From: a virus | Direction: 5' to 3' (one strand) | Virus record (IMG/VR): IMGVR_UViG_3300047444_000617 | Coordinates: 32,001-96,000 of that record | Length of the DNA: 64,000 bases | Shown here: one piece after another, positions 1 to 64,000 of the stretch | Position numbering within the stretch: the stretch's first letter is position 1 | Layout of the letters: each line of letters starts with the position of its first letter | Position numbers and translations under genes: made by a program | The notes under the pieces: generated by a model | Seen by the model: only the letters and a program-made list of their open reading frames with translations | Told to the model about the DNA's origin: nothing | Database searches by the model: none

Positions 1-297
1 GTATGGCTGCTCCCACTCCTCCTCGTTGTAGCGGTGGTTGACCGACCGGGCGTTCTCGGCCCACAGCATCGCGCCGACCCAGCCGGTGTTCTTGTCGGTC
101 AACTCCCGGCGCAGCTCGCCGTAGACGGACATCGCTCCCGGACCCCATGCCTCACCCGGGCGGTAGGCGACGTCCTTCTCCTCATCCGTCAGCGGACGGA
201 CGAACCAGCGCAGCTTGCTGTCCAAGCGGCTGGTGAGCGACAACCCGGCATTTACCAGGAAGTGGATGTGCGCCTCGTCGACAACGTAGGCAGACAC
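1..297 (-). CDS. Hypothetical phage protein (3' end outside the window)
   Basis: Translated by hand from GTG at 297 (GAGGGG RBS): MSAYVVDEAHIHFLVNAGL...GAMLWAENARSVNHRYNEEEW; open to position 1. Confidence 0.7.
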   Translation of the reverse strand, partial: MSAYVVDEAHIHFLVNAGLSLTSRLDSKLRWFVRPLTDEEKDVAYRPGEAWGPGAMSVYGELRRELTDKNTGWVGAMLWAENARSVNHRYNEEEWEQPY

Positions 298-317
298 ATA
301 ACCCCTCGCACTTTCTG

Positions 318-476
318 TCAGTTGATCTTGTCGGCGCACCGCGCGCCATTCGGGCATTCCTTGCGCGGGAAGCCATCCCCGCAGAGGTTCGGGTCGATAC
401 CGATACCGGCGCCCAGGTCGCCGACCTCCAGTGGGCCCTCGTCGTGTGCCCCTCGGTCGACCGCGTTCTCGTACAT
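318..476 (-). CDS. Small Cys-containing hypothetical protein (52 aa)
   Basis: TGATG coupling with upstream gene; MYENAVDRG...CGDGFPRKECPNGARCADKIN. Confidence 0.5.
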   Translation of the reverse strand: MYENAVDRGAHDEGPLEVGDLGAGIGIDPNLCGDGFPRKECPNGARCADKIN

Positions 477-733
477 CAGCCAGTCGCCTTCTCCAGGCGC
501 TCCCAGACGGGGCCCCAGGCGGTGAGACTGACCTCCTGCATCGCCGACTCCTTCAGGACGAAGTCCGAGTGCAGGAGGCAGTTCTCCAGGACGCCGTCGG
601 AGGTCCGGACGTCTCCCCGCCAGTTGCCGGTGGGCGCCTGCGTCAGCGTGAGGATGATCCCCGGCACCAGGCTGTGGCCGTTGGGCATGATCGCGATCCG
701 GTCCCCGACCTTGTGCGGCGACTTGTTCGCCAT
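476..733 (-). CDS. Hypothetical protein
   Basis: ATG at 733 with GGGGAGG RBS, directly downstream of a sigma70-type promoter. Confidence 0.65.
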   Translation of the reverse strand: MANKSPHKVGDRIAIMPNGHSLVPGIILTLTQAPTGNWRGDVRTSDGVLENCLLHSDFVLKESAMQEVSLTAWGPVWERLEKATG

Positions 734-774
734 TTCAGCCTCCCCATTCAGTGTTACCGCTTCGAACAAGTAAG

Positions 775-803
775 ACTCTATGGGTAGCAACTACTTATGT
801 CAA
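775..803 (-). promoter_or_regulatory. HrdB/sigma70-type promoter TTGACA-N17-TAGAGT
   Basis: Exact hexamers and spacing read on minus strand, intergenic. Confidence 0.8.
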
Positions 804-891
804 GCACCTAGTTGAGATGACTAGCTTGGACTGGGGCATGAAGATGCCCCCCACCAGAAACTGCAGGTGAGGGGCTTGTAGGTGTGGACAA

Positions 892-1074
892 TCAGGCGCT
901 ACGACGGATCCTCCGAGCACCTTCGTCGGAGAGCATCACGGTGTCGGCCGCGCCCCCTCCGTACGCGAGGATCACCTTCTCCTCGCCCAGCTCCCCGCAC
1001 GCGGCGTCCAGCAGCACACGCACGGCGTCCGTCGGCTTGTTGACCTCGACGGCCAGGTCCTGCAGAGAAATCAT
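892..1074 (-). CDS. Hypothetical protein (possible small DNA-binding protein)
   Basis: AAGGAG RBS, 60 aa ORF in gene run. Confidence 0.6.
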   Translation of the reverse strand: MISLQDLAVEVNKPTDAVRVLLDAACGELGEEKVILAYGGGAADTVMLSDEGARRIRRSA

Positions 1075-1092
1075 GTCAGTGCTCCTTCGTTG

Positions 1093-1413
1093 TCAGGCGG
1101 GGACTCTCGTGATGGTGACGCGAGGCTGGCCGACCTTGTACGCCACCTCGCAGGTGTATCCGCGTGTCTGCAGGACGGACTGGATCCCCTCCAGCCGCTC
1201 CATGCGCAGATGGTGGTCGTCTATGTCCCGCTGCACACCGGCCTCAGCGTTCTCGCGGTCGTCCGGACGACCCCACATAATCGCGGCCTCGCCGAGCCCC
1301 TGGAACAGGAAGACCTTCCATCCTGCCAGCCCGCTGCCAGTCGGCGAGAACGGGTACCCCTCCGGCTCCAGGACGGCCGCCAGCCGGGCCTCCAGGTCCT
1401 GCTGCTCGATCAC
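1093..1413 (-). CDS. Hypothetical protein
   Basis: GGAGG RBS, tight packing. Confidence 0.65.
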   Translation of the reverse strand: MIEQQDLEARLAAVLEPEGYPFSPTGSGLAGWKVFLFQGLGEAAIMWGRPDDRENAEAGVQRDIDDHHLRMERLEGIQSVLQTRGYTCEVAYKVGQPRVTITRVPA

Positions 1414-1414
1414 G

Positions 1415-1870
1415 TCAGTCCTCCCTCGCGGCCTGCTCGGCCGCCTTCGCGCGGATCCGTGCCAGACCCTCCTGGGGGTCGTAGTCCTTGAACTGGTCAG
1501 GCATCCGCACCGTCGTCAGCAGCGCGTCCACCGCCGCCAACCCGAACAACTGCCAGGGGACATCCCGGTTCAGTACCTCAGCCAGCCAGTCCGGGCCCTC
1601 GAAGTCCTCGTCGTTGACCGGGCCGCTGTACAGGCGCTCAGCCCACCGCGTGCCCAACCTGTCGTCCTTGCGGTACAGGCGCCCCTTCACGGAGAACGTG
1701 TCCACCACCCACTCGGCATCCACGCGGTTCACGTGTACCCACACCTGCTCGGGGAGGATCTCCTGCGCGAGGTTGATACGCAGGCGCTCGCCCTCCTCCG
1801 GTTGCAGAGGGAGCCACATGCGGACTGTGCCCTCGACCTGGAAATCGCCGTCCGTCTTCAGCCGTGCCAT
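1415..1870 (-). CDS. Hypothetical protein
   Basis: ORF in tightly packed minus-strand run. Confidence 0.7.
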   Translation of the reverse strand: MARLKTDGDFQVEGTVRMWLPLQPEEGERLRINLAQEILPEQVWVHVNRVDAEWVVDTFSVKGRLYRKDDRLGTRWAERLYSGPVNDEDFEGPDWLAEVLNRDVPWQLFGLAAVDALLTTVRMPDQFKDYDPQEGLARIRAKAAEQAARED

Positions 1871-1873
1871 GAC

Positions 1874-2485
1874 CTAACCCTCCACTCCGGCCAGCTTCTC
1901 CAGCCGCGCTACGCGAGCCTCCAGGGACATGTCCGCCTTCTTCGGCGGCTCAGGCAGGACCCATCCGTTGGCGCGGTCGGCCCACTCCTGGCAGATGTCC
2001 AACAACCACTCCGGGGCGGCGTTGACCTCGTTCATCATGTCCGAGAACAGGGTGGAGTACTCACGGGTCGTGGTTACCTTCCCGTCCTTGACCTTCGGAC
2101 CCCACACAGCAGCGCTCGACACGCACCAGACGCCTGCCCTGTTGGGCGTGAGGTCGATCGTCACGGACTTCGGACGCACCATCGGATACCCCCGGGCCTG
2201 GGCGTCCGGAGCAGGGTCGACCAACTCGACAGGGATCTGCCACCGAGCGTTCCCGGAGACCCGATACCTGATACCGCCGGGTGACACAGGAGCCTCCTGC
2301 GTGCCCAGCTCCCACCCCTTATCCGTAAGTTGGTAGGCGACTTCATCGACCTCCTGGTACGCGATGCCCGCCTCGACGAGCCGCGCCAACACGGCCTCTG
2401 GTACGCCATGGAAGAACCCCCACGACGTTCGAACCGCGCTCCCGAACGCCTCACGCATCTCTGCGTCCATCTCGACAGCCATCAA
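1874..2485 (-). CDS. Hypothetical protein
   Basis: GGGGAGG RBS, high-GC codon usage. Confidence 0.7.
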   Translation of the reverse strand: MMAVEMDAEMREAFGSAVRTSWGFFHGVPEAVLARLVEAGIAYQEVDEVAYQLTDKGWELGTQEAPVSPGGIRYRVSGNARWQIPVELVDPAPDAQARGYPMVRPKSVTIDLTPNRAGVWCVSSAAVWGPKVKDGKVTTTREYSTLFSDMMNEVNAAPEWLLDICQEWADRANGWVLPEPPKKADMSLEARVARLEKLAGVEG

Positions 2486-2519
2486 AGCCTCCCCGCCGTA
2501 GTTAAATCGCAGAAATTGG

Positions 2520-3005
2520 CTAGTGCTCCGCAGGTACCTCGCGCTGGCACCAGCCGCGTACGGCCTCGACGTCGCTCACGCACGAGAGCAGGTTCAGCGA
2601 CAGCGGGGTCCACGCGAACACCGCATCCTGCTCGAAGCGACGGCCGATCTCCACCGCCTTCGCGTCGCTCAGCCCGACCACGGCGACGCTGCGCTCGCTG
2701 TGCGTCCCGTCGGGATCTCCTCCGACAGCGGGGAACGTGAGGTCGACGTTCAGCAGCCGCAGTTCCCGGAGCAGCGCGCGGTGGGTGCGTTCGTTGTCCT
2801 CGTCCGACGCCGGTCGTCCGTAGGGGTTCGCGGCCGTGATCACGTGGATGGTCCGGCCGGAAGGCTCCGGGAAGTCGCCGCTCACCTGACCGACCTCGTC
2901 GGGGAGCACCCGAAGGGTGCGCCCGCCCATCTGGATGTCGACGGCGGCCTGCAGGTATGCGCCCCACTGATCCGGGACGGGACTATCACTCACGCCAAAC
3001 CCCAT
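2520..3005 (-). CDS. DUF3293-family protein
   Basis: Motifs ITAANP...N...E.S...G.RF.QDAVF typical of DUF3293; start uncertain (3005 or 2993). Confidence 0.7.
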   Translation of the reverse strand: MGFGVSDSPVPDQWGAYLQAAVDIQMGGRTLRVLPDEVGQVSGDFPEPSGRTIHVITAANPYGRPASDEDNERTHRALLRELRLLNVDLTFPAVGGDPDGTHSERSVAVVGLSDAKAVEIGRRFEQDAVFAWTPLSLNLLSCVSDVEAVRGWCQREVPAEH

Positions 3006-3021
3006 TATTGGTGAACTGTCC

Positions 3022-3216
3022 CTACAGGATACGCGGCTCGACCCGCTCCACCCTCGGGAAATGCATCGGCGGATGCCACACGACCAGGCGGCCCGATACT
3101 GGCAACACCGGTGCGCGCTCCGCGCTTCCCCCGCCGTACAACTCGCGGAAGTAATCGGCCTTGGCCATCCGGCGCAGCACCTTGTCTTCGACCTCGCGGT
3201 AGTCAATCTCCATCAC
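3022..3216 (-). CDS. Hypothetical protein
   Basis: GTGA overlap with upstream stop. Confidence 0.5.
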   Translation of the reverse strand: MMEIDYREVEDKVLRRMAKADYFRELYGGGSAERAPVLPVSGRLVVWHPPMHFPRVERVEPRIL

Positions 3217-3611
3217 GTCATCACCTTCTCGAAGTGCCACCACATGTCGTTGTAGTAGATCTGTACGCCCTTGAAGCGGTCGCGGTGGTACACGCCCCAG
3301 TCCATGAACGGGTCCACATGCTCCATGTGCGATTGGCCGATCTCGTCGGCTAGCTGGTCGCGGCAGACCCCGAAGAGGCTGCTGTACGCCGACCCCTTGA
3401 AGTTGTCCAGCGCCCGCTCGAACTCGGCGGCCGACCACGCTCGATCGGCGTTGTTCTCGAACTCCAGGTACGAGCAGAGCACGAGCGCGAAACCCTCCGT
3501 CTCACGCTCGCTCTTCTCCAGGGCCGTCCGCCATTGCGGGTCGTCAATGCCGAGCAGGCCGTTGTAGGCCAGCCGGATCTGCGCGGGCGTGTAGTTCACC
3601 GAGTCGATCAT
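3213..3611 (-). CDS. Possible ArdA-like antirestriction protein (remote)
   Basis: ATGA coupling; C-terminal F..AY.S...D....E..FMDW..Y.RD.F resembles the ArdA C-terminal pattern. Confidence 0.4.
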   Translation of the reverse strand: MIDSVNYTPAQIRLAYNGLLGIDDPQWRTALEKSERETEGFALVLCSYLEFENNADRAWSAAEFERALDNFKGSAYSSLFGVCRDQLADEIGQSHMEHVDPFMDWGVYHRDRFKGVQIYYNDMWWHFEKVMT

Positions 3612-3910
3612 CCCTGCTCCCACGGCTCCTCGATCCCCAGCGTGCGCATCAGTTCGTCGCTCTCGGCTTTCGCTTTCACCGGGTCCGCCTCGTCCTCACG
3701 GAGCAATTCCAGGTACCCGGCGGCGTCCTCGTCACCGGCCTCCGCCGCGCGCTCCCACCATGGCTGCGCCTTCTCCACTGTGTACAGCAGCTCGGTGAGT
3801 TCGGCGATCGTCCGCAGTTGGGCAGGATCGTACGGTTCCCCCTGCTCCAGCAGCGCGGTGAGCGCGCTCCGCGCGTCCTCCTGGTTCTCGCTCACCCCTG
3901 GGTTCTCCAT
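3608..3910 (-). CDS. Acidic hypothetical protein
   Basis: E/D-rich 100 aa ORF in coupled run. Confidence 0.6.
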   Translation of the reverse strand: MENPGVSENQEDARSALTALLEQGEPYDPAQLRTIAELTELLYTVEKAQPWWERAAEAGDEDAAGYLELLREDEADPVKAKAESDELMRTLGIEEPWEQG

Positions 3911-4131
3911 TTCCGGATCTCGCGCTTGATCTTCTTGATTGCCGGGGAGCCCAGGTCCTCACCCATGTCGATGCCCCGGCCGTCGTCCAGGACCCGCTTC
4001 TCCAGGCGGTCCCAGACGTCCTCCCAGTCGATCGGGCCGTCGTCATACCAACCCCCAACGATGTCCTGCACAGCCTCCAGCACCTCGTCGGTGACGTCCT
4101 CCGCCTCAACGATCCGATGGTCCTCGCTCAC
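3892..4131 (-). CDS. Acidic hypothetical protein
   Basis: GTGA coupling at 4128-4131; VSEDHRIVEAEDV... Confidence 0.65.
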   Translation of the reverse strand: MSEDHRIVEAEDVTDEVLEAVQDIVGGWYDDGPIDWEDVWDRLEKRVLDDGRGIDMGEDLGSPAIKKIKREIRKWRTQG

Positions 4132-4511
4132 TTGATCTCCCCGCGCACGGCCCGCTCCATCACGTCGAGCAGGGCCTCCAGAACCGCGATCGGCTTCTTG
4201 CCCCCGCGCCACGCCTCGATACCGTGCAGCCGCAAAGCCGCCTCCAGTCCTTCCCGTGACTGCTCGGCCGCCCAGTCCTCCGGCTTCCACAGTTCGGAGT
4301 GGCCGTAGTTGTCGTTGAAGACGCCGCTCTCGATCCGGTAGGCGTCCGTACCACGCGACGGGATCTCCTCCCACCGCAGGATATGAACCAGCGTGCGGCC
4401 GACCTTGTGCACCTTCACCGTGCGGGGCTCCTGCTCCTTCTCGCGCCTGCCCCCGTACTTCGTGACGAGCAGCAGCTCGTCGCCCGCTTTCACGCCGTCC
4501 AGATTGCCCAT
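4128..4511 (-). CDS. Hypothetical protein
   Basis: ORF in coupled run, GGAG RBS. Confidence 0.65.
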   Translation of the reverse strand: MGNLDGVKAGDELLLVTKYGGRREKEQEPRTVKVHKVGRTLVHILRWEEIPSRGTDAYRIESGVFNDNYGHSELWKPEDWAAEQSREGLEAALRLHGIEAWRGGKKPIAVLEALLDVMERAVRGEIK

Positions 4512-4512
4512 C

Positions 4513-4713
4513 TCAGTACTCCAGACTCTTGAAGGTGTTCAGCGTCGCGGCCACGCTGTCGGCGGTGGCTACGTCCTTGTACGTGGTCACCATTTGCGCG
4601 CCGCTCTTCCCCCGGTAGCGGTGCTCCCTTATCACCGCATAGATCGGCTTGCCGTCGTCCCCGACGCGCGACTCGACCGTGTACCCGGTGGTGATCCTCT
4701 TGTCGACCGGCAC
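4513..4713 (-). CDS. Hypothetical protein
   Basis: GTG at 4713 after GGGGAG; VPVDKRITTGY... Confidence 0.55.
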   Translation of the reverse strand: MPVDKRITTGYTVESRVGDDGKPIYAVIREHRYRGKSGAQMVTTYKDVATADSVAATLNTFKSLEY

Positions 4714-4715
4714 TG

Positions 4716-4928
4716 CTAGCGCTCCCCGTCGTCCAGGACCGTCTGGCCGTCGAGGCTGGTCACGATCCAGGCCGTACCCGGCCGACTGGCCCATCCGCCA
4801 GTCACCCACTTCTGCTTCGCCTTCGACCAGCGTGCCTCGACCGCGATGCCACGCAGTTCCTTGGCCCGCTTCCTCGCCTCGCCCTGCTCCATGCCCTTAG
4901 CCATGACCAGCTCCTCCGCCGTCCTCAA
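4716..4928 (-). CDS. Hypothetical protein
   Basis: First ORF after promoter at 4939-4967; start TTG 4928 or an internal ATG. Confidence 0.55.
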   Translation of the reverse strand: MRTAEELVMAKGMEQGEARKRAKELRGIAVEARWSKAKQKWVTGGWASRPGTAWIVTSLDGQTVLDDGER

Positions 4929-4938
4929 TTACGAGATA

Positions 4939-4967
4939 ACCGTATCGTGGTTACCCATACTCGTCAA
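4939..4967 (-). promoter_or_regulatory. Sigma70-type promoter TTGACG-N17-TACGGT
   Basis: Hexamers and spacing read directly. Confidence 0.65.
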
Positions 4968-4969
4968 GC

Positions 4970-5950
4970 GATTCATGAGCACCACTTGCACAGGCTCGCG
5001 AGCCCTGCCTGCCCCCAGGTTACGCACTCCCCCAACCCCCCGATCCCCCAATTCCCCGAATCCCCCGGCCACTGTGACACTGTCCGGTTCCTACAACCGG
5101 TGCGCTGCGCGGCTGTCCAGGCCCCTATTCTCTGGCAATTCGCATTTAAGGGTCGGGGGGTCCGTATATTTATTCATTGGGCTTACACTATTGACAGACC
5201 ACATGTCAACCCCTCTAGCCCTTGACTTTCAAGCCGCGCACTTCCCATCGGTATCTGCACCCTTGATCTGCGTGTGAGCTGCACCACACTGAGCAGCGAT
5301 GCACACCGGGCGCTCCCTGTCAACACTATGCACGCATGAATATTATGCAGCCAATTCGCCTTTATTCACGGTTAGGCCACTGCCCAATTCGCCTAATTGA
5401 AAGCCTGACAATAGGCCCCGGACTTTGGTGATGTTGCACGCTTTGTAGCAACTCGACAGATGGTGGCCGATCAATTCGCAGTATTGACATGAGGGTGAGT
5501 GTGTGCAGTCGCATGGCTGGCGTGCCCGTGGCAGTGGTGTGTCTGTCTGTGTAGTGGCTAGCAGTGGGGAGCCTTCCCCCGGCCCGAAATGGTGACCAGG
5601 GTGGGAGGCTGGATGCATGGGTGTGGGCATGTCGTGGGGCGCGCTAGGGCACGGGCAGGGGTGGGCAGAGTTCGCGTCCGTGGATGAGTGTGCGCGTGCC
5701 CTATGTGCCTCCGTACGGCGTGCGTATCGCCGGATGGATCCCTCGCAGCGAGGCTGTCTTCTCAAGTACTCCGCTCACGTGCTGCGGGTGGACATGTGCA
5801 CGGAGGGACTGCACGCGGTGAGCCGTGGCCAGGTGTGGCACGCACGCCACGGGACGGCATGGGTGTCTCTGTATCCCCGTGGGGGAGGCAAACACGAGAA
5901 AGCCCCTCACCGGCCCGAGAATGGGCGGTGAGAGGCTTTGTAGGGGAGTG
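4970..5950. other. Approximately 1-kb non-coding region (candidate genome terminus / packaging or regulatory region)
   Basis: No credible ORF, locally AT-richer, CAATTCGC x4, inverted TTGACA/TGTCAA pair at 5191-5209. Confidence 0.5.
5898..5939 (-). terminator. Intrinsic terminator-like hairpin
   Basis: AAAGCCCCTCACCG...CGGTGAGAGGCTTT immediately downstream of ORF ending at 5957. Confidence 0.6.
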
Positions 5951-5956
5951 CTGGCG

Positions 5957-6445
5957 TTACCGGACGTCTACGGGGTGCGCGGCGTTGTACGCGTCGCGTA
6001 GGGCCTTGAACGCGGCCCACACTTCGTGCCCGTTGGTCTGCGGGCCGATCCCGTGGCCGAAGCTGGCGGAGTTCGCCACGGTGCACAGGAACGACTCCCC
6101 GCGTCCGTGTGCCCGGTGCGCTTCCATATCGGCCGCGCTGATCACGTAGCCGCAGGATCCCCGGTCGCCCGGAAGCGACTCCCGGCACTCCCATGAGGTG
6201 ATTTCGTCGTTCTCCACCACCGGCCGGAGAACGGTGGACGTCGTCCACGTGTGGGCAGGGTCAAGGCCGTTCGCCTCACACTGCGCGGCCGAGTAGCTGT
6301 GTCGGTGCGCGTGCAGTCCGGCGGAAGGCTGCACGCCGCAACGGTCGCAGGTGGAGAAGTACCCGGGGGTGGGCGGCTCACTGTCGTACGTGCACTCACG
6401 GGTGCAACCGGTGTTGACGCACTGCGGGGCGGTGGTGGTGATCAT
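5957..6445 (-). CDS. Cys-rich hypothetical protein
   Basis: ATG 6445 preceded by the CCCCACACCAGGAGG element; several Cys pairs. Confidence 0.65.
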   Translation of the reverse strand: MITTTAPQCVNTGCTRECTYDSEPPTPGYFSTCDRCGVQPSAGLHAHRHSYSAAQCEANGLDPAHTWTTSTVLRPVVENDEITSWECRESLPGDRGSCGYVISAADMEAHRAHGRGESFLCTVANSASFGHGIGPQTNGHEVWAAFKALRDAYNAAHPVDVR

Positions 6446-6492
6446 GTTCTGTGTCCTCCTGGTGTGGGGTCGGTTGTTGGGGAGTGTACGGG

Positions 6493-6756
6493 TCAGTTGG
6501 CGGTGGAGTCGTACAGGGAGCATCCGGGGGCGTGGTGCTTGTTGGCCAGGCTGCCCCCGTCGACACCCGGGATATCCTCCCCGCATTCCTCGCACGTGTC
6601 GTCGTCGTCGGGGCGGAAATCGTCGGCAATGGTTGCGACCACTTCCGGCATGGTCGAGTGGGGCAGGGATTCCGCGATACGCGCGACCTGCTCATCGGTC
6701 AGGGTGAAACCGGCCCACGCGTTGAGTTGATTGCGGGTGATCATGATTCCGGACAC
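6493..6756 (-). CDS. Hypothetical protein with C-terminal CxxC...H...C zinc motif
   Basis: AGGAGG RBS, GTG 6756; CEECGE...HHAPGC. Confidence 0.6.
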   Translation of the reverse strand: MSGIMITRNQLNAWAGFTLTDEQVARIAESLPHSTMPEVVATIADDFRPDDDDTCEECGEDIPGVDGGSLANKHHAPGCSLYDSTAN

Positions 6757-6781
6757 GGGTACCTCCTGATGGGTTGGTTGG

Positions 6782-7111
6782 TCAGCCGATGCGGAGCACA
6801 AGCGCACGGACGGCGGAGACGTCGTCCAGGGTGGGCACGGGCGTACCGGGCACGGCGGTGCAGTAGGCGACTACGGCGAGTTGAACGGTGGTGCTCACGC
6901 TGCGGGGGTTCTCCCCGGCGCGCAGCCATGCGGACTTGAGAGCGTCGCGCGCCTTAGCGGCCCGCATGGCGTGCGCCTCCTCCTCGGTCATGCCGTAGCA
7001 GTAGACGTGACCGCTACGGGACGACCACACGTGCTCTGCGTGCGCGTACGAGGGACCGGAGAAGAAACAGCCGAGCTTAGGCAGGGTCTGCGCGGGGGTG
7101 CTTGTGATCAT
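6782..7111 (-). CDS. Hypothetical protein
   Basis: GGAAGGA RBS. Confidence 0.6.
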   Translation of the reverse strand: MITSTPAQTLPKLGCFFSGPSYAHAEHVWSSRSGHVYCYGMTEEEAHAMRAAKARDALKSAWLRAGENPRSVSTTVQLAVVAYCTAVPGTPVPTLDDVSAVRALVLRIG

Positions 7112-7174
7112 GGTGTGTGTCCTTCCTGGGGAAGGGGCCGGAGGACGCTCCCCCGGCCCCGGGGTGTGCGAGCG

Positions 7175-7921
7175 TCAGACGGCGAGACCCTGCGCGGTGT
7201 GGAACTTCGCGGCCTGCTTGAACGCGGCGCGGAAGGTGGCGAGGGACGTGGGGGCGACCGTGCGGAAGTCGCGCGCCCAGTGGGGAAGGATGGCGACCTT
7301 CTGATCCTGGAACACTCCACCGGCCGCGATCATCGCGTGATTCTGGCCGCGAGTCTCAGTGGCCAGCGCCTTACGGGCCAGCGGGGAGAACATGCCGGAG
7401 TGCTTGCGGTACGCCGCTTCCTCCCCGTGGCGGTCGACACCGCGACCGGTGCCCGCGTGACCGAAGATGTCGTGCGCGGCGCGGAACATGTCGTTGACGT
7501 CGTCGGAGAAGAAGAAGTGAGACCCGGTCGCGGCGGTCGACATCACGCGCATACGGCCGTTGGCGACGTCGTCGAAGAACAGCCGGGTTCCGCCGGGGGC
7601 GGTGGTGTCGTACGGGTCGGTGTCCTCAACCGAGACCGTGATGCCGAGACCGCCGCGCGACATGGGGGCGGTGATCAGGTCGAACTGACGCTTGGTCTCT
7701 TCCGCCATCGCGCGCCATGCGGCGGGGGCGTTGTTGTCGATGAACGGCAGCGCCATGTACGCCGCGCCGATCTTGGCCACCGCTTCCGGGGCGACGATCA
7801 CGCGGGAGTAGTCCCAGTGGTCACGGGTGTTGAGACCGTTCTGCGCGTTGTAGCGGCGGGCGCCTTCCACCACGGCGGGGACGGGAGAGACGGACAGTGC
7901 GGGGATGTTGGCGGTACGCAT
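7175..7921 (-). CDS. Conserved phage protein with NDMFRAxHDxxGH...GEE...ETRGQN motif (possible zincin-like metal-binding enzyme)
   Basis: Conserved-looking motif series; start-associated element upstream. Confidence 0.7.
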   Translation of the reverse strand: MRTANIPALSVSPVPAVVEGARRYNAQNGLNTRDHWDYSRVIVAPEAVAKIGAAYMALPFIDNNAPAAWRAMAEETKRQFDLITAPMSRGGLGITVSVEDTDPYDTTAPGGTRLFFDDVANGRMRVMSTAATGSHFFFSDDVNDMFRAAHDIFGHAGTGRGVDRHGEEAAYRKHSGMFSPLARKALATETRGQNHAMIAAGGVFQDQKVAILPHWARDFRTVAPTSLATFRAAFKQAAKFHTAQGLAV

Positions 7922-8045
7922 TTCGGGGGCCTCCTGGTGTGGGGCGCTGGTGTGCTGACAGAGAGAACATTACCCGTGTGGGTAACGGTGAAACGGTAAC
8001 CCCGATATATTTTACCGAGATTTGGTGAGCGGCTGTACGGGTGGC

Positions 8046-9026
8046 CTAGCGGGCCAGCACGGCGCGTAGGGCGTCCGCGTAGGTGGTGGGGTGCAGGATG
8101 TCCCCCGCACCCGTGCGGACGTTGTAGAAGCGCGCGGAGTGCCATTCCTCGCCCTTGGGGAAGTCGATGCCGAACGCGCGACTGTCGCTCACGCGGACCA
8201 GTAGCACGCCCCACTCGTTCGGGTGGTCGTACGTGATCGCGTCGGACGCACGGACGTCGTACCCCTCCCCGTCAATGGCCACGTGCGTGACCGTGCGCAC
8301 GTCGGTCCAGTTGCGGCCGGTCGTCTGAAAGTTCGACGGGCGGCGGTCGATGCGGATAACCTCCCCGGCGCCGGTCGTGTCGACGATGCCCCGGCAGTAC
8401 CGTTCGGCGTTCCCGTCCGTGTGAGCAAACTCCTTGTCGGAGTACGGTCCCCACACGTGCCCGGCGTGGTCGCGGTACGACCAAAGGGTGCGGTACTCAG
8501 CGGCCCACACGTACCCGATGGCGTACTGACGCACCCAGGTGTGTACGTCCCCGTTGCCCTGGATCCCGCCAGGCATGTCCCCGTCGTAAATCGTCTCGGT
8601 GCCGAGATACACGTAAAGGTCCCGTCCACCGTTCGCCACGACAGCAGAGACGCGGCGGCCGTCCAGCCAAAGCGGGGAAGCCTCACGCCACGTGCGGGCA
8701 TGCTCCGCACTCGGGTAGTACGTGCCATCGGTCGGGCGGTTCTCCTCCCCCGCGTTGGCGACGTAGTAGGCAACGGTGTCCAGGGGAACAAGCTCCCCGC
8801 CGTGCGTGAGCGTCACGGCCACCAGCTCCCCCGCGCGGGTCAGCACGGTCTGCCCCTGGACCTCCTCGGCGACGCCGAGCCGTACCAGCACCGCGCACGT
8901 GTTGGCGCGGGCGTCGACCACGGACCGGCCGCGCAGAGCGTCTACGGGGGACAGCAGTTCCTCCCCGAACGGTGCGGCGTTGCGCAGCGCTTCGTACTGC
9001 GGGCGGGTGATCGTCTTGCTTGCCAT
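8046..9026 (-). CDS. Hypothetical protein (326 aa)
   Basis: GAGGGAG RBS, long ORF. Confidence 0.7.
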   Translation of the reverse strand: MASKTITRPQYEALRNAAPFGEELLSPVDALRGRSVVDARANTCAVLVRLGVAEEVQGQTVLTRAGELVAVTLTHGGELVPLDTVAYYVANAGEENRPTDGTYYPSAEHARTWREASPLWLDGRRVSAVVANGGRDLYVYLGTETIYDGDMPGGIQGNGDVHTWVRQYAIGYVWAAEYRTLWSYRDHAGHVWGPYSDKEFAHTDGNAERYCRGIVDTTGAGEVIRIDRRPSNFQTTGRNWTDVRTVTHVAIDGEGYDVRASDAITYDHPNEWGVLLVRVSDSRAFGIDFPKGEEWHSARFYNVRTGAGDILHPTTYADALRAVLAR

Positions 9027-9374
9027 GGTGTCTCCCTCGGTCGCCGTCCCCGCTGTCTTGCGGGCGGAGCCCTGAGCCTAGCGGCTGATTACCGTTTGGC
9101 AAGGGGTTTTCGCAGATGGCTTTCTGGACGTTACGCAATCGTGACGTGCGCCCCGGGGCCGGGCGTGGTTCCATGGCACACCTAGGCCCCCACCGGCCAG
9201 CAGCACTCGGCGGGGGCCTTAGTCATGTCCGGGGTCAATGGAGGGGAGGTGAGGGGGATGCAGGCGACACGCCAGCAGGCCAGACGGGGCGAACGCCGGG
9301 AAGGGGTAGGACAACCGGCGGGGACGACCGGCAGGGGGCAGGTGGCCAGAGGGTGCGGGAGGAGGGGAGATCCG

Positions 9375-9504
9375 CCCGCGCGCGAGGGAGTTGAGGCTGT
9401 TGCATCTCCCCGCGCGCGAGGGTTCAAAAATCCGACTGTGACGGCGGATAAAATCCGCTTCCGTCCTGGAGAAGAATCCGACTTCCGATCGGCCAGAAAA
9501 TCCG
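9375..9504. repeat. Direct repeats: CCCGCGCGCGAGGG x2 and phased AATCCG x4
   Basis: Copies at 9375 and 9409; AATCCG at 9429, 9452, 9475, 9499 (23/23/24 bp spacing). Confidence 0.65.
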
Positions 9505-9505
9505 A

Positions 9506-10081
9506 TCAACGGCGGACGAGCGACAGGTGCCGCTTCCGCTTCGGAATCTTCCCGGCGGGCACCAGGAGATATCTGGCTCCGGGGTCCAGCGGGTGCAGGC
9601 GGGCGTAGACGTTGCCGTCCTTGTCGCGCCAGGCGGTGGCGTGCGGGTGCCTGTCGCTCAGCACCCATCGCAGGATTCCCGTGACGATCGTCCGGGCTAC
9701 CGGGCTGCCAGTCGGTTCGTAGACGCCGTGTCCCTTGCCGTTCTGGATGGCGTACCGACCCTCCTTGACCACGGAATCCACCGTGTCCGGCGTGATGTAC
9801 GCGGCGTCAGTTCCGGCCGGTACTTCCACAGCGAAGCAGATGAACTCCGGATCGGAAACCTGGGTGCGCTCCCGGATGTCCTGCCGGGGAAAATCCGGTG
9901 CGTAGACCACGCGGGTCCAGTGGGTGTGCGGGTAGGTATTTCCACGCCAGGTATGGACACCCTCCAACACCCGAAGTCCGGTTCCGGTGTGGACGAGCAT
10001 TCCGGGCCTGAGTGCGTGTGCGACGACCGGGCGGGCGCCCTCGGGTCGGTAGTCCTCGATCCAGTACTCGTCGGTGTTCAT
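9506..10081 (-). CDS. Hypothetical protein
   Basis: Start-associated element and promoter upstream. Confidence 0.7.
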   Translation of the reverse strand: MNTDEYWIEDYRPEGARPVVAHALRPGMLVHTGTGLRVLEGVHTWRGNTYPHTHWTRVVYAPDFPRQDIRERTQVSDPEFICFAVEVPAGTDAAYITPDTVDSVVKEGRYAIQNGKGHGVYEPTGSPVARTIVTGILRWVLSDRHPHATAWRDKDGNVYARLHPLDPGARYLLVPAGKIPKRKRHLSLVRR

Positions 10082-10118
10082 GCGGGCCTCCTGGTGTGGG
10101 GCATGGTGTGGTGTGCCG

Positions 10119-10163
10119 ACATTACTAATCCCCGGAACCGTATGTCAAATGGTTCCGGGGATT
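10119..10163 (-). promoter_or_regulatory. Promoter TTGACA-N18-TAATGT whose -35 lies in the loop of a perfect 13-bp inverted repeat
   Basis: AATCCCCGGAACC (10127-10139) / GGTTCCGGGGATT (10151-10163). Confidence 0.7.
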
Positions 10164-10176
10164 TGCTTGCAATGGA

Positions 10177-10632
10177 CTACTGGAGAGGTCGGAGGGAGCC
10201 CGCGATGTTCCGGCGCAGCAGGCGCCACAGGTGCGAGCGGCTGGCCTTCTTCAGCGCGGGCTCTGGGATCCCGTGGCGGGCCTCCCAGCACTCCTGAACA
10301 CGGCGGTGGAGACCAGTCCAGGCATTTCGCTCGATCAACTCAGCGCAGGCCGCGCAGGCCGCCCAATCCCCCTCGAACGCCTGATCCTTGCCGGTGCGGG
10401 GATCCTTACCGGCGATGAAGTCGTGGACCGGCAGGACGAACGCGGGGGCGTCGGTGTTACAGAAGTCGCAGCGGCCTCGAACCTCGTTGTCATCAGCAAC
10501 CACGGGGACGGCCTTGTGGCCTTGCAGACGGTCCTGCTCGTGGTGGTCCCACGACAGGTTTCCCGTGCCGCGCTCCTCCAGTTTCTCCAGGGGGCGCCGA
10601 CACTCCTTGCAGACCATGGGCGGGGTGCTCAC
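10177..10632 (-). CDS. Zinc-binding hypothetical protein
   Basis: CKEC, CDFC, CAAC motifs; GTGA coupling. Confidence 0.7.
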   Translation of the reverse strand: MSTPPMVCKECRRPLEKLEERGTGNLSWDHHEQDRLQGHKAVPVVADDNEVRGRCDFCNTDAPAFVLPVHDFIAGKDPRTGKDQAFEGDWAACAACAELIERNAWTGLHRRVQECWEARHGIPEPALKKASRSHLWRLLRRNIAGSLRPLQ

Positions 10633-11237
10633 TTGGTCACCTTCTGGCCCGGGGAGATGATACGGAAGAGCGAGCCGTCCTCGGCGGTCAGCGTCTCGCC
10701 CTTCTCCATGTCCTTGATGTGCTCAGCCAGCTCTCCGGAGCGCAGGCCCTTGCGCTGCATCTCATCGGTGAGCTGCCCCCAGGCCGCGTCGCGGGCGCTC
10801 TCCTCGGACCGGCCCATCGTGATCCACGGGCTGTCCTCGTGCTTCCCCCGCGTCTGGGCCAGGAACTGGCGGGCGGTGCTGTCGCGGTTGGCCTTCCACC
10901 AGTTGTTCATGTCGGCGAAGAAGGTGGCCGTCTCGTCGGCGCTATCCAGGCTGGGGAAACTCTCCTCCTGGCCGTCGCGAAGGATGGCCAGAACCTGCTC
11001 GCGGGTGAGTCGGACGTCGAACGTCGGCTCCTCCTGCTTCTCCTCCACGGTGACGCGGAAGGTGCGGGTGGCGTCGGTGCCAGTGCTGTCGTTGACCAGC
11101 ACATCGAGAGCCCACGGCCCCGGCTTCTCCAGGGGGTTGACGAAGTCGACGTTCAGCACGTCCTCGGTGTGCAGGGTCGGCCGGGCCGGGCTCGACAGCA
11201 TGTCGCCGATCAGCTTGCGAAGGCCGAGGAGGTTCAT
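10629..11237 (-). CDS. Hypothetical protein
   Basis: AAGGAG RBS, promoter upstream. Confidence 0.7.
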   Translation of the reverse strand: MNLLGLRKLIGDMLSSPARPTLHTEDVLNVDFVNPLEKPGPWALDVLVNDSTGTDATRTFRVTVEEKQEEPTFDVRLTREQVLAILRDGQEESFPSLDSADETATFFADMNNWWKANRDSTARQFLAQTRGKHEDSPWITMGRSEESARDAAWGQLTDEMQRKGLRSGELAEHIKDMEKGETLTAEDGSLFRIISPGQKVTK

Positions 11238-11278
11238 CGTGTGCTCCTTGTCAGGGCGCCGTAGTGGTTACAGGGACG

Positions 11279-11307
11279 AACCTAGTGGCGCCCTTAACGC
11301 TTGTCAA
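11279..11307 (-). promoter_or_regulatory. Promoter TTGACA-N17-TAGGTT
   Basis: Consensus HrdB-type hexamers. Confidence 0.8.
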
Positions 11308-11321
11308 GTGGTCTGTTCAAA

Positions 11322-11537
11322 CTACTTGCTTGTCGTGTACTTGCGCTGGACGACACGACCCCGGGGAGGCTGCTCAACCTCGACGGTCTCCCCCGGCTTG
11401 ACACTGACGGCCTCGACGTCGGTGGCTCCCTCGGCCCGCAGCCTGGCCATACGGTGCTCGGCGCTGCCCCTGTCGTACGCCACGGCGGACACCTTGCGTC
11501 GGCCGCCTTCTGTCCACACGACCCTCAAGTTCTCCAT
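11322..11537 (-). CDS. Hypothetical protein
   Basis: GAGGAG RBS, ATG 11537. Confidence 0.6.
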   Translation of the reverse strand: MENLRVVWTEGGRRKVSAVAYDRGSAEHRMARLRAEGATDVEAVSVKPGETVEVEQPPRGRVVQRKYTTSK

Positions 11538-11545
11538 GGTGCTCC

Positions 11546-12391
11546 TCACGGGTTATCGCGCCAGCGGTCGGCCTTGGGCAGGGTCTCGTTGGCCAACCGG
11601 CACACGGTCCAGGTGGCGTCCTCCAGACCGACCCCCTGCGTCCGCGCACCCTCGAACATCTCGACGGCCTTGCGGGCGACACCCTGATCGCGGTAGCGCC
11701 ACCCCAACGAGCCGAAGGTGTGGTCATAGTCGGGGTCCATCACGCGGGCACCCCAGGTGGTGATCGGGACTTCCTTGCCCTCGACGTAGGTGCGCTCTTC
11801 GGTGTAGCGCATGACCTGGACGCGGTCGCCGGTGCTCAGGGTCAGCGTCTCGACGACCTCCTCACCCTTGTGCTCGCGGGCGGGTTCCTCGCCAGGCGCG
11901 TATCCGAACATCGAGTAGAAGGGCGGCAGCTCCTTCTCCAGGCCGCGCTTCCACCGCTCGCGCATGATGTCGCCCAGGGAGTACCAGTTCCCCAACAGCT
12001 CCAGCAGCTCGGGGGTGATGTCGTAGTGGCCGAGGCGGACGATGCGATTGTCGACGACCTTGCCCTTGCGCTTGAGGGTGAGTGCCGCGCGGCCGTCCTG
12101 CCCGTTGTCGGTGCGGAACACGGCCGACTTGTCGGTGACCTTGGTGACGATCTTGCGGCGACTCCAGGTGGCGTATCGCTCCTCCACGATGTCGCCGACG
12201 ACGAGATCCTTCACCAGCACCTCGCCCGGCTTGAGTGCGGGCCGCTTCTTCGCATCCTCGGCCTGCTGGCGGATGCGCGGGGCCAGGAAGTTGAACCACA
12301 AGGACGCCTGTACGTCCGCCTTGGGGCGGCTCCACCCGAGGTCGTTCATGTGGTCGGCGAGTTCCTTGATGATCTCTTCATCGGTTGGCAT
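11546..12391 (-). CDS. Hypothetical protein
   Basis: ATG 12391 (MPTDEEII) with AGGAG RBS. Confidence 0.7.
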   Translation of the reverse strand: MPTDEEIIKELADHMNDLGWSRPKADVQASLWFNFLAPRIRQQAEDAKKRPALKPGEVLVKDLVVGDIVEERYATWSRRKIVTKVTDKSAVFRTDNGQDGRAALTLKRKGKVVDNRIVRLGHYDITPELLELLGNWYSLGDIMRERWKRGLEKELPPFYSMFGYAPGEEPAREHKGEEVVETLTLSTGDRVQVMRYTEERTYVEGKEVPITTWGARVMDPDYDHTFGSLGWRYRDQGVARKAVEMFEGARTQGVGLEDATWTVCRLANETLPKADRWRDNP

Positions 12392-12404
12392 GTCGTGCTC
12401 CTGA

Positions 12405-12686
12405 TCAGTGAGTGTGAATGGGTGTGGCCGTCCAGTAAGTGTGTGTGGTCCCGGGCTCAGCATCATGGGGCTCCCAGTCACTGACGTGCAGTCCGTAGAA
12501 GCCACGCACCTCACCCATGCCCCAAGCCTTCGCACCATCCGGGTCGTCGGCAGAGATTTCGCTGTTGGCGCCTTTAGGCAAGCCCTTGAGTCCCTGGCCG
12601 AATAGGAGTAGCCAGGTCGCGAGGTCCGTACCTTCGTCCACGTAGGCCAGCGTCCAGTACGGATGGCCGGGGGGAGGCAATGGCAT
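12405..12686 (-). CDS. Hypothetical protein
   Basis: AGGAG RBS, MPLPPPGHPYW... Confidence 0.55.
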   Translation of the reverse strand: MPLPPPGHPYWTLAYVDEGTDLATWLLLFGQGLKGLPKGANSEISADDPDGAKAWGMGEVRGFYGLHVSDWEPHDAEPGTTHTYWTATPIHTH

Positions 12687-12699
12687 CGGAGGCTCCTGA

Positions 12700-12942
12700 T
12701 CAGACGAGGGTGGTGGCGTTGGCGACGCGCGGGCAGCCCTGCGCAATGTAGTCCTGCCAACTGACAATGTTGTTTCGCGTGGCCTGGATGCGGGTCATGA
12801 CCAGCCGCTGTCGCTTGACTGTCCGCTCCCCCTTCCAGCGCCTCTCCAGGGCGCACAGCTCACGCTCGCGCTGCATCAGGAGCTTGTCGGCGGCGGCCTG
12901 GCGCTCGTCCTTCTGGTACGACCGGAACGGGCTGACAGCCAT
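12700..12942 (-). CDS. Basic hypothetical protein
   Basis: Start-associated element and promoter upstream. Confidence 0.65.
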   Translation of the reverse strand: MAVSPFRSYQKDERQAAADKLLMQRERELCALERRWKGERTVKRQRLVMTRIQATRNNIVSWQDYIAQGCPRVANATTLV

Positions 12943-12982
12943 CTCGCGCTCCTCCTGGTGTGGGGTGCTGCTTGCAAGAGAA

Positions 12983-13012
12983 AAACTACAGGGACCGCTC
13001 GACTCATGTCAA
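12983..13012 (-). promoter_or_regulatory. Promoter TTGACA-N18-TAGTTT
   Basis: Hexamers read directly. Confidence 0.7.
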
Positions 13013-13061
13013 GCGATCCCTGTGAAGTGCTTGCTTGTGGCGGTCTCCTGGTCCATGGTGA

Positions 13062-13208
13062 CTACTCCTGGTCTCGTATCGCGGCGTGCTTGACGGTCTT
13101 GCGGGTGCGCTGCTTGCGGGGGCGGGAATCGTGTCCTCCGGCCGCTCCGCTGCGCCGACGCTCCTGGACGGCGCGGACGTACTCGGGGACGTTCTGCTGG
13201 GCGTTCAC
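13062..13208 (-). CDS. Small Arg-rich protein (48 aa; missed by ORF track)
   Basis: AGGAG RBS; VNAQQNVPEYVRAVQERRRSGAAGGHDSRPRKQRTRKTVKHAAIRDQE. Confidence 0.65.
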   Translation of the reverse strand: MNAQQNVPEYVRAVQERRRSGAAGGHDSRPRKQRTRKTVKHAAIRDQE

Positions 13209-13225
13209 GGTCACTCCTGGGCGCA

Positions 13226-13260
13226 GTAGGGGAGATTCCAGGTTATTGAATCTCCCCTAC
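13226..13260 (-). terminator. Perfect 13-bp hairpin
   Basis: GTAGGGGAGATTC / GAATCTCCCCTAC just after stop at 13271. Confidence 0.65.
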
Positions 13261-13270
13261 CGGTTACCAA

Positions 13271-14128
13271 CTACTTGCGCTTGGCCGCGCGCTTCTTCGC
13301 CTCTTCGATCACATCCGCCCAGGTCTTGCCCTCCTTCAGAGCAATGGCCAGGGCGACACGCTCGACGTCCTCGGCACGCTTGTCGCTGTTGCGCCACGGC
13401 TCGAAGTGGTCGGCGAGCCAGCTCCTGGCTGCTGCGAGGGTCTTGATGGTCTCGAACGTGTCGTGTGCGGGCTGGGTGACCATCCGGCCGCCTCGCCGGA
13501 CTTGCCGCTCCGGTACGTGCCAGTCGAAGACCTCCAGCGGGCTGCCGTCAGGGTTGGCGATGGCCTTGGCGGCCTTCTTCGCCTCGCGCTCAGCCTTCTT
13601 CGCCTCGCGTTCCAGCCGGGCAGCCTTGCGCTCCGGCGCCTCCAGCCGTGTCTTCTGCTTGAGGACGTCGACCGGGGCCCACGAAAAGCAGACCGTGCAC
13701 GCCTTCTCGCCCGCGAGGTCGACCAACTCCTCGGCCGTGAGGCCGGACTGCTCGACGAGCCACGCGTAGCGGGTGTCGGGGAAGCACGTGGTGCAGTCCT
13801 GGTCCTTGTGGACGTGTCCGTTGGTGTTGTCGACGAGGTAGTACCGGGTCCAGCGGCGATCGTTGTACTGCGCCTCGCGGGGGTAGACCTCGGTACCGAG
13901 GATTTCCCAGATGCGCTCCTGGAGCGCCTTGTGCTCATCGACCAGCTTGGCGCGGTTCTCCGGCGAGTTGTCCGGGAGCAGGGAGGCGTAGGAACCGGGC
14001 TCGACCTCGTCGATGTGGGACACCCTGGCGTTGATGCGGTGCTGCTGGTTGGTCAGTTCGGCGATCTTGCCGTAGGCGTCGGCCAACTTGGTGTCGATCT
14101 CGACGGGGGTGGCGGTGCTGAAGTCCAT
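13271..14128 (-). CDS. Conserved actinophage protein with GHVH...CxxC...CxxC zinc motif
   Basis: WTRYYLVDNTNGHVHKDQDCTTC...AGEKACTVCF. Confidence 0.75.
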   Translation of the reverse strand: MDFSTATPVEIDTKLADAYGKIAELTNQQHRINARVSHIDEVEPGSYASLLPDNSPENRAKLVDEHKALQERIWEILGTEVYPREAQYNDRRWTRYYLVDNTNGHVHKDQDCTTCFPDTRYAWLVEQSGLTAEELVDLAGEKACTVCFSWAPVDVLKQKTRLEAPERKAARLEREAKKAEREAKKAAKAIANPDGSPLEVFDWHVPERQVRRGGRMVTQPAHDTFETIKTLAAARSWLADHFEPWRNSDKRAEDVERVALAIALKEGKTWADVIEEAKKRAAKRK

Positions 14129-14157
14129 CCGTTGCCTCCTGGTGTGGGGCGTCTTGC

Positions 14158-14197
14158 TGACATGGGAGACGTTACGGGCTCACGTCTCCCATGTCAA
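14158..14197 (-). promoter_or_regulatory. Promoter TTGACA-N17-TAACGT overlaid by a perfect 15-bp inverted repeat
   Basis: TGACATGGGAGACGT (14158-14172) / ACGTCTCCCATGTCA (14182-14196). Confidence 0.75.
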
Positions 14198-14218
14198 GCG
14201 AGTTCACAGAATCACTTG

Positions 14219-14509
14219 TCAGTACTTCTCCAGGTGGTTGCCCGTGCGCTCCTCGTAGACGCGGCGCTTGCGTGCGATGGCCTGCACGCGCAACTCCAGG
14301 CGCTTGGTCCACTCCGCCACTTCGGCGGGAGCGACTACGCCGATCTCGCACTGGCGTAGCCACAGCACAGGGTCGAATCGCTCGCTGGTACCGGTGAGTG
14401 CGTCGGCGATGTCGAAGGCGAGGGCGCGGCGGGCGTCCCTGTCCACATCAGAGTCGGCGATGGCTGCCGACAAGGTCTCGTAGTCGCCTCGGTTCATACC
14501 GCTGGCCAT
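14219..14509 (-). CDS. Hypothetical protein
   Basis: Start-associated element upstream. Confidence 0.7.
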   Translation of the reverse strand: MASGMNRGDYETLSAAIADSDVDRDARRALAFDIADALTGTSERFDPVLWLRQCEIGVVAPAEVAEWTKRLELRVQAIARKRRVYEERTGNHLEKY

Positions 14510-14552
14510 GATCTACCTCCTGGTGTGGGGTGCGTTTGCGTGGAGAGTACTA

Positions 14553-14590
14553 CGGGCCACCTGACCGTGTTGCAGTGGTCAGGTGGCCCG
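14553..14590. terminator. Perfect 14-bp inverted repeat (terminator and/or operator)
   Basis: CGGGCCACCTGACC / GGTCAGGTGGCCCG. Confidence 0.6.
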
Positions 14591-14608
14591 CTGGGGGTGC
14601 TGGAAGGG

Positions 14609-15466
14609 TCAGGCGGCGATGCCCGTGCGCTGGCCGCCGATGGCCTTGTTGCTGCCCAGACGGGCGGAGCGGGCAGCGTCGTCACCGGCGGAGCGCGCGC
14701 TGTAACTGGTCGACGACGTCGGCTTGTAGCCCTTCCAAGAACCCCTGGCGGTGGAGTGCTCGGTGTAGTAGCCGTTGATCTCCGCCTTCTTGTCCATCAG
14801 GACCAGCTCGGCGGACACCTTGACCTCCTGGGCGGTGCCGTCGGCCGCCTCCTCGTGGATGGTGACGGTGGAGTTCTTGGCCGCCTTCAGTGCCTCCTCG
14901 CGGGCCTCGCGCAGCCGGTAGGCGATGCGCTGGGTGAAGGAGTCGTAGAAGTTGGCGCGGGCGGTGCGTCCGTCCACCGGCCGCTCCTCGTAATCCGTGT
15001 AGACGTCGCCCCAGTAGTCGCGCTTCTTCACCGCGCGGCTGACCGTCTCCTTCTTGTACTCGCCCTTCTTCAGCCACGCGGTGGCGGCCTCGGTCATCTG
15101 GAAGAGCAGGGAGGCGTACAGCACCTCGACGACCTCGATGTCGGAGGGCATGCCGAACGCGATGACGTAGGTGGAGTTCTGGGCGATGTTGATCGTCAGG
15201 TCGTTGTTGCGTGAGACGGCGTGGAAGAGGTTGACGAGCCGGGCGTTGTTGTTCTTGCGGACCTGCCCGATGGTGATCGTCTTGTGGGTAGGCTGCTCGC
15301 GCTGCTCCTTCTTCGCCGTGTGGCGCCGGGCAACGGCCAGGTCGATGCTGGTCTGCGTGGCGAGGGCCTGCGCCTTCCTCATGGCCGCGTCGGCTTCCTC
15401 GGGGGTGCCCGCGTTCTCGGCCTGGTTGAGGATCTTGGCCAGCTTGTCGAGCATGCGGTCGCTCAT
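14609..15466 (-). CDS. DUF2786-domain protein (Rv0184-like)
   Basis: N-terminal MLDKLAKILNQAE...TPEEADAAMRKAQAL is the DUF2786 signature. Confidence 0.8.
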   Translation of the reverse strand: MSDRMLDKLAKILNQAENAGTPEEADAAMRKAQALATQTSIDLAVARRHTAKKEQREQPTHKTITIGQVRKNNNARLVNLFHAVSRNNDLTINIAQNSTYVIAFGMPSDIEVVEVLYASLLFQMTEAATAWLKKGEYKKETVSRAVKKRDYWGDVYTDYEERPVDGRTARANFYDSFTQRIAYRLREAREEALKAAKNSTVTIHEEAADGTAQEVKVSAELVLMDKKAEINGYYTEHSTARGSWKGYKPTSSTSYSARSAGDDAARSARLGSNKAIGGQRTGIAA

Positions 15467-15506
15467 TGGGTGCTCCTCCTGGTGTGGGGGCTTAGTGGTG
15501 AGTGGA

Positions 15507-15941
15507 TCAGGCTTCGACGTGCTCGTGGATGTCGAGCAGGTTCTCCGGGAGGGTCTCGGTGTACTTCACCCTCGGCGCACCCTTCCTGGCGTCGTCCCAG
15601 TTGCTGGAAGCGGTGGAGAACGACCTGCGCTCGAAGAGGGTCACCAGGCGCTCGCGGAGGACTTTGGTGCCCGCCGCGCCCTCGTTGCGACTGACGAGTT
15701 TCTGGGCCTCGTAGTAGTCCATGTGGCGGGCCAGCTCGGCGATGACGTCCACCCGGTTCATGGCCTGCACGCGAGCCCGGTAGCCCGGGGCCTTCTCGGT
15801 CTGCATGTCCTTGAGGGCGTTGCGTACTGCGCGCGTGTGGGCGTTGCCGAGCTGCTGCTGCGTGCGCTTGCCCTGCTCGGTTCGGATGACCCGCTCTTCG
15901 CCACATACGCGGATCGTGGTCTCGCGGTAGTTCCTGTCCAC
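15507..15941 (-). CDS. Basic hypothetical protein
   Basis: Start-associated element upstream. Confidence 0.65.
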   Translation of the reverse strand: MDRNYRETTIRVCGEERVIRTEQGKRTQQQLGNAHTRAVRNALKDMQTEKAPGYRARVQAMNRVDVIAELARHMDYYEAQKLVSRNEGAAGTKVLRERLVTLFERRSFSTASSNWDDARKGAPRVKYTETLPENLLDIHEHVEA

Positions 15942-15983
15942 GGGGACCGCTCCTCCTGGTGTGGGGGCTGGCTGATGAGGACG

Positions 15984-16013
15984 AATCTACGGGTCACTCT
16001 TACCGATTGTCAA
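15984..16013 (-). promoter_or_regulatory. Promoter TTGACA-N18-TAGATT
   Basis: Hexamers read directly; spacer starts with ATCGGTAAG. Confidence 0.75.
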
Positions 16014-16027
16014 GCGGTATCGCCAAA

Positions 16028-16363
16028 TTACTTTCTGGGCTGTCCACCGCTGGGGATGCTGATCACGCGCTTGCCCCGGCGGTGGTCGAACCGCATCTCC
16101 TTGGCCCGGTCGGCAGCGATCTCGTCGTAGATCTCGTTCACCGCCTTGACGGCGTCATTGATGGTGGTGAACGGCCCGCCGGTGCGCTCGGTCAGCCGAG
16201 GGGTGTGCAGGTCGAAGTACCAGCCGACGTCCTCGGCCGTGATGTCATCCTCGGTGGGGTTCTCGACGACCTGGTCGGCAGTGACGCGCCAGATGGCCCC
16301 GAGGCGCCCGAACTCATCGGTGGGGTAGATGATGCCTTCGCCGCCGACCTTGAGGGTGAGCAT
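16028..16363 (-). CDS. Hypothetical protein
   Basis: AGGAG RBS. Confidence 0.7.
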   Translation of the reverse strand: MLTLKVGGEGIIYPTDEFGRLGAIWRVTADQVVENPTEDDITAEDVGWYFDLHTPRLTERTGGPFTTINDAVKAVNEIYDEIAADRAKEMRFDHRRGKRVISIPSGGQPRK

Positions 16364-16405
16364 GGGGTGTTCTCCTGTCCAGAGGGTGGTAAGCGGTACT
16401 TGCGG

Positions 16406-16633
16406 TCAGCCGTGGTGCTTCAGTGCGTCCATGGCGGCCTGGGCGTCCTTGAACGCGCTGTTTCGGATGGTCTTGATGACCTCCCACACGAAGAGGTCGT
16501 CGGGGTCGACGGGGAACATATCGTCGGTGACTGCCTTATCCCGCAGGCCCGCATTGATCAGGCGCGCGACGGCGTTGCGCAGCCGGGCCTCGCGGTTCGG
16601 ATCCATGGGTGCGGTCATGGTGCGGCCTTTCAT
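16406..16633 (-). CDS. Hypothetical protein
   Basis: ATGA coupling. Confidence 0.6.
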   Translation of the reverse strand: MKGRTMTAPMDPNREARLRNAVARLINAGLRDKAVTDDMFPVDPDDLFVWEVIKTIRNSAFKDAQAAMDALKHHG

Positions 16634-17148
16634 ATGTTGGCGAGGGCGCCGAACGAGACACCGTGGCGGGTGAAGGAGTCGGTCAGTAGCAGACCGATCT
16701 CCGGCCCCATGACCTCGCGCACCATGTGCAGGAAGGTGCTGGCGAACACGGCGTCGTGATGCTCTCCGCGCGGCGCGAGGTGGTGGCTCAACTCGTGCAG
16801 GATTACCAGTTCCCGCATAGCCCAGGATGACTCACCCGGCTTGTGGTCGGGGATGGCGAACACCTGGCCCAGCGACTCGTAGTGGGCGAACCGGTCGCCC
16901 TTGCGCTGGCGGACGCGGACAGGCAGGACAGTGCGCTCCGGCCAGGTACTGCGGACCCAGTTCAGGGCCAGCACGGCGTCGATGTAGCGCTGGATGCTGT
17001 CCAGGTCGCCGAACTTGCGCTCCCGGGGAACGAGGAGGCTGGATCCGTAGAAGTCGAAGGTGGGGACGTCGACACCGGCGAGGGAGTCGAGCGTGCGGCG
17101 GACCATCTTCTCGGCCTCGTAGACCTTGGACTTCTGGTTGTCGCGCAC
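16630..17148 (-). CDS. TIGR04338 / Rv0185-family HExxH metallohydrolase
   Basis: MRDNQKSKVYEAE, RKFG, VRVRQRKG, AHYE, WAMRELVILHELSHHL, H..VF. Confidence 0.85.
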   Translation of the reverse strand: MRDNQKSKVYEAEKMVRRTLDSLAGVDVPTFDFYGSSLLVPRERKFGDLDSIQRYIDAVLALNWVRSTWPERTVLPVRVRQRKGDRFAHYESLGQVFAIPDHKPGESSWAMRELVILHELSHHLAPRGEHHDAVFASTFLHMVREVMGPEIGLLLTDSFTRHGVSFGALANI

Positions 17149-17150
17149 CG

Positions 17151-17501
17151 TCAGGACTCCTTGCCAGTGAGAGCAAAGATGACCTTGCGCTTGGCCTCGG
17201 CGTAACCGAGCTTGAAGCCCTGCTCCTTGGCCGCGTTGACCAGGTTCTCGGTGTGGGAGCGGGCGCCGCGCTCGGAGGTGCCACTACCCATGATCAGGAC
17301 GATGTTGTCGGAGATCTCGTACTCCAGTGGACGGCGAGGGTGCTCGATGACGGGGCCCTTGTCGCGGCCCGCGTTGTAGATGCCGTCCAGGGCGCGGCGC
17401 AGGTCGTCAATGTTCAGGTCCGCTCCCTGGCCGACCAGCTCGATGACGGCCGCGTACTTCTTCTCAAGGGCAAGGTAGTCGCGGACGCTGTTATCGGTCA
17501 T
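17151..17501 (-). CDS. Hypothetical protein
   Basis: Start-associated element upstream. Confidence 0.7.
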   Translation of the reverse strand: MTDNSVRDYLALEKKYAAVIELVGQGADLNIDDLRRALDGIYNAGRDKGPVIEHPRRPLEYEISDNIVLIMGSGTSERGARSHTENLVNAAKEQGFKLGYAEAKRKVIFALTGKES

Positions 17502-17546
17502 GGTGTGCTCCTCCTGGTGTGGGGGCTGGTCTTGGTGACGAGAGAT

Positions 17547-17574
17547 ACGGTACTCAGGAATCGGTAGCTGTCAA
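17547..17574 (-). promoter_or_regulatory. Promoter TTGACA-N16-TACCGT opening the accessory region
   Basis: Perfect -35, plausible -10; hairpin at about 17592-17627 upstream. Confidence 0.6.
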
Positions 17575-17643
17575 GCCGTATCCCAAAGAGACAGGCCGCG
17601 AGCCGCTGACATGCGACTCACGGCCTGGGGGAGGCTGCAGGAA

Positions 17644-18033
17644 TTACTTCGTGGCGGTCGGAGTTACGTCCGTCGTGTCCTTCGGGCACGGAATGGTCAC
17701 GTGCGCGGAGTGGGTGTACTTGAGTCCGTTCACGACCGCGTAAGGCGTGTCCGTGGATGTGGGCGCCGGGGACGGACCGACCACGAAAGTCACCTTGCAC
17801 AATCCGCCGGGATTCTGCGTCGCAGGTGCCTTTACGTACTTGATGACCGTGCGCGTAGGTTCCGGCGAGACGTCCGAAGAGAAATCCGATACGGATCTGG
17901 TGGTCTCCTGTACAGAAATTCCGATATGAAGTCCGCCAGAAGTCTGGTTCGGAATGCTAGCGATTCCGACTGCGGGAATGGCGACGAGAACTGCTGCGGC
18001 TGCTGCGGCCTTCAGGCCGTGGGGTATGGGCAT
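17644..18033 (-). CDS. Secreted/membrane-anchored Thr/Pro-rich protein
   Basis: N-terminal KAAAAAAVLVAIPAVGIA signal-like segment; two Cys. Confidence 0.6.
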   Translation of the reverse strand: MPIPHGLKAAAAAAVLVAIPAVGIASIPNQTSGGLHIGISVQETTRSVSDFSSDVSPEPTRTVIKYVKAPATQNPGGLCKVTFVVGPSPAPTSTDTPYAVVNGLKYTHSAHVTIPCPKDTTDVTPTATK

Positions 18034-18083
18034 AATCCGACTCCAATATCCTGCGGAAGAGTGAGAGGTACCTGCGGTATTTT

Positions 18084-18239
18084 CTACCCGCCGAGAAGCA
18101 CCGTACCGAAGCCGTCGCAGTGCACGCAGTCGGCCCTGTCGCGGTCCTCCCCCGTGCCGTGGCACCGCTTGCACTCGACCTCGACGTCAGCGTCCTCGTC
18201 GCTGTCGGCGGAAGACACTGCATTCACGTACGTGCTCAT
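18084..18239 (-). CDS. Small DnaJ-type zinc-finger protein (51 aa; missed by ORF track)
   Basis: CKRCHGTG...CVHCDGFG (two CxxCxGxG repeats). Confidence 0.7.
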   Translation of the reverse strand: MSTYVNAVSSADSDEDADVEVECKRCHGTGEDRDRADCVHCDGFGTVLLGG

Positions 18240-18248
18240 GAGAAGTAC

Positions 18249-19790
18249 TTACTCTCCCTGTTCGTTGAAGAAAGTTGGTACATCGACGACCTCAGCGTCG
18301 ATGAATCCGCTCGACTGCTCGATCATCCGGTCCGCTGACATCGGACGGTCGAGCGTTGTCATCTGCTCCCCCGCGTCCCGCCCGAAGATCCGGCTGATCA
18401 TCCCCGCCTGGGCGCCGTTCCCCTTGGCTTCCAGTTTCACGGAGAAGCCCTCCTGCTCCAGTTCGGTCTTGACCTTGACCAGTTTCTGAAGCCGGTCGAT
18501 CTCGCCGGACAGGTTCGGATCCGCGTATCCGCCGGTCATGTCCTCGACCATCTTCATGAAGAGCACCCGCTGCGCCTGCATCTCGATGAGCGAGTTCTGC
18601 AGCGACTGCATCTGCTGCTTGCTCTTCACCTGTACCGGGATGTCGTACGCGCAGTTGCTGTGCTGGTCGTACGCCGGGCACTTCGAGGACAGGAAGCAGG
18701 AGGAGCACTGCCGCATGGACTGGCTGCGCACCGTGACCAGGGGGACGTCACGTTCCTTGTTGAGCCCGTCCTCGGGGTCGGTGTAGGTCTCCTTCTCCTG
18801 CACCAGGCCGATGACCGGCAAGTTGGTACGCGGCCGGTCCTTCCTGGGCATGGGAGTTGATACGCCGTTGAGCGGTTCGGAGTCCGCCGTACCAACTTCA
18901 CCCCCCTGCAATTGAGCGAAACCGGAAAGTAGCCCGGAGGGGGAGGTAGTAACTGCTTCGGGTGAGTTCGGGCGGTGCTGCTCGATGGAGGCCGCCAACT
19001 GCTGCCACGACCAGATGGTGAAGCGCAGGACCTCGTCGTTGTCGCCGTCCTCGATCTTGTCGGCGTCGAAGCCCGCTTCTATGAATAGCGTGCGGTGCCT
19101 CTTTCGTGCCTGCTCCTTGTACTTCTTCGGGTAGCGCTTCAATTCCCGGCCGGTCCACACAATGGTGTCCCCGTATTGGCTGGGGGAAAGCCAGGAGGTC
19201 GACGCCACGCTGTCCCAGGTGACGGCTGCCATTTCCGCTGGCTTCGTCATGGCGACGCCGTGGAGCAGCGTGCCGTATTTCCTGGTGATCTCGTTGAGGA
19301 CCGGTGTGAGATTCCGTCCGTCGAGATCCGTCTGGGTAACTCCGACGCGCTTGTATCGCTGGGCGAGGCGGTCGAGTTCTTCGACTCCCCATTCCGCGTG
19401 CCATATGGGAAGGAATTTGTCTTCCGGGATGTCCTCCCAGAAGTCCTCCCGCATTGCGGCTATCCATTCGCGTCCGAGAACGACCGCGTCGAACTCGGAC
19501 ACCATATGAAGCGAGTCGATGTTCTGCTGGACGAACGCCATGTAGTGCGCGGCGATTTCCTTCAGTTCAGCGACGGAGTACTTGTCGTCCTCGGCCTTGT
19601 TCACCGTGTAGGCGCCGGAGTCCAGGAACACCTTCTGGTTGGGCAGGTAGTGGTCCTGGATCAGCCAGGGCCTGGAGAACTTGGTGCGTCGCCGCAGCCC
19701 CATGTACGACAAGGAGACGTTCTCCACGCCTTCCTCGGCCAGCATCTTCCGCCAGCCTGGAATCTCAGAGCCTCCCAGAAAGAGGTGCAC
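18249..19790 (-). CDS. TGT/DpdA-like (queuine tRNA-ribosyltransferase fold) protein fused to a Cys4 + coiled-coil C-terminal domain
   Basis: VFLDSGAYT, FLPIWH, LLHGVAMT, DSVASTSW follow the TGT-like motif order; C-terminal CSSC..C..C. Confidence 0.65.
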   Translation of the reverse strand: MHLFLGGSEIPGWRKMLAEEGVENVSLSYMGLRRRTKFSRPWLIQDHYLPNQKVFLDSGAYTVNKAEDDKYSVAELKEIAAHYMAFVQQNIDSLHMVSEFDAVVLGREWIAAMREDFWEDIPEDKFLPIWHAEWGVEELDRLAQRYKRVGVTQTDLDGRNLTPVLNEITRKYGTLLHGVAMTKPAEMAAVTWDSVASTSWLSPSQYGDTIVWTGRELKRYPKKYKEQARKRHRTLFIEAGFDADKIEDGDNDEVLRFTIWSWQQLAASIEQHRPNSPEAVTTSPSGLLSGFAQLQGGEVGTADSEPLNGVSTPMPRKDRPRTNLPVIGLVQEKETYTDPEDGLNKERDVPLVTVRSQSMRQCSSCFLSSKCPAYDQHSNCAYDIPVQVKSKQQMQSLQNSLIEMQAQRVLFMKMVEDMTGGYADPNLSGEIDRLQKLVKVKTELEQEGFSVKLEAKGNGAQAGMISRIFGRDAGEQMTTLDRPMSADRMIEQSSGFIDAEVVDVPTFFNEQGE

Positions 19791-19853
19791 GGTTGGTTTC
19801 TCCGAATCTTGTTCGTTGGTCCGGCAAGCCTATCCATTCAAGGCCTTTGCCTA

Positions 19854-20534
19854 TTACTTCTTGAGCGGCTTGACGGCGCTCGCGGGGAACAGGCCGGGCT
19901 GGGTGACGCGCGGCTTGCGGGCGGCCGTCGACTTCGGCTTGACCGCCTTGGGGCCCTCGCTGGCGGCCAGACCGAACTGCTGTGGGGCGCGGACCTGGCT
20001 CGGGCCGAACAGACCCTTCTGCACGGCGCGCTGCGGCGCCTTGGGAGCAGCCGGTGCCGGAGCCGACGGCTTGGCGGGGGCGGAGTACGGCTTGTCGAAC
20101 TCGCGCAGGTCCTGCACCTGCGAGGGGTGCGGGGCGGCCATCGGTGCGCTGGTGTGGGTGCTCGGCCGGTTGAAGGCGTTGTGGAAGTCCTCCCACGCGC
20201 CGCCCGACGGCTTGCTCTGCGCCTGGATGGAGTCCATCCGGGCGTTGAAAGTATGAAGGAGGTCGGAGGCTGCGGCGCTGTGCTTGGCCTGCCAGGTGTC
20301 GGCGGAGCGGCTGAACGACTTGCCGACCTTCTGCACGTCGCCGCTGGGGGTCGAGGAGGGGGCCTGGGTGGGCGCCGGGGAACCCTTCGGGCCCGGTCGG
20401 CGGCTGGGGGTCCTGGCAGGGTTCTCCAGGGCGCTCAGGCGGTCCTCGACGGAGCGCTTGCCGTGGAACTGCAGCGGGTGCAGGTAGCGGTCGCGGAACT
20501 GGGTGGCTATGGAGTGGAAAGCGAAGGCGCTCAT
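19854..20534 (-). CDS. Pro/Ala/Ser/Lys-rich, probably disordered protein with repeated QxGLF motifs
   Basis: ATGA coupling at 20531-20534; QKGLF, QPGLF. Confidence 0.65.
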   Translation of the reverse strand: MSAFAFHSIATQFRDRYLHPLQFHGKRSVEDRLSALENPARTPSRRPGPKGSPAPTQAPSSTPSGDVQKVGKSFSRSADTWQAKHSAAASDLLHTFNARMDSIQAQSKPSGGAWEDFHNAFNRPSTHTSAPMAAPHPSQVQDLREFDKPYSAPAKPSAPAPAAPKAPQRAVQKGLFGPSQVRAPQQFGLAASEGPKAVKPKSTAARKPRVTQPGLFPASAVKPLKK

Positions 20535-20830
20535 GGTCGGGTGTCCCTCCGGACGAAGTAGAGGTAGCGGTGTCCGGCCAGGAAGGAGGCGAGGAAACCG
20601 ACGTTGATCAGTGACCGCGCCGAGGTGGCTGAGGTCAGGAAGACCGCCGTGAAGGCGACGACGTTGGCGCTGTAGACGAACAAGGTGGCGGCCAGCCACT
20701 TCTCCGCCCGGCCCAGCCGGTACCAGACGGGGAGGTTCGCGCGCAGCAGCAGTGCCGCGAAGGACGCGCCGGTCAGGACGGCGAGGATGCGTGCGATGGC
20801 GATGACGACGAGGTATCCGTAGGTGCTCAA
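20531..20830 (-). CDS. Membrane protein (about 3 TM)
   Basis: TTGA coupling; three hydrophobic segments. Confidence 0.65.
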   Translation of the reverse strand: MSTYGYLVVIAIARILAVLTGASFAALLLRANLPVWYRLGRAEKWLAATLFVYSANVVAFTAVFLTSATSARSLINVGFLASFLAGHRYLYFVRRDTRP

Positions 20831-21321
20831 AGGATCTCCATGTGTGGGCGCTGGTCTTCTTCGCGCAGTGCTTGCTGACGCTCCACCTCCTCGCGCAGTA
20901 CCGACCAGGGGGTGACGGTTTCCTTGTAGTCGGGCCGGAACCTGGGGGATGCGTAGTTGGGGTGGAGGTAGTTCAGGACCGCTACGCCGTGGGCCATCAC
21001 GTGCGCGGCGATGGTGGGGTCCGGCTCGATCAGCAGCTCGACGCTGCACCCGGCCTGGCGGAGACGGGAGATCTGCTGCATCCGGCGCTCTCCGGGGTCT
21101 TCGGGGTCGCGGAGTTTCGCAGGGGTGATGTAGGGGTGCTTGTTGAAGCCGTTGACCCGCAGCCAGTAGTTGACCGGCTCGATGTCGGTGTCGTCGGTGA
21201 TCAGGGCGACCTTGTAGGTCTCCATCAGGCCCCAGTACAGGCGCTGGCCCTGGTGGATGACGGCCTGTCCGACCTCCTTGGCCAGTACCCCCTCGACGAC
21301 AATGGCGACGGTGGCGGTCAC
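20827..21321 (-). CDS. HAD-fold-like protein lacking the DxD nucleophile motif
   Basis: GTGA coupling; VAIVVEGVLA where HAD has hhhDxDGxL; hhhhT motif II (VALIT). Confidence 0.5.
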   Translation of the reverse strand: MTATVAIVVEGVLAKEVGQAVIHQGQRLYWGLMETYKVALITDDTDIEPVNYWLRVNGFNKHPYITPAKLRDPEDPGERRMQQISRLRQAGCSVELLIEPDPTIAAHVMAHGVAVLNYLHPNYASPRFRPDYKETVTPWSVLREEVERQQALREEDQRPHMEIL

Positions 21322-22313
21322 TGGCCACCCCGGTAGGGGGTGTTCCACAGGGCGGCCTTGGCAAGGGCGGTGGCTGCGTCCTCCAGGGGAGCGCCGTACA
21401 GGTCGATCTCCTGGGCGCTGCGGGCTTCGACGTCCATGCTGGCCAGCGTGTCCAGGGCCTGTACGGTCCCGGCCTCCTTGTGCGACTGCCACCGGAAGTT
21501 GGCGTAGTCGCCGTATCCCTCGCCGGTGGCGGTGAACGCCGCGCGTCGGCCGAGGTGTATGTCGTCGAACATGGCCTTGGCCTGCTGTACGACGATCTTC
21601 TGCGAGGACAGGGCGTTCTTCCAGCCCGGGGAGTTGTGGGTGAACGTGGCCGCCTGGGAGCGCAGCCGCTTGTACCGCTCGACCATGCGCCGCACGTCGA
21701 GGCGTTCGGCCTCGATGGCGTCCCGCCATTCCTTCGGGTACAGGCTGCGCGGGTCGTCCGGCAGCTCGGGCGGCCGGATGTCCCAGCGGTTGGCAGTGAG
21801 GTTGTAGGCGGCATAGGGGTGGATCGCCGCGATCGAGGACGCCGTGGTGCCGGGGTTGAGGTAGTAGGTGACCTCGTACGTCTGGCCGTGGAAGTCTGTT
21901 TGGGCGGTGTGGGGCCAGAGGTTCTTCTTGAGGTCGGAGTTGAGCAGGTCTGCGAATTCGCTCTCCGGCATCCCCTGGTAGGCCGGATTGGCCTGGCAGA
22001 ACTTCGGGTAGTCGACGCCGAAGAGAACGTCGAGATCACCGTTTCCGCGATCTCCGGCCCACTGGTAGGAGATGCCGGATCCGGCCAGCCACACTCCGAG
22101 CCAGGAATTGCGCGCTCTGTACCGGGTGTCGAGGAATCCGCTCAGCACGCCGAGTATGTGGTCGCGGACGTCGGGCTTGATCTGCTGCCCGTTGAAGATG
22201 TGCGGGTCCAGTCCGTGCTGGGGTGCGCTGAAATACCCGGAGGCGCCCGTATGAATGTCGGGCTGCTCTCTCTGGGCCACCGCGCGATTGAGATAGAACT
22301 CGTATCCGGCCAT
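21318..22313 (-). CDS. Pol-beta-superfamily nucleotidyltransferase
   Basis: LAGSGISYQWAGDRGNGDLDVLF = hGS...DhD motif; third acidic residue in YEVTYY. Confidence 0.75.
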   Translation of the reverse strand: MAGYEFYLNRAVAQREQPDIHTGASGYFSAPQHGLDPHIFNGQQIKPDVRDHILGVLSGFLDTRYRARNSWLGVWLAGSGISYQWAGDRGNGDLDVLFGVDYPKFCQANPAYQGMPESEFADLLNSDLKKNLWPHTAQTDFHGQTYEVTYYLNPGTTASSIAAIHPYAAYNLTANRWDIRPPELPDDPRSLYPKEWRDAIEAERLDVRRMVERYKRLRSQAATFTHNSPGWKNALSSQKIVVQQAKAMFDDIHLGRRAAFTATGEGYGDYANFRWQSHKEAGTVQALDTLASMDVEARSAQEIDLYGAPLEDAATALAKAALWNTPYRGGQ

Positions 22314-22338
22314 GACAACGATTCTAGCCGGAAATGGT

Positions 22339-22374
22339 AATCCCCCCGATTCCGAGTGGGGAATCGAGGGGATT
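22339..22374 (-). terminator. Hairpin terminator
   Basis: AATCCCCCGATTCC...GGAATCGAGGGGATT after stop at 22392. Confidence 0.55.
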
Positions 22375-22391
22375 TCTAGTTGGTATTTCTC

Positions 22392-22778
22392 TTACATCTT
22401 GAGGGCGGCGCGGAGCCGGGCCTCCTCGGCCTGCCGCTGCATGGCGGCGCCCGCCATGATCATCTGCTGCTGGGTGCGCTGGGCGGTCTCCATGGCCTGG
22501 ATGTCCTTCTGCACCACGGAGGCCGCACCGTAGATGTCGTCGAAGGTGGCGCCTCGGTCCAGCACCAGGTCGAGGGCGATGGCGAGGTTGGCGTCCGCCA
22601 CGACGGCGCCGTCCTTGCCGACGACGACGAGGAACGCGGTGGTGACGCGGGTGCCCGTCTCCTCGGCGGTGGGCGGGTTGTCCTCGGCCATCTTGGCCAG
22701 GGCCTGCTTCTGCTCGTCGGTGAGGTCGGTATGAAGCGGGGTGCTGGTGGTCTGGCCGAGGATCGGGATGTCAGTCAT
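22392..22778 (-). CDS. Hypothetical protein
   Basis: GGAG RBS, helical Q/A-rich C-terminus. Confidence 0.7.
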   Translation of the reverse strand: MTDIPILGQTTSTPLHTDLTDEQKQALAKMAEDNPPTAEETGTRVTTAFLVVVGKDGAVVADANLAIALDLVLDRGATFDDIYGAASVVQKDIQAMETAQRTQQQMIMAGAAMQRQAEEARLRAALKM

Positions 22779-22812
22779 GTGATGCTCCAGGTTGGGTTCG
22801 GGTGGTACCGGG

Positions 22813-23298
22813 TTACTTGTAGAGACCGGCCTTCGCGCGGGCGGCGGTCACGACCAGCGAGTGGACGGGGCAGAACTCGCACAGGTAGCGGTCCTGGGCG
22901 CTGCGGTACTTCGGCAGGCCTGCCGCCTTGCGCTCGGCGGCCGTGTCGGGGGTGAGCCGCTTGGAGCCGGTCTTGTAGTCCGAGCAGGCGGGGTTGCGGT
23001 TGTGCGACTTCCAGCAGGAGTGCGCGTCTTCCTGGAAGGTGTTCTTGGCGTTGTAGAACGCCGGGTCCAGGCCGGTGTGCCCCGTCTTCTCGCGTATCTG
23101 CGCGATGATCGACTTGCGGGTGCTCTCACTGTCCCAGTGCTTCTTCTCCACCCGCATCAGGGGGTGGGCGATGTGCTCGGGGTGCTTTTGCACCAGGGCT
23201 TCGAGGAGGAAGTCGTTCTCGGGCCTGCCCTCGTAGTCGGGCAGTTCCTCCAGCGACCCGCAGGTCTTGCAGAGGAGCAGTCGTACGTGCTCGGCCAT
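22813..23298 (-). CDS. Zinc-binding hypothetical protein
   Basis: CKTC, C..C, CEFCPVH motifs. Confidence 0.7.
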   Translation of the reverse strand: MAEHVRLLLCKTCGSLEELPDYEGRPENDFLLEALVQKHPEHIAHPLMRVEKKHWDSESTRKSIIAQIREKTGHTGLDPAFYNAKNTFQEDAHSCWKSHNRNPACSDYKTGSKRLTPDTAAERKAAGLPKYRSAQDRYLCEFCPVHSLVVTAARAKAGLYK

Positions 23299-23337
23299 GG
23301 TGTCCTTCCGAATCAATGCCAGGTGGCGTACAACATA

Positions 23338-23376
23338 GCATCCCTGTTACCGCATTGGAAACGGTAACAGGGATGC
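23338..23376. terminator. Perfect 15-bp inverted repeat downstream of the endolysin
   Basis: GCATCCCTGTTACCG / CGGTAACAGGGATGC. Confidence 0.65.
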
Positions 23377-23395
23377 GTTTACTGAGGGATGAGGG

Positions 23396-24394
23396 TTACT
23401 TGCCGGTGGCCAGGTAGCGGCCGAGCAGGACGTAGGAGTCCCCGCCCGTCGCGCCCTGGATCGCGACCTGCTTGCCGTTGATGACGACCTGGCCCGCCTT
23501 GGCGTGCGTGTAGCCCAGGGCGGCGTTGGCCGGACCGCCGACCGCGACGACGACGTCACCGGCAGCCAGAGCCGCCTTGGCCACGTCCACACGGCCGGTC
23601 GAGACGGCACCCTTGGGCTGGAAGGCGTCGGTTGCCGCCGCTGCCGTCAGGGTGTCGACAGCCTCGCCGAAGATGACCATGGTGTACGCCTTCGTGGGAG
23701 CAGGGGTAGGTGCGGGAACGGGCTTGGGGGTCACGGGGATGACCACCGGCGGCTTGTTGATGACCGGGACCGGGACGGGCTTCGGCTTGGGAGCCGGAAT
23801 GGCCAGGGCGGCCCAGGTATGAAGGTCACCGTTGAACATGTCGTTGTCCAGGCCGCCGACGATGCCGTACTGGTGCAGCGTCCACACCTTCCACGGCCCG
23901 ATCCTGGGGTGGCCCGCCGGGTTGGCCGGGTCGGCGATCCACAGCGGGTAGGACGTCAGGACGGCCTTGTTGGCCGCCGAGCACGCGGCGTAGACGTTGG
24001 TCATCCAGTACTCGTTGACGTACAGGATGGGAGAGGCACCGGTCTTGGCCTTCACGTGCGCCAGCCACCGCAGTGCGTACTCCGCCCGCTGGGTCCACGA
24101 GCCCTGATCCCACTCCAGGTCCAGCACCAGCACATCGCCGATGACGGCCTTGGCCTTGGACAGGAAGTAGTCGGCTTCCTTGATCGGGTCGTTGGCGGGG
24201 TGCGCGAAGTGGTAGTGCCCGATCGCCTTCTTCGCCTTGCGCGCCGCAGCCACGAACGTGTCGTGGTCCGGGTCGTGGAAGGTCAGGCCCTCGGTCGCCT
24301 TGGCGACGACGAAGGCGTTGCTGCTGCTGGCCACCGCAGCGAGCACCGTCTTGGAAGCGTTGACGTTCGCGACGTCGACACCGTGGAGAGACAT
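23396..24394 (-). CDS. Endolysin, GH25 muramidase + Pro-rich linker + C-terminal cell-wall-binding domain
   Basis: GVDV, KATEG, GHYHFA, LDLE, LWIA, HQY, D.D motifs of GH25. Confidence 0.88.
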   Translation of the reverse strand: MSLHGVDVANVNASKTVLAAVASSSNAFVVAKATEGLTFHDPDHDTFVAAARKAKKAIGHYHFAHPANDPIKEADYFLSKAKAVIGDVLVLDLEWDQGSWTQRAEYALRWLAHVKAKTGASPILYVNEYWMTNVYAACSAANKAVLTSYPLWIADPANPAGHPRIGPWKVWTLHQYGIVGGLDNDMFNGDLHTWAALAIPAPKPKPVPVPVINKPPVVIPVTPKPVPAPTPAPTKAYTMVIFGEAVDTLTAAAATDAFQPKGAVSTGRVDVAKAALAAGDVVVAVGGPANAALGYTHAKAGQVVINGKQVAIQGATGGDSYVLLGRYLATGK

Positions 24395-24399
24395 CTGAT

Positions 24400-24648
24400 T
24401 CAGAATCCTGCCTGCGCTGGAGGGGTCGGGACGTAGTTGGGGGTGTGCACCGGCTTGCCGTCGGGGCGAACCTTGATCTCCTCCTCATGCCTCCCGTACC
24501 AGACGTCGTTGAGGTCGACGCGGGTCCGGGAGGTCAGGGAGTCGGTCACGCCGATACCACCGCGCTCGGCGATGATCTTCTTGTACTTGCCGTCGGTCAT
24601 TCCCTCCGACAATTCGGCGTTCATGCTCCGGGATGGGGCGTATGCCAT
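24400..24648 (-). CDS. Hypothetical protein (possibly virion-associated)
   Basis: TAATG coupling. Confidence 0.65.
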   Translation of the reverse strand: MAYAPSRSMNAELSEGMTDGKYKKIIAERGGIGVTDSLTSRTRVDLNDVWYGRHEEEIKVRPDGKPVHTPNYVPTPPAQAGF

Positions 24649-24815
24649 TACTTCGCTCGCTTTCCGCTACCGTTCGACCCGACGCGCCGGTCGTTGAAGA
24701 TCGCCAGCGGCTTGGCCGACCCGGTGGAGCCGTGCCGGGCAACGTGGACGACGTTGTCGCCGAATCCGGGACCGCGCTTGTCGTCGGCGCGGCGTGCCTT
24801 CTTGTGCTTGGACAT
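24648..24815 (-). CDS. Small basic protein (55 aa; missed by ORF track)
   Basis: MSKHKKARRADDKRG...SGKRAK, coupled at both ends. Confidence 0.6.
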   Translation of the reverse strand: MSKHKKARRADDKRGPGFGDNVVHVARHGSTGSAKPLAIFNDRRVGSNGSGKRAK

Positions 24816-25108
24816 CAGAACCCCCCAATCGTCGGCCTTGAGGTTCCAGAATATCCTCCAAGGCTGCCTGTTCCGTTAGTCGGCCCAGGGTAGTAACGGT
24901 TTATGTTGAGCACGGCCTGAATACTCAGGGCCGTGGTCTTGTATCCGAACCTCGGAGGGAACAGAGGGCGGACAACCTGGGGTGGCGGGCTCTGGAGTGC
25001 AAGCACGTCACCTGGAACATCTGCAATGCCGAGCGCGTCCGTGAGAATCCGCTCAGGAAGAGAGGCCCACGGACGCGTGCGGTCGTACACGGAATCCGGC
25101 TGCTGCAT
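24815..25108 (-). CDS. Hypothetical protein
   Basis: ATG 25108 just after upstream stop. Confidence 0.6.
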   Translation of the reverse strand: MQQPDSVYDRTRPWASLPERILTDALGIADVPGDVLALQSPPPQVVRPLFPPRFGYKTTALSIQAVLNINRYYPGPTNGTGSLGGYSGTSRPTIGGF

Positions 25109-25110
25109 GA

Positions 25111-26364
25111 TCAGAACAACCTCTGCTGGCCCGGGTGGACCTCGGTATGAAGCCCGTTGCCCTTTCCGTAGGAGTTCAGGGAGGAGTCGTGGTTGTCTCC
25201 CCGTCGGCGCTTTTCCTCGCTCCACTGCGCGGACTGCATGTTGGTCAGCGAATTGAGGCCGCGCTCCGTCATCACCTTGCGGGCGACGTGGTCGTGGAAG
25301 GCGTGGATTCCCTTGATGCCCATGTAGGCCTCCTGGGACTCGCTACCCTTCTTGCTCTCCAGGTGCGGGGCGAAAGCGCCACCGCCGGAGTGCGTGTCGG
25401 ATACCCAGAACTGCGACGAGCCGTGGGGGTCGACCCACGAGTTGTGATAGGCGGAGACCTTCTCACCGGCTGTCGGCTTCCACGCGTCGGACAACTTCTC
25501 GCCGCCCAGGACCTTGTGCGTGACGTCGATGGCCAGCGCGTGGTTTCGCGGGTAGCCGTTGGCCGGGTACGCGCGGGTGTCCCCTTCCTTCTTCTCCAGT
25601 TTCGTGAACTGCTTGCCGCTGCGGGCGGTGACGGTCTTCTCGACCTTGTCCTCGCGCGGGACGTAGTAGTCGGGGTGGTAGTGGTACTCCTCGCCGGTGC
25701 GGCCCGACTTCGCCCACTGAATCGCGTGGGTGGCTGCCTCGTCGTTGGGGTAGACCGCCCTGCCCGTCTCCTTGTCCGGCCGCACGAACACGTTCTGCGG
25801 GGACGTGATGGCGTTGGCGGCGGCCTGCACACCGAACGGGACGCCGTTGTTCTTCGCCGACGTCTTCAGCCGCGCACGCGGGCTCAGGGAGCCGTTGCGG
25901 GTGTGGTCCTCGGCCGGGCTGTAGAAGGAGTCGTGGTGCCCGCCCTCGTGGTCGTACGCGCGGTCGACCTGGGCACCCAGAGCGCGGTGAGCCGACTCGG
26001 GGGTGACGCCGAACTTCGCGGCCGAGCGCAGCACGCGGGCCTGCTCGTGCGGCGCGAAGTCCTCCCACCGGCGATTGACCGGCATCATGTCGCGCGTGGG
26101 GTTCATGGTGTGCTGGCCGTGCCACACGTCCGACCCCTCCGGCCCGGCCAGTTCCATCTGGCCGTGCAGGTTGGGAGCCTTGTCGGTGTTGCCCATGAGC
26201 CGGTACGACTGCCGTGGGCTGGCGGCGGCCCCCGGCTTGTCCTGGATGGTCTGGAAGCGCTCGGGGTGCGCGCCCTCGAAGGACACGCGCTTGACGGTGG
26301 CGTCCTTGACCGTCTTGTTGTAGACGCGGGTCTCGGCCGCCTTCTCCGCTGGGGTCTTGGCCAT
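25111..26364 (-). CDS. Putative HhH/EndoIII-like DNA glycosylase-fold protein
   Basis: AITSPQN...GEKVSAYHNS...VSDTH...MQSAQW pattern; ends QQRLF. Confidence 0.4.
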   Translation of the reverse strand: MAKTPAEKAAETRVYNKTVKDATVKRVSFEGAHPERFQTIQDKPGAAASPRQSYRLMGNTDKAPNLHGQMELAGPEGSDVWHGQHTMNPTRDMMPVNRRWEDFAPHEQARVLRSAAKFGVTPESAHRALGAQVDRAYDHEGGHHDSFYSPAEDHTRNGSLSPRARLKTSAKNNGVPFGVQAAANAITSPQNVFVRPDKETGRAVYPNDEAATHAIQWAKSGRTGEEYHYHPDYYVPREDKVEKTVTARSGKQFTKLEKKEGDTRAYPANGYPRNHALAIDVTHKVLGGEKLSDAWKPTAGEKVSAYHNSWVDPHGSSQFWVSDTHSGGGAFAPHLESKKGSESQEAYMGIKGIHAFHDHVARKVMTERGLNSLTNMQSAQWSEEKRRRGDNHDSSLNSYGKGNGLHTEVHPGQQRLF

Positions 26365-26474
26365 CAGCCGCCCACTCCCTGAGTCTTCTTGGCAGCCTGC
26401 ATGGACTGCACGGGGTTCTTCGGTGAGGCCTTCTTGATGGCGTCGAGCTGGCCCCGGAACTCCTGGGTGCGCAC
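26364..26474 (-). CDS. Very small basic protein (36 aa)
   Basis: GGAG RBS, TGATG coupling to next gene. Confidence 0.45.
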   Translation of the reverse strand: MRTQEFRGQLDAIKKASPKNPVQSMQAAKKTQGVGG

Positions 26475-26476
26475 GG

Positions 26477-27025
26477 CTATCTCCACTGGTCCGGTGAGTT
26501 GCGAGGGGAGGCGGAAGGAAGCAGCTTCTTCAGCCGCTCGGAGCGCACCGGGTCGATGTCCGCCATGACCTCGGCCACGCCGTACTTCTCCTGCAAGGCG
26601 CCCATCTCCGCCGGGGACAGGGCTGCGTTCTTGCCCATATGCGCCAGGCGCTCGGTGACGTCACCCTTCTGCGTCCACTTCAGGCCCCGGGCCTGGTAGA
26701 CCAGCCCGGCCTGTGGGTTGACCCCGCCGACGTCCGGCCACTCGTAGTCCGAGTTGTCGATCTTGTCGCCCTTGTGGACGCCCCTTTGGTAACTCCGCTC
26801 GGTCAGGCGCTTTTGCACGCCCTGCAGGACTCGGTCCTGCCTGCGGTCGTTGATCGTTCCGAGGTAGCCGTCGGGGTACTCCGCCGAGGGGACGCGTGCC
26901 CCCATGCCAGCGCGCCGGGCGTCCAGTGAGTCGCGGAAGTTCAGGGCGTCGGTTCCCGCCCCGCCGTTCGCGCGCACTATGGAGCCCGGCTGTCCATCGG
27001 CCAAGTACTGCCAGTTGCTGGACAC
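26477..27025 (-). CDS. Hypothetical protein
   Basis: YPDGYLGTI...RSYQRGVHKG conserved-looking motif. Confidence 0.7.
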   Translation of the reverse strand: MSSNWQYLADGQPGSIVRANGGAGTDALNFRDSLDARRAGMGARVPSAEYPDGYLGTINDRRQDRVLQGVQKRLTERSYQRGVHKGDKIDNSDYEWPDVGGVNPQAGLVYQARGLKWTQKGDVTERLAHMGKNAALSPAEMGALQEKYGVAEVMADIDPVRSERLKKLLPSASPRNSPDQWR

Positions 27026-27043
27026 TGCTGCCTACTTACTGGG

Positions 27044-27382
27044 TTACGCGCCCTGGCCGTACTGGCGCTTGAGCCAGAAGTCCCGGTTGCCGACGGCGGA
27101 GGGGACGGTCACGGTGTTGCGCTGGACGTCGTTCGCGCAGGCCGCGTTCGCCTCGTACAGGACGGCGGTCGGGTGCAGGGAGGCGCCGTTGCGCTCCAGG
27201 ATGTTCGGGCGGTGGGCGGCCGTGGCCGACTCCAGGAAGCCGCCCTTGGCCTGGTTCTTCTTCGGCACCGACCGGCCCTTGATCGGCTTGGCCACGTTGC
27301 CGACGTTGGACGCCGAGGTGCCCATGGTCGGACGCAGCGACGGGTTGTCCGTCGTCACGTTGCTGTTCTTGTTCTTCGCCAC
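27044..27382 (-). CDS. Hypothetical protein
   Basis: AAGGAG RBS, GTG 27382. Confidence 0.65.
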   Translation of the reverse strand: MAKNKNSNVTTDNPSLRPTMGTSASNVGNVAKPIKGRSVPKKNQAKGGFLESATAAHRPNILERNGASLHPTAVLYEANAACANDVQRNTVTVPSAVGNRDFWLKRQYGQGA

Positions 27383-27392
27383 TGCAGGCTCC

Positions 27393-27659
27393 TTAGCCGC
27401 CGATGGTTCGGTACGGGTTCTTGTCGATCCACAGCCGCTGGTCGTAGGTGTTCGACGAGGAGCCGTTCTGCGAAGGGGCGGAGCCGCCACCGATGCGCTT
27501 GCGTTCGTAGTCGTCGCTCGACAGACCGTTGCTGGATCCGCGCACCTGCGTCTCATCGAAAACCGAGGTCGGCGTGAAGTGGGTCTGCGCCGTCGGGTAC
27601 TTCGTTTCCATTGCTCCGGAAGAAAAGGACCCATTTCGTCCGCTCGACACGCCGTTCAT
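27393..27659 (-). CDS. Ser/Gly-rich hypothetical protein
   Basis: GGAGG RBS. Confidence 0.6.
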   Translation of the reverse strand: MNGVSSGRNGSFSSGAMETKYPTAQTHFTPTSVFDETQVRGSSNGLSSDDYERKRIGGGSAPSQNGSSSNTYDQRLWIDKNPYRTIGG

Positions 27660-27717
27660 TTTCCCTCCACAGGATCATTCCAAGTGTAAAGACGGGAGCG
27701 CAGCGGATTGGAACTGA

Positions 27718-28017
27718 TCAGTGGACGAGGATCCGCAGAAGCAGGGCGCTGATTTCCCCCGCGTCCGGTGTGGTCACCGTGGTGAAACCGGGTCGGCAGT
27801 CGAGGACGATTCCCCTCGGAGCCACGAAACTGTTCGCGATGGCGATAGCCTTCATGGCCTGGTTTACCGCGCCTGCACCGATGGCCCGCAGGGTCACCCG
27901 CTTACCGTCGTAGACGGCGTGCGAGATGGCGCTGGCCAGGCTGGCGGCGGACGACGAACTCTTCACCCGGAGGATAGCCTCGTTACTGGCTACCTCGTCG
28001 TCGAACTGAACTCCCAT
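27718..28017 (-). CDS. spoVS: SpoVS-family protein (Alba-like nucleic-acid-binding fold)
   Basis: LRVKSSS...LASAI...RAIGAGAVNQAMKAIAIANSFVAPRG...C.PGF matches the SpoVS signature AIGAGAxNQAxKAxAIA. Confidence 0.88.
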   Translation of the reverse strand: MGVQFDDEVASNEAILRVKSSSSAASLASAISHAVYDGKRVTLRAIGAGAVNQAMKAIAIANSFVAPRGIVLDCRPGFTTVTTPDAGEISALLLRILVH

Positions 28018-28089
28018 TGGTGTCTCCTGTTGCTCCGATTTGCGTCACAAATCGAGAATACGGAGCAGCAGGATTCTTGTGTTAATGAC

Positions 28090-28128
28090 AGCAGGCCCCG
28101 GGGCTCTATCCCCACCCGGGGCCTGCTG
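28090..28128 (-). terminator. Hairpin terminator
   Basis: CAGCAGGCCCCGGG / CCCGGGGCCTGCTG. Confidence 0.6.
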
Positions 28129-28140
28129 CGTATTTAGTTG

Positions 28141-28488
28141 TTACTCTTCAGGAGCCTTGGGGTATACGAGGTCGAGGAACGTGCCGACCTTCATGGTCGC
28201 GTACTGCTCGCGGGGGTCTGTGACCCCGCGCTTCTTGTGGAAGACCACCCCGTGAGGCACGCCCGCGTTCTCGGCCTCGACGGTGGCCTCCTTCAACCAG
28301 CCGGACAGGCTCATGGCCTTCTCGTTCTTCGCCTCGATGACGAAGCGGCCCTCGCCGGGGACGTAGAAGTCGCCCTTGTCGGCCGCGCCGTTCAGCACCC
28401 GGCGCTCGGCCAGGGGCTGCTTGGCCTTGATGGCCGGGAGCAGGCTGGTCTCGAACGAGGTGCCCTTCTGCTTGGACTTGTTCGTCAC
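28141..28488 (-). CDS. Holliday junction resolvase (Hjc-like PD-(D/E)XK)
   Basis: NKSKQKGTSFE...DKGD...IEAKN. Confidence 0.8.
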   Translation of the reverse strand: MTNKSKQKGTSFETSLLPAIKAKQPLAERRVLNGAADKGDFYVPGEGRFVIEAKNEKAMSLSGWLKEATVEAENAGVPHGVVFHKKRGVTDPREQYATMKVGTFLDLVYPKAPEE

Positions 28489-28835
28489 CGGTCGTACTCC
28501 CGATCACCGTAGAGAGGCATGCGGACACCCTCGGGGATGAGTCCGTGCTCGGGCTTGTCCACCAGAACCCCTCGCACCGACCAGTAGCAGTTGTCCATCG
28601 GGGCGAAGGTCCGGCTGTGGAAATCGCGCAGCACCACGGTGTCGACGTGGTGGTAGTGGATGGTCGGCGGGATGAGCCAGTCCGTGGTGTCATTCCCGTG
28701 CCGGTCCAGCATCTCGTTCAGCGCCGCGATCTTCTCCTCGGGAGCGGGGTGGCCCTTGTGGACCCAACCCACTGCGTACCCCTTGGTGGATCCGCCGTTG
28801 GCGATGCCCTTGTACGCGGTCATGTATCCGTCCAC
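28485..28835 (-). CDS. Hypothetical protein
   Basis: Coupled ORF. Confidence 0.6.
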   Translation of the reverse strand: MDGYMTAYKGIANGGSTKGYAVGWVHKGHPAPEEKIAALNEMLDRHGNDTTDWLIPPTIHYHHVDTVVLRDFHSRTFAPMDNCYWSVRGVLVDKPEHGLIPEGVRMPLYGDREYDR

Positions 28836-28838
28836 CGC

Positions 28839-29441
28839 TCAGGCCTGGGCCAGGATCTCGTGCACCTTGGTATGAAGGTCCTGGAGGTCCCCGTCGTTGA
28901 CCAGGTGGGAGTCGAACCACTTGTCGGGCAGTTCCTTCTCCGACTTGTGGTCGTTGACGGCGCCGTAGCCGGGCCGGGTGATCTTGATTAGCAAGCCCAA
29001 GCGAGAGTCGATGGCCTGGTGCTCGTTCTCGAACCGCAGGTCGGTGAAGACGTAGCGCTTGCTCTTGTCCAGGCCCTTAAATGCGGCCTCGACCCACACG
29101 TCCTGGCTGATCATCTCCCGGCCGACCTCGGTGCCCAGCACCTGCAGCATGCGGCGGATCTCGTCGTAGGTGCGCTTGGCGTCCTCCCAGCCGATCTCGT
29201 CCACGATCTCCTGCAGCCGGAAGTCCCGGCCGTAGGAGTCGGACAGGATGACGGGGTTGAGGACGTACAGGGCCTCGCGGAGGGTATCGGCGAAGGCGAC
29301 TCGCTCGTACCCGTACTCGGTCAGGATCCGGGCGACGGCGTCCTTGCCGGTTCCGGGGTATCCGTGGAGGCCGATGAAGCCGGGCAGCCACTCCAGGATG
29401 ACCTGGGGAAGCCTGTCGGTGGGGGAAAGCGTGGTGCTCAC
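28839..29441 (-). CDS. Deoxynucleoside monophosphate kinase
   Basis: IGLHGYPGTGKD P-loop, FADTLRE, RRMLQVLGTEVGR, TDLRFENE, HKSE. Confidence 0.88.
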   Translation of the reverse strand: MSTTLSPTDRLPQVILEWLPGFIGLHGYPGTGKDAVARILTEYGYERVAFADTLREALYVLNPVILSDSYGRDFRLQEIVDEIGWEDAKRTYDEIRRMLQVLGTEVGREMISQDVWVEAAFKGLDKSKRYVFTDLRFENEHQAIDSRLGLLIKITRPGYGAVNDHKSEKELPDKWFDSHLVNDGDLQDLHTKVHEILAQA

Positions 29442-29818
29442 TTGGTCTGGTCCTCTACTTCGATGGTGGTTGCGAGGGTGTTGTCCCTGATGTACTCGAC
29501 CATCAAGGGGATGGTCCACAGAGCCCGCCGGGCGGCGACGACCTGCTCGTTGCGCCGCTTCTCCATGCGCTGCAGGGTTTCGAACTGGCCCTTCCAGCGG
29601 CCGGTCATCCAGTCCGTCTGGGCGATCAGCGGGGTGACCTTGTCGATGAGGTTCCGGGCCTGGTCCTCCGTACTCCACCGCCGCTTCCGCTCGGCGATGA
29701 GTTCGTCGGTGGTGCGGTCGAGTTCGGCGCGCACGGCGATCAGCGCGTGGGCGGTGTACAGGAGGAGCCCGACGAATACGGCGGCGATCACCAGCGCGGT
29801 GATGGTTCCGGCGCTCAT
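29438..29818 (-). CDS. Membrane-anchored coiled-coil protein
   Basis: N-terminal TM; ATGA coupling. Confidence 0.6.
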   Translation of the reverse strand: MSAGTITALVIAAVFVGLLLYTAHALIAVRAELDRTTDELIAERKRRWSTEDQARNLIDKVTPLIAQTDWMTGRWKGQFETLQRMEKRRNEQVVAARRALWTIPLMVEYIRDNTLATTIEVEDQTK

Positions 29819-29994
29819 CGGTGCATCAGGCACCGCGCGGGCACATCCTTGACGGGCTGCCAGGACCACCAGGAGCAGGGGGCGGAGGTGCGTATCCACA
29901 CGCCCCCCACGAGGAGCGCACCGAGCGCGAGGCCCACCAGCGCACACGTTACGTAGAAGGGCAGTTCTCGGCGGAGTCTGCGGAAGCGGTTCAC
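29815..29994 (-). CDS. Small membrane protein
   Basis: GTGA coupling; one TM. Confidence 0.55.
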   Translation of the reverse strand: MNRFRRLRRELPFYVTCALVGLALGALLVGGVWIRTSAPCSWWSWQPVKDVPARCLMHR

Positions 29995-30695
29995 GGGGCG
30001 ACCCTTCCCCAGCCCACGAAGGCCTGGTATGTCAGCGGGAAGTACTCGGCGAAGGCGGCTTCCATCTCCAGCGCCACCTTCTCGATCTCGTACTGCGGGA
30101 AAGAGGCGAAATGGGCGCCGGGGTTCTTGGTGCGCAGGGACAGGAAGTGCATCAGCGAGCGCGGGTTGCAGGTGGCGTAGAACGCGGTGTAGGTGCCGAC
30201 CGGCAGTACGTTGCGTGCGACCTCCTTGGCCACGCCCGCCTTCAGCATGCGTTGGTAGGAGGACCACGCGGCGCGGTAGACGCTCTCGTGCTCCCAGCGC
30301 GTGATGCCGAAGTGCTCGTGGGTGCCGGGGACGAACGTGTACTGGCCTGGCTTGCCCTCCTGCACCAGCGGGCGGTCGTGCGTCGGGACGTAGAAGTGAG
30401 GCTCCAGTTCCCGGTACCTGCCGGAGGTCTCGTTGTAAGACCACCCGGCCCTGTGCCTCATGAACTCCCGAGCCACGAAGATCGGGGCCTCGATGAGGAA
30501 CGACAGCGAGCCGTGCTCGAAGGGGCTGCCGTGCCGGTTCTCCATGAGGTAGTTGATCAGGCCCCCGGCCTCCCCCGACTCCGCCGCAGCGGAGCCGAGG
30601 GTGGACACGCGAGCCGCCTGGCAGATCTTCGCGTCGGACCCGGCCAGGTTGTCCAGGTCGAGCGTCGCGGAGAGGTCTGAGCGGAGGGTGGTCAC
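29991..30695 (-). CDS. thyX: FAD-dependent thymidylate synthase
   Basis: AARVS, HGSPFEH, RHRAGWSYNETSGRY ThyX motif, ARNVLP. Confidence 0.95.
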   Translation of the reverse strand: MTTLRSDLSATLDLDNLAGSDAKICQAARVSTLGSAAAESGEAGGLINYLMENRHGSPFEHGSLSFLIEAPIFVAREFMRHRAGWSYNETSGRYRELEPHFYVPTHDRPLVQEGKPGQYTFVPGTHEHFGITRWEHESVYRAAWSSYQRMLKAGVAKEVARNVLPVGTYTAFYATCNPRSLMHFLSLRTKNPGAHFASFPQYEIEKVALEMEAAFAEYFPLTYQAFVGWGRVAP

Positions 30696-31402
30696 TTGGA
30701 CTTCACCACCGACTTCGGCGACTCGTCGTTCTTGAGGGTGGCCTTGAAGTAGGTACCGGCCGCGTCGTGGTAGACGACGACACCCTCGGGGTCCATGAAG
30801 CCCGGCGCGATCAGGGAGCCCTCGGACTCCAACGTATGAAGCGCCTCGTCGACTGCTTCGTTCAGCCACTTGCCGTCGATGACGGAAATGACCGGCACCA
30901 CGGTGACGATATCCGGGGCGGGCTTGGCCTTGGGGAAGGTCTGCAGGTAGTGCTCGGTGATCTCCGGGTCGTTCGAGTCGTACCAGCGCTGGGTGTTGAA
31001 CAGGGCGAAGCGCTTCTCGTCGAGCCCGTAGCCGGACTGGATGCCCTGGCCGAACCACTCGCCGTAGTGCTTGCCCTCGCCGAGCCCGGCCAAAGCGACG
31101 GCGTTCTCCCACACCCACGCAGCGAACTGGAAGTTGTCGTTGCCGGGGGTGAGCCAGCGGTTCCGGCTGCCCGCCCGGACGATGAAGCGCTCGTAGCGGT
31201 TGTCGGTCTCGTTGAACAGCGTGACACCGACTCCGGTCGTACCCTCCAGGTACTGGGGGTCCATCAGGGGGACGGCGTCGGGGAGCCGGGTGACCTCGAT
31301 CAGGCCGTTGGTGCCGTTGATCTTCTCGGTGATGACCACACGGCGGTGCAGTCGCGGGATGGGCCGGAACTTCGGGTAGTCGCTCGCCTTGAGGACGGTC
31401 AT
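30692..31402 (-). CDS. RNA ligase (Rnl2-like nucleotidyltransferase domain)
   Basis: TEKINGTN (motif I), GSRNR, YGEW.G.GIQ, FALFN, PEGVVV, K..K. Confidence 0.8.
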   Translation of the reverse strand: MTVLKASDYPKFRPIPRLHRRVVITEKINGTNGLIEVTRLPDAVPLMDPQYLEGTTGVGVTLFNETDNRYERFIVRAGSRNRWLTPGNDNFQFAAWVWENAVALAGLGEGKHYGEWFGQGIQSGYGLDEKRFALFNTQRWYDSNDPEITEHYLQTFPKAKPAPDIVTVVPVISVIDGKWLNEAVDEALHTLESEGSLIAPGFMDPEGVVVYHDAAGTYFKATLKNDESPKSVVKSK

Positions 31403-31408
31403 GTGGTG

Positions 31409-31831
31409 TTAGTCCCTTTCGTGGGCCGAGTATGCGCTGAGTGGGATGCCGTAGCGGGGGCCGTCGTCCGTCTCGATGAGTCGTACTGTAGTTACCGCTT
31501 CTTTCTTACCGATACGAAACACTATCTCGCGGCGGTTGTCAACGTATTCGAACCACTCCGCAATGTGACCCACGGCCTCCCACTCGAAGGCGTCGTACAT
31601 CACCAGCCCGTCCTGGACGGCCGACTGCTCGCTGATGCCCGTGTGCTGGTAGAGCCGCAGCATGTAGTCCAGCCGCCCCGCCAGGAAGCCGCGACCGCGC
31701 CGGTCGACGTACACCGGCACCTTGTGGTTGCTCAGGCAGGTGCGAGGAGCCCCGGTGGACCACTCCTCGCGCCACGTCCATGGCGGGCGGGGCTGCATGA
31801 GACGGGTCACCTTGCGCTGTACGAGCCTCAT
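31409..31831 (-). CDS. Hypothetical protein
   Basis: ATGA coupling. Confidence 0.6.
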   Translation of the reverse strand: MRLVQRKVTRLMQPRPPWTWREEWSTGAPRTCLSNHKVPVYVDRRGRGFLAGRLDYMLRLYQHTGISEQSAVQDGLVMYDAFEWEAVGHIAEWFEYVDNRREIVFRIGKKEAVTTVRLIETDDGPRYGIPLSAYSAHERD

Positions 31832-32028
31832 GAGCCCTCCGAACGAAGAAGGACGACGACGGGGCCGTAGTTTCCAGCGACCTTCGTCCAGGACTTTGGG
31901 CCACCATGACCATCCATGCGCACCCAGTAGCAACCGAGGTTGGCCCACTGGACACCGTTACAGGTGCTCTGTACTACCGAGCCCGCCGGGGGTGCTGGGT
32001 CTGCGGACGTAAGCGTCGGGCGCTTCAC
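31828..32028 (-). CDS. Hypothetical protein
   Basis: Coupled at both ends. Confidence 0.45.
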   Translation of the reverse strand: MKRPTLTSADPAPPAGSVVQSTCNGVQWANLGCYWVRMDGHGGPKSWTKVAGNYGPVVVLLRSEGS

Positions 32029-32534
32029 GCGCTCATCCGTCCTGCGCGCGCCTCACGGTCCCCCCGGCCGACCCGCCGGGTCAGTTCACGGCTCAGGAGC
32101 GTGTTCTTCCGCTCGGCGGAGTCATGGACGGCCTGCAGGAGTTTGCGGTACGCGTAGGCCCGGGTCTTGGCCTCCTGGGCCTCCAGGTACTCCGGGTCCT
32201 CGTACGCCCGAGCGCGGGCGGCCGTCACTGTCTTCTCGGAGGCGTTCCTGACGGCGGATAGGGCCTTATGCCTTTCGAGTGTGTCGACGGTGGACTTTTC
32301 GTCCACCTCCGCTGCCGCCAGCCGGGAGCCTGTGTACTCCACCCACGCCGTCGTCCTGGTGAACAGCGTCATCAACTCGCTGTCGCTTAGCGCGGTGGGA
32401 TCCTCCGGCAGTTCGGGCACGTCGCCGTCCGGCTTCGGGGGCAGTGGCAGGTCCTCCCTGGCCAACTGCCGGGTCGCTCTCTCGCTGGGCGTCTGTACCG
32501 CTTCCCAGCCCTTGCGCACTACCGCTCGTGTCAT
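32025..32534 (-). CDS. Helical coiled-coil protein (possible recombination mediator, UvsY-like)
   Basis: Helical; ends LLSRELTRR; next to exonuclease and RecA. Confidence 0.55.
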   Translation of the reverse strand: MTRAVVRKGWEAVQTPSERATRQLAREDLPLPPKPDGDVPELPEDPTALSDSELMTLFTRTTAWVEYTGSRLAAAEVDEKSTVDTLERHKALSAVRNASEKTVTAARARAYEDPEYLEAQEAKTRAYAYRKLLQAVHDSAERKNTLLSRELTRRVGRGDREARAGRMSA

Positions 32535-33534
32535 TGGTGGTGGTCTCCCAGCAGGCGTTGAAGAACGGACATTCCTTGCAGGTCTTCTTGTCCTGGCCGC
32601 AGAAGTCCGGTCGTGGTGGTGGCTTGCCCTTCTTCAGGGCGTATTTGATGTCGAGCGCGGAATCCAGCAGCGGCTCGGAGATCTCCGAGTTGTACTTGAC
32701 GACGAACTCCTTGGTCGCCTGAGTCGCCTTGTACTCGTAGAGGAAGATCACCTGGTCGAACGGCAGGCCCATCTCCTTGCACAGCGCGAGATAGATCTGG
32801 GTCTGCCGGATGTGGCTGCCGAACGGACGGCGAAGCGCCTTCCACAGCCCGTCGGTGTCGATGACGGTCTTGCCGTCCTCGGTCTTCACGGTGAACTGCC
32901 GCAGCAGCTTGGGGTCATCGAAGCGGACGGTGCCGTTGCCTATGGACTTGATCTCGACAAGGGCGTTCAGGTCCTCTACGGCCCCGTCCTCGTGTCCCGC
33001 GATGAGGTACTTCTCCTCGGCCTCCAGGGGCACCTCGTGGTAGTCGAGAGCGAACCTGCTCACGTCTCCGTAGCCGTCGAGCGCGTTGTAGCAGTTGGCA
33101 CATGTCGGCTGCCCGCCGGTGCCGAGCCAGGCGTGCCCGCACAGACGGCACACCCACTTGCCATACAGCCGCCCCATGTCCTGCAGCCACTTCTGCCACT
33201 TCGCGTGGATCATGTGGCCCTCGGCAAAGACCCCCTCCAACTGTGCGGAGAAGTTCCGGCTCTTCTCGGGGGAAACCCCCGCCAGCCTGTAGTAGGTCTG
33301 ACGGGGGCACCAGTCGCTCTTGGCCATCTCGGAGGGGTGGATGATGTCCTGCCGCCGGTCGGTCGGCTTGTCGTGCTCGGAGAGCAGGTGCTTGTGGATG
33401 TCACCCAGCAGCAGCGAGGAGGTCTTCTTCGTCTCCGCCAGGCTCGCCATCCTCCCCGTCGGCTTCGTCGTCGTCGTAGTCCGACGGGATGCGGTCCGGC
33501 CAGACGGCTTCGAGGTCTTCCCGGCTCGGGGCAC
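32266..33534 (-). CDS. Cas4/RecB-family PD-(D/E)XK exonuclease with Fe-S Cys ligands
   Basis: HPSE..WCPRQ, G..H, GHEDG, EIKS, Q.QIY, C....CKECPF...C. Confidence 0.82.
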   Translation of the reverse strand: MPRAGKTSKPSGRTASRRTTTTTKPTGRMASLAETKKTSSLLLGDIHKHLLSEHDKPTDRRQDIIHPSEMAKSDWCPRQTYYRLAGVSPEKSRNFSAQLEGVFAEGHMIHAKWQKWLQDMGRLYGKWVCRLCGHAWLGTGGQPTCANCYNALDGYGDVSRFALDYHEVPLEAEEKYLIAGHEDGAVEDLNALVEIKSIGNGTVRFDDPKLLRQFTVKTEDGKTVIDTDGLWKALRRPFGSHIRQTQIYLALCKEMGLPFDQVIFLYEYKATQATKEFVVKYNSEISEPLLDSALDIKYALKKGKPPPRPDFCGQDKKTCKECPFFNACWETTTNDTSGSAQGLGSGTDAQRESDPAVGQGGPATAPEAGRRRARTAGGSHRAKRQRVDDAVHQDDGVGGVHRLPAGGSGGGRKVHRRHTRKA

Positions 33535-33838
33535 TTGCGAATCTCCAGTCCTTCTTGGGTACGAACCTCCGGATGTAGGCCCGTTCCAGGACGCTCAGAC
33601 CGCCCCAGATTCCGTAGTGCTCGTTGTTGACGAGCGCGAACTTCAGGCACTGTTCTCGCAGCGGGCACACCCGGTCGGTATAGGTGCCGTTGCAAACGTG
33701 CTTGGCCTGCGACCGGCTTCCTGTGCCGTCTCCGAAGAAGTCGTCGTGGTCCCTGGTCGGCCGGAACTTCCGGCAGGAGGCCTCCTTTTCAGGCTTGCCT
33801 CCGCCATCCCACTCCGGTGCATTGATACGCAGGTGCAT
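33401..33838 (-). CDS. whiB: WhiB-family transcription factor
   Basis: C...FF...AK.VC...CPLREQCLKFAL...YGIWGGLS..ER. Confidence 0.9.
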   Translation of the reverse strand: MHLRINAPEWDGGGKPEKEASCRKFRPTRDHDDFFGDGTGSRSQAKHVCNGTYTDRVCPLREQCLKFALVNNEHYGIWGGLSVLERAYIRRFVPKKDWRFASAPSREDLEAVWPDRIPSDYDDDEADGEDGEPGGDEEDLLAAAG

Positions 33839-34182
33839 TACCACGGCAGGATCTCCTCGGCTTCCGCACTCGGGTGCGCCAAGGTATGAAGCGCGAGAAA
33901 TGTCTCTTCGGACATCGTGATCCAGTTCCTTCCACTGGCCATCTGAGTGCCGAAGAGCATTTCCCTGCCGTCGATCAGGGCCTGCTTCTCTGCGGTTATC
34001 AGTTCTTTGTCCTTCAGGGAGTACGAGCCCTTGCTGGTGACTTTGTACTCGATGGAGTAGTCGGGGGTCCTGACATCGTTCTTCCGGACCCAACCATTTC
34101 CACTACCGGCGTTCACCGTCCCGCCGAGAAGTTTCGCTCCTCGCCTCTCCTGCGCCTGGCTCTTCTTCAACATGTCCGCCAT
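33838..34182 (-). CDS. PD-(D/E)XK nuclease / resolvase-like protein
   Basis: SQAQERRGAK..GG...AGSG..W..KNDV...IEYK. Confidence 0.7.
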   Translation of the reverse strand: MADMLKKSQAQERRGAKLLGGTVNAGSGNGWVRKNDVRTPDYSIEYKVTSKGSYSLKDKELITAEKQALIDGREMLFGTQMASGRNWITMSEETFLALHTLAHPSAEAEEILPW

Positions 34183-34318
34183 ATGCGGCCTCCAGGAGAT
34201 TCGCGAGGAGATTGAACTTCTCGTGGGCCCTGCCCTGGCGCCGGGAATACCGGACGCCGAGGAACAGGATGTAAACGGCCGCGACCAGCAGGAGCAGCAA
34301 GGCGATCAGGGCCACCAT
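34103..34318 (-). CDS. Small membrane protein
   Basis: TGATG coupling; MVALIALLLLLVAAVYILFLG. Confidence 0.5.
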   Translation of the reverse strand: MVALIALLLLLVAAVYILFLGVRYSRRQGRAHEKFNLLANLLEAAYGGHVEEEPGAGEARSETSRRDGERR

Positions 34319-35502
34319 CAGGCGGCCTGGGTATGAAGCCCGTCGGCTTCCTCGGCCTTGGGCCTGCGCGACACCTTCTTGGTGCCCGCGCTCTCGGCGG
34401 TCTCCAGGTCCTCCTCGGAGATGCTGCGCTCGTCGGCACGGGTGGATGCGGCCAGGACCTTCTGATAGATGCTGGCCAGCAGTTCGGGGTCCTCGCGCAG
34501 GCCGGTCAGCAGGGCGTCCTTGCCCTGCCAGCGCAGCACCGGCTTGCCCTTGGCGTCGTACTGTCCGTTGTCGATCTCGAAGAAGGCGCCCTTGCGCTGG
34601 ATGACGTCGAAGAGAATGCCCATGGTCTGGATTTCCTTGGCGGTGTCGTACGCACCGCGCGGGAAGTTCAGGTAGGGCGCCGCCCGGAAGTAGGCGTCGA
34701 TGGTGGCGATCTGCTGCGGGGCCGCCGACTTGTTCTTGATGGTCTTCACCTTGACGACCTGGCCGACATTCACCTTGCCCTTGCCGGGCCGGGCCTCCTG
34801 AATCCATTCGTCGCGCCGGACCTCGACTCTGGTGTAGAAGGCGTAGTTCTTGGCGTTTCCGCCGGGAGTCGTGGTCGGCGTGCCGTGAGGGCTGAACTTG
34901 CCGATGGCGTCGCGGTACTGGTTGATGACGATGCCCAGCATCGGGCGGTCGTCGGGGTCGGTCATGCTGCGCTTGGTCGCGGCGCCGGACTTGCGGAAGA
35001 ACTTGCCGGTGAGGCGGGCGCCGAGCGCCATGGTCGCCTCGTCCATGTCCTTGGCGGACTCCTCGTCCGGGATGAGTGCGGGGTAGGAGTCGAGCACGAT
35101 CATGTCGACGGAGCGGGAGGCGGCGAAGTCCAGCATCGTCTGGTAGGCGAACTCCATCTGCTGGGTGGGGACGACCAGGACGCGGTTGTTGTCGACGCCC
35201 AGGGCCTCGGCCTGGTCGACGTCGTAGTGCTCGGCCGCGATCCACAGGGCGCAGAAGTTCGGGTCGAGTGCCTGGTTGGCGGCCAGCGTCTTGTAGACGA
35301 TGAACGTCTTGCCGTGAGACTCCCGGCCGATCACCTCGACCCACTGATTGCCTGGCCAGCCGCCACCGAGGGCGATGTCCAGGGACAAGGAGCCGGAGGT
35401 GAAGCGCTTGGCCACCTTCATCTCCGAGGCGAAGCAGATGGCCCCGGGGATCTCCTTGTTGACCTTGGCGATGAGTGCGAGGGCTTCCTTGTTGACGGTC
35501 AC
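34318..35502 (-). CDS. recA: RecA-like recombinase
   Basis: SGSLSLDIALGGG, GRESHGKT Walker A, IVLDS Walker B, INQYR, TPGG, KNK. Confidence 0.92.
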   Translation of the reverse strand: MTVNKEALALIAKVNKEIPGAICFASEMKVAKRFTSGSLSLDIALGGGWPGNQWVEVIGRESHGKTFIVYKTLAANQALDPNFCALWIAAEHYDVDQAEALGVDNNRVLVVPTQQMEFAYQTMLDFAASRSVDMIVLDSYPALIPDEESAKDMDEATMALGARLTGKFFRKSGAATKRSMTDPDDRPMLGIVINQYRDAIGKFSPHGTPTTTPGGNAKNYAFYTRVEVRRDEWIQEARPGKGKVNVGQVVKVKTIKNKSAAPQQIATIDAYFRAAPYLNFPRGAYDTAKEIQTMGILFDVIQRKGAFFEIDNGQYDAKGKPVLRWQGKDALLTGLREDPELLASIYQKVLAASTRADERSISEEDLETAESAGTKKVSRRPKAEEADGLHTQAA

Positions 35503-35649
35503 GGGCAGCCCCCGCAGGTATGAAGTGTCATGTGGTGTTGTTTCTCCTGATCGCGTAACGCAGAACCGGTAGCCCCCATACCATATCTGGCAGGGAACTA
35601 CCGGTCCAGCGATGTATCAACTAGTCAGACGAAGATCTTTTGATCAGTG

Positions 35650-37614
35650 TCAGGCGGTCACGAGGTCGACGTCCTCGCAGCCGCCAGCCGCCGAGCAGGC
35701 CAGTGACTGGCTGCCCTTGGTCTGGTCGTACGTCTCGTAGAACGCCAGGTCCGACCACTCCACCCGCTGGTTCTTGGACACCAGTTCCTCGTACTCCTCC
35801 TGCGTGCACTCCTCGTACGGGGCCTGCACGTAGGTGTGGTCGGAGTAGGGGAGGAAGGAGACGCCGGAGATCTCGTCGAGGCGGTCCAGAACCCAGGCGC
35901 CCACGTCCTTCCACTCCTCCTCGCGGACGGAGATCGTCACCGACGGTTTGTGCTCGCACCAGAAGGTCTGGTACGTCATCCACAACGCGAGGTGCCGCAG
36001 TGCCGAGACGTCGTCACGCACCAGGGCCTCCTCCCCGGCCCGCTGGGCGAAGGTGAACACCCACGCGGCGGAGTTGTAGGCGTCCTCCTCGTACGGGATC
36101 CCGGCGTCGATCAGCACGAACGCCACGGGGTCCTTCTTGTCCACGCGGACCCGGCGCCGGTAGAAGCGGGCATGCTTCGGGTGGAGCCCGGACTCGCAGT
36201 CAACCAACTGGGACACCGTCCCCGAAGGCTTCACGGTGGTGGTCGCGGCGCTCTCAGGGATGCCGAGCCGGAGGGCTTCCTGCTTGTTGGCTTCCCGCAC
36301 CACGATGCGCAGGTTGGCCAGCGCCAAGGCGGTCAGCCCTTGCCCCTTGCTCCCGTTCAGGTGCGGGTTTCCGAACACGCCGGTCAGGCTGACGCCCAGC
36401 AGCCGCTCCTCCTCCGCGTTCTGGCGCCACTCCTCCCGCAGGTACGGGTAGTCAGTCAGGGTGGCCTGCCAGGTGCCGAGGATGGTGGCCAGGCGGGCCT
36501 TGCGCGTCAGGTCGGCGACGGTGTCGTCCGGGCGGACCACGACCTCGGAGAGGTTGCAGAACGAGAACGGGCGCAGAATGATCTCGCTGCAGGGGTTGGT
36601 CCCGTAGTCGGTGTCCTGCGACCGGCGGCCGAACCTGGCGGCCTGCCGCTGGGCAGCACCACGGTGGAAGATCCCCCGCTCGCCGCTGCCGGAGGCGACC
36701 AGAGAGTCCCACTCCTGGTCGAACTCCTCGACGGTCGTCCTGTCGTCGTAGACGGCCGAGATGTTCGCCAGCGCGCGGTAGGGGTGCTCGACCCACCACT
36801 CCCCCGACTTCGCCTCGGCCATCTCGCGGTCGTCGAGGTCGGAGAGGCTGATCATGGCGGAGCGGCGGACGCCACCGACGACCACGACGGAGGCGATCTT
36901 GCACGCGATGTCGTGGACCTCGATCGGCCGGAACTTGCGACCGGCCGCCGCCTTGAACTTCTCCACGGTGAACTCGAAGAGGGAGTTGAGTGGTTCGGGG
37001 CCGGAGGCTCGCCCTCCGAAGGTATGAAGTCGGCTACCGGCCGGACGGATCTCGGACAGGTCCCAGGTGGGGATCGCGCCGACCCGCAGATGCTTCAGCA
37101 ACTCGCGGTAGGCCAGGCCCCAGCCCTCCTTGGAGTCCTCCACCTTGATGACCACGGTGGGGACCTCCTCCAGCCGCTCAGCGACGCTGGGCAACTGGTC
37201 GACGTACCGCTTCTCGACGCTGTAGCCGACACCCGTGCCGTTCATGAGGATGTAGAGCAGTTCGTCCAGGGCGAGCGGGTCCTTCAACGGGAGGTACGAG
37301 CAGTTGAACCCGGCGATGTTCGATCGGTCCAGGGCGGGACCGGCCGTCATCACCGCGCGCATGGACGGCATCACGTCGTGGTTGAGGATGGCCTGCCGGA
37401 TCTCGAAGAACAGGTCGCCGTCCGGGGCGTATCGGTGCTTGTCCCGCAACTGCACCTTCATGAACGTCATGTAGCGGTCGACGGTTTCCGTCCAGGTCTC
37501 GCGACGGTTCTCCTCCTCCAGCCACCGGCTGTAGCGGCTCTTCGCGATGAAGGAACGGTAGGGGTCGGCGATGTCGCCGGAGAGGGTGAGCAAGGAGGTC
37601 ACCAGTTGATCCAT
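35650..37614 (-). CDS. nrdJ: Class II (adenosylcobalamin-dependent) ribonucleotide reductase
   Basis: RRETW, PSMR, FNCS, GGVRRSAMI, TNPCSEI, VKPSGT, EHKPS, C-terminal CxxxxC. Confidence 0.92.
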   Translation of the reverse strand: MDQLVTSLLTLSGDIADPYRSFIAKSRYSRWLEEENRRETWTETVDRYMTFMKVQLRDKHRYAPDGDLFFEIRQAILNHDVMPSMRAVMTAGPALDRSNIAGFNCSYLPLKDPLALDELLYILMNGTGVGYSVEKRYVDQLPSVAERLEEVPTVVIKVEDSKEGWGLAYRELLKHLRVGAIPTWDLSEIRPAGSRLHTFGGRASGPEPLNSLFEFTVEKFKAAAGRKFRPIEVHDIACKIASVVVVGGVRRSAMISLSDLDDREMAEAKSGEWWVEHPYRALANISAVYDDRTTVEEFDQEWDSLVASGSGERGIFHRGAAQRQAARFGRRSQDTDYGTNPCSEIILRPFSFCNLSEVVVRPDDTVADLTRKARLATILGTWQATLTDYPYLREEWRQNAEEERLLGVSLTGVFGNPHLNGSKGQGLTALALANLRIVVREANKQEALRLGIPESAATTTVKPSGTVSQLVDCESGLHPKHARFYRRRVRVDKKDPVAFVLIDAGIPYEEDAYNSAAWVFTFAQRAGEEALVRDDVSALRHLALWMTYQTFWCEHKPSVTISVREEEWKDVGAWVLDRLDEISGVSFLPYSDHTYVQAPYEECTQEEYEELVSKNQRVEWSDLAFYETYDQTKGSQSLACSAAGGCEDVDLVTA

Positions 37615-37639
37615 TCAGTAGCGGTAGGTAAGGGGGACG

Positions 37640-38086
37640 TCAGCGAATGACGTCTACGATGTGGCTGGGGTCGTAGTTGCTACGGCCCCCCGCTCCCCCG
37701 CTGGCGATCTGTCGGGCTGGCGTCGAGGGTGTCGACTTGTCACCGGAAGGGAGCCCGGCAGCGGTCTGCTGGAAGCGGGAGTTGTAGCCGCACGTGTAGC
37801 ACTGGGCCATGGCCTGCGGCTGGCCATGCGGCTTGAAGAAGTCGTCGCCGCCGCAGTCGGGGCAGTGGGTGTTCTGCTTGGCGACCATGGCGCGAGCCGG
37901 GGCCTTCCCCGGCTGGGGAACTGGCACTGTCTGCTGAACCTGCTCGGGCGCGGGGTATGCCTGCTGTTGCTGGCCGGGGGATGCCCACCAGGGGCCACCG
38001 GTCGGCTGCGGCTGAGGCTGAGGGGCCTGGGCGGGGGCAGCCTGCGGAGGCGCCGCCCCCAACTTGTTTGCCCAGAAGTTACTCAC
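37640..38086 (-). CDS. Zinc-ribbon hypothetical protein
   Basis: CPDC...CYTCGY; Pro/Gln-rich N-terminus. Confidence 0.7.
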   Translation of the reverse strand: MSNFWANKLGAAPPQAAPAQAPQPQPQPTGGPWWASPGQQQQAYPAPEQVQQTVPVPQPGKAPARAMVAKQNTHCPDCGGDDFFKPHGQPQAMAQCYTCGYNSRFQQTAAGLPSGDKSTPSTPARQIASGGAGGRSNYDPSHIVDVIR

Positions 38087-38552
38087 CGAACTGCGCTCCT
38101 TCCGTGTACGTGATGATGCCCATGTCGAAGAGGTTCGCGAGGATCGCGCCCACCCCGGCTTGGAGGACGAGGGAATGGTGACGCTGGAGTGACACCGCAG
38201 AATCCTCGTCCACCGAGACGCCCGAGTTAATCAGCATAGCCGAGGCGGTAATGCCTGAAACAAGCGGCGTGAGCAGTGCGAGAATTTCCCCCAGGGGTAT
38301 CACCGCAGCCATTCTTTCGTGGCTGGATCGGTGCTCCATGTCGCGGACGTCCGGGCTTTCCGGAGAGAGGTTCATGAGGGGCATCATCCCCTCGACGTCA
38401 GAGCAGGGCACGAGATCCCACAGCAGCCGCTTGGTGAGCATCTCCGGGGTGTACATGGTCACGCCCGAACCCTCGAACGAGTCGATGTCCTCGGGATTGT
38501 CCGAGTCGTCATTCTTTCGGTTGAAGAATCGCACTACTTCGCCTCCGACCAA
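38079..38552 (-). CDS. Hypothetical protein
   Basis: Fills the gap between polA and next gene; start uncertain. Confidence 0.6.
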   Translation of the reverse strand: MVGGEVVRFFNRKNDDSDNPEDIDSFEGSGVTMYTPEMLTKRLLWDLVPCSDVEGMMPLMNLSPESPDVRDMEHRSSHERMAAVIPLGEILALLTPLVSGITASAMLINSGVSVDEDSAVSLQRHHSLVLQAGVGAILANLFDMGIITYTEGAQFGE

Positions 38553-40516
38553 CGGTCTACGATCTTGACGTCCGACGAGAGAGGGACGCGCAGGAGTTTC
38601 TGGATGTCCTCGCCGAGCATGGCCTCCTTGACCAGCGCGGCTGCTTCCTGTGCCCGGTCCTCCGGCGCGAGCACGACCAGCTCGTCGTGCACGGAGAGGA
38701 TCAGGCGGATGTCGTCCGGCAGGAGGTTGCTCAGCCGGATCATCGCCAACTTGATGAGGTCGGCCGCCGAGCCCTGGATGAGGCTGTTGACGGCCTGGCG
38801 CTCGGCACCCATACGCAGACCGTTGTTCTGCGACAGGATGAGCGGCAGGCGCCGCTTGCGGCCTAGCAGAGTGCGGATGTGCGGAGGGCGGCGGGATCGG
38901 CAGACACGGACGACGTCGTTCTTGAAGGCGTAGATCTCGGGGAACATCTTCTGGTGGATCTCCAGGAAGCGCTTTGCTTCCTTTACGGAAATTCCAGCCA
39001 TCGAAGCGACCTTGTCCGGGCCCGCTCCATATACGACGGCGAAGTTGATTCCCTTTGCCACCTGCCGAAGGTTGATGGCCTCTCGGTCACCGGCCTTGAC
39101 GCGGGCCATGAATTCTTGCGGATCCTGGCCGATAAGGGCTGCGGCAGTGGCCGAGTGCGGGTCCACACCGTTGTGGAATCCCCGGTACAGCGCACCCTTT
39201 CCGATGAAGTGCGCGAGCACCACCAGTTCGATCTGCCCATAGTCGGCGACGACCAGCTTGTAGCCGGACGGTGCGATGAACAGTCCTCGGATCCGCTTAC
39301 CGAGTTCGGTGTCAGGTCGTGGGATATTCTGCAGGTTGGGTTCCCGGCAGGAGAATCGTCCGGTCACCGTTCCGTACTGAACGAAGTCGGCGTGAATGCG
39401 GCCGTCGAATATCCGGCAGGGCTTATCGGGGTCGCCCTCGACACCCAGGTATGCCAGCGGGTACCCGAGCAGCTTGGCGACTTCTGCGTAGTCGGCCAGG
39501 GCCTTGACGACCGGGTTGTTGGGGTGCGCTTCCAGGGAGTCGGAGTCGGTGGAGTAGTCGGCGAAGGTGAGGGTCTGCCCCGCGTCCCTCTTCTTCTTCC
39601 CGCCGTCGGTGGGCTTGAGAGGCTTGAGGCCCTGGCCGCCCTCGGACTTCGGGGCGTACAGGACAGCGGCCTTCTGCGCGGGCGCGTTGAGGTTGAAGCG
39701 CTGACCGGCGGCCCGGTAGATGTTGGCCTCGATGTCCACCAGCCGGGCGGACATGTCGCGGACCAGCTCCTCCATCGCCTCGACGTCGACCGGGGCGCCG
39801 GTGATGCCCATGTCGAGCAGCACGCCGAGCACATCCATCTCCAGGCGGCGGACGTGCGTGAGGTTCTGCTCCTCGATCCGGCGTTGGAACTGCTTCCACA
39901 GCAGCCAGGTGTACTTGGCGTCCATGTAGGCGTAGTGGGCGACCTTGGAGAACGTGAACTTCTCCACGCCGTTCTTGCCGACGTTCTCCTGGTCGTAGTC
40001 GACCTTGTAGTACCGCTTGACGAGTTCCTTCAGGCCCTTCTGCTTCATGTTCTCGTCGAGCAGCCACTGCAGCACGATGGTGTCGGAGTAGTCCGGCGGT
40101 GCGATCTCGCCCCAGTACTTCGCGGTGCTGATCAGGTCGAAGGTCGCGTTGTGGGCGATCTTGATCTTGTCCTCGGCCCAGAACAGCGGCTTGAGGATGC
40201 TGAACACCTCGCTGGGCAGCATCTGCTGCGGCGGAGCGTCGAACACGGCCGGGATGGGGTCGAACTTCCCGGTGGCCTTGTTCTTCTTCTTCGTGGCCCT
40301 GGAGATCTGGACGTCGCCGTTGGGGTGGCCGAAGGGGATGGCGTAGGCCATGCCGTCAGTGGCCAGCGACATCCAGTTGGCGACGTTCTGGGTCGGGACG
40401 TTGCGGTTCTTGCCGATCGTCTCGATGTCGAAGGAGAAGGCCGGACGCTCCATGAAGCGCTCGACCACGGTATGAAGTCGGTCGGGGGTCAAGATGACCG
40501 AGTCGCGGATGATCAT
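38534..40516 (-). CDS. polA: DNA polymerase family A with 3'-5' exonuclease (no 5'-3' exonuclease)
   Basis: FDIET, HNATFD, YAYMDA; TGRFS..PNLQNIP, DYGQIEL, K.INF..VYG, QGSAAD, VHDEL. Confidence 0.95.
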   Translation of the reverse strand: MIIRDSVILTPDRLHTVVERFMERPAFSFDIETIGKNRNVPTQNVANWMSLATDGMAYAIPFGHPNGDVQISRATKKKNKATGKFDPIPAVFDAPPQQMLPSEVFSILKPLFWAEDKIKIAHNATFDLISTAKYWGEIAPPDYSDTIVLQWLLDENMKQKGLKELVKRYYKVDYDQENVGKNGVEKFTFSKVAHYAYMDAKYTWLLWKQFQRRIEEQNLTHVRRLEMDVLGVLLDMGITGAPVDVEAMEELVRDMSARLVDIEANIYRAAGQRFNLNAPAQKAAVLYAPKSEGGQGLKPLKPTDGGKKKRDAGQTLTFADYSTDSDSLEAHPNNPVVKALADYAEVAKLLGYPLAYLGVEGDPDKPCRIFDGRIHADFVQYGTVTGRFSCREPNLQNIPRPDTELGKRIRGLFIAPSGYKLVVADYGQIELVVLAHFIGKGALYRGFHNGVDPHSATAAALIGQDPQEFMARVKAGDREAINLRQVAKGINFAVVYGAGPDKVASMAGISVKEAKRFLEIHQKMFPEIYAFKNDVVRVCRSRRPPHIRTLLGRKRRLPLILSQNNGLRMGAERQAVNSLIQGSAADLIKLAMIRLSNLLPDDIRLILSVHDELVVLAPEDRAQEAAALVKEAMLGEDIQKLLRVPLSSDVKIVDRWSEAK

Positions 40517-40761
40517 GCGACGACTACCTCGCTGGTGGTCTCGATCCAGACGTGGGCGCCGCAGTCGAGCGGCTGGTCCGGGCGGTAGACGACGCGGGCC
40601 ACGACCTTGCCGTCGGCGTCGAGTACCGTGACGTCGTTGCCCTTGCGGTTCTGCTTGTAGTCCTTGGCGGTGATGACCGGCAGGCGCTCCTCCCCCGGCC
40701 CGGCCTTTCGATTCGCCTTGATGTGGTGCTGGTTGATGTGGATGCGGGTGGTGACGGCCAC
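40513..40761 (-). CDS. Conserved small phage protein
   Basis: IHINQH.IK.N...VYRPD.PL.CGA.VWIET. Confidence 0.7.
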   Translation of the reverse strand: MAVTTRIHINQHHIKANRKAGPGEERLPVITAKDYKQNRKGNDVTVLDADGKVVARVVYRPDQPLDCGAHVWIETTSEVVVA

Positions 40762-40842
40762 GACGGGCTCCTGTGGTGGTGGCGGATGGGAAAGCTGAGG
40801 GGAGGCCCCAGCTCGGTGCTGGAACCTCCCCGTCGGAGCCGG

Positions 40843-41646
40843 TCAGTCGTTGAGGATCTCGCGGGCGATCTGCTTGAGTTCGCTGCGCGAGTTCACCTTG
40901 AAGATCGTCTCGTCGTAGGCGTCGGCCTCCAGGGCGTCCAGGTCCACGTCGTCGGGGTCGACCTCCCAGTCGTCGTAGATGTCCCGCTCCTTGACCGGGA
41001 TGATGTAGTAGTTGGTCTTGTTGTTCTTGGTCTCCTTGCGGGCGGAGAAGTACAGGTCGTCCCGGTTGAGGGGCTTGGTCTTGTCGCTCTTGGCGAAGTT
41101 CTTGAGGATGTCGGCGACCATCGGGCCGACCTTCCACACCTTGACCTTGGGGTCCTGGGGGTCGGTGAAGTCCACGACGTTGAAGCAGACCTGCTGCGAG
41201 GGCTTGTCACCGGCGTCGTCGCACAGGGGGCAGCGGACCTCCAGGCACGTCCAGGATCGCTTGCCCTTGCGCTCGATCCAGTGCTGCAGGTAGACCCAGA
41301 ACGGCTCGTCGTCGAGGAACTTGAACAGCACCTCGTCGCCGGTGACCTTGAAGTCGTCGGGGAAGGAGGAGGTGGCCTGCTTGGTCTTCTCGTACGAGCC
41401 CCATCCCCGGCCGCCGACGCTCGGTGAGGGCTCGTCGTCCTCCTCCTCGTCCTTGGCCGGACGGCGGGAGCGGCGGGAGGCGGGGGCCTCCTCGGTATGA
41501 AGCGACTCGCGGCGCGAGCCACGTCGCGAGCCCCTGGCGGGACGCTCGTCCTCCTCGTCGTCGTAGCGCTCGTCCTCCGGCTCCTCGGCCGGGCTGTACG
41601 CGTCGGTGCTGCGCGGGGCGCGACGGCGGGTGAGGGTACGGGCCAT
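40843..41646 (-). CDS. T4 gp32-like single-stranded DNA-binding protein
   Basis: HW...TC...CPLC zinc site, aromatic OB-like core, acidic C-terminus, replication context. Confidence 0.65.
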   Translation of the reverse strand: MARTLTRRRAPRSTDAYSPAEEPEDERYDDEEDERPARGSRRGSRRESLHTEEAPASRRSRRPAKDEEEDDEPSPSVGGRGWGSYEKTKQATSSFPDDFKVTGDEVLFKFLDDEPFWVYLQHWIERKGKRSWTCLEVRCPLCDDAGDKPSQQVCFNVVDFTDPQDPKVKVWKVGPMVADILKNFAKSDKTKPLNRDDLYFSARKETKNNKTNYYIIPVKERDIYDDWEVDPDDVDLDALEADAYDETIFKVNSRSELKQIAREILND

Positions 41647-41885
41647 CAGTTGTTCTCCTGCTTGTAGAGGTGGATGTAGGACTCGTCCTCGGCGGTGTTC
41701 AGCCGGGACTCCTCGATGTCGTTCGCCAGCGAGTCGTGGATGTAGTCGACCGCGATCTTGTGCAGGTCCTTCAGGGACTTGGCGTTGGGGAAGTCGTCGC
41801 TGTCGATCTCCACGGACTCGGAGAACTCCACCCACTCGAAGTTCCCCATGGACACGTGGTGCTTGGCGCTGCGGATGATCTTCAC
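41646..41885 (-). CDS. Hypothetical protein
   Basis: Coupled; MGNFEWV motif. Confidence 0.6.
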   Translation of the reverse strand: MKIIRSAKHHVSMGNFEWVEFSESVEIDSDDFPNAKSLKDLHKIAVDYIHDSLANDIEESRLNTAEDESYIHLYKQENN

Positions 41886-42409
41886 TGCTCGGCCAGCCTC
41901 TTGAAGAGGTCGACGACGCGGGCGGTGAAAGCGGTCGACTTGATCGGCTTCTGGTGAGACACCAGGATGCCTTCCTCCTGCGCGATGCGGACGATGCCCT
42001 CGATCTGCTCGCGGGTGTACAGCCGCCGCCGTCCACGCGGGTCGTCGTCCCGGCCCGGGGACTGGTACGTGGACTTGGGGATGATCCCCTCGCGCTCCCA
42101 CTTGCGGATGGTCACCGACTGGCGGCCGAGTGCCTGGGCGAGGTTGCCGAGGGTGTAGAACTCGGTCTCGACACCGGCCACGACGTACTTGCGGGGCTTG
42201 GCATCCCAGCCTCCCCAGTACCCTCCCGGCTGATGGGACTTGGCGTATCCGGGGTTAAGCCAAGGTCTTCCCGTGTTGTCGGCCGCTCCATCGGCGGCCT
42301 CGGTATGAAGCCGGTTGGGGTGACGGACGATGGGGCGGGTGGAGCCGGGGTAGAACTGCTCCCCGATCTGCGCGAACTCCTGATCCAGGGCGTCTGCAGA
42401 GGCGGTCAT
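41882..42409 (-). CDS. MerR-like HTH DNA-binding protein
   Basis: YTLGNLAQALGRQSVTIRKWEREGIIP...RRLYTREQI. Confidence 0.82.
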   Translation of the reverse strand: MTASADALDQEFAQIGEQFYPGSTRPIVRHPNRLHTEAADGAADNTGRPWLNPGYAKSHQPGGYWGGWDAKPRKYVVAGVETEFYTLGNLAQALGRQSVTIRKWEREGIIPKSTYQSPGRDDDPRGRRRLYTREQIEGIVRIAQEEGILVSHQKPIKSTAFTARVVDLFKRLAEQ

Positions 42410-42419
42410 GTGGTGGGTC

Positions 42420-42800
42420 CTATCCGTAGTGAGTGGCGAGAAGCCAGCGGGGCTCTCCCTGCTCCGGAGTGATACCGAGGGTCTTCAGGGCCAGGGCCAG
42501 GTGCTCGCGGTGCTTGTCGGTGATCTCCGGGATCTCGATCTCCGCGACCCAGTTCCTGCTCAGAGACGTTCCGGCGAGCAGAAGGTCTCCGGTGTAGCCC
42601 CGGCTGAGATTGCCGTAGGTCTGGAAGTGGACGTTGGGCAGTCCGAGCACGTTCTCCAGGTGCTGCTCGGCGGACGTCTTCAGGCCCAGGTCCATGTCGT
42701 ACCAGGGGAGTTCGTCGATGTCCTCACGGATCTTGTACTCCCCCTCGTCCCCGCCGAGGTCGTAGCCGTAGCCGAGGCGCGCGTAGGCGTGGGAACCCAT
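42420..42800 (-). CDS. Hypothetical protein
   Basis: A.LGYGYDLG N-terminal motif. Confidence 0.65.
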   Translation of the reverse strand: MGSHAYARLGYGYDLGGDEGEYKIREDIDELPWYDMDLGLKTSAEQHLENVLGLPNVHFQTYGNLSRGYTGDLLLAGTSLSRNWVAEIEIPEITDKHREHLALALKTLGITPEQGEPRWLLATHYG

Positions 42801-42801
42801 G

Positions 42802-43284
42802 TCAGCCCCTGATCGGCTTGAAGGCGAAGGCGACGTCCTCGGTGAACAGGCCGTCCAGTTCCTCGTCGGACAGGAGCCCCTCCTGGTTGAGCACGTACAA
42901 CTCCTGCTGGTCCAGGACCTCGGTGGTGACCGGCTTGAAGACGCGGTCTCGCAGCCCCTTGGCGGTGAGCAGCACGTCGGCGGCCTCCGCGTCCAGGCCG
43001 ATGGAGACGCGGCGCTCTCGCTTGACCTCGGTGAACTTCTGGCCGTTGATCTCGATGGGGGACGGCAGGGTCCAGAACTTGGATCCCTTTTCGTCGACCT
43101 CGCCGATGTTGTCGACGTAGACGGAGATCTCGTCGCGCAACTTGTTCTTGCGGGTGACGATCTGCGTCTCCTGGAACTTCAGCGCCAGGAACTGCCGGGT
43201 CTTCTCCATCGGATCGTTCTCGATCTGGAGATTGATGGGCTTCTCAGGAACCCGGCGGGTGTTGCGGCGTTGGACTGTAGCCAT
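42802..43284 (-). CDS. Hypothetical protein (Gam/gp157-like coiled coil possible)
   Basis: AAGGAG RBS; own promoter. Confidence 0.65.
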   Translation of the reverse strand: MATVQRRNTRRVPEKPINLQIENDPMEKTRQFLALKFQETQIVTRKNKLRDEISVYVDNIGEVDEKGSKFWTLPSPIEINGQKFTEVKRERRVSIGLDAEAADVLLTAKGLRDRVFKPVTTEVLDQQELYVLNQEGLLSDEELDGLFTEDVAFAFKPIRG

Positions 43285-43331
43285 AGAGCGGATGCTCTCC
43301 TTCTACTGGGTGTTGGGCTAGGCAAGTAGTG

Positions 43332-43360
43332 ACTCTACACTACCGTTTTCGAGTTGTCGA
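43332..43360 (-). promoter_or_regulatory. Promoter TCGACA-N17-TAGAGT
   Basis: Near-consensus hexamers; spacer contains AAACGGTAGT. Confidence 0.65.
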
Positions 43361-43367
43361 TTCTTGG

Positions 43368-43712
43368 TTACCGCTTCTTGTGGGTGCCCTGCTTGGCCGC
43401 ATACCTCTTGGCGTCACGGTCGGTCTGGTCCCGGCGCACGGCGGTCTCGACGACGTCCTGGTAGACGGTAACGACACGGTGCTCGGCGGGGTCGACGACG
43501 GCCACAAGGTCTCCGCGCACGTGGCGGACCTGTCCGGGAACCCTCGCAGAGGGGTAGGTATGAAGCGGCTCGTTGGCCGCCAGCAGGACGTCCTTGCTGG
43601 TCCACCCCTTGGCGGCGGCCTGCTTCTGTGCGTGGTAGGTCAGTTTGTAGTTCGGGGCCTCCGCGACGGAGGTGCCCCAGTCGATCCCGAGAGCTTCAGC
43701 GATGGTGGTCAT
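43368..43712 (-). CDS. DUF4258-like (RelE/BrnT-fold) protein
   Basis: LTYHAQ.Q...G...DV...VVD...VVTVY pattern; own promoter and AGGAGG RBS. Confidence 0.6.
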   Translation of the reverse strand: MTTIAEALGIDWGTSVAEAPNYKLTYHAQKQAAAKGWTSKDVLLAANEPLHTYPSARVPGQVRHVRGDLVAVVDPAEHRVVTVYQDVVETAVRRDQTDRDAKRYAAKQGTHKKR

Positions 43713-43757
43713 GCGGGCCTCCTGTGTTCGAGCCTTGTTCGAGCGGCTGATGAGGAG

Positions 43758-43786
43758 ACTTTACGGCCCACCTAGCAGGTCGTCAA
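43758..43786 (-). promoter_or_regulatory. Promoter TTGACG-N17-TAAAGT
   Basis: Hexamers read directly. Confidence 0.7.
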
Positions 43787-44014
43787 TGGATCTGACAAAC
43801 CTGCTTGCGATATGCGGTCACCAGTCGAGAACGGCACCCCTCAGAGCCAGTCGAATGGGAGCAATGTCCCAATCCTCCTGCTCTTCGGGAGGGCGTATGA
43901 CATCCTCCAGCCCCTCGCGGAGCAGGACGTCGAGTGGTTCTTCTCGCATATCTGCATACTCTCATGCAGTTACCGATTTAGAACCACTCGACGTCCCGGG
44001 TGAGATCCTGGAAG

Positions 44015-45658
44015 TTACGCCGCTTCCAGCGCCTGCGTGAGGGAGACCAGGTCGTTGTCGATGCGGCCGTTGTCGTCGGCGCCTCGGCCGTCGGTGATGG
44101 CCGACCCCACCCGGCGCTTGTGCGCGAGCATGGCCAGCTTGCGCGGCTCGGTGGTGGCCGCCGTGATGGCGTTGAGGATGTAGATGTCCTTGAACTCACT
44201 GCTCGCGCGGTTGTGCCGGGCGTTGATCTGATCCTGCTTCCCGGACGACCAGGCGAGGTCGTAGTTGATCAGGTAGTTGGCCATGTACAGGTCGGTGCCG
44301 AACGCCCCGGCGTGGCTGGACAGGAAGACACGACACTGTCCATCGGTCTCGAACCTCTGGGCGGCATAGGCCTTGGCTGCCGAGGACATGCGGCCGGTGT
44401 ATGTAACCGCGCAGCCATCAGGCAGCCGGTCGGCCAGCAGGTCGAGCATGTCGGGGTTGACCGAGAAGATGATCACCTTGTTGCCGGGGACCGCGAGGAT
44501 GTCCTCGACCGCAGAGACCACCGCGTCCAACTTCGGGGTCGTGGTGACCGCATCCAGTACTCCCGACTGCCACACCTCGTAGGCGTACTTCGATCCCGGC
44601 CAGGTCTTCTTCTGCACCCCCGACTGCCTCGACTCCTGGCTCTCCTCGTAGCGCTGCCCGGACCGCACGATGAGGTCCGGGTGGTTGAGCAGCATGTCCA
44701 GCGCCTGCATCCGCGCCATGATCTTTCCCTTCTGACTGTTCTCGTTCGGGGTGTCCCCTCCGTGGTAGTGGGCGAACAGGTCGAACGACTCCGTGTTGGG
44801 GCCGAGCGCGCGCAGCTCGGAGAGCAGTTCGGTGGAGATGTGCTTGTAGGCCTTGCGGGTGTGGGTGTCCAGCACGACCGGGATGACGCTCTCCTGTACG
44901 CGGGGCAGGAACGGCTTGACGTCCGGGTCCAGGCGCGTCTTCCGCACCATGACGTCGGCCAGCTTGGCGTGAAGGAGTGGCAGGTTCCGGTACTGCTGCA
45001 CACCGCCGAAGCGGTTGCGGACGATGTAGGTCTTGTCGAACAGGTCGAAGCGCCCCAGCACCTCGTCGTCCACCCACTGCATGATCGAGAACAGTTCCTC
45101 GGGTTTGCCGTTCTCCACCGGGGTGCCAGTCAGTCCGAAGCGGAACGGGGCCGTCAGCCGCTTGATCTTCCGCGTGCGCTGCGCCCGGAAGGTTTTGATC
45201 GCGGTGCACTCGTCCAGGACGATGCACTCCGGCTTGATGCGGCGGACGAAGTTCCAGTCGTTGACGACGTTCTCGTAGCCCAAGATGACGTAATCGGGCC
45301 GGTACGTCTTCACCTTGACGTACTGGGCGGCCCGCTTCTTGGCGTCACCGTCGATCAGTACGCAGTAGTCCTCCGTCGGGACGGTGATCTCCTGCACCAT
45401 CCCGTCCTCGCGCACCTTGACCGAGCGGGTGGCCACGTCGGTGAGGCGGGCGATGGACTTGGCCCACTGGTACTTGAGGTTGGCCGGGACGACGATCACC
45501 GTCGTCTCGACCTCCTCCCGCTCGATCAACTCCTCGATCGCAGCCAGGGCGATGACCGTCTTGCCCAGGCCCATCTCGTAGGCGATCAGGAGGGAGCCGC
45601 GCTGCACCGCACGGTCCACGGCCTCCTCCTGGTAGGTATGAAGGTCGACGGTCAGCAC
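44015..45658 (-). CDS. SNF2-family (SF2) DNA helicase
   Basis: MGLGKT, LDEC, LTGTPVEN, GAFGTDL, Q..AR..R. Confidence 0.9.
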   Translation of the reverse strand: MLTVDLHTYQEEAVDRAVQRGSLLIAYEMGLGKTVIALAAIEELIEREEVETTVIVVPANLKYQWAKSIARLTDVATRSVKVREDGMVQEITVPTEDYCVLIDGDAKKRAAQYVKVKTYRPDYVILGYENVVNDWNFVRRIKPECIVLDECTAIKTFRAQRTRKIKRLTAPFRFGLTGTPVENGKPEELFSIMQWVDDEVLGRFDLFDKTYIVRNRFGGVQQYRNLPLLHAKLADVMVRKTRLDPDVKPFLPRVQESVIPVVLDTHTRKAYKHISTELLSELRALGPNTESFDLFAHYHGGDTPNENSQKGKIMARMQALDMLLNHPDLIVRSGQRYEESQESRQSGVQKKTWPGSKYAYEVWQSGVLDAVTTTPKLDAVVSAVEDILAVPGNKVIIFSVNPDMLDLLADRLPDGCAVTYTGRMSSAAKAYAAQRFETDGQCRVFLSSHAGAFGTDLYMANYLINYDLAWSSGKQDQINARHNRASSEFKDIYILNAITAATTEPRKLAMLAHKRRVGSAITDGRGADDNGRIDNDLVSLTQALEAA

Positions 45659-45951
45659 TGGGAGTACTGCCGATCGAACTGCGACGAGGTCTTGACCCTG
45701 GGTGCGTACACGGCACGCGGGGTGTACTTGCCCTCGGCTATGTGGTCGGGGTTGACGCACTTGGCCCTGTAGCAGGAGCGGTGGCGCTGCGCGGCGGCTC
45801 CCGAGCCGACGAGGTAGGACAGCAGCGTCTTGCCCTTGTAGGAGGGACTGAGGGACTTGGTCTGGTAGATGAGGCAGGAGGAGTCCGGGTCGGGTTCGAC
45901 GCGGTCCCAGAAGAGCGCGTCCAGGTGCTCGTAGCCTTCGGGGGCGTTCAT
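45652..45951 (-). CDS. Degenerate HNH / His-Cys-box zinc-loop protein
   Basis: FWDRVE...CLI...HRSCYRAKCVNPDH. Confidence 0.55.
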   Translation of the reverse strand: MNAPEGYEHLDALFWDRVEPDPDSSCLIYQTKSLSPSYKGKTLLSYLVGSGAAAQRHRSCYRAKCVNPDHIAEGKYTPRAVYAPRVKTSSQFDRQYSQC

Positions 45952-46919
45952 GAAAACCTCGCTATGACGGATGGGTAGGAGTTGCGCACGGCGAAGACGA
46001 CCTCGGCGTCGGTCATGTCGCCGGGGTCCTTGGCGGAGGTGCCGGAGTAGTCCAGGAACTTCAGGGCCAGGCCCCGCCGGGACCACTCCTGCCGCAGCCG
46101 CTCGGAGTGCTTGGCGCCGTCCACGTCGTTGTCGAGCGCGACGATCAACGTGTCGAAGTGGTCGCGGATCAGGGACATCTGCGCGTCGGAGACGCCCGCG
46201 CCGAAGGACGACAGGCCCGCTGGGAATCCGGCCGCGCGCAGCCGCACGACGTCCAGAGGGGACTCGACGAGGATCGCCGTGTCGCCCTCGTAGGTATGAA
46301 GCCCGAACAGCGTCTTGGACTTGGTCATGGAGTTGGGACGGTTGCGGAAGTAGCGGGCGTTCTTCTCCTGCCAGCCCCACAGCACGCCGGTGTCGGGGTC
46401 ACGGACGGGAACGATCCACATCTCCCGGTCGGTGTCCCACAGCACCCCGCAGACGTCGGCATCCTCGGGGGTGAAGTGCCGCTTGGCACACTCCTCCTCC
46501 GGCGGGGTCACCCACAGAGCCAGCGAGGCCTCGTTGATCTGCGTGGTGGTGTCGACCTTGGTGGGGTCGACCGACTTCTTGGCCAGGAACTTCTTGACCC
46601 GCTCGATTCCTCCGCGCTTGCGCACCCACGCGACAGCATCCGCGTACGGAATTTCGAGGACGTCTTTCACCAGAATCACGAACACACCGTGGTATCCGCA
46701 GGAAAAGCAGTTGAACTGACCGACCCCGGAATGCACGGAGAACGACGGGTGCTTGTCCGCCTTTCCTGTCCGCGCCTCGTGCATGGGGCAGGGCATGTGG
46801 AGTTCTTCGCCGTACTCCTTGAACTCCAGTCCGAGTTCGTCGAGGCAGGCCGCGACGTTACCAGGGACGGGCGCACTTCCTGCGGCATCCCACCCACTTC
46901 GCTTTACTTTCCGCATCAC
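45948..46919 (-). CDS. DNA primase (CHC2 zinc finger + TOPRIM)
   Basis: CPMH...PSFS...NCFSCG; LVESPLD; ALDNDVDG. Confidence 0.88.
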   Translation of the reverse strand: MMRKVKRSGWDAAGSAPVPGNVAACLDELGLEFKEYGEELHMPCPMHEARTGKADKHPSFSVHSGVGQFNCFSCGYHGVFVILVKDVLEIPYADAVAWVRKRGGIERVKKFLAKKSVDPTKVDTTTQINEASLALWVTPPEEECAKRHFTPEDADVCGVLWDTDREMWIVPVRDPDTGVLWGWQEKNARYFRNRPNSMTKSKTLFGLHTYEGDTAILVESPLDVVRLRAAGFPAGLSSFGAGVSDAQMSLIRDHFDTLIVALDNDVDGAKHSERLRQEWSRRGLALKFLDYSGTSAKDPGDMTDAEVVFAVRNSYPSVIARFS

Positions 46920-47158
46920 TGCCTCCCTTCCAGATATCGGAGATACACACTCATCTCGGGCCCGCGAGGGTTCATGTAGTAGGTGCCGTAGCGGACGACG
47001 TGCACCTTTCCCAGCCCCCGGATGTGTCGCGGTTCGGTCGCGAATACCAGATTCCGGTCACGGGGATTCCTGTCGTTCTCCCGGCACCAGAACTGGAACT
47101 CCCGGTAGTTGCCCGCGAGGACGACAGTCTTTACGTCAGAAGCCTCCCTGCCAGCCAT
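46916..47158 (-). CDS. Hypothetical protein
   Basis: ORF between helicase and primase. Confidence 0.55.
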   Translation of the reverse strand: MAGREASDVKTVVLAGNYREFQFWCRENDRNPRDRNLVFATEPRHIRGLGKVHVVRYGTYYMNPRGPEMSVYLRYLEGRQ

Positions 47159-48404
47159 CGGTGTTCTCCTCCTTGGCGTCGGCGAAGGGGTCCTCGTTCA
47201 GTTCCTCGAACTTCCCCGTCTCCCAGTCCCATTGGCAGTACGTCTCCAGGGGCGGGCAGTTTCGGGCCAGGACGACCTTGATCTTGTTGATGTTCTCGTC
47301 GTCGGTTCGCTCGACGCCGAGAATCACGTCGGAGTCCTGGGCGAATGAGGAGGAGTACCCGATGGAGTCGGAGGTGATCCCCTTCTTCTTGTTCATCTTC
47401 CATTCCAGGACCTGCGTGGAAATGACCATGGGGATCTGCAGGTTCTTCGCCATGCGCTTGAATCCCCGGGTGAGATTGGTGAGCGCCTGACTGGATCCCT
47501 GGGCCTCTCCGAGTTCGTCCTGCATCATGTAGATGCCGTCCACGAATACGATCGTCGGCCGGATGGTGTCGATCTTCGACTGCACACCGGTCAGCGTCGT
47601 GGCATTCATGGAGTCCGAGGAGAGGAAGAAGGAGGGCATTGCCTCCAATTCCCGCAGGGCCTTTTCGAGTTTGTCCCACTCGGTCTTCTTGAGGGTGCCG
47701 TTCCGCAGCCGGGCGTGGGAGATCCCCGCGCGGATCGCGTCGAACCTCTCCTCCTGCTCCTCGTTGCTCATCTCGAAGCCGACGAACAGCGGGCGCTCGC
47801 CGAACAGGTGCGCTGCCATGGCAGCCAGCAGCAGCAGGGTCGACTTACCGGCCTTCGGGGGACCGACGAAGGTGACCAGTTGCTCCTTCTGGAGGCCCTG
47901 GGTGGCCCTGTCGATCGTCGAGAAGCCGGTGGGGATGCCCCGGAGCCCGTCGGGCAGGTCCTTCAGCGACAGGTACCGTGCAAGGCGTTCCTGGCCGGTC
48001 TCCGTCAGGTCGGTGTCCCGGGAGTTGGGCACGGCCGAGGCGATGTTGGCCAGCGTGCGCGACAGCGCCTCGATGGCGGCGTTGGCGTTGTTCTCCTCGT
48101 GTGCGTCGACCGAAGCGGCCAGGCCCTCTTCCAGGAGGGCCAAAGTATGAAGTTCCCGCAGCCGGTCGGTGAGGACCTGCATGGGGTCCTCGACCTTGAC
48201 GAACTTGTAGGTCGGGAAGTCGGTCTTGATGGTGGCCAGCGAGGGCACCTGGCCGTAGGTGCCCTTGTGCCGCAGGATCGCCTTGAAGACGGCCCTGTTG
48301 TCCGCGTCCTGGAAGAAGTCAGGCGTCACGCCTGCATCCGCGACTTCTGACAGGTCCTTGTCCTGGATGACGCGGGAGACGAGCAGCCGCTCGAAGTCCG
48401 CCAC
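47136..48404 (-). CDS. dnaB: DnaB-like replicative helicase
   Basis: GIPTGF..ID, GPPKAGKS, FEMS, VFVDG, SFAQDSD, ARN. Confidence 0.9.
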   Translation of the reverse strand: MADFERLLVSRVIQDKDLSEVADAGVTPDFFQDADNRAVFKAILRHKGTYGQVPSLATIKTDFPTYKFVKVEDPMQVLTDRLRELHTLALLEEGLAASVDAHEENNANAAIEALSRTLANIASAVPNSRDTDLTETGQERLARYLSLKDLPDGLRGIPTGFSTIDRATQGLQKEQLVTFVGPPKAGKSTLLLLAAMAAHLFGERPLFVGFEMSNEEQEERFDAIRAGISHARLRNGTLKKTEWDKLEKALRELEAMPSFFLSSDSMNATTLTGVQSKIDTIRPTIVFVDGIYMMQDELGEAQGSSQALTNLTRGFKRMAKNLQIPMVISTQVLEWKMNKKKGITSDSIGYSSSFAQDSDVILGVERTDDENINKIKVVLARNCPPLETYCQWDWETGKFEELNEDPFADAKEENTDGWQGGF

Positions 48405-48847
48405 TACAGTGCTCCGATCAAGGTGGTGGGGACAGCCGGGAGCATGCGCCCCTTGCTGCCGTAGATCAGGTGGTGTTCGTTGTCGTAGACGGCGGCCACG
48501 TCCGGCATGAGAGCCAGGCGGCGGGCCAAGCGCTGGGGGTTGTCCGCCCACACGCGGCCGACAGGAAGGCCCTCGACGTCCAGGCGCCACTCCACTGCCT
48601 CAGCGAAGTCCTCACCGAGGTAGGTGATGACGTCGACCGAGTAGCGGTAGCGCCAGACGGTGTCCCAGATGACCCGGGCCAGTGGCTCGTTGATCTCGTA
48701 GGCCTTGACCGCGCGCTTCCACTGGCGGGCCTTGCGGGCGAGTGATTCGCCAGCTCGTGCGCGCGGCGTGGGCAGAAGGCCCAGCAGTCCCTCGTAGACC
48801 AGGACCAGGCGAGGGGAGACTTCGTTGCTGATGTCCCCGCCCTGCAT
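48404..48847 (-). CDS. Hypothetical protein, possibly degenerate HAD fold
   Basis: LVLVYEGLL in place of DxDG; VDVITY. Confidence 0.55.
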   Translation of the reverse strand: MQGGDISNEVSPRLVLVYEGLLGLLPTPRARAGESLARKARQWKRAVKAYEINEPLARVIWDTVWRYRYSVDVITYLGEDFAEAVEWRLDVEGLPVGRVWADNPQRLARRLALMPDVAAVYDNEHHLIYGSKGRMLPAVPTTLIGAL

Positions 48848-48895
48848 CAGGTGCGCTCCGCCGTCGTGCGGAGCCGGGTATGAAGCGCGCGTTGC

Positions 48896-49555
48896 TCATG
48901 CGGCACGGCGGTCTCCTCCGACAACCTTCAGGTGCGTGAAGGCCCCCTGGATGAAGGAGCCCATGGAAGGGTTGTAGATGTCGCCCCACTTGACCGGCGG
49001 GACGTTGGAGGTGACCAGGGTCGGCCGGGCCTCGCGGTGTCGCAGGCGCAGCAGGTCGTCCAGCAGTCCCTCGGCGTAGCCGGTCTTGGTCTTGTGCTCC
49101 TTGCCGACGTCGTCGAGCAGCAGGACGGGTGCCTTCTCGGCCGAGACGATCTGGTCCTGCACGGCCCACCAGCGGGCCACGGCCTCGGGCTCCTTGCGGT
49201 CCTGCAGGGTCATCCGCTCGATGTTCAACTTCACGTAGTCGGAGTAGGCCAGCCAGGCGACCGGCAGGCGGCGCTCGAAGTAGACGTCCATCAGCGTGGA
49301 GGTGGCCAGGGTGGTCTTTCCGGTTCCGGGAGGACCGACGACCAGCAGGCCCTTGCCGATCTGGGACCAGTCGGCCGGGTACTGGTCGATGGGCCGCTTG
49401 TCGGTGACGTAGTGGTCCTGGAGGTTGTCGACGAACTTCTGGCAGATCTCCTTGTGGGGAGAGTCCGCCAACGTATGAAGCCGCAGGTGTCGGTAGTGCG
49501 GTGGGATTCCGTACTCCTTCAGCCGGAGCGCGTGGACCCGGGGGTCGGTCGCCAT
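48896..49555 (-). CDS. DnaC/IstB-like helicase loader ATPase
   Basis: GPPGTGKT, LLLDDVGKE, R.R...PTLVTSN, GGDRR. Confidence 0.88.
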   Translation of the reverse strand: MATDPRVHALRLKEYGIPPHYRHLRLHTLADSPHKEICQKFVDNLQDHYVTDKRPIDQYPADWSQIGKGLLVVGPPGTGKTTLATSTLMDVYFERRLPVAWLAYSDYVKLNIERMTLQDRKEPEAVARWWAVQDQIVSAEKAPVLLLDDVGKEHKTKTGYAEGLLDDLLRLRHREARPTLVTSNVPPVKWGDIYNPSMGSFIQGAFTHLKVVGGDRRAA

Positions 49556-49676
49556 GTGCGGGGTACCTCCTGTGGTGGGTGGACGATGAGCAGGCTAACA
49601 CAGTTACCGTTTCCTGAATACCTGCTGAAAATGCGTAAGGGGCGAGCCGCGCAAGCAGCCCGCCCCTCCGGGTCGG

Positions 49677-50717
49677 TCAGGTCCAGTAGTCCTCGTTGTA
49701 CCTGTTGGCCTCCACCTGATCGGCAGCGTCCGACTTGCCGCGACGCTGGGTCAGCAGTCCCCTGGCGGCCAGGAAATCCCTCCAGGCGGGGACGTTCTCC
49801 GATCGCTGCCAGGAAGGCGACCAGTAGGTGATGATCATCTTGGTGATCTCCTCCTTCGTGGTGCCCTCCCGCATCCACCGGCCGAAGTTCCCGGACAACG
49901 CTCCGAAGTTGACAGCCCCTGGCACCGGATGGCCGACCTCCTGAGCCCGCTTTTCGAAGAAGGAGGCCAGTACCTCTGACGGCCTCGTAGACCGCCTCTC
50001 ACGACGTTGGCGGACCGGAGGGGCCAGGTCTCCGTCCGAAGCCGGGAGATCGCCGTACAGGGTGAACGACGGGGTGTTCTCTTCGAGAGACTGAGCCACC
50101 ACATACGCCGGGTCCAGTTCCCTCTCCGCCTGGGCGGCTTCCTCGGCCTCCTGCCTCCGGGTCTTCTTCCGGCCGCCCTTGCGCGGAGCGCGTACCGCAT
50201 CCCAGCCCTTGCCACCCGGCCTCGGGAGGGCCTCCTCAGCATGGTCGGGATCTGACCGCGCCGACCGGCGCGGTGGAAGAGACGTAGTCTCTTCTATTTC
50301 TCCTACTACTAGTTGGTTACTAGGGTTGGGTGAAAAATCTGCAGGGTGCAGATTCTGCAGGGTGGGATTGTCCGGGTTTGCATCATGCAGATTCTGCATG
50401 TCAACTACCTGCGGGACCGGCTCTTCCACCCACTCCGAAACGGGACGAATCCGGCGCACGACGGAGGCGTAGAGAGCCGCTTCCGGGGGTGCCTTCTCCT
50501 TCGGGACGGACTCGATGATGCCCCGCTCTTCCAGGCTCTTCAGGCAGGCGTAGACGCCACGCTCGGACATGCGGGTGCGCTTGGCCAGGGTCTTGACGGA
50601 CTCCCACATCATGCGGTGGTCGTCTCCGGCCGCGTCAGCGATACGCAGCAGGACCAGCAGGTCACCCTTGCCCACAGGCGCGTACTGCCAGACCTCGGAC
50701 ATGATCAGGATGCTCAA
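49677..50717 (-). CDS. Replication initiator (N-terminal winged HTH)
   Basis: LLVLLRIAD.A...SVKTLAKRTRMSERGV...LKSLEERGII; upstream of DnaC/DnaB. Confidence 0.75.
   Translation of the reverse strand: MSILIMSEVWQYAPVGKGDLLVLLRIADAAGDDHRMMWESVKTLAKRTRMSERGVYACLKSLEERGIIESVPKEKAPPEAALYASVVRRIRPVSEWVEEPVPQVVDMQNLHDANPDNPTLQNLHPADFSPNPSNQLVVGEIEETTSLPPRRSARSDPDHAEEALPRPGGKGWDAVRAPRKGGRKKTRRQEAEEAAQAERELDPAYVVAQSLEENTPSFTLYGDLPASDGDLAPPVRQRRERRSTRPSEVLASFFEKRAQEVGHPVPGAVNFGALSGNFGRWMREGTTKEEITKMIITYWSPSWQRSENVPAWRDFLAARGLLTQRRGKSDAADQVEANRYNEDYWT
50290..50400. repeat. Candidate replication origin: iteron-like repeats plus AT-rich tract inside the initiator gene
   Basis: TGCAGATTCTGCA at 50347 and 50386; TCTGCAGGGTG at 50338 and 50354; adjacent AT-rich 50290-50340. 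Confidence 0.55.
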
Positions 50718-50812
50718 TTGCCCGCCCTGCCAAGGCGGTAAGTATGAAGCGGTAGCGGCATGATATGGTCTCTCTCATCTCGGGGTTTGTGGTGGGCCTC
50801 CGGGTGTGGTGG

Positions 50813-50871
50813 CCAAAGGCCCCCGGCAGTGAATTGAGGTCTCGAACCTCTTCAATGCCGGGGGCCTTTGG
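50813..50871 (-). terminator. Long hairpin terminator
   Basis: CCAAAGGCCCCCGGCA...TGCCGGGGGCCTTTGG. Confidence 0.7.
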
Positions 50872-50876
50872 CGTTT

Positions 50877-52043
50877 CTACTCCCCGTCGATGTCGAGGCC
50901 CTTCTCCTCGATCTCCGCCCGGGTCAGTTGGACGACCTTCTGTCCGGCCGGGATACGGCCACGGCCGCGTCGGCTGTAGTTGCCCTTCTCGTCGACCAGG
51001 AACGCGAAGGTCTTGGACTCGTCACGCGGACGGCCACGGCGACGACGTCCCGTGGGCTCCTCCTGCTCCTCCTCGTCCTTCTGCTGGGCCGCCAGGGCCT
51101 TGTAGCCCTCCCCCTTCGCCGGGTCCTCCCCGAGCGTATGAAGGGCCTTGCGCAGCAGTTCGGTCAGCGGTCGCTCGCGCACGTCGGCCTGGTTGATCAC
51201 GGCGTTGCGCTCGTCCTCCAGGCGCAGGACGGTGTAGGCCGCCTCCAGAGCGGCGCGGACGAGCGGGAGGTCGATCTCCGTCTCGGAGGACGGGGTGGCA
51301 TCCCGCTGGGCCTTCTGCGCGGCGCGGTTGACCTGCTGCTCCAGGTCCTCCTCGACCGGGTCCACCTCGGGCTCGGGCTTGCGGCTGCGACGGCTGCGCT
51401 TGGGGGCAGGCTCGTCCTTGGGCTCCTCCGGCTCGTCCTCGGTGAGCGGCTCCTCCTCCGGCTGGGCCTCCTCCGGCTCGGCCCGGCGGCCACGACGGCG
51501 ACCGCGCTTGGGCTCCTCCGGCTCGGGCTCCGGCTCGGGCTCCGGCTCCTCGGCGGCCTCGGGCTCACCGAAGGAGATGTCGTCGAGCCCAGCGGTGAGG
51601 TCCTTGGCCTTGATACCCACCTGATCGGCGGCGTCCAGGAGGAGTTCGGCCTCCTCGCTACCGTCCTCGCCCCACAGCAGTACGAGGTACTTCTCCCCCT
51701 CGGCCGCCTCCAGCAGGTCGACGACCTTCGACGTGACGTTGCTGGCCGTGGCCGTGGAGTCGGCGGCCCGCAGGATCTTGTCGAGCGCCCGGGACTTCTC
51801 GCCGTCGGTGACCGCGACGAACGGCAGGTCCACGTACTCGGACCAGTTCAGCACGGCCTCCAGGCCGTCGGACAGGTGCGTCTTGGTGATCGGGAAGATC
51901 AGGTTGATCTCGCGGTCGGAGGGGGCGGGGTAGCCGTCGGCGTCCTCGTCGCCGAAGCCGAGCCAGTCGTTGAGCAGAGCCTTGATGTTGTCGAGGTCCA
52001 CGTCGGCCGAACCGGCGAAGGCGAGGGTGATGGGCTTACTCAA
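50877..52043 (-). CDS. Acidic protein with Rossmann/SLOG-like N-terminus and C-terminal AT-hook / Lsr2-like RGR motifs
   Basis: ITLAFAGS...; EP-rich linker; RRRRGRPR and RRGRGRIPAG. Confidence 0.6.
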   Translation of the reverse strand: MSKPITLAFAGSADVDLDNIKALLNDWLGFGDEDADGYPAPSDREINLIFPITKTHLSDGLEAVLNWSEYVDLPFVAVTDGEKSRALDKILRAADSTATASNVTSKVVDLLEAAEGEKYLVLLWGEDGSEEAELLLDAADQVGIKAKDLTAGLDDISFGEPEAAEEPEPEPEPEPEEPKRGRRRGRRAEPEEAQPEEEPLTEDEPEEPKDEPAPKRSRRSRKPEPEVDPVEEDLEQQVNRAAQKAQRDATPSSETEIDLPLVRAALEAAYTVLRLEDERNAVINQADVRERPLTELLRKALHTLGEDPAKGEGYKALAAQQKDEEEQEEPTGRRRRGRPRDESKTFAFLVDEKGNYSRRGRGRIPAGQKVVQLTRAEIEEKGLDIDGE

Positions 52044-52090
52044 GTGTGCTCCCGTGTGGTGTTGTTACCGCCTCTTCGGCGGCGATGAGT

Positions 52091-52119
52091 ACGTTACAGG
52101 TTACCGATTCTAAAAGCAA
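52091..52119 (-). promoter_or_regulatory. Promoter TTGCTT-N17-TAACGT
   Basis: Spacer contains AATCGGTAAC. Confidence 0.55.
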
Positions 52120-52162
52120 GAAACCCCCACTAAGAAAGCGAGGGTTTCAAGTCGTTTGACAA

Positions 52163-52450
52163 TCAGGGCAGGTCAGGCACCCTGCGCCCGGTTGCCGGAT
52201 GCCTGCGCGGGATGCGCAGCGGGGGTGCTTCCACCACTCCTCCGCGCACCGCCGTGTGCAGCAGGGCCACAGCACCGGCTGCCGCCACCGCCAGCAACCA
52301 CCGCCCGGGAAGCCGTTGGGCCTCGTAGCCCAGGGCCACCACAGCGAGTGGCTGCAGCCAGGCGGGGAGGGAGAAGGGGAGCGTGACGGCCACCCACTCC
52401 CACGCGGTGAAGGTAGCCAGCGAGATCAGCAGCAGCCGGAACCAGTCCAT
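52163..52450 (-). CDS. Small membrane protein (holin/antiholin candidate)
   Basis: Three hydrophobic segments. Confidence 0.6.
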   Translation of the reverse strand: MDWFRLLLISLATFTAWEWVAVTLPFSLPAWLQPLAVVALGYEAQRLPGRWLLAVAAAGAVALLHTAVRGGVVEAPPLRIPRRHPATGRRVPDLP

Positions 52451-52453
52451 GGG

Positions 52454-52945
52454 TCAGACCGTGGCCGGGGCAGGCTGGGCGACGTCCACCGGCGGCTCGG
52501 GGGCAGGCTCGGGGGTGGGCTCCGTCGTCTCGTCGGGGACCGCGTCGGTGCTCAGCGGGAAGTTGTTCGACGGGCCGGACTCCTCAGCCTCCAGCGCCTG
52601 CTCGAAGTCCGAGGTCAGTTCCTCGACGGGACGGATATGAAGCGTCTTCGCCTCGCGCACCAGCGCGTTCTGCAGCCAGCCGAACCAGCCGTACTTCTTG
52701 AGCAGGGAGTGGTAGAAGACAGTGCCGGTCAGCCAGGCGAGGAACGCGGCTCCCAAGGCTGGTGCCCAGGTGTAGTTCTCCGGGTCGCCCTGGCGTACCG
52801 CCGCGAAGCCGGTAGCGGTGGCCAGGACGGCGTGCGCGAAGCCCTTGATGGTCGGGCTGGTCGAGGGCCTGGTGAACACCGCCACGATGGCGGGCAGCAC
52901 CAAGCCGAGGGTGAGGGCCGCCACGTCGGCGTAGTTAGTAGGCAT
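52454..52945 (-). CDS. Holin-like membrane protein
   Basis: Three TM segments, acidic/Pro tail; AAGGAAG RBS; follows tail genes. Confidence 0.6.
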   Translation of the reverse strand: MPTNYADVAALTLGLVLPAIVAVFTRPSTSPTIKGFAHAVLATATGFAAVRQGDPENYTWAPALGAAFLAWLTGTVFYHSLLKKYGWFGWLQNALVREAKTLHIRPVEELTSDFEQALEAEESGPSNNFPLSTDAVPDETTEPTPEPAPEPPVDVAQPAPATV

Positions 52946-53011
52946 TTTCTTCCTTACGGATTGAGTGTTACGGGGTGGCACAAACCATTCAACCGGTTCT
53001 CGGAGTTGGGT

Positions 53012-55744
53012 TTAGAAACGGCGGATCGTTCGCAGCGTCGTCGCGTACGTTCCGGTGCCGTTCAGCGTCGAGTTACCCCCGAGGTCGGACATCGTCGGAC
53101 CGTTCGCGGTCTTCCGGCTGGAGATGAACCGGGGGTTGCCGCCGGAGTCCGTGCCGAGGTAGATGCCGGTGTGGTCCAACTGTCCGGACACGGCCTCTCC
53201 GCTGTCCGCGTCGAAGGACACGATGTCTCCGACCTGGAGGGCGGTCAGGCTCGGCGCTGAACTGGTGCCGGATGCTACGAGGATGCCAGGACCGGACGGA
53301 CCGATGTCCCGGCTGCGTCGTGGGATGTTCAGTCCGTCGAAGGACTGGTCGAACGTCATGGGCAGGCCCAGGAACCGTCCGTAGACCGTGCGGACGAAGC
53401 CGGAGCAGTCCATGCATCCCGAGATCGTGATCGACCCGTGCGGGAAGTTCTGGGTCTCGCCGTCGGCATACGTCCAGGACAGGCCCAGGTAGTCGCTCCA
53501 GTCGGAGAATTCGATACGCGTGCCGTCTGTGGCGAGTGGACCGTACTGGGCCTGCCCGACTGCCCGCCCGTCCGATCCGGTGCCCGAAGCGGCTCCGGTG
53601 ATGAACTTCATCGCGTATGCCAGGGCGTCGTCGGAGGTGTCCGTGGACCAGGAGGCGATCTGCATGGCCAGGTCGGACGTCCAGGATCCGTCGAACGGTG
53701 CGTCCAGGGTCCGTACCCAGGTGCTGTGGGTGACGGACGGAGGGTGAGCCCACACGCCGGAGTCGAGGGCGACCTGCTCGACCAGGACGTGTATGGGCAG
53801 GGCGGTGTTGCCGGTGAACGGGAACCCCCGCAGGCCGATACGCCCGGTCGGGTAGGTGGCATCGGCGACGGAGAAGGTCCAGGTGCCCGGCTCGCTGGTG
53901 CCGTCCTTCCAGGCCCGGCACATGATGTTGCCGCCACTACGCGACGTGCGCATGTGCCACAACTGGTTCGCGGCGAAGCCGGTGCCCACCGTGGTCGTGG
54001 TGCCCAGCGTCGTCGTCGAGCCGCCGACGACCTTCTCCAGGGAGAACTGGATGTCTCCGGTCGTGGTGACGGTCAGCCGTGCTCGGTAGTGGTTGGAACT
54101 GTCCGTGTATCCGAACGTCATGCCCGCCGAAACCGACGCGCCGGTGGGCACCTTGTCGAAGGTCAGCGCAGCAGCGGCGGAGAAGTCAGAGATATCCCCG
54201 TCGTTGAGCGAGCAGTACCGTCCGACGTTCGCGGTGTCCAGCAGGATCACGCCCTGAGATCCGTTCACCGAGAAGTTGGCGTTGGTGCCGGTCAAATTGA
54301 GCCAGGTCCCACCGGCCGGGGACATACCGAAGCCATTGGAGTAGGTGCGGTTGAAGTCGTCAACGAAGGTCCGCTTCTGCTCGGTGAAGGTCCTCGGCAG
54401 GCCGCGCATCGTCACCGTCTTGGATCCTACGGTGAGCGACGCCAACTGCCCGGAGGCGTCATTGACGACGAGCCGGTTGGGGTTGGCGAGCGACTGGTAG
54501 GTGAGGCCCTTGGCGAGGGTCACCTCCGGGAGCACGGCGTACTGCGGAGCGTTCGCGGTGATGCCCAGGGGGGTGTTCTCGTTGAGCAGGGTCTGGACGA
54601 GGAAACTGCGCTCGACGCGGTTCTCGTAGTAGTAGGAGCGGGTCAGGTTGGCGACGCCGTCGGTCTCCCACAGGTAGTCGTCGCCCTGGTTGCCATCGAA
54701 GTACTCGCGGACCGCTTGGCCTTCTTCCACGAGCACACCGTCGACCCAGAAGATGCTGGCCGTGCTGGGGGCCATCGTGCCGTGGATGACGCTCAGCCCG
54801 AGGTACACCTCCGACTGCGCAGCGGTGAAGACGACGGAGAGCGTGCGCCAGCGCTTGTTGGAGGCGTCCAGGGTGTCGGCCGCCTGGGTCCACTTCACGC
54901 TGCTGACCTGTGTCGTCTGGGTGCCGGACCATGGCGCGATGTCTCCGCAGCCGAGGGCGATGGCGACCTTGGCGCTCATGGTGTAGGTGCGCCCCGGGAT
55001 CAGGCCGGACACTCGGAAGTTGCTGCCGGAGTCGGCCGGGGCGCCCGCAGGCACGGTGACCTTGAGGCTCTGGCTGCCCTTCCAGAAGAACGAGGTGTCC
55101 AGGTCCAGCGTGGCGGAGGCGACAGGGTAGTAGCCGGTGATACCCGACTCCATGTTGGGGTTGTTCGCGTAGTTCAGACGGGTCGGCTTGACGATGGTCT
55201 GGATCTCGCGGGCGTTCTCGTAGGCGCTCGGGGCGGCGGCCGACAGCGGCAGCGGCTCGAACTGGATCGCGTCCAGGATCTGGTGCTGGTTGGCCGTCAT
55301 CGACGCGAACTTGAACCCCACGGACGCGTACGCAGCACGCTTCCAGGCGTAGCCTCCTCCCGATACCGGGTAGTCGTTCGGCCCGGTGAATGCCGCGTAC
55401 TGGCGCGCGTAGGAGCCCGCAGCGGCCGAGGTCAGCGCACCGCTGTTGATGCCTGTCCAGGCCATGGCCGGGTCGACGCCCTGGTAGGGGTAGTGGGAGA
55501 AGTCCTTGAACGCCGAGGCCGGTGCGCTGACTCCAGCGTTGAGGTCTCCGCCGACGGTGAACTGCCCGGCCAGCGGGGTCAGCGGGCGCGGGCGCGGGAT
55601 GCTGATGACCAGGGCGCCATCGACGGTGAACGCGCCGTCCATCGTCGGGCTGATCACCCGGAAGGTGCGGCCCGTGATCGTGCCGGTGATGCCCAGCGTC
55701 GGGGTGAAGTCGTCATCGTTGACGAACGTGACGTTGATCGTCAT
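53012..55744 (-). CDS. Tail fibre / baseplate protein with carbohydrate-binding-like modules and a C-terminal NlpC/P60 peptidase
   Basis: NYANNPNME (CBM-like), DDFNR; MDCSGFVR...GDIVSF...DHTGIYLG catalytic Cys/His. Confidence 0.75.
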   Translation of the reverse strand: MTINVTFVNDDDFTPTLGITGTITGRTFRVISPTMDGAFTVDGALVISIPRPRPLTPLAGQFTVGGDLNAGVSAPASAFKDFSHYPYQGVDPAMAWTGINSGALTSAAAGSYARQYAAFTGPNDYPVSGGGYAWKRAAYASVGFKFASMTANQHQILDAIQFEPLPLSAAAPSAYENAREIQTIVKPTRLNYANNPNMESGITGYYPVASATLDLDTSFFWKGSQSLKVTVPAGAPADSGSNFRVSGLIPGRTYTMSAKVAIALGCGDIAPWSGTQTTQVSSVKWTQAADTLDASNKRWRTLSVVFTAAQSEVYLGLSVIHGTMAPSTASIFWVDGVLVEEGQAVREYFDGNQGDDYLWETDGVANLTRSYYYENRVERSFLVQTLLNENTPLGITANAPQYAVLPEVTLAKGLTYQSLANPNRLVVNDASGQLASLTVGSKTVTMRGLPRTFTEQKRTFVDDFNRTYSNGFGMSPAGGTWLNLTGTNANFSVNGSQGVILLDTANVGRYCSLNDGDISDFSAAAALTFDKVPTGASVSAGMTFGYTDSSNHYRARLTVTTTGDIQFSLEKVVGGSTTTLGTTTTVGTGFAANQLWHMRTSRSGGNIMCRAWKDGTSEPGTWTFSVADATYPTGRIGLRGFPFTGNTALPIHVLVEQVALDSGVWAHPPSVTHSTWVRTLDAPFDGSWTSDLAMQIASWSTDTSDDALAYAMKFITGAASGTGSDGRAVGQAQYGPLATDGTRIEFSDWSDYLGLSWTYADGETQNFPHGSITISGCMDCSGFVRTVYGRFLGLPMTFDQSFDGLNIPRRSRDIGPSGPGILVASGTSSAPSLTALQVGDIVSFDADSGEAVSGQLDHTGIYLGTDSGGNPRFISSRKTANGPTMSDLGGNSTLNGTGTYATTLRTIRRF

Positions 55745-57795
55745 CAGGTGACCGCCATTCCGACCTTGGTGGCGGTGCTGAGTGCCGAGTTGGTGATGGT
55801 GAGCACCTGTGTTCCGTTCCGAGAGATGGCGATGTTGCTGCCGGAGAAGGCGGCGGTGATCCGGTCACCGTCCTGGAAAGACTGCGAGTAGGTGTAGGTG
55901 CCGGTTACCGCGCCTGACTGGATCAGGTGCAGGGCTGTGCGCCCGGCCCGCCAGTAGTTGCTGGAGTCCTGCAGCCGGAAGGTGATGCCCTGCTTGAGGG
56001 TGTTACCGGGGTTGGTCAGGAACGTCGCCGACACCGTGCCGTCCGCGTGCCCGGGGATGGTGGCGATGGCTGCGGAGGCCCCGACCGGGTAGGCCGCGCC
56101 GCCCGAGTAGCCTCCCGAAGTCCACTGACCCACCGTCTCGGTCCAGGACGCGGAGCCGAGGTCGGTGGTGCGCGTGGTCCAGTCGGACCAGTTCTCGCTG
56201 AAGGAGTCCAGGACGTTGTACGCGGGCAGGGCGTCGGAGTACAGGGCAGTGATCAGGGATCCGTGGGAGTCGTAGTACTCCACGAACGGATACACCGCGA
56301 CCTGCTGCCCGGAGTAGGCCTGCGTGTAGCCGGACAGGCACATCTGGACGCGCTCGTCGTAGCCCAGCGGCGTCCACTGGGCGTTTGCGGCGGTCGGAGA
56401 AGATGCTGCAGTTCCCCCGTAAGGCCCCTGCCCGTAGGAACCCTGCCCGAAGCCGACCGCGTCGATGACGGGAGGCAGTGCGTTCAGGCTGGCGGTGAGC
56501 GCCTGGTAGACCCGGCCGTGGTACAGCACCAGGTCACCGGGCTGGTAGTAGGTGTCAGCGTCCCACGCCTGATAGGCGTAGGGCAGCGGGATGCCCCACA
56601 GCACCGGCTGCTGCGGATCCATGGACGACTGTCCGGAGAGCCTGGCCACCGAGCGCACGGCCATCGTCGCCGTCGTCCCGCCGGAGTTGGTGTTGCGCAC
56701 CCACAGGGCGTTGCCCGCCTTGTCGTCGGGGTCGGTCGGGTTCTGCACACCGATACCCACCAGGACGCCGCCGGTACCTGGAGTGACACCTGCGGTGAAG
56801 GAGATCTCCTCCCACCCCGCGATGTTCCCGTTGGCGTTCACCAAGGTGGTGTCGGTGCCGTAGACCACGGCGGACCAGTAGGCGTTTGCACTGGCGGTAC
56901 CGCTCGGAGCCTGGGACTGCCCGTACGCGCCGCTGGAACCGGCCTGGTACAGGTAGGACCCGAACTCCACGCGCTCTCCGGAGGCGTAGTTCACCCCGGC
57001 GTCCCACTGCGGGTAGGTGGGGTGGTCGAAGTCGGCCTGGTCGTCGGAGAGCATCAGGTTGCTGCCGGGCAGCAGCTCGACGTCGTAGCCGGTGGTCTCG
57101 GAGATGACGCTGCGGATCTGTTCCAGCGTTCCCCGCTGCCGTCCCAGCGTCGCGGCGTCGCGCACCCGCTGGCGGAACAGGTAGGCCGGTGCCGACGCCT
57201 CGTACTGGATCCCGAACTGGGTGGCCAGCTCGGCGATGTTGTCGAAGTGCGTGCGCATCGCGTCGTTGGTGTAGCGGTTCGAGTCGAAGTAGCTCTTCAC
57301 GATGTCGAAGCCGAAGCCGAAGATCGACAGGAACGGAGCCAGGTCGGTGTTGATCGTGTTGGTGTCGTCGGTGAGGTTGTTCCCGGGCTTGGTGTTGACC
57401 TTGTAGTAGTCCGGGACAAGGGAGTACAGCAGCTCGCCGTACCCGTTGTTCTTCGGCATCAGGGTCGAGACGGTGCCCGCACGGCTCCACTGGCCGGAAG
57501 CACTGATGAAGATCGTGTAGTACAGCCAGTGCCCTCCGGCCACACCCTGGTCCACGAACGACGTCGCGGTGTAGTTCTGGTCGAGCAGGATCTCCCCGTC
57601 GTTCTCGTTGACCGCCCAGCCGTAGCGGTTGCGGATCAGCCTCAGGGTGTCCCATGAGCCAGCCGGGGACTTCCAATCCAGCAGCACGGTGGAGTAGTCC
57701 GCAGGCGTGGCTGTGAAAGGGCTGACGTCGAACTCGGGGCGGACGTCCGCGCCGTAGGTCGCCAGTCCGTAGATGGATGAGCCATAAGTTCCCAT
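55744..57795 (-). CDS. Baseplate wedge/tail protein (P2 gpI-like) with two CBM5/12-like repeats
   Basis: LYSLVPDYY...FLSIFG...RGTLEQI; W.....Y..G..V.....YQA x2. Confidence 0.7.
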   Translation of the reverse strand: MGTYGSSIYGLATYGADVRPEFDVSPFTATPADYSTVLLDWKSPAGSWDTLRLIRNRYGWAVNENDGEILLDQNYTATSFVDQGVAGGHWLYYTIFISASGQWSRAGTVSTLMPKNNGYGELLYSLVPDYYKVNTKPGNNLTDDTNTINTDLAPFLSIFGFGFDIVKSYFDSNRYTNDAMRTHFDNIAELATQFGIQYEASAPAYLFRQRVRDAATLGRQRGTLEQIRSVISETTGYDVELLPGSNLMLSDDQADFDHPTYPQWDAGVNYASGERVEFGSYLYQAGSSGAYGQSQAPSGTASANAYWSAVVYGTDTTLVNANGNIAGWEEISFTAGVTPGTGGVLVGIGVQNPTDPDDKAGNALWVRNTNSGGTTATMAVRSVARLSGQSSMDPQQPVLWGIPLPYAYQAWDADTYYQPGDLVLYHGRVYQALTASLNALPPVIDAVGFGQGSYGQGPYGGTAASSPTAANAQWTPLGYDERVQMCLSGYTQAYSGQQVAVYPFVEYYDSHGSLITALYSDALPAYNVLDSFSENWSDWTTRTTDLGSASWTETVGQWTSGGYSGGAAYPVGASAAIATIPGHADGTVSATFLTNPGNTLKQGITFRLQDSSNYWRAGRTALHLIQSGAVTGTYTYSQSFQDGDRITAAFSGSNIAISRNGTQVLTITNSALSTATKVGMAVT

Positions 57796-57808
57796 GTCAG
57801 TTCAGCCC

Positions 57809-58480
57809 TTAGAACGGCACGACGACGGGGGCACCGATCTGCTCCCGGATCATGGATGCGCTCAGGTGCAGGGATTCCACTGACAGGGTCTTGTTCAGCA
57901 GTGGGTGGTAGATGCGCATGTCGATGGTCCTACCGGCGGACACCCATCCCTGCCAGCCGATGTGCATGTGGGAGTTGCCGTCCGAGATCGGTGGGAGGTC
58001 CTGCGTCATGACGTCCTGCCCGCTGATGTTGATGGACAGCATGCGGTCCGAGCCGGTGGCGTTGGAACCGGTGGCGTTGGTCCATATGCAGCGGCCGAAG
58101 ACCACCCACCAGCCGGGGCGGTTGGTGGTGATGCTGTGCCCGTTGAAGAGACCCTCGGGGTCGCTGAGAGCACCCGGCGCGGGCCAGGAGATGGTCTTCA
58201 TCGGCACGCCGACGGCGGCCTTGTAGGAGTCCGAGGACTTGGTCAGGTAGATCACAGGCATACCGGCGCCGCGCTGCATGGCGTCCAGTCGAGCAGACAC
58301 CGAAGGCCAGGTGTTGGTATGCATCTTCAGGCTGGTGTCCCGGTGGGGGTTGAGTCCCAGGGTCTGCTGGATGGCCAGGACCTCGTCCTGCAGGTTGTTC
58401 ACGTGGGAGGCGTCGATGTCCTCCACCAGGTTCTTGTGGATCGTGAAACTCTTGTACTGCTTGGGGTAGACGGCGGCCAT
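57809..58480 (-). CDS. Baseplate/tail-associated protein
   Basis: IDASHVNNLQDEVLAIQQTLG motif typical of tail-fibre attachment domains. Confidence 0.65.
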   Translation of the reverse strand: MAAVYPKQYKSFTIHKNLVEDIDASHVNNLQDEVLAIQQTLGLNPHRDTSLKMHTNTWPSVSARLDAMQRGAGMPVIYLTKSSDSYKAAVGVPMKTISWPAPGALSDPEGLFNGHSITTNRPGWWVVFGRCIWTNATGSNATGSDRMLSINISGQDVMTQDLPPISDGNSHMHIGWQGWVSAGRTIDMRIYHPLLNKTLSVESLHLSASMIREQIGAPVVVPF

Positions 58481-59958
58481 CAGCCGATCCCTCCGGTCAT
58501 GGTGATGTTGGTGATGTTTCCGACCTTCGGGATCTCCCAGGCGCGGAATACGACGTCAGCGGTGCCGGTCTGCGCGGCGTCCGCGCGGGCGATCATGGGA
58601 ATGTCGACGTAGCGCACTCCGTCCACAGCGAGCAGGGCCTTGTAGAAGTCGGACAGGGTCAACCGCATGCCGAAATCGACGTTGGAGAAGCCGAGCATGT
58701 TCTTCAGGGCCTGCTGCACGTCGTAGAGCACGGAGGCGCGCGAGTAGCGGGGCCAGCATTCGACTGTGACCGGGGTGGTGCTGTTGCCGATGTTCACGCC
58801 GACTACTGAAGGGCCTGCCACGGTGACGGTGACGCCTGCCAGTGCCTTGCCCTGGAGGGTCTGCAGCACGGCGGCCAGCACCGCGCTGCTGGGCTGACCA
58901 CCATCGGATCCGATGACATACACCGTGACGGAGGTGTAGGTGGCAGCGACCGCGTTCGCCCGCACGATGCCGGGTACGGTCAGCGCCAGGTCGGAGAAGT
59001 CGGCGAGGGTGACGCAGCGGTCCTGGGTGCGGAAGATGCGGGGTGCGTTCGAGCGGATCTGGTCGTTGGTCTCGGGGTCCGCTCCGCCGGTCATGGCCGA
59101 GGAGATCGCGCTGCCGTCGCTGTCCTGCGCCAGCGTGACGCCGGGCAGGTTCGCGCTGGCGATGGATGTGACGACGCCCGCGTTGACGTTGCCGATGGTG
59201 CCGCCACCCACGCGGTAGGTGGCGTAGATGGTCAGTTGGTTGGTGGGGATGGCGCCGTTGAGGTTGTCGCCGAAGCGGATCCAGGTCGCGCCGGAGTCGT
59301 CGAGGTAGGTGGTGAAGACCCTGTCCTGGGGATCGGCGTCCACCAGGTAGGTGATGTACGTCCACTCGGTAAGGGTGTCGACGTCGTCCACGTAGACCTG
59401 AACCGTCCCGCTGATGACGGGTACGTCCGGCAGCCGGAACTCCTGCACCGGCAGGCCGGTCGACGTACCGACGTTCACCTGGGTGCGTGTGACGCCCTGG
59501 GTGACCGACACCGTGGCGGTGCCTCCGTTGATGGGGACCAGGATGTCGGAATCGGTTTCGTAGGTGACGGGGCTGTCGATGGTGTCCAAGTACTCGGTGA
59601 CCACCTGGGTGCCTGCGGGCACCAGTACGGCCGGGCCGGGGTTGGATGTCTGGAAGGTCACCGTGCCGGTGGCAGGCACCCCGTTGCTCGGGCTGTAGCC
59701 GAGCAGGTCGGCGATCTGCAGCAGTGACATGCGCTGCGTGGCGGTCGGAAGGAAGGACTCCTGCTGGAGGCGGTCACCGTAGTAGGACAGGTTGTCTCCG
59801 AGGTAGGAGAACAACTCCACCATGAGTACACCGAAGTCCCCCTCGGAGGAGGGCACCCATTGCGGGTAGGCGCGCGAGGCGAAGTCCAGCAAGGAGGACT
59901 TGAAGCCCTCGTAGTCGCGGCTGGTGTAGTCGATAGCCGGTGGCGTGGGGGTACTCAT
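58480..59958 (-). CDS. Baseplate J-like wedge protein
   Basis: IDYTSRDY, QESFL.TA..R, IRFGD..G.IP, YRVGGG..GNV, GGAD.E, RCVTLADF. Confidence 0.9.
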   Translation of the reverse strand: MSTPTPPAIDYTSRDYEGFKSSLLDFASRAYPQWVPSSEGDFGVLMVELFSYLGDNLSYYGDRLQQESFLPTATQRMSLLQIADLLGYSPSNGVPATGTVTFQTSNPGPAVLVPAGTQVVTEYLDTIDSPVTYETDSDILVPINGGTATVSVTQGVTRTQVNVGTSTGLPVQEFRLPDVPVISGTVQVYVDDVDTLTEWTYITYLVDADPQDRVFTTYLDDSGATWIRFGDNLNGAIPTNQLTIYATYRVGGGTIGNVNAGVVTSIASANLPGVTLAQDSDGSAISSAMTGGADPETNDQIRSNAPRIFRTQDRCVTLADFSDLALTVPGIVRANAVAATYTSVTVYVIGSDGGQPSSAVLAAVLQTLQGKALAGVTVTVAGPSVVGVNIGNSTTPVTVECWPRYSRASVLYDVQQALKNMLGFSNVDFGMRLTLSDFYKALLAVDGVRYVDIPMIARADAAQTGTADVVFRAWEIPKVGNITNITMTGGIG

Positions 59959-60374
59959 CCGCTGATGACCTCGCTTACGGTGCCGCCCACGCTGACCACG
60001 GCGGTGTTGGTCTGCTGCGCGAGGCTGCTCGGGGAAGCCCCGGCCTCACGGCGTATGTAGTCGACCTCGATTCGCGCGAGGGACATCTGCGAGGCGTCAG
60101 GAATAGGGGTTGCCTTCTGGAGTACAACGCCGGGCTCATAGGCGGTGAATGCAGCGGTCACGGCACGGCTGATTTCCTGCGCGACAAAGGACGCGTCAGG
60201 GTCGAAAAGCAGATCCGCCACAGGCACCCCGTAGTTCGGGAGCATGACTCTCTCCCCCGGCTGCGTGCCGACGAGAGCATTCACGTGCTGGGCGATCTGC
60301 CTGTCCGGATTCGTCTCGACGGCGATTGTCCCGTCGGGAGCTAGGCGAAAAGGAATGGCGATCTCGGTAGGCAT
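59955..60374 (-). CDS. gp25/GPW-like baseplate wedge protein
   Basis: T.PGERVMLPNYG...LLF...YEP. Confidence 0.88.
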   Translation of the reverse strand: MPTEIAIPFRLAPDGTIAVETNPDRQIAQHVNALVGTQPGERVMLPNYGVPVADLLFDPDASFVAQEISRAVTAAFTAYEPGVVLQKATPIPDASQMSLARIEVDYIRREAGASPSSLAQQTNTAVVSVGGTVSEVISG

Positions 60375-60434
60375 GCTTGCATTCTCCCAGGGCGGAAGAA
60401 TTGCTTGTTAGCGCCTACCGAGACCGCCGGGAGA

Positions 60435-62294
60435 TCAGACGAGGTTGCCGATCGGGATCTTCGCGTTGATCATGAACGTGTCGTTCACCGCGATCGTCGG
60501 CAGCCCCTGACCCCGGAACTCGCCACTGCTGTTCACGTAGGTGGCGATCGACGCCGTGGCCGTGGACATCCGGATGGCACCACCCGCAGGACTGACGTCA
60601 CCCCCGAGGCTGACGCCGGGAAGGCCGGTGGCGATCAGAGCACTCGGAGAGGTGCTGGTGGCATGGAAGACGCCGACCAGGTGGATGTTGTCCTCCCCGT
60701 CTCGACGCCACCGGAGGTTCGGGTAGGCACCACCGATGCCTGTGCCCTGCGCCCATCCGGTACCCATGACCGCGTCGGTCCAGGACTCCGCGTTACCAGA
60801 GAGGTCGGCCTTCACCACCGCGCCGCTGACCAGCAGGTTGGCCGCGTAGGTACCGGTGCGCTCGGTCACCGTTACGCTCGGCGGGAGGGGGAGTGTCGAG
60901 TCCCCTTCGGAGATGGTGAGCCGCGCCGCGAGGTTGGGGCCGCCACCTCCCTCGAAGCCGGAGTCCACCCGGACAGCACCTGGGCCGTCGCTGATCATGG
61001 TCGACGAGGCGCCGGTGTTGTTCGCTCCGGCGTCGGTGAAGACCAGTCCGCCACCAGACAGAGAGGTGGTGGACGTGCCACTGGTCGTGGAGATGTCCCC
61101 GTTGGCGCCACCGATGTCGGCCGTCACGGCGCCCGTCGAGTCGTACACCTTCATGCTGTTGTCACCCGCCTCGTTCAGCGTGATGCGCTCGCCGGACGTG
61201 GCTGTCTGGATGGTGGATCCGGTGATCGTCTTGCCGTCGATGGCGGTCGCGGACAACTGGGATGCGGAGATCGTCCCCACCGTGATCTTGGTGGCGTCGA
61301 TGCTGGCGATGACACCACTCGACGCGGTGATCGTCCCGGCCGCCATCTCGTTGGCCGTCACAGAGTTCGCCGCGATGTCACTGGTACCTGCCTGCTTGGG
61401 AGTGTCGGAGTTCGCGCCCGAAGGGGCGGAGGCGATGCCGACCTTGGAGTACGCGATCAGCCGGTAGTTGTAGGAGTTGGCGTAGTTCTGCACCGAGTCG
61501 TAGAGGAAGTCCGGGCCGGTCAGGGTGCCTACGACCACCGGGGCGGGGAACGCCGGATCCGTGTCGCGCTCGACCTGGACGTGGGAGAAGATCAGTGGCA
61601 TCGCTGTGCCGGTGTGGTCCAGCCCGTCCCAGGTAACGCGCAGGCCGCCCAGGACACCCAGGACTGCGGGCGTGGAGGGGACCGGCGGCGGAGTCGTGGA
61701 GGACGCGGTGGTGATGTCCGTGGAGGACCACAGGGAGGCGTTGCCGGAGTTGTCGAGGGCCTGGACGCGGACGAAGAAGTCCACGCCGGTATGAAGGCCG
61801 TCGAAGACGACGAGGGTGTCCTCAGTGATCTGGCCGCCGGACCAGTTGGTGCCGTCGTAGGAGGTCTGCACGACGTAGTGCGACAGGTCGACGAGGTTGG
61901 TCCCGTCCTGGTTCTCCGTCGGCGCAGTCCAACTGGCCGTCACGTGCGCCCGCGTGCTGCCGTCGTCGGCGATGTACTGCACGGTCGACAGTGTCAGCGC
62001 GGTCGGCTGCTTGGGAGGCATCGAGTCGTACTCAAGACCCCCTACCTGGTCCTGTACTTCCTTGATGCCCAGCGGGGAGTACACCGGCTGGGTGACGTCA
62101 CCACCGGAGAACTGCACCCACACGTTCTGTCCGGCCGCAGGCACGGTGTTCGTCGGGGAGGCCGGAACCGCCCAGGCGCTCTCCGCTCCGCCCAGGATCT
62201 GAGGTATGAGCAGGGTGACGCGGGCCTCCTTGAGGGGGTCCACGTTGTTGGCAACCGTCCCTGGATACATGCCAAGAACCGGGTCAGACGACAT
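60435..62294 (-). CDS. Baseplate spike (gpV/Vgr OB-fold) fused to fibronectin-III-like and beta-helix regions
   Basis: YPGTV...DP...RV...AWA.P...P..G..VWV.F.GGD...PVY; FN3-like W..P...Y. Confidence 0.8.
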   Translation of the reverse strand: MSSDPVLGMYPGTVANNVDPLKEARVTLLIPQILGGAESAWAVPASPTNTVPAAGQNVWVQFSGGDVTQPVYSPLGIKEVQDQVGGLEYDSMPPKQPTALTLSTVQYIADDGSTRAHVTASWTAPTENQDGTNLVDLSHYVVQTSYDGTNWSGGQITEDTLVVFDGLHTGVDFFVRVQALDNSGNASLWSSTDITTASSTTPPPVPSTPAVLGVLGGLRVTWDGLDHTGTAMPLIFSHVQVERDTDPAFPAPVVVGTLTGPDFLYDSVQNYANSYNYRLIAYSKVGIASAPSGANSDTPKQAGTSDIAANSVTANEMAAGTITASSGVIASIDATKITVGTISASQLSATAIDGKTITGSTIQTATSGERITLNEAGDNSMKVYDSTGAVTADIGGANGDISTTSGTSTTSLSGGGLVFTDAGANNTGASSTMISDGPGAVRVDSGFEGGGGPNLAARLTISEGDSTLPLPPSVTVTERTGTYAANLLVSGAVVKADLSGNAESWTDAVMGTGWAQGTGIGGAYPNLRWRRDGEDNIHLVGVFHATSTSPSALIATGLPGVSLGGDVSPAGGAIRMSTATASIATYVNSSGEFRGQGLPTIAVNDTFMINAKIPIGNLV

Positions 62295-63435
62295 TTATGT
62301 CCTCCAGAATGCTGCTCTCCCAAAACTGCTTATCGCGCAGTACAGCCGGGACAGCGTTGAATTTGAAGCGCTTGTTCGCATCGCTTTTAAAGGTTACCGT
62401 GTACGGCTGGTCTCTTTCTGCATCCACGGTGGTGGTGAAGAGCAGGCCGGAATTCGAGGAGGACCGGTTGATTATGTGCTTCGTCCCGGTAACCATCCAT
62501 CTGCCTGAACGGTCGGAGGACACCGCTGTTCCGCCAATGCCGATAAGCGTCCCCGGCGACACCTTGGCGGTGCCGTACAGTGTGGCTTCCATCGTGATCC
62601 AGCCACGCGAGGCGAGAGTCCGCGCCTGCGCAATGGCCTGTGCGTCCGCATAGTTGGTGACCGACCGGGAGGTGTTGATGGTGTTGAGGAACGTCGTCGT
62701 TCCCGCGTCGGCGCCCACGGATGCCTTGATGACCTTTCCGGTCTTGGCGTCCAGCCCGGAAATAGTCGATGTGCCAGTCGTTCCATTTGACCGGGGCACC
62801 ATTGTCCCGGTGAGGATCGACATATCCTGGAGGGTGTCGAATACTCCAGGGGTCTGACTCTTGGAGAATACCGGAATGTCCTGCGACTTCTGCCCGAGCA
62901 GGAGAATTCTGGGGTCAAGGAAGTAAAGGGTCGCCCCTTCGACCCAGAAACGGAATCCCGTCTCGTCGGCAAGGTCCTGCACCAGTTTGAAATCCGACAC
63001 GCCCGCCTGGGCCCAGTACGTCAGCCGTCGCAGGCTCGGTGAGATGACGGTGCGCAGCCCGTTCTCGCGGGCCACCTGCCGCACGATCGCGGTGGGCGAG
63101 GTGTTCTTCCACGAGCGCGTGCGCTGGGTGTTCATGGGCAGCGTGGTGCCGATGCACACGTAGCGGGTCGTCACGCTGCGACCGCCGGAGGACGCCAGGG
63201 CGCTGGAGTGGTGGACGTAGCCGTACCAGCGCGCGGTGTCCTGGGGAGCGCGCCCGTAGTCCAGCACCACGGGGGTCAGCTCCGCGTAGGCGGCGTTCTT
63301 GGTGGGAGGGGTGGACACGTCGAGCAGGGCCATCGAGTGCACGCCGAAGGCCTCCCGCACCTCCAGGCGCGAGAGGTACCCGGTGACCTTCTCACCGCGC
63401 ATGGACAGGTTCGCGAACGGCGTCTGCTCAGACAC
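62284..63435 (-). CDS. Baseplate hub (P2 gpD/Mu gp44-like)
   Basis: Q.GVSDFKLV..LA.ETGF.F.V....LYF; SGRWMV....H. Confidence 0.82.
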   Translation of the reverse strand: MSEQTPFANLSMRGEKVTGYLSRLEVREAFGVHSMALLDVSTPPTKNAAYAELTPVVLDYGRAPQDTARWYGYVHHSSALASSGGRSVTTRYVCIGTTLPMNTQRTRSWKNTSPTAIVRQVARENGLRTVISPSLRRLTYWAQAGVSDFKLVQDLADETGFRFWVEGATLYFLDPRILLLGQKSQDIPVFSKSQTPGVFDTLQDMSILTGTMVPRSNGTTGTSTISGLDAKTGKVIKASVGADAGTTTFLNTINTSRSVTNYADAQAIAQARTLASRGWITMEATLYGTAKVSPGTLIGIGGTAVSSDRSGRWMVTGTKHIINRSSSNSGLLFTTTVDAERDQPYTVTFKSDANKRFKFNAVPAVLRDKQFWESSILEDINVV

Positions 63436-63700
63436 TGGGGATCCTGATGATCTGCCCGGGGGTCAGGACCGTCCAGTCCATGACCTCCGGGTTGGCGTCG
63501 GCGATCTCCCACCACAGCCGGGCATCCCCGTAGTACTGCTGCGCGAGCAGGTCGATGCGGTCGGCCGACGTCAACTGGTGGTAGGTGAACCGGAAGGCCC
63601 ACTCACGCTGCTGGGACGGCACGACAGTCAGGTTGGTACCGCGCCCGGAGGAGACCAGGTTCAGCGACGACTGCGCGTACCGCGAGTTGCTGGTGATCAT
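63428..63700 (-). CDS. P2 gpX-like LysM baseplate protein
   Basis: DRIDLLAQQYYGDARLWWEIADANP...PGQIIRIP. Confidence 0.88.
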   Translation of the reverse strand: MITSNSRYAQSSLNLVSSGRGTNLTVVPSQQREWAFRFTYHQLTSADRIDLLAQQYYGDARLWWEIADANPEVMDWTVLTPGQIIRIPSV

Positions 63701-64000
63701 CGCCCGCCCTTTCCACTCGAACCACCGGCGAAGGAGTCCGGAGTCACACCGGCAGGCAGCGAGCCGAAGGCCTGGAACTCGCTGTTGCCCTTGGGCTTCG
63801 GGAGCAGTTGCAAGGTGATGGACACCTGGCAGCGGGACGGAATCATCTGCTGGGTCCAGTGGGTGTACTGGATATCCAGTTCCTGGATGACCCCGTAGTA
63901 GTTCAGCGTGTCGCCGATGATGACGTACACGGGGACATAGAGCATCGGCCCGGCCGCGTCGAAACTGAACTGCCCCTGCCGGAACGACTTGGAGGAGTCT
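63697..64000 (-). CDS. Tail tube initiator / gpU-like protein (5' end outside window)
   Basis: YYGVIQELDIQYTHW...MIPSRCQVSITL. Confidence 0.65.
   Translation of the reverse strand, partial: DSSKSFRQGQFSFDAAGPMLYVPVYVIIGDTLNYYGVIQELDIQYTHWTQQMIPSRCQVSITLQLLPKPKGNSEFQAFGSLPAGVTPDSFAGGSSGKGGR

Follow-up and report, generated by a model that had tools for sequence, protein, structure and literature searches.

What is a 15-nt word containing a perfect Shine-Dalgarno (SD) sequence doing in front of nine genes of one phage? The word, CCCCACACCAGGAGG, occurs in a virus record of 110,248 bp, of which we analysed a window of 64,000 nucleotides (record bases 32001-96000; all positions are those of the window). 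The phage, of about 110 kb, is a temperate actinophage with a Streptomyces-like host. It encodes a tyrosine integrase, a serine recombinase and HTH regulators, and its relative G006 is classed as a provirus. The minus strand holds all copies of the word and nearly all genes. The word is a real, conserved signal of the start-associated-sequence kind, and we weigh below what it might do.

Occurrence and conservation of the word

Exactly nine perfect matches to CCCCACACCAGGAGG are present in the whole genome, all within 11 kb (Table 1). These are the nine positions given by the first-pass annotation, which named no strand and had seen no perfect copy in the 46-kb core; our scan of the complete record likewise returned no others. 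The chance expectation is 0, and 100 dinucleotide-preserving shuffles contained no match. Each copy (9/9) lies on the gene (sense) strand, in a short leader or an intercistronic spacer, and ends 5-10 nt before a start codon, which is ATG in eight cases and GTG in one. The ORFs behind them are minus-strand and have a high GC3 signal. The 9-nt extension CCCCACACC is found 11 times on the gene strand, fused to AGGAGG in 9 of these, and twice on the other strand. Anti-Shine-Dalgarno pairing leaves the extension without explanation, as the annotation had said; the facing bases of the actinobacterial 16S tail would be U-rich.

Table 1. Copies of the word and associated features of the early block (window positions).
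Feature	Position	Strand	Context
15-mer copy 1	17510..17524	-	8 nt before ATG, gene 17151-17501
15-mer copy 2	15952..15966	-	10 nt before GTG, gene 15507-15941 (this genome only)
15-mer copy 3	15475..15489	-	No promoter; after stop of gene 15507-15941; 8 nt before ATG, gene 14609-15466 (DUF2786/DUF7168)
15-mer copy 4	14516..14530	-	6 nt before ATG, gene 14219-14509
15-mer copy 5	14135..14149	-	6 nt before ATG, gene 13271-14128 (phrog_15500)
15-mer copy 6	12951..12965	-	8 nt before ATG, gene 12700-12942
15-mer copy 7	10087..10101	-	5 nt before ATG, gene 9506-10081 (this genome only)
15-mer copy 8	7930..7944	-	8 nt before ATG, gene 7175-7921 (phrog_3170)
15-mer copy 9	6455..6469	-	9 nt before ATG, gene 5957-6445; promoter unclear; upstream stop 27 nt away
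Degenerate copy CAACCCATCAGGAGG	6762..6776	-	Precedes GTG of gene 6493-6756
477-bp insertion unit	15490..15966	-	One repeat plus gene 15507-15941; bounded by direct repeats of 15-mer plus AGC
Terminator-like 15-pair hairpin	17592..17627	-	Just upstream of first promoter of the block
Promoter-like TTGACA-N16-TACCGT	17547..17574	-	Ends 22 nt upstream of copy 1
Promoter-like TTGACA-N18-TAGATT	15984..16013	-	Ends 17 nt upstream of copy 2
Promoter-like TTGACA-N17-TAACGT	14169..14197	-	Ends 19 nt upstream of copy 5
Promoter-like TTGACA-N18-TAGTTT	12983..13012	-	Ends 17 nt upstream of copy 6; within 16-pair hairpin then T-run (12988-13023)
Promoter-like TTGACA-N18-TAATGT	10119..10148	-	Ends 17 nt upstream of copy 7; -35 within inverted repeat 10130-10160
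Weak promoter candidate (poor -35, TAGTAC)	14547..14575	-	Upstream of copy 4, behind hairpin 14554-14589
Weak promoter candidate TTTCAC-N15-TAATGT	7967..7993	-	Upstream of copy 8

A motif scan of relatives, proposed earlier as a check, recovered the same element at orthologous genes in nine related phage contigs. It takes the form C-Y-Y-C-N-N-A-N-C joined at zero spacing to an invariant AGGAGG, with a G-poor C/A tract 5' of it (A or C make up 85-95% at SD-relative positions -11 to -18). In the 10 genomes together, 5-10 nt separate the SD from the start codon, most often 8. Of 105 early-region genes with a perfect AGGAGG, 78 have the 9-mer directly abutting it. Between genomes, orthologous copies of the 9-mer are 85% identical, compared with 59% for the 10 nt immediately 5'. 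Within the word, C1, C4, A7 and C9 hardly vary, and positions 6 and 8 tolerate A or G (CCCCAGACC, CCCCGAAAC, CCCCGCAAC, CCCCACAGC).

Predicted promoters and a probable early mRNA leader

Most copies also stand at a near-fixed distance from a promoter, a point that the first-pass annotation missed. Strong host-type promoters (TTGACA-N16-18-TAnnnT) precede five copies at 17-22 nt, weaker candidates precede two, and the remaining two come directly after an upstream gene. Matches to TTGACN-N16-19-TANNNT number 12 on the gene strand, five of them ending 17-22 nt before a copy, and 0 on the other strand, compared with 0.72 ± 0.84 in shuffles. At the copy-4 promoter site the relatives have TCGACA-N18-TACGCT, and at gene 7175-7921 their promoter is unrelated to the candidate found here. 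Inside the early block, the strong promoter at 11279-11307 has an ordinary leader from which the word is missing, as it is at further host-type promoters (4967, 803 and 43786). Both here and in related phages, some copies follow a stop codon with no promoter, yet the C/A tract still precedes them; the word thus belongs with the start site and not with the promoter.

We consider it somewhat better than an even bet (probability about 0.55) that a standard translation-initiation leader has the 15-mer at its core and acts in the early lytic mRNAs of this temperate actinophage. Host RNA polymerase would initiate at the sigma-70-type promoters, and the predicted 5' end of the transcript would lie ~9-14 nt upstream of the word. 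The G-poor, C/A-rich tract (~12-22 nt, including CCCCACACC) would remain single-stranded as a landing or standby site for the 30S subunit, and the perfect AGGAGG, 5-10 nt before the start codon, would then fix the ribosome. The module would also head some internal cistrons that have no promoter of their own. The annotation had raised translation or an RNA site as possible functions, and this reading best fits copies that are SD-fused, sense-strand and at ribosome-appropriate spacing.

In E. coli, translation is strongly raised by 16-18-nt C/A-repeat tails placed 5' of a structured ribosome-binding site (RBS), and C/A-rich regions function as enhancers (PMC5934652). Such enhancers and standby tails (CA-repeat tails, GcvB-targeted regions) resemble the leader described here in being G-poor, C/A-rich, single-stranded stretches of ~12-22 nt directly 5' of a partly structured RBS, but they are enterobacterial and loosely defined by composition (PMC5934652). 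An enhancer of composition alone is insufficient here, as it does not explain nine identical copies out of nine or the near-invariant C1, C4, A7 and C9, which may be read by a trans-acting factor.

Predicted folding is consistent with an accessible leader. Start regions with the motif have a higher unpaired probability than other start regions (0.57 vs 0.46; p = 0.007) and a weaker minimum free energy (MFE; -15.5 vs -22.6 kcal/mol; p = 0.002), and the upstream G content is 0.21 at motif starts and 0.31 at others. The C-tract of the word is complementary to the SD bases, which had also been overlooked. The four C's could pair with the G's of the SD in a hairpin of low stability (about -3 to -7 kcal/mol). 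The SD:anti-SD duplex is more stable, which may leave the site partly masked and tunable. Eight of nine MFE folds contain the CCCC:GG(A)GG hairpin, as do 91% of 65 sites and the RNAalifold prediction. Changes in the C-tract are from C to T only and preserve pairing, CUCC and CCUC being exact complements of GGAG and GAGG; in G006 the arrangement is CUCC-N5-GGAG, with a loop shorter by one base. Flanking bases extend the stem at 49/64 sites, compared with 25.7 ± 3.5 when the flanks are shuffled. The observed SD-pairing probability is 0.78, of which composition-matched flank shuffles already reach 0.66. About 10/16 distinct flank states are able to pair, with flank covariation confounded by relatedness, and the hairpin core cannot display compensatory change because its SD side is fixed. 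The folds are only suggestive of a weak hairpin.

Possible operators, repressor sites, linkers and a shared reader

An SD-containing hairpin could also serve as a translational operator, in which an RNA-binding protein specific to the site, from phage or host, or a nuclease would recognise loop and bulge (A7, C9, A10 and A13) and switch the whole early block off or on at once. The MS2 coat-protein operator and the RegA and RegB targets of T4 are sites of this type. This possibility, which we rate well below a translation leader but which can coexist with one, would account for predicted-loop positions that are invariant though unneeded for pairing, for nine identical copies out of nine in this genome vs 0-5 perfect copies in relatives, for a stem preserved in two ways (CCCC plus a bulged A, or CUCC and no bulge), and for covarying closing pairs. 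In T4, early mRNAs are shut off by way of an extended site surrounding the GGAG of their Shine-Dalgarno sequences (PMC1702504). Its RegB/S1 targets and RegA operators share with the 15-mer an extended conserved context round the GGAG of early-transcript SDs, which permits collective shut-off; the T4 context is A-rich and 3' of GGA, whereas the conserved part here is C/A-rich and 5' (PMC1702504). Against an operator, the hairpin evidence is only suggestive, and G006 keeps the module although its loops are degenerate. A candidate reader was not found among the 29 early-block proteins and their neighbours, whose Pfam matches were DUFs and one GH25, and no RegA or RegB homologues were detected in a search that had no positive-control match.

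The phage is temperate and carries an integrase, which makes silencing at the DNA level, just behind its lytic promoters, a real alternative. The 15-mer would then be an asymmetric, oriented site at which a phage repressor, downstream of lytic promoters or between genes, blocks transcription in the lysogen, as at stoperators. The word does lie at about +10 to +25 behind 7/8 predicted promoters of the block (five strong and two weak; the eighth, a strong one, lacks it), the promoter-less copies share one orientation, as a roadblock would, and the inverted repeats that overlap the promoters differ at every site, leaving the 15-mer as the sole shared element. We nevertheless find this explanation unlikely. 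Fusion to the SD at zero spacing and a ribosome-appropriate start distance are superfluous for DNA binding, the distance from the -10 element to the word varies from 16 to 24 nt, and several host-type promoters lack the word altogether. The interval between C-tract and SD shifts by ±1 nt in G006 and G008 with complementarity kept, and C-to-T changes are tolerated and closing pairs can be G-T, both of which fit an RNA. The whole-genome scan found 0 copies near the integrase/regulator region, and the regulators found here are of the HTH_31/XRE type, for which palindromes are the usual binding sites. The stoperators of cluster A mycobacteriophages (L5 gp71 sites) are likewise numerous asymmetric sites of temperate actinophages, oriented with transcription in short intergenic spaces near starts, but they are genome-wide, not SD-fused, and bound as DNA by the immunity repressor (PMC3203893). 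The 15-mer sites, by contrast, all fall within 11 kb, carry a fused AGGAGG and vary in an RNA-like manner.

The annotation had further suggested a micro-homology linker, and we give little credence to the word being mainly a recombination seam for swapping early-gene cassettes among phages. One observation speaks for it: gene 15507-15941 lies between two 18-bp direct repeats, and homology to G007 and G001 ends in the first repeat and restarts in the second, so that a single insertion is bounded exactly by two copies of the word. Relatives of the inserted gene, searched for donor context, were not found. At gene 7175-7921, homology to the relatives begins 2-13 nt before the word, the promoter upstream being unrelated. 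Breakpoints inside 15-mer windows number 21, compared with 6.2 expected under uniform placement; however, breakpoints cluster at all gene starts, and the proposed check in 10 genomes gave 54% for motif starts vs 63% for other starts (Fisher p = 0.18), which is no excess at the motif. Cassette replacements such as gene 9506-10081 bring their own promoter and do not end at the word, and a linker requires neither SD fusion nor sense-strand polarity.

Finally, the early word had been linked to a late octamer, CTTCATAC, of which there are 35 copies on the gene strand and 1 on the other. None lies between window positions -1899 and 20258, so the two words occupy mutually exclusive regions, as noted before. 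Both are strictly sense-strand and have CAYAC in common, and it had been speculated that one factor or G-rich RNA reads early CCCCACAC and late CTTCATAC as two classes of CYYCAYAC. In four relatives, however, CTTCATAC has switched to CTTAATAC: the late word of G004, G006, G008 and G009 is CTTAATACC (24-37 copies), which no longer matches CYYCAYAC, and the early word retains its C at position 4. In G004, 16/17 alignable orthologous late sites have switched. The late word is invariant and frame-locked inside codons, whereas the early word, with its spacing of 5-10 nt, is not frame-locked and varies at positions 5, 6 and 8, A and G included. An A or G at positions 6 and 8 is incompatible with pairing to one G/U-rich RNA, and a complementary G-rich sequence of any weight was not found in the genome. 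Judging from these sequences, the lineage switch appears already to have largely refuted a single reader, which we regard as the least credible of the readings.

A probable new spelling of start-associated sequences

The start-associated sequences (SAS) of cluster K mycobacteriophages, to which the word had been compared, are its closest described analogue (PMC3203893). Both are short asymmetric words that contain the SD core a few bases before starts, number about 10-20 per genome in a single orientation at non-structural genes only, are conserved in related phages ahead of differing gene families, and are essentially missing from host genomes (PMC3203893). The outer parts can pair in both, GGG...CCC in the SAS and CCCC...GGAGG here, with the SD in the loop of the former and in the stem of the latter (PMC3203893). 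The spellings (GGGATAGGAGCCC and CCCCACACCAGGAGG) are unrelated, as are the phage lineage and host (PMC3203893). Unlike the SAS, the present word mostly stands at a near-fixed distance behind host-type promoters; its upstream inverted repeats overlap promoters and are different at each site, whereas those of the ESAS have a common consensus (PMC3203893). The word is best read as a new spelling of start-associated sequences, a translation-initiation module in the mRNA of this temperate actinophage.

A start-linked 15-mer in the early gene block

The first-pass annotation had listed nine perfect copies of the 15-mer CCCCACACCAGGAGG, in which the 9-mer CCCCACACC is fused to the Shine-Dalgarno (SD) sequence AGGAGG, and all nine are present in the window at the positions in the table below, each on the minus strand, which is the coding strand for nearly all of the genes. 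A motif scan of the full 110,248-bp record, which has a terminal repeat of 126 bp between its ends, returned the same nine copies and no others, in agreement with the claim that the core is free of them. The copies are confined to 11 kb in the single orientation of the gene strand, and none arose in 100 dinucleotide-preserving shuffles. Without AGGAGG, the 9-mer CCCCACACC is at background level (gene strand, 11 copies, nine of which are fused; other strand, two copies). As had been noted, all nine copies end 5-10 nt before an ATG or GTG, and this spacing is found at the 65 unique sites of 10 genomes (the present genome and nine related phage contigs). By eye, copy 7 is the only one with an ATG immediately 5' of the word; the mini-ORF that this opens, ATG-CCC-CAC-ACC-AGG-AGG-CCC-GCA-TGA (Met-Pro-His-Thr-Arg-Arg-Pro-Ala), ends in a stop that overlaps the start ATG of gene 9506-10081.

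Scanning viral contigs for the exact word led to a clade of contigs of up to ~107 kb with several copies each. Five of these relatives carry 9-13 copies at two mismatches or fewer, clustered on one strand, and four further relatives carry 3-9 exact matches to a degenerate consensus. The anticipated conservation was borne out, with the architecture of promoter, leader and word recurring at orthologous genes. Families 1, 2, 3, 4, 9, 16 and 18 of orthologous early genes carry the word in most of the 10 genomes, and it also precedes genes unique to one genome. Across the 10 genomes, the pattern C-Y-Y-C-N-N-A-N-C is fused with zero spacing in 78 of the 105 early-region genes that have a perfect AGGAGG. 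Among 88 unique AGGAGG contexts taken without pre-selection, C4, C9, A7 and C2 are the best-kept positions and 5 and 8 the weakest; at the 65 sites, which were selected for the pattern, A or C accounts for 85-95% of the bases at positions -11 to -18 upstream. Between genomes, identity at orthologous sites is 85% for the 9-mer, compared with 59% for the preceding 10 nt. The present genome is the extreme case, with nine of nine copies perfect versus 0-5 in relatives, and more distant homologues of gene 7175-7921 (52% identity) are without the element. Concerted evolution of the 5' flank within genomes gave a weak signal only (identity 0.457 vs 0.425) and is not claimed.

Among the matches listed from a scan of 185,579 species genomes for the 15-mer, bacterial genomes had only single scattered ones, in unrelated taxa. 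A full-text literature search with the word sequences found no relevant paper, and Rfam 15 covariance models had no match at E <= 1 in window 5000-18500.

Positions of the 15-mer and of associated features (window coordinates unless marked as genome)
Feature	Position	Strand	Remark
15-mer copies 1-9, lowest base	17510, 15952, 15475, 14516, 14135, 12951, 10087, 7930, 6455	minus	nine perfect copies
Mini-ORF at copy 7	10079-10105	minus	
Early block	5957-17574		
Strong promoter with ordinary leader	11279-11307		
Terminator-like hairpin before block	17592-17627		
Gene-free gap	17502-18083		
Inverted repeats enclosing early promoters	12988-13023, 10130-10160, 14554-14589, 14164-14190	minus	sequence different at each site
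Lone early-type promoter	43758-43786	minus	
172-aa conserved early protein	16630-17148	minus	
Late word, examples	20251-20258, 22729-22736, 61789-61796	minus	
Tyrosine integrase	genome 4155-5231	minus	lysogeny/regulation region, outside window
Large serine recombinase	genome 5556-6794	minus	lysogeny/regulation region, outside window
HTH_31/DUF5753 regulator	genome 14208-15071	plus	lysogeny/regulation region, outside window
DUF397 gene, adjacent to regulator	genome 15061-15261	plus	lysogeny/regulation region, outside window
GerE/TrmB-like regulator	genome 23194-24402	plus	lysogeny/regulation region, outside window

Promoters, leaders and predicted RNA structure

An E. coli-tuned scanner flagged only two of the promoters and was replaced by the actinobacterial pattern TTGACN-N16-19-TANNNT, used with a shuffle control. 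This pattern has 12 matches on the gene strand and none on the other (shuffles 0.72 ± 0.84), and 10 of the 12 sites are located 34-45 nt ahead of a gene start. For five of the 15-mer copies, a strong site ends 17-22 nt upstream; the copies at 14516 and 7930 have weaker candidates upstream, and those at 15475 and 6455 follow an upstream gene and have no clear promoter. The word follows seven of the eight promoters predicted in the early block (six strong ones and two weak candidates), and one strong promoter has an ordinary leader without it. If transcription starts ~7-8 nt after the -10 element, the word would lie at about +10 to +25 of leaders of ~30-38 nt.

The block is preceded by a terminator-like hairpin. 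The gene-free gap of 582 bp between the late-word region and the early block ends in this hairpin, a strong one, and in the first early promoter. Several of the inverted repeats that enclose early promoters lead into a T-run and so have the appearance of terminators that overlap the promoter after them. These promoter hairpins are retained at orthologous sites of relatives with some compensatory changes; that of family 4 has 14 pairs, four of them with double changes, and in relative G007 its stem is wholly different. In the replication region, far outside the early block, there is a lone early-type promoter (TTGACG-N17-TAAAGT), whose leader has an early-like beginning, CTCCTCATCAGCC, and the end ACAGGAGG.

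Predicted structure is weaker around word-bearing starts than around those of the other 140 genes (unpaired probability 0.57 vs 0.46; minimum free energy -15.5 vs -22.6 kcal/mol). Folding of the nine leaders gave a recurrent mini-hairpin, in which CCCC pairs with GG(A)GG of the SD around the loop ACACCA. In a 29-nt context, it is the minimum free energy structure in 91% of the 65 unique sites, with a mean of -6.2 kcal/mol; the AGGAGG:CCUCCU duplex, at -8.6 kcal/mol, is stronger. RNAalifold predicted the same four pairs. Substitutions in the C-tract are only to T, and the resulting CUCC and CCUC are exactly complementary to GGAG and GAGG; the divergent provirus G006 has CUCC-N5-GGAG. In 49 of 64 sites, the stem continues into the flanking bases, against 25.7 ± 3.5 in shuffled sequences, a test that is inflated by the relatedness of the genomes. 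The closing pair is G-C in 25 sites, A-U in four, U-A in four and G-U in two; it is unpaired in 30, many of which fit an alternative register with a bulged A. Double changes are seen within orthologous families, from T-A to A-T in family 2 and from GC/AGC to GG/ACC in family 18. The core of the hairpin cannot covary because its SD side is fixed, and the probability of SD pairing is already 0.66 in composition-matched shuffles of the C-rich flanks, compared with 0.78 observed. For these reasons, together with the relatedness of the genomes, we regard the predicted SD-containing mini-hairpin as suggestive only.

Two other pairing partners were considered and set aside. Extended anti-SD pairing of the 9-mer was rejected by inspection, as the rRNA bases facing it would be U-rich in what we take to be the actinobacterial 16S 3' tail. 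Pairing to internal strands of 16S helix 26 or helix 45 was rejected on structural grounds, as these segments would be double-stranded and the geometry relative to the SD helix wrong.

Mosaic junctions and the late octamer

The word had also been proposed to act as a micro-homology linker for cassette shuffling, and individual loci show that it could. None of the nine relatives has gene 15507-15941; homology to G007 and G001 extends into the first flanking copy and is restored at the second, and the gene thus sits in a 477-bp unit bounded by 18-bp direct repeats. A search for relatives of this gene, which might have revealed its donor, found none. At gene 7175-7921, the other genomes have an unrelated promoter, and homology to them sets in 2-13 nt upstream of the word. 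Across the 10 genomes, clustered breakpoints fall at 54% of word-bearing starts versus 63% of other starts (p = 0.18) and are thus no commoner at the motif than at gene starts without it. The 21 breakpoints inside the 15-mer (6.2 expected) therefore reflect the usual gene-boundary effect. The word is able to act as a seam, although this role does not seem to account for its presence.

The first-pass annotation had further suggested that the word and the core-region octamer CTTCATAC could have one reader through CYYCAYAC. The octamer has 35 gene-strand copies versus one on the other strand, is absent from the early region, and is frame-locked as CTT-CAT-ACN; of the 30 LHT tripeptides encoded by called genes, 28 come from the frame-locked late word CTTCATACC (Leu-His-Thr). 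This late word is common to G001, G002, G003, G005 and G007, and is replaced in G004, G006, G008 and G009 by CTTAATACC (24-37 copies, in frame, Leu-Asn-Thr), with 16 of 17 alignable orthologous late sites switched in G004. That many unrelated proteins have undergone the same one-base change in concert points to a signal at the nucleotide level whose reader co-evolves with it. The early word retains C at position 4 in all compared genomes, including those in which the late word has switched to CTTAATACC, and varies at positions never altered in the late word. A common reader via CYYCAYAC is therefore not supported.

Regulation in a temperate phage and comparison with known systems

The phage genome has a G+C content of ~65% and four tRNA genes. 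Among cultured phages, it is closest to the Streptomyces phages BRock, Alone3 and LuckySocke (DNA polymerase identity ~51%). Against 50,697 phage records, megablast of the early block gave no match, and that of the core a sole match to a thymidylate synthase stretch. The HTH_31/DUF5753 and DUF397 pair is typical of Streptomyces-like actinomycetes, and on this basis the host is probably Streptomyces-like. The integrase, recombinase and regulator pair indicate that the phage is temperate, and its relative G006 is classed as a provirus. No sigma-70-family protein was found in the phage genome by searches whose controls worked, and no match to a T7-type RNA polymerase by a search that also gave none in control genomes for that family. 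Pfam and PHROGs searches with 29 proteins of the block and its neighbours returned only DUF2786/DUF7168, three PHROGs of unknown function and one GH25, and no candidate reader of the word. The 172-aa conserved early protein, which has no Pfam match, contains a HELSHH motif resembling a zinc-metallopeptidase site.

It is possible that the word is a DNA site comparable to the stoperators of cluster A phages, a reading in keeping with the temperate nature of the phage. Cluster A stoperators are genome-wide and are bound as DNA by the immunity repressor, whereas the word is restricted to 11 kb, with no copy near the integrase or regulator region in the whole record, and neither the fusion to the SD nor the RNA-like variation is as readily explained by a DNA site. 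As an RNA element, the 15-mer could be the operator hairpin of a regulon-wide translational switch. A phage or host RNA-binding factor would read the loop and bulge of the anti-SD:SD mini-hairpin in every early lytic transcription unit, silencing the block in the lysogen or shutting it off after the early phase, by translation rather than transcription. We consider this operator role unlikely, at roughly one chance in five. A precedent comes from T4, in which an extended early-gene SD context serves shut-off (PMC1702504). RegB/RegA families (PF10715, PF01818) had no match in the phage genome, and gave none in the control genomes either.

The closest counterpart of the 15-mer is the start-associated sequence (SAS) of cluster K phages, whose function is still open (PMC3203893, PMC12699233). 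The SAS is an asymmetric repeat with an SD core 3-8 nt before starts (5-10 nt here), with ~10-20 copies per genome in one orientation in the non-structural part (here nine, on the gene strand, in 11 kb), and both elements are conserved across related phages before different gene families. The SAS consensus, GGGATAGGAGCCC, differs from the present word, and this difference, together with the kinship to Streptomyces phages, makes the word an analogue of the cluster K SAS rather than a member. Extended SAS have 17-bp inverted repeats of shared consensus upstream of about half the sites; here, repeats lie upstream of most copies, are unlike at every site, and enclose the -35 element. A further trait of the SAS is that host genomes are nearly devoid of it. 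In sequence, the leaders also resemble C/A enhancers and standby sites, in that a G-poor, apparently unstructured C/A tract precedes a partly masked ribosome-binding site; the 9-mer is itself C/A in composition. That arrangement has been experimentally defined, with a tract of ~16-18 nt directly 5' of the ribosome-binding site being optimal (PMC5934652). The small plus-strand early genes of BRock (KX925554.1, 6000-11300) have C/A-rich leaders with repeated ACGAAAGGA before the start and no equivalent of the word, and C/A-rich early leaders may be general in the wider phage group.

We conclude that the 15-mer is a real, conserved, start-linked leader module, resembling the SAS with a new spelling. 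SAS have been known since 2011 and are still without explanation, and the present case provides a clean example in a different phage lineage. Canonical host-type promoters precede the short leaders that contain the word, and the 5' ends of these leaders are predictable. Its simple anatomy of C/A tail, SD-complementary C-tract and six-base loop is readily mutable, and the ten natural genomes provide variants in graded steps. Because one of the relatives is a provirus in the genome of an isolate, it may be possible to culture the system. Should the word turn out to be a start site that is standard for high-GC Actinomycetota and either strong or tunable, Streptomyces would also gain a practical expression part.

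Follow-up and report, generated by a model that had tools for sequence, protein, structure and literature searches.

A 110-kb temperate Streptomyces phage carries about forty copies of one eight-letter word in its non-early genes, on the sense strand and read as Leu-His-Thr in rare codons, which raises the question of what kind of signal is being written into so many unrelated genes. The window analysed here is a stretch of 64,000 nucleotides, positions 32001-96000 of a 110,248-bp virus record (genome G000 below), and coordinates refer to the window unless stated otherwise. The initial annotation had reported 22 exact copies of GTATGAAG on the + strand and none in the opposite orientation, and this observation was confirmed: all 22 positions hold the exact word and the - strand of the window holds none, while dinucleotide shuffles gave a mean of 0.48 copies and a maximum of 2. 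The ATATGAAG variants noted at 17924, 19504 and 52635 are also real, and correspond to genome positions 49924, 51504 and 84635. Over the whole genome there are 35 copies of GTATGAAG on the + strand, one on the - strand and six of ATATGAAG, and GTATGAAG is by far the most over-represented 8-mer, with 35 copies against 1.2 expected under an order-2 Markov model (-log10 p 37.7). The GC content, previously estimated at about 68%, is 65%.

Almost all genes of this phage are on the - strand, and every copy lies on the sense strand of its gene. All 30 copies inside called genes are in phase CTT|CAT|AYN, while codon usage predicts 0.045, 0.035 and 0.18 copies in phases 0, 1 and 2, respectively. The tripeptide LHT occurs 33 times against 4.1 expected, an eight-fold over-representation that might have suggested a protein-level motif or a compositional or codon-usage artefact. 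However, 30 of these are encoded as CTTCATAC, with two rare codons, and only 3 as CTGCACAC; sister phages have Leu-Asn-Thr at the same places, the third residue can be Thr, Ile or Met, outgroups have unrelated residues at these positions and no shuffle exceeded two copies. These data already refute that reading.

Within the window, where all sites are on the - strand in the sense of transcription, the first two are variant copies CTTCATAT, one at 17924..17931, with no aligned site in relatives, and another (Leu-His-Met) at 19504..19511, inside a TGT/DpdA-like gene (18249-19790), where A-type relatives (see below) have ATATTAAG. They are followed by exact copies in the middle of ORF 19854-20699 (20251..20258), a C-type-only site at which A-type relatives have CTGCACAC; 14 codons after the ATG of ORF 22392-22778 (22729..22736), orthologous in all five genomes compared; in the middle of the GH25 endolysin gene 23396-24394 (23817..23824); 13 codons before the stop of ORF 25111-26364 (25145..25152); 12 codons before the stop of ORF 28839-29678 (28870..28877); in ORF 30692-31402 (30834..30841); 17 codons before the stop of a 114-aa nuclease-like ORF, 33838-34182 (33884..33891); and 6 codons before the stop of recA, 34318-35502 (34331..34338). 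Further copies are found in the middle of the class II-like ribonucleotide reductase gene 35650-37614 (37022..37029), in the PolA ORF 38534-41137 at the start of the exonuclease domain (40470..40477), in the middle of ORF 40843-42036 (41495..41502), 33 codons after the longest start of ORF 41882-42409 (42303..42310), in ORF 43368-43712 (43558..43565, a C-type-only site), near the 5' end of the SNF2 helicase gene 44015-45760 (45636..45643, a gain private to this genome), in the DnaG primase gene 45948-46919 (46294..46301, C-type-only, with CTGCACAC in the A-type) and in the DnaB helicase gene 47136-48590 (48145..48152, C-type-only). The remaining ones are located 25 codons after the ATG of ORF 48896-49555 (49473..49480), in ORF 50877-52043 (51136..51143), at 52635..52642 (a variant copy CTTCATAT conserved in the relatives G001 and G002) and in the baseplate spike gene 60435-62294 (61789..61796), where A-type relatives have GTATTAAG. 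The names given initially to RecA, PolA, the primase, DnaB, SNF2, the endolysin, the initiator (HTH_36, initiator-like), the reductase and the spike were checked, with the identities stated here.

Three copies had been described as intergenic, but they lie in frame in tiny ORFs whose stops overlap the next start (GTGA, TGATG and TTGA). The copy at 35518..35525 occupies codons 3-5 of a 10-codon mini-ORF (35499..35531, MTLHTCGGCP), the TGA of which overlaps the GTG of recA; in the relative G003 the same ATG-x-word is RecA's own N-terminus. The copy at 48878..48885 is inside a 19-codon mini-ORF (48847..48906) with a GGAGGAG-N6-GTG start, upstream of gene 48404-48847 and with a stop overlapping its ATG; in G001 and G002 the word lies instead in the C-terminus of the upstream gene. 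The copy at 50742..50749 is inside the 15-codon leader mini-ORF (50714..50761, MPLPLHTYR...) of the HTH_36 initiator-like gene 49677-50717, whose TTG start overlaps the stop of the mini-ORF; the mini-ORF is conserved in length in G001 and G002.

Comparison with other genomes indicated that the word defines a clade of IMG/VR relatives, with 24-47 copies each, together with an integrated prophage in Streptomyces sp. NPDC002088, while BRock-like phages lack it. These relatives carry either CTTCATAY (C-type, or CAT-type) or CTTAATAY (A-type). Each genome is nearly pure, and about 28 orthologous sites differ by that one base in concert, although proteins are only about 75% identical. Orthologous sites are kept at 80-95%, against a 22-25% background for 8-mers at 78% DNA identity, and the rare codons CTT and CAT/AAT are maintained. 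Type-specific sites sit where the other type has a natural CTG-CAC-AC or CTG-AAC-AC, so sites are made by recoding. It has to be considered that the relatives are metagenomic and partly near-identical, so that these counts are not independent. The core of the initial interpretation, a selected and oriented nucleic-acid signal rather than a protein motif, is thus strongly supported, whereas the interpretation as a whole is only partly supported, since most of the specific candidates proposed with it fit poorly and a signal read on the mRNA was not among them. The existence of two alleles calls for a sequence-specific reader acting in trans.

One rival reading is a polar DNA signal for replication, recombination, packaging or nicking, such as a Chi/KOPS-like signal, a primase start site or T5-like nick sites; its Chi/KOPS-like, packaging and nick forms had been among those candidates. 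The strict strand bias and the spacing of 0.4-3.5 kb in the replication region would be in favor of it, and we infer that the word would lie on the lagging-strand template if forks move with transcription. However, orientation follows transcription: the one reversed copy per genome lies 5-16 codons into a reversed small gene, downstream of a sigma70-like promoter, and is kept in 8 of the 9 whole contigs compared (G007, a 74% fragment, has none), although that gene has diverged. There are also gaps of 19 and 9 kb, positions and not just density are conserved, and the frame lock and the mini-ORFs are left unexplained. In Streptomyces sp. NPDC002088 the prophage has about 40 copies in about 97 kb, all on one strand, while the other 10.6 Mb hold about 68 copies on both strands, so the host chromosome is neither enriched nor strand-biased. 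We consider this reading very unlikely.

The distribution of the sites also bears on a -10-only middle or late promoter of the T4 TATAAATA style for a phage sigma factor or activator. The word is an AT-rich 8-mer in GC-rich DNA, sense-oriented, absent from the early region and similar in copy number to T4 late promoters, and seven genic copies lie 3-17 codons before a stop, upstream of the next start. Nevertheless, many copies lie 2-17 codons after well-supported SD and start codons, at least nine of them 2-8 codons after conserved ones (for example downstream of the portal gene, in the baseplate gene and in RecA of G003), about 13 are in mid-gene, and two lie about 40-70 nt downstream of sigma70-like, host-type promoters. 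No sigma-like protein turned up among about 70 proteins scanned, a set that left out many small ORFs, and a promoter gives no reason for the frame lock. This possibility is therefore regarded as the least likely of the DNA-level readings. Copies are about twice as common near gene boundaries, although this could simply reflect the tolerance of protein termini to substitutions.

A DNA-level, orientation-dependent operator of the stoperator type, also proposed initially, remains a serious rival, although we consider it less likely than a signal in the mRNA. In this view, a phage repressor or elongation-control protein would bind the asymmetric word of about 12 bp in the duplex and block or modify RNA polymerase travelling in one direction, and the C and A alleles would mark heteroimmune groups. 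The word is asymmetric, present in tens of copies and in one orientation relative to transcription, and its consensus differs between related phages, which are the defining traits of cluster A stoperators (PMC6550527). The family is temperate, with Tyr and Ser recombinases and a prophage with host flanks, and preferences at flanking positions -2, -1, +9 and +10 extend the footprint to about 12 nt, like a protein site on either nucleic acid. On the other hand, no copy lies in or near the nine strong early promoters, and none was found between 31.3 and 49.9 kb of the genome, where seven of these nine CTTGACA-N17-18 promoters with -10-like elements lie, six of them at 43.3-49.6 kb; this 19-kb early region, which is also marked by nine extended SDs, would therefore escape repression. 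In addition, about 85% of copies are inside ORFs, the core is only 8-9 bp, all new gains are in one phase and the downstream hairpin tendency described below is unexplained. No co-varying DNA-binding protein was found, and residues diagnostic of the allele are spread over many genes. Three proteins did co-vary with the allele in nine genomes, but they were refuted as readers by recombinant genomes: a 285-aa Zn/coiled-coil protein by genomes L120-122, and a 66-aa protein and a 69-aa HicA-like protein by the NPDC002088 prophage.

Our tentatively preferred explanation, favored over each rival but short of even confidence, is that the word is a cis-acting control element of all non-early genes, read on the sense transcript as single-stranded (G)CUU-MAU-AYC(K), usually just 5' of a hairpin, by one trans-acting reader specific to each phage lineage, with M being C or A in each phage. 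The word contains no G, and the 40 nt downstream of it fold at -13.9 kcal/mol, compared with -10.3 for controls and -9.5 upstream; for 20 window sites the mean z is about -1, and 7 of 20 are at or below -1.8. This statistic may be inflated by sites that lie near intergenic structures and, apart from this modest signal, every observation fits an orientation-dependent DNA operator equally well. An odd 86-nt tRNA-His(GUG) occurs only in CAT-type genomes (10 of 14 contigs, against 0 of 6), although it is absent from the genome studied here; we take this to show that the word is translated and that its decoding matters. The reading on the mRNA is the one that accounts best for the frame lock, the downstream hairpins, the coupled mini-ORFs and the type-restricted tRNA-His. 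As for the frame lock, the 9 + 3-5 silent opportunities per proteome in phases 1 and 2 are never used. The ribosome may take part in the reading, or phase 0 may simply be the cheapest way to encode a 12-nt word, because its soft flanks fall on wobble positions, and in the A allele phase 1 contains TAA and phase 2 contains TTA-ATA; coding cost and these constraints would also explain the frame lock under a DNA operator.

If this explanation holds, the word would have been written into tolerant places of about 40 coding sequences and leader mini-ORFs, preferentially near the beginnings and ends of genes, and DNA replication, recombination, lysis and virion genes would be placed under one common post-transcriptional control, by binding or cleavage that sets translation or mRNA life, with the promoter-rich early region being exempt. 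Our analysis establishes the existence of the word, its orientation and frame lock, its positional conservation, the concerted one-base allele switch, the restriction to a clade, the flank preferences and the hairpin tendency, whereas action at the level of RNA rather than DNA, the sign of the effect and the existence of a reader, for which no protein could be identified, are inferences, as would be binding of a repressor and a block of elongation in the stoperator model. The strongly selected signal appears to be of a kind not yet described.

Among known systems, the stoperators of cluster A mycobacteriophages (L5 gp71 sites; PMC6550527, PMC9283540) share with this word its asymmetry, the tens of copies spread over a temperate actinophage genome, the single orientation relative to transcription, the location mostly outside promoters and a consensus that differs between related phages. 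Here, however, the core is 8-9 nt (about 12 with soft flanks) rather than 13-14 bp, most copies are inside ORFs and all in one codon phase, none are in the early promoter region, no cognate repressor was found and sites tend to be followed by a hairpin. Post-transcriptional regulons of the T4 RegB/RegA type resemble the proposed mechanism in that one phage factor acts on a short RNA word present in many phage mRNAs, often near translation starts, to set a temporal class. RegB targets GGAG in early mRNAs, while the word described here marks non-early genes, lies inside coding sequence and exists in two alleles, and no RNase or RNA-binding protein could be assigned to it, since the 69-aa HicA-like protein gives only weak hits (Pfam E 0.05, PHROG 353 E 0.0016) and does not track the allele.

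In the bldA/TTA-codon control of Streptomyces, rare codons are likewise confined to a regulated gene set in a GC-rich genome, with a tRNA gene associated with them, but the unit here is a fixed 8-9-nt three-codon word and not a single codon, CAU and AAU are read by the same host tRNAs as CAC and AAC, and the phage tRNA-His is missing from this genome. Programmed +1 frameshift sites such as CUU-UGA-C (prfB) and CUU-AGG-C (Ty1) also have CUU in the P site followed by a rarely used codon, here CAU or AAU, and a fixed 3' context with a downstream structure. However, the zero frame runs on through the conserved domains of RecA, PolA, DnaB and other proteins, and the +1 and -1 frames show no early stops and no conserved ORF. 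Finally, the start-associated sequences (SAS) of cluster K mycobacteriophages are conserved short words of unknown function tied to gene starts in a subset of actinophage genes. They lie upstream of start codons, while the word described here lies inside ORFs, with many copies far from any start, and in this genome the nine CCCCACACCAGGAGG elements of the early region are the closer analogue of SAS.

All 22 copies of GTATGAAG listed in the initial annotation were confirmed at their positions and lie on the + strand of the window, while dinucleotide-preserving shuffles gave a mean of 0.48 copies and a maximum of 2, so that the observation itself holds. The window corresponds to bases 32001-96000 of a 110,248-bp virus record with 65% GC. 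In the whole genome there are 35 copies on the + strand, one on the - strand and six copies of ATATGAAG, three of them at window positions 17924, 19504 and 52635. Under an order-2 Markov model the word is by far the most over-represented 8-mer, with 35 copies observed against 1.2 expected. A GC3-based gene call places nearly all genes on the - strand, so that the word reads CTTCATAY on the sense strand, and all 30 copies located inside called genes are in phase CTT|CAT|AYN, whereas codon usage predicts 0.045, 0.035 and 0.18 copies for the three phases. Leu-His-Thr occurs 33 times against 4.1 expected, 30 times as CTT-CAT-AC and three times as CTG-CAC-AC.

The capsid protein is 73% identical to that of the Streptomyces myophage BRock and its kin, and the structural genes include portal, sheath, baseplate and spike. 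Motif-bearing genes in the window include those for RecA, PolA, DnaG, DnaB, SNF2, a GH25 lysin, an HTH_36 initiator-like protein and a ribonucleotide reductase. Four tRNAs were also identified, as well as a 513-aa TGT/DpdA-like protein (window 18249-19790, - strand; PHROG 887, E 4.5e-78, with no Pfam hit), which lies at the border between the early and the motif-bearing regions and is conserved even in BRock and in the provirus G005, both of which lack the word. An RNA repair module (locus L002, 8458-11157; genome 24458-27157) consists of a Pnkp-like kinase and a T4 Rnl1-like ligase, the latter carrying the word 8 codons after its KxDG motif in the five genomes compared (this genome, G000, and its relatives G001-G004). 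In locus L001 (4155-7298), a tyrosine recombinase of 358 aa, conserved in relatives, sits next to a large serine recombinase of 580 aa that is private to this genome, and the reversed small gene carrying the reversed word lies between them. A 114-aa protein (window 33838-34182, - strand) shows a GSG…D…ExK pattern, read by eye as that of a PD-(D/E)xK nuclease although no family hit was obtained, and its C-terminal 20 residues, around the word, differ by type.

A relative is integrated in a 203-kb contig of Streptomyces sp. NPDC002088 (NZ_JBEOXO010000018.1), where the prophage spans roughly 86-183 kb and has a 20-kb motif-free stretch like the early region here. Its edge (locus L234 of that contig, 17700-20195) is adjacent to an MFS-transporter-like host gene. 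About 40 copies on a single strand are found within about 97 kb of the prophage, while the other 10.6 Mb of the host genome have only about 68 copies, on both strands. The word is therefore phage-specific and the family is temperate on Streptomyces.

BRock, LuckySocke, pSt2308, GiJojo and the provirus G005 have no such word, and a megablast search against phages found nothing. By contrast, IMG/VR contigs with capsid identity of 90% or more do carry it, and they fall into two classes. G001, G002, G008 and G009, like this genome, carry GTATGAAG (24-39 copies plus one reversed), whereas G003, G004, G007 and G010 carry GTATTAAG (20-37 copies, 0.05 expected), which is sense CTT-AAT-AC, Leu-Asn-Thr; these are referred to here as C-type and A-type. 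Each genome is almost pure for its allele, and more distant IMG/VR relatives showed neither a G-type or T-type allele nor any other comparable word. About 28 of about 42 sites are orthologous between the classes and differ only by that base, even though proteins are about 75% identical and DNA is 78% identical. The word, adjusted for type, is kept at 80-95% of aligned sites, against 22-25% for arbitrary 8-mers. At these positions the outgroups G005 and BRock have unrelated residues, so the tripeptide was imposed on the proteins by selection on nucleotides, and a protein-level motif or an artefact is very unlikely. Sites private to one class lie where the other has a natural CTG-CAC-AC (or Gln/His-His-Thr) or a natural CTG-AAC-AC; new sites therefore arise by recoding existing Leu-His-Thr or Leu-Asn-Thr.

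With respect to the frame lock, in the A allele phase 1 contains TAA and phase 2 needs TTA-ATA, so that phase 0 is forced. In the C allele the other phases are codable, and each proteome offers 9 + 3-5 fully silent opportunities in them, none of which is used, while many phase-0 sites cost amino acid changes. This is what ribosome-dependent reading would produce. However, there is a cheaper explanation, since the site has soft flanks (G at -1 in 65% of sites, C at +9 in 89%, and T or G at +10), two of which fall on wobble positions in phase 0, so that this phase fixes exactly three residues and the others about four. Frame calls by local GC3 or by the longest spanning ORF are also crude. We therefore consider the frame lock as suggestive of ribosome-dependent reading, but not decisive. 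A frameshift design was rejected, as the shifted frames show no early stops.

No site lies between genome positions 31.3 and 49.9 kb, a region that holds seven of the nine CTTGACA-N17-18-TAnnnT promoters, six of them at 43.3-49.6 kb, and the nine copies of the 15-mer CCCCACACCAGGAGG, which are ribosome-binding sites (window 6455-17524; genome 38.4-49.6 kb); four of these copies were seen to lie just downstream of strong sigma70-like promoters of that form. Sites are also absent from the 9-kb stretch at genome 84.6-93.8 kb, which holds large ORFs with NlpC/P60 and carbohydrate-binding hits. Sites are about twice as frequent as expected near gene boundaries, with 5 observed against 0.6 expected within 30 nt after the previous stop, and 11 of 41, against 10.7%, within 25 codons before a stop. 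Several lie 2-8 codons after a strong SD and start codon at conserved spacing, as in the gene after the portal gene, a baseplate gene, a lipoprotein and RecA of G003, although a lenient SD and start test was not significant and refinement of gene starts by tblastn was uninformative. The three intergenic copies of the window lie in mini-ORFs whose stops overlap the next start. That of recA (window 35499-35531) has 10 codons and is the detached N-terminus of RecA (M-x-L-N/H-T), separate in G000, G001 and G002 but fused to RecA in G003. The single reversed copy per genome lies in a small reversed gene downstream of its own sigma70-like promoter. These positions argue against a promoter, which we regard as very unlikely, and against replication or packaging signals; polar DNA signals are also regarded as unlikely.

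The word has no G, and the 40 nt downstream fold more stably (-13.9 kcal/mol) than controls (-10.3) or the upstream flank (-9.5). When the word plus 45 nt was folded for 20 window sites, z-scores averaged about -1, with seven at or below -1.8; the word is left unpaired and a hairpin starts 1-4 nt after it. An Rfam search found nothing in the window. Searches of the literature for the word, for BRock and for oriented motifs gave nothing relevant beyond the papers on stoperators.

In the search for a protein that could act as the reader, three proteins co-varied with the allele in the first genomes, but all three were refuted by recombinant genomes. The first was a 285-aa early protein (window 13271-14128, - strand), widespread in phages and Streptomyces prophages, with 72-77% identity within a type and 34-40% between types, so that two deeply diverged alleles (about 37% identity) exist in otherwise similar phages. 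Its AlphaFold2 model (pLDDT 93) shows a predicted coiled-coil hairpin, an invariant HxH/CxxC/CxxC Zn site and a beta domain, and has no PDB match beyond helical hairpins. It was discarded because the recombinants L120-122 combine its C-like allele with A-type words. A 66-aa protein (L001, 17490-17690) and a 69-aa HicA-like protein (L001, 10029-10238, - strand) tracked the allele in nine genomes, the former also in 15 further loci, but the NPDC002088 prophage has their A-like alleles together with C-type words. The model of the 66-aa protein (pLDDT 79, beta-beta-alpha-beta) has no significant PDB match. The HicA-like protein has a GGNH motif and weak Pfam and PHROG toxin hits, and ends with the word (…GLHI); the allele found in the A-type phages, and also in the C-type prophage, has a 14-residue insertion. 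Complex prediction with these two proteins gave no verdict, and neither the models nor the family hits of the three candidates gave a clear function. No type-specific gene or clear cluster of diagnostic residues emerged from a presence/absence scan and a diagnostic-residue scan.

The only feature that follows the allele is an 86-nt tRNA with anticodon GUG (9573-9658 in locus L092 of G001; also L234, 7418-7503), with encoded G-1 and C73, indicative of His identity, but with a Leu-like D-arm and a long variable arm, located next to tRNA-Asn. It is present in 10 of 14 CAT-type contigs, including the prophage, and in none of six AAT-type contigs, although it is absent from this genome. At the least, this shows that decoding of the CAU codon of the word matters.

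Altogether, the sequence data show that the signal is real, strongly selected, tied to transcription units and clade-specific, and that it exists in two concerted alleles, whereas the level at which it is read and the involvement of a type-specific factor are inferred. The interpretation given in the initial annotation was supported only in part, since its idea of a selected, oriented signal is strongly supported and a stoperator-like site remains a serious rival, but the promoter and the polarity, packaging or nicking signals it also proposed are unlikely. Our tentative preference, which falls short of being probable, is a word read at the mRNA level by a type-specific factor. About half of the weight of this reading corresponds to a more speculative version, in itself doubtful, in which the word would be read in frame by the translating ribosome as a three-codon checkpoint, with CUU in the P site, CAU or AAU in the A site, AYC next and the hairpin at the entry channel. 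Passage would depend on the state of one G34 tRNA species, tRNA-His in one lineage and tRNA-Asn in the other, which might be set by phage tRNA genes, by the TGT-like enzyme, by tRNA repair or by a ribosome-dependent nuclease. Translation of about 40 non-early genes and coupled leader ORFs would then be licensed together, in what would be a phage-wide translational switch based on codon context. A stoperator-like or elongation-control DNA operator comes next, as a possible but less favored alternative, and a small share of our judgement rests with none of the readings considered.

This whole-genome regulatory word overrides protein sequence in about 40 essential genes and switches one base in concert between sister phages, and offers a natural, clean system to study how a cis-element regulon and its reader co-evolve, one that is directly testable because Streptomyces sp. 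NPDC002088 carries an integrated relative with the same word. The two alleles may also predict immunity or exclusion groups, and the word is a simple marker for recognizing this phage clade in metagenomes. If it is read on the RNA or by the ribosome, it is a new way for a phage to time or silence most of its genome, whereas if it is read on the DNA it extends stoperator-type global silencing to large Streptomyces myophages, in a compact form embedded in coding sequence.
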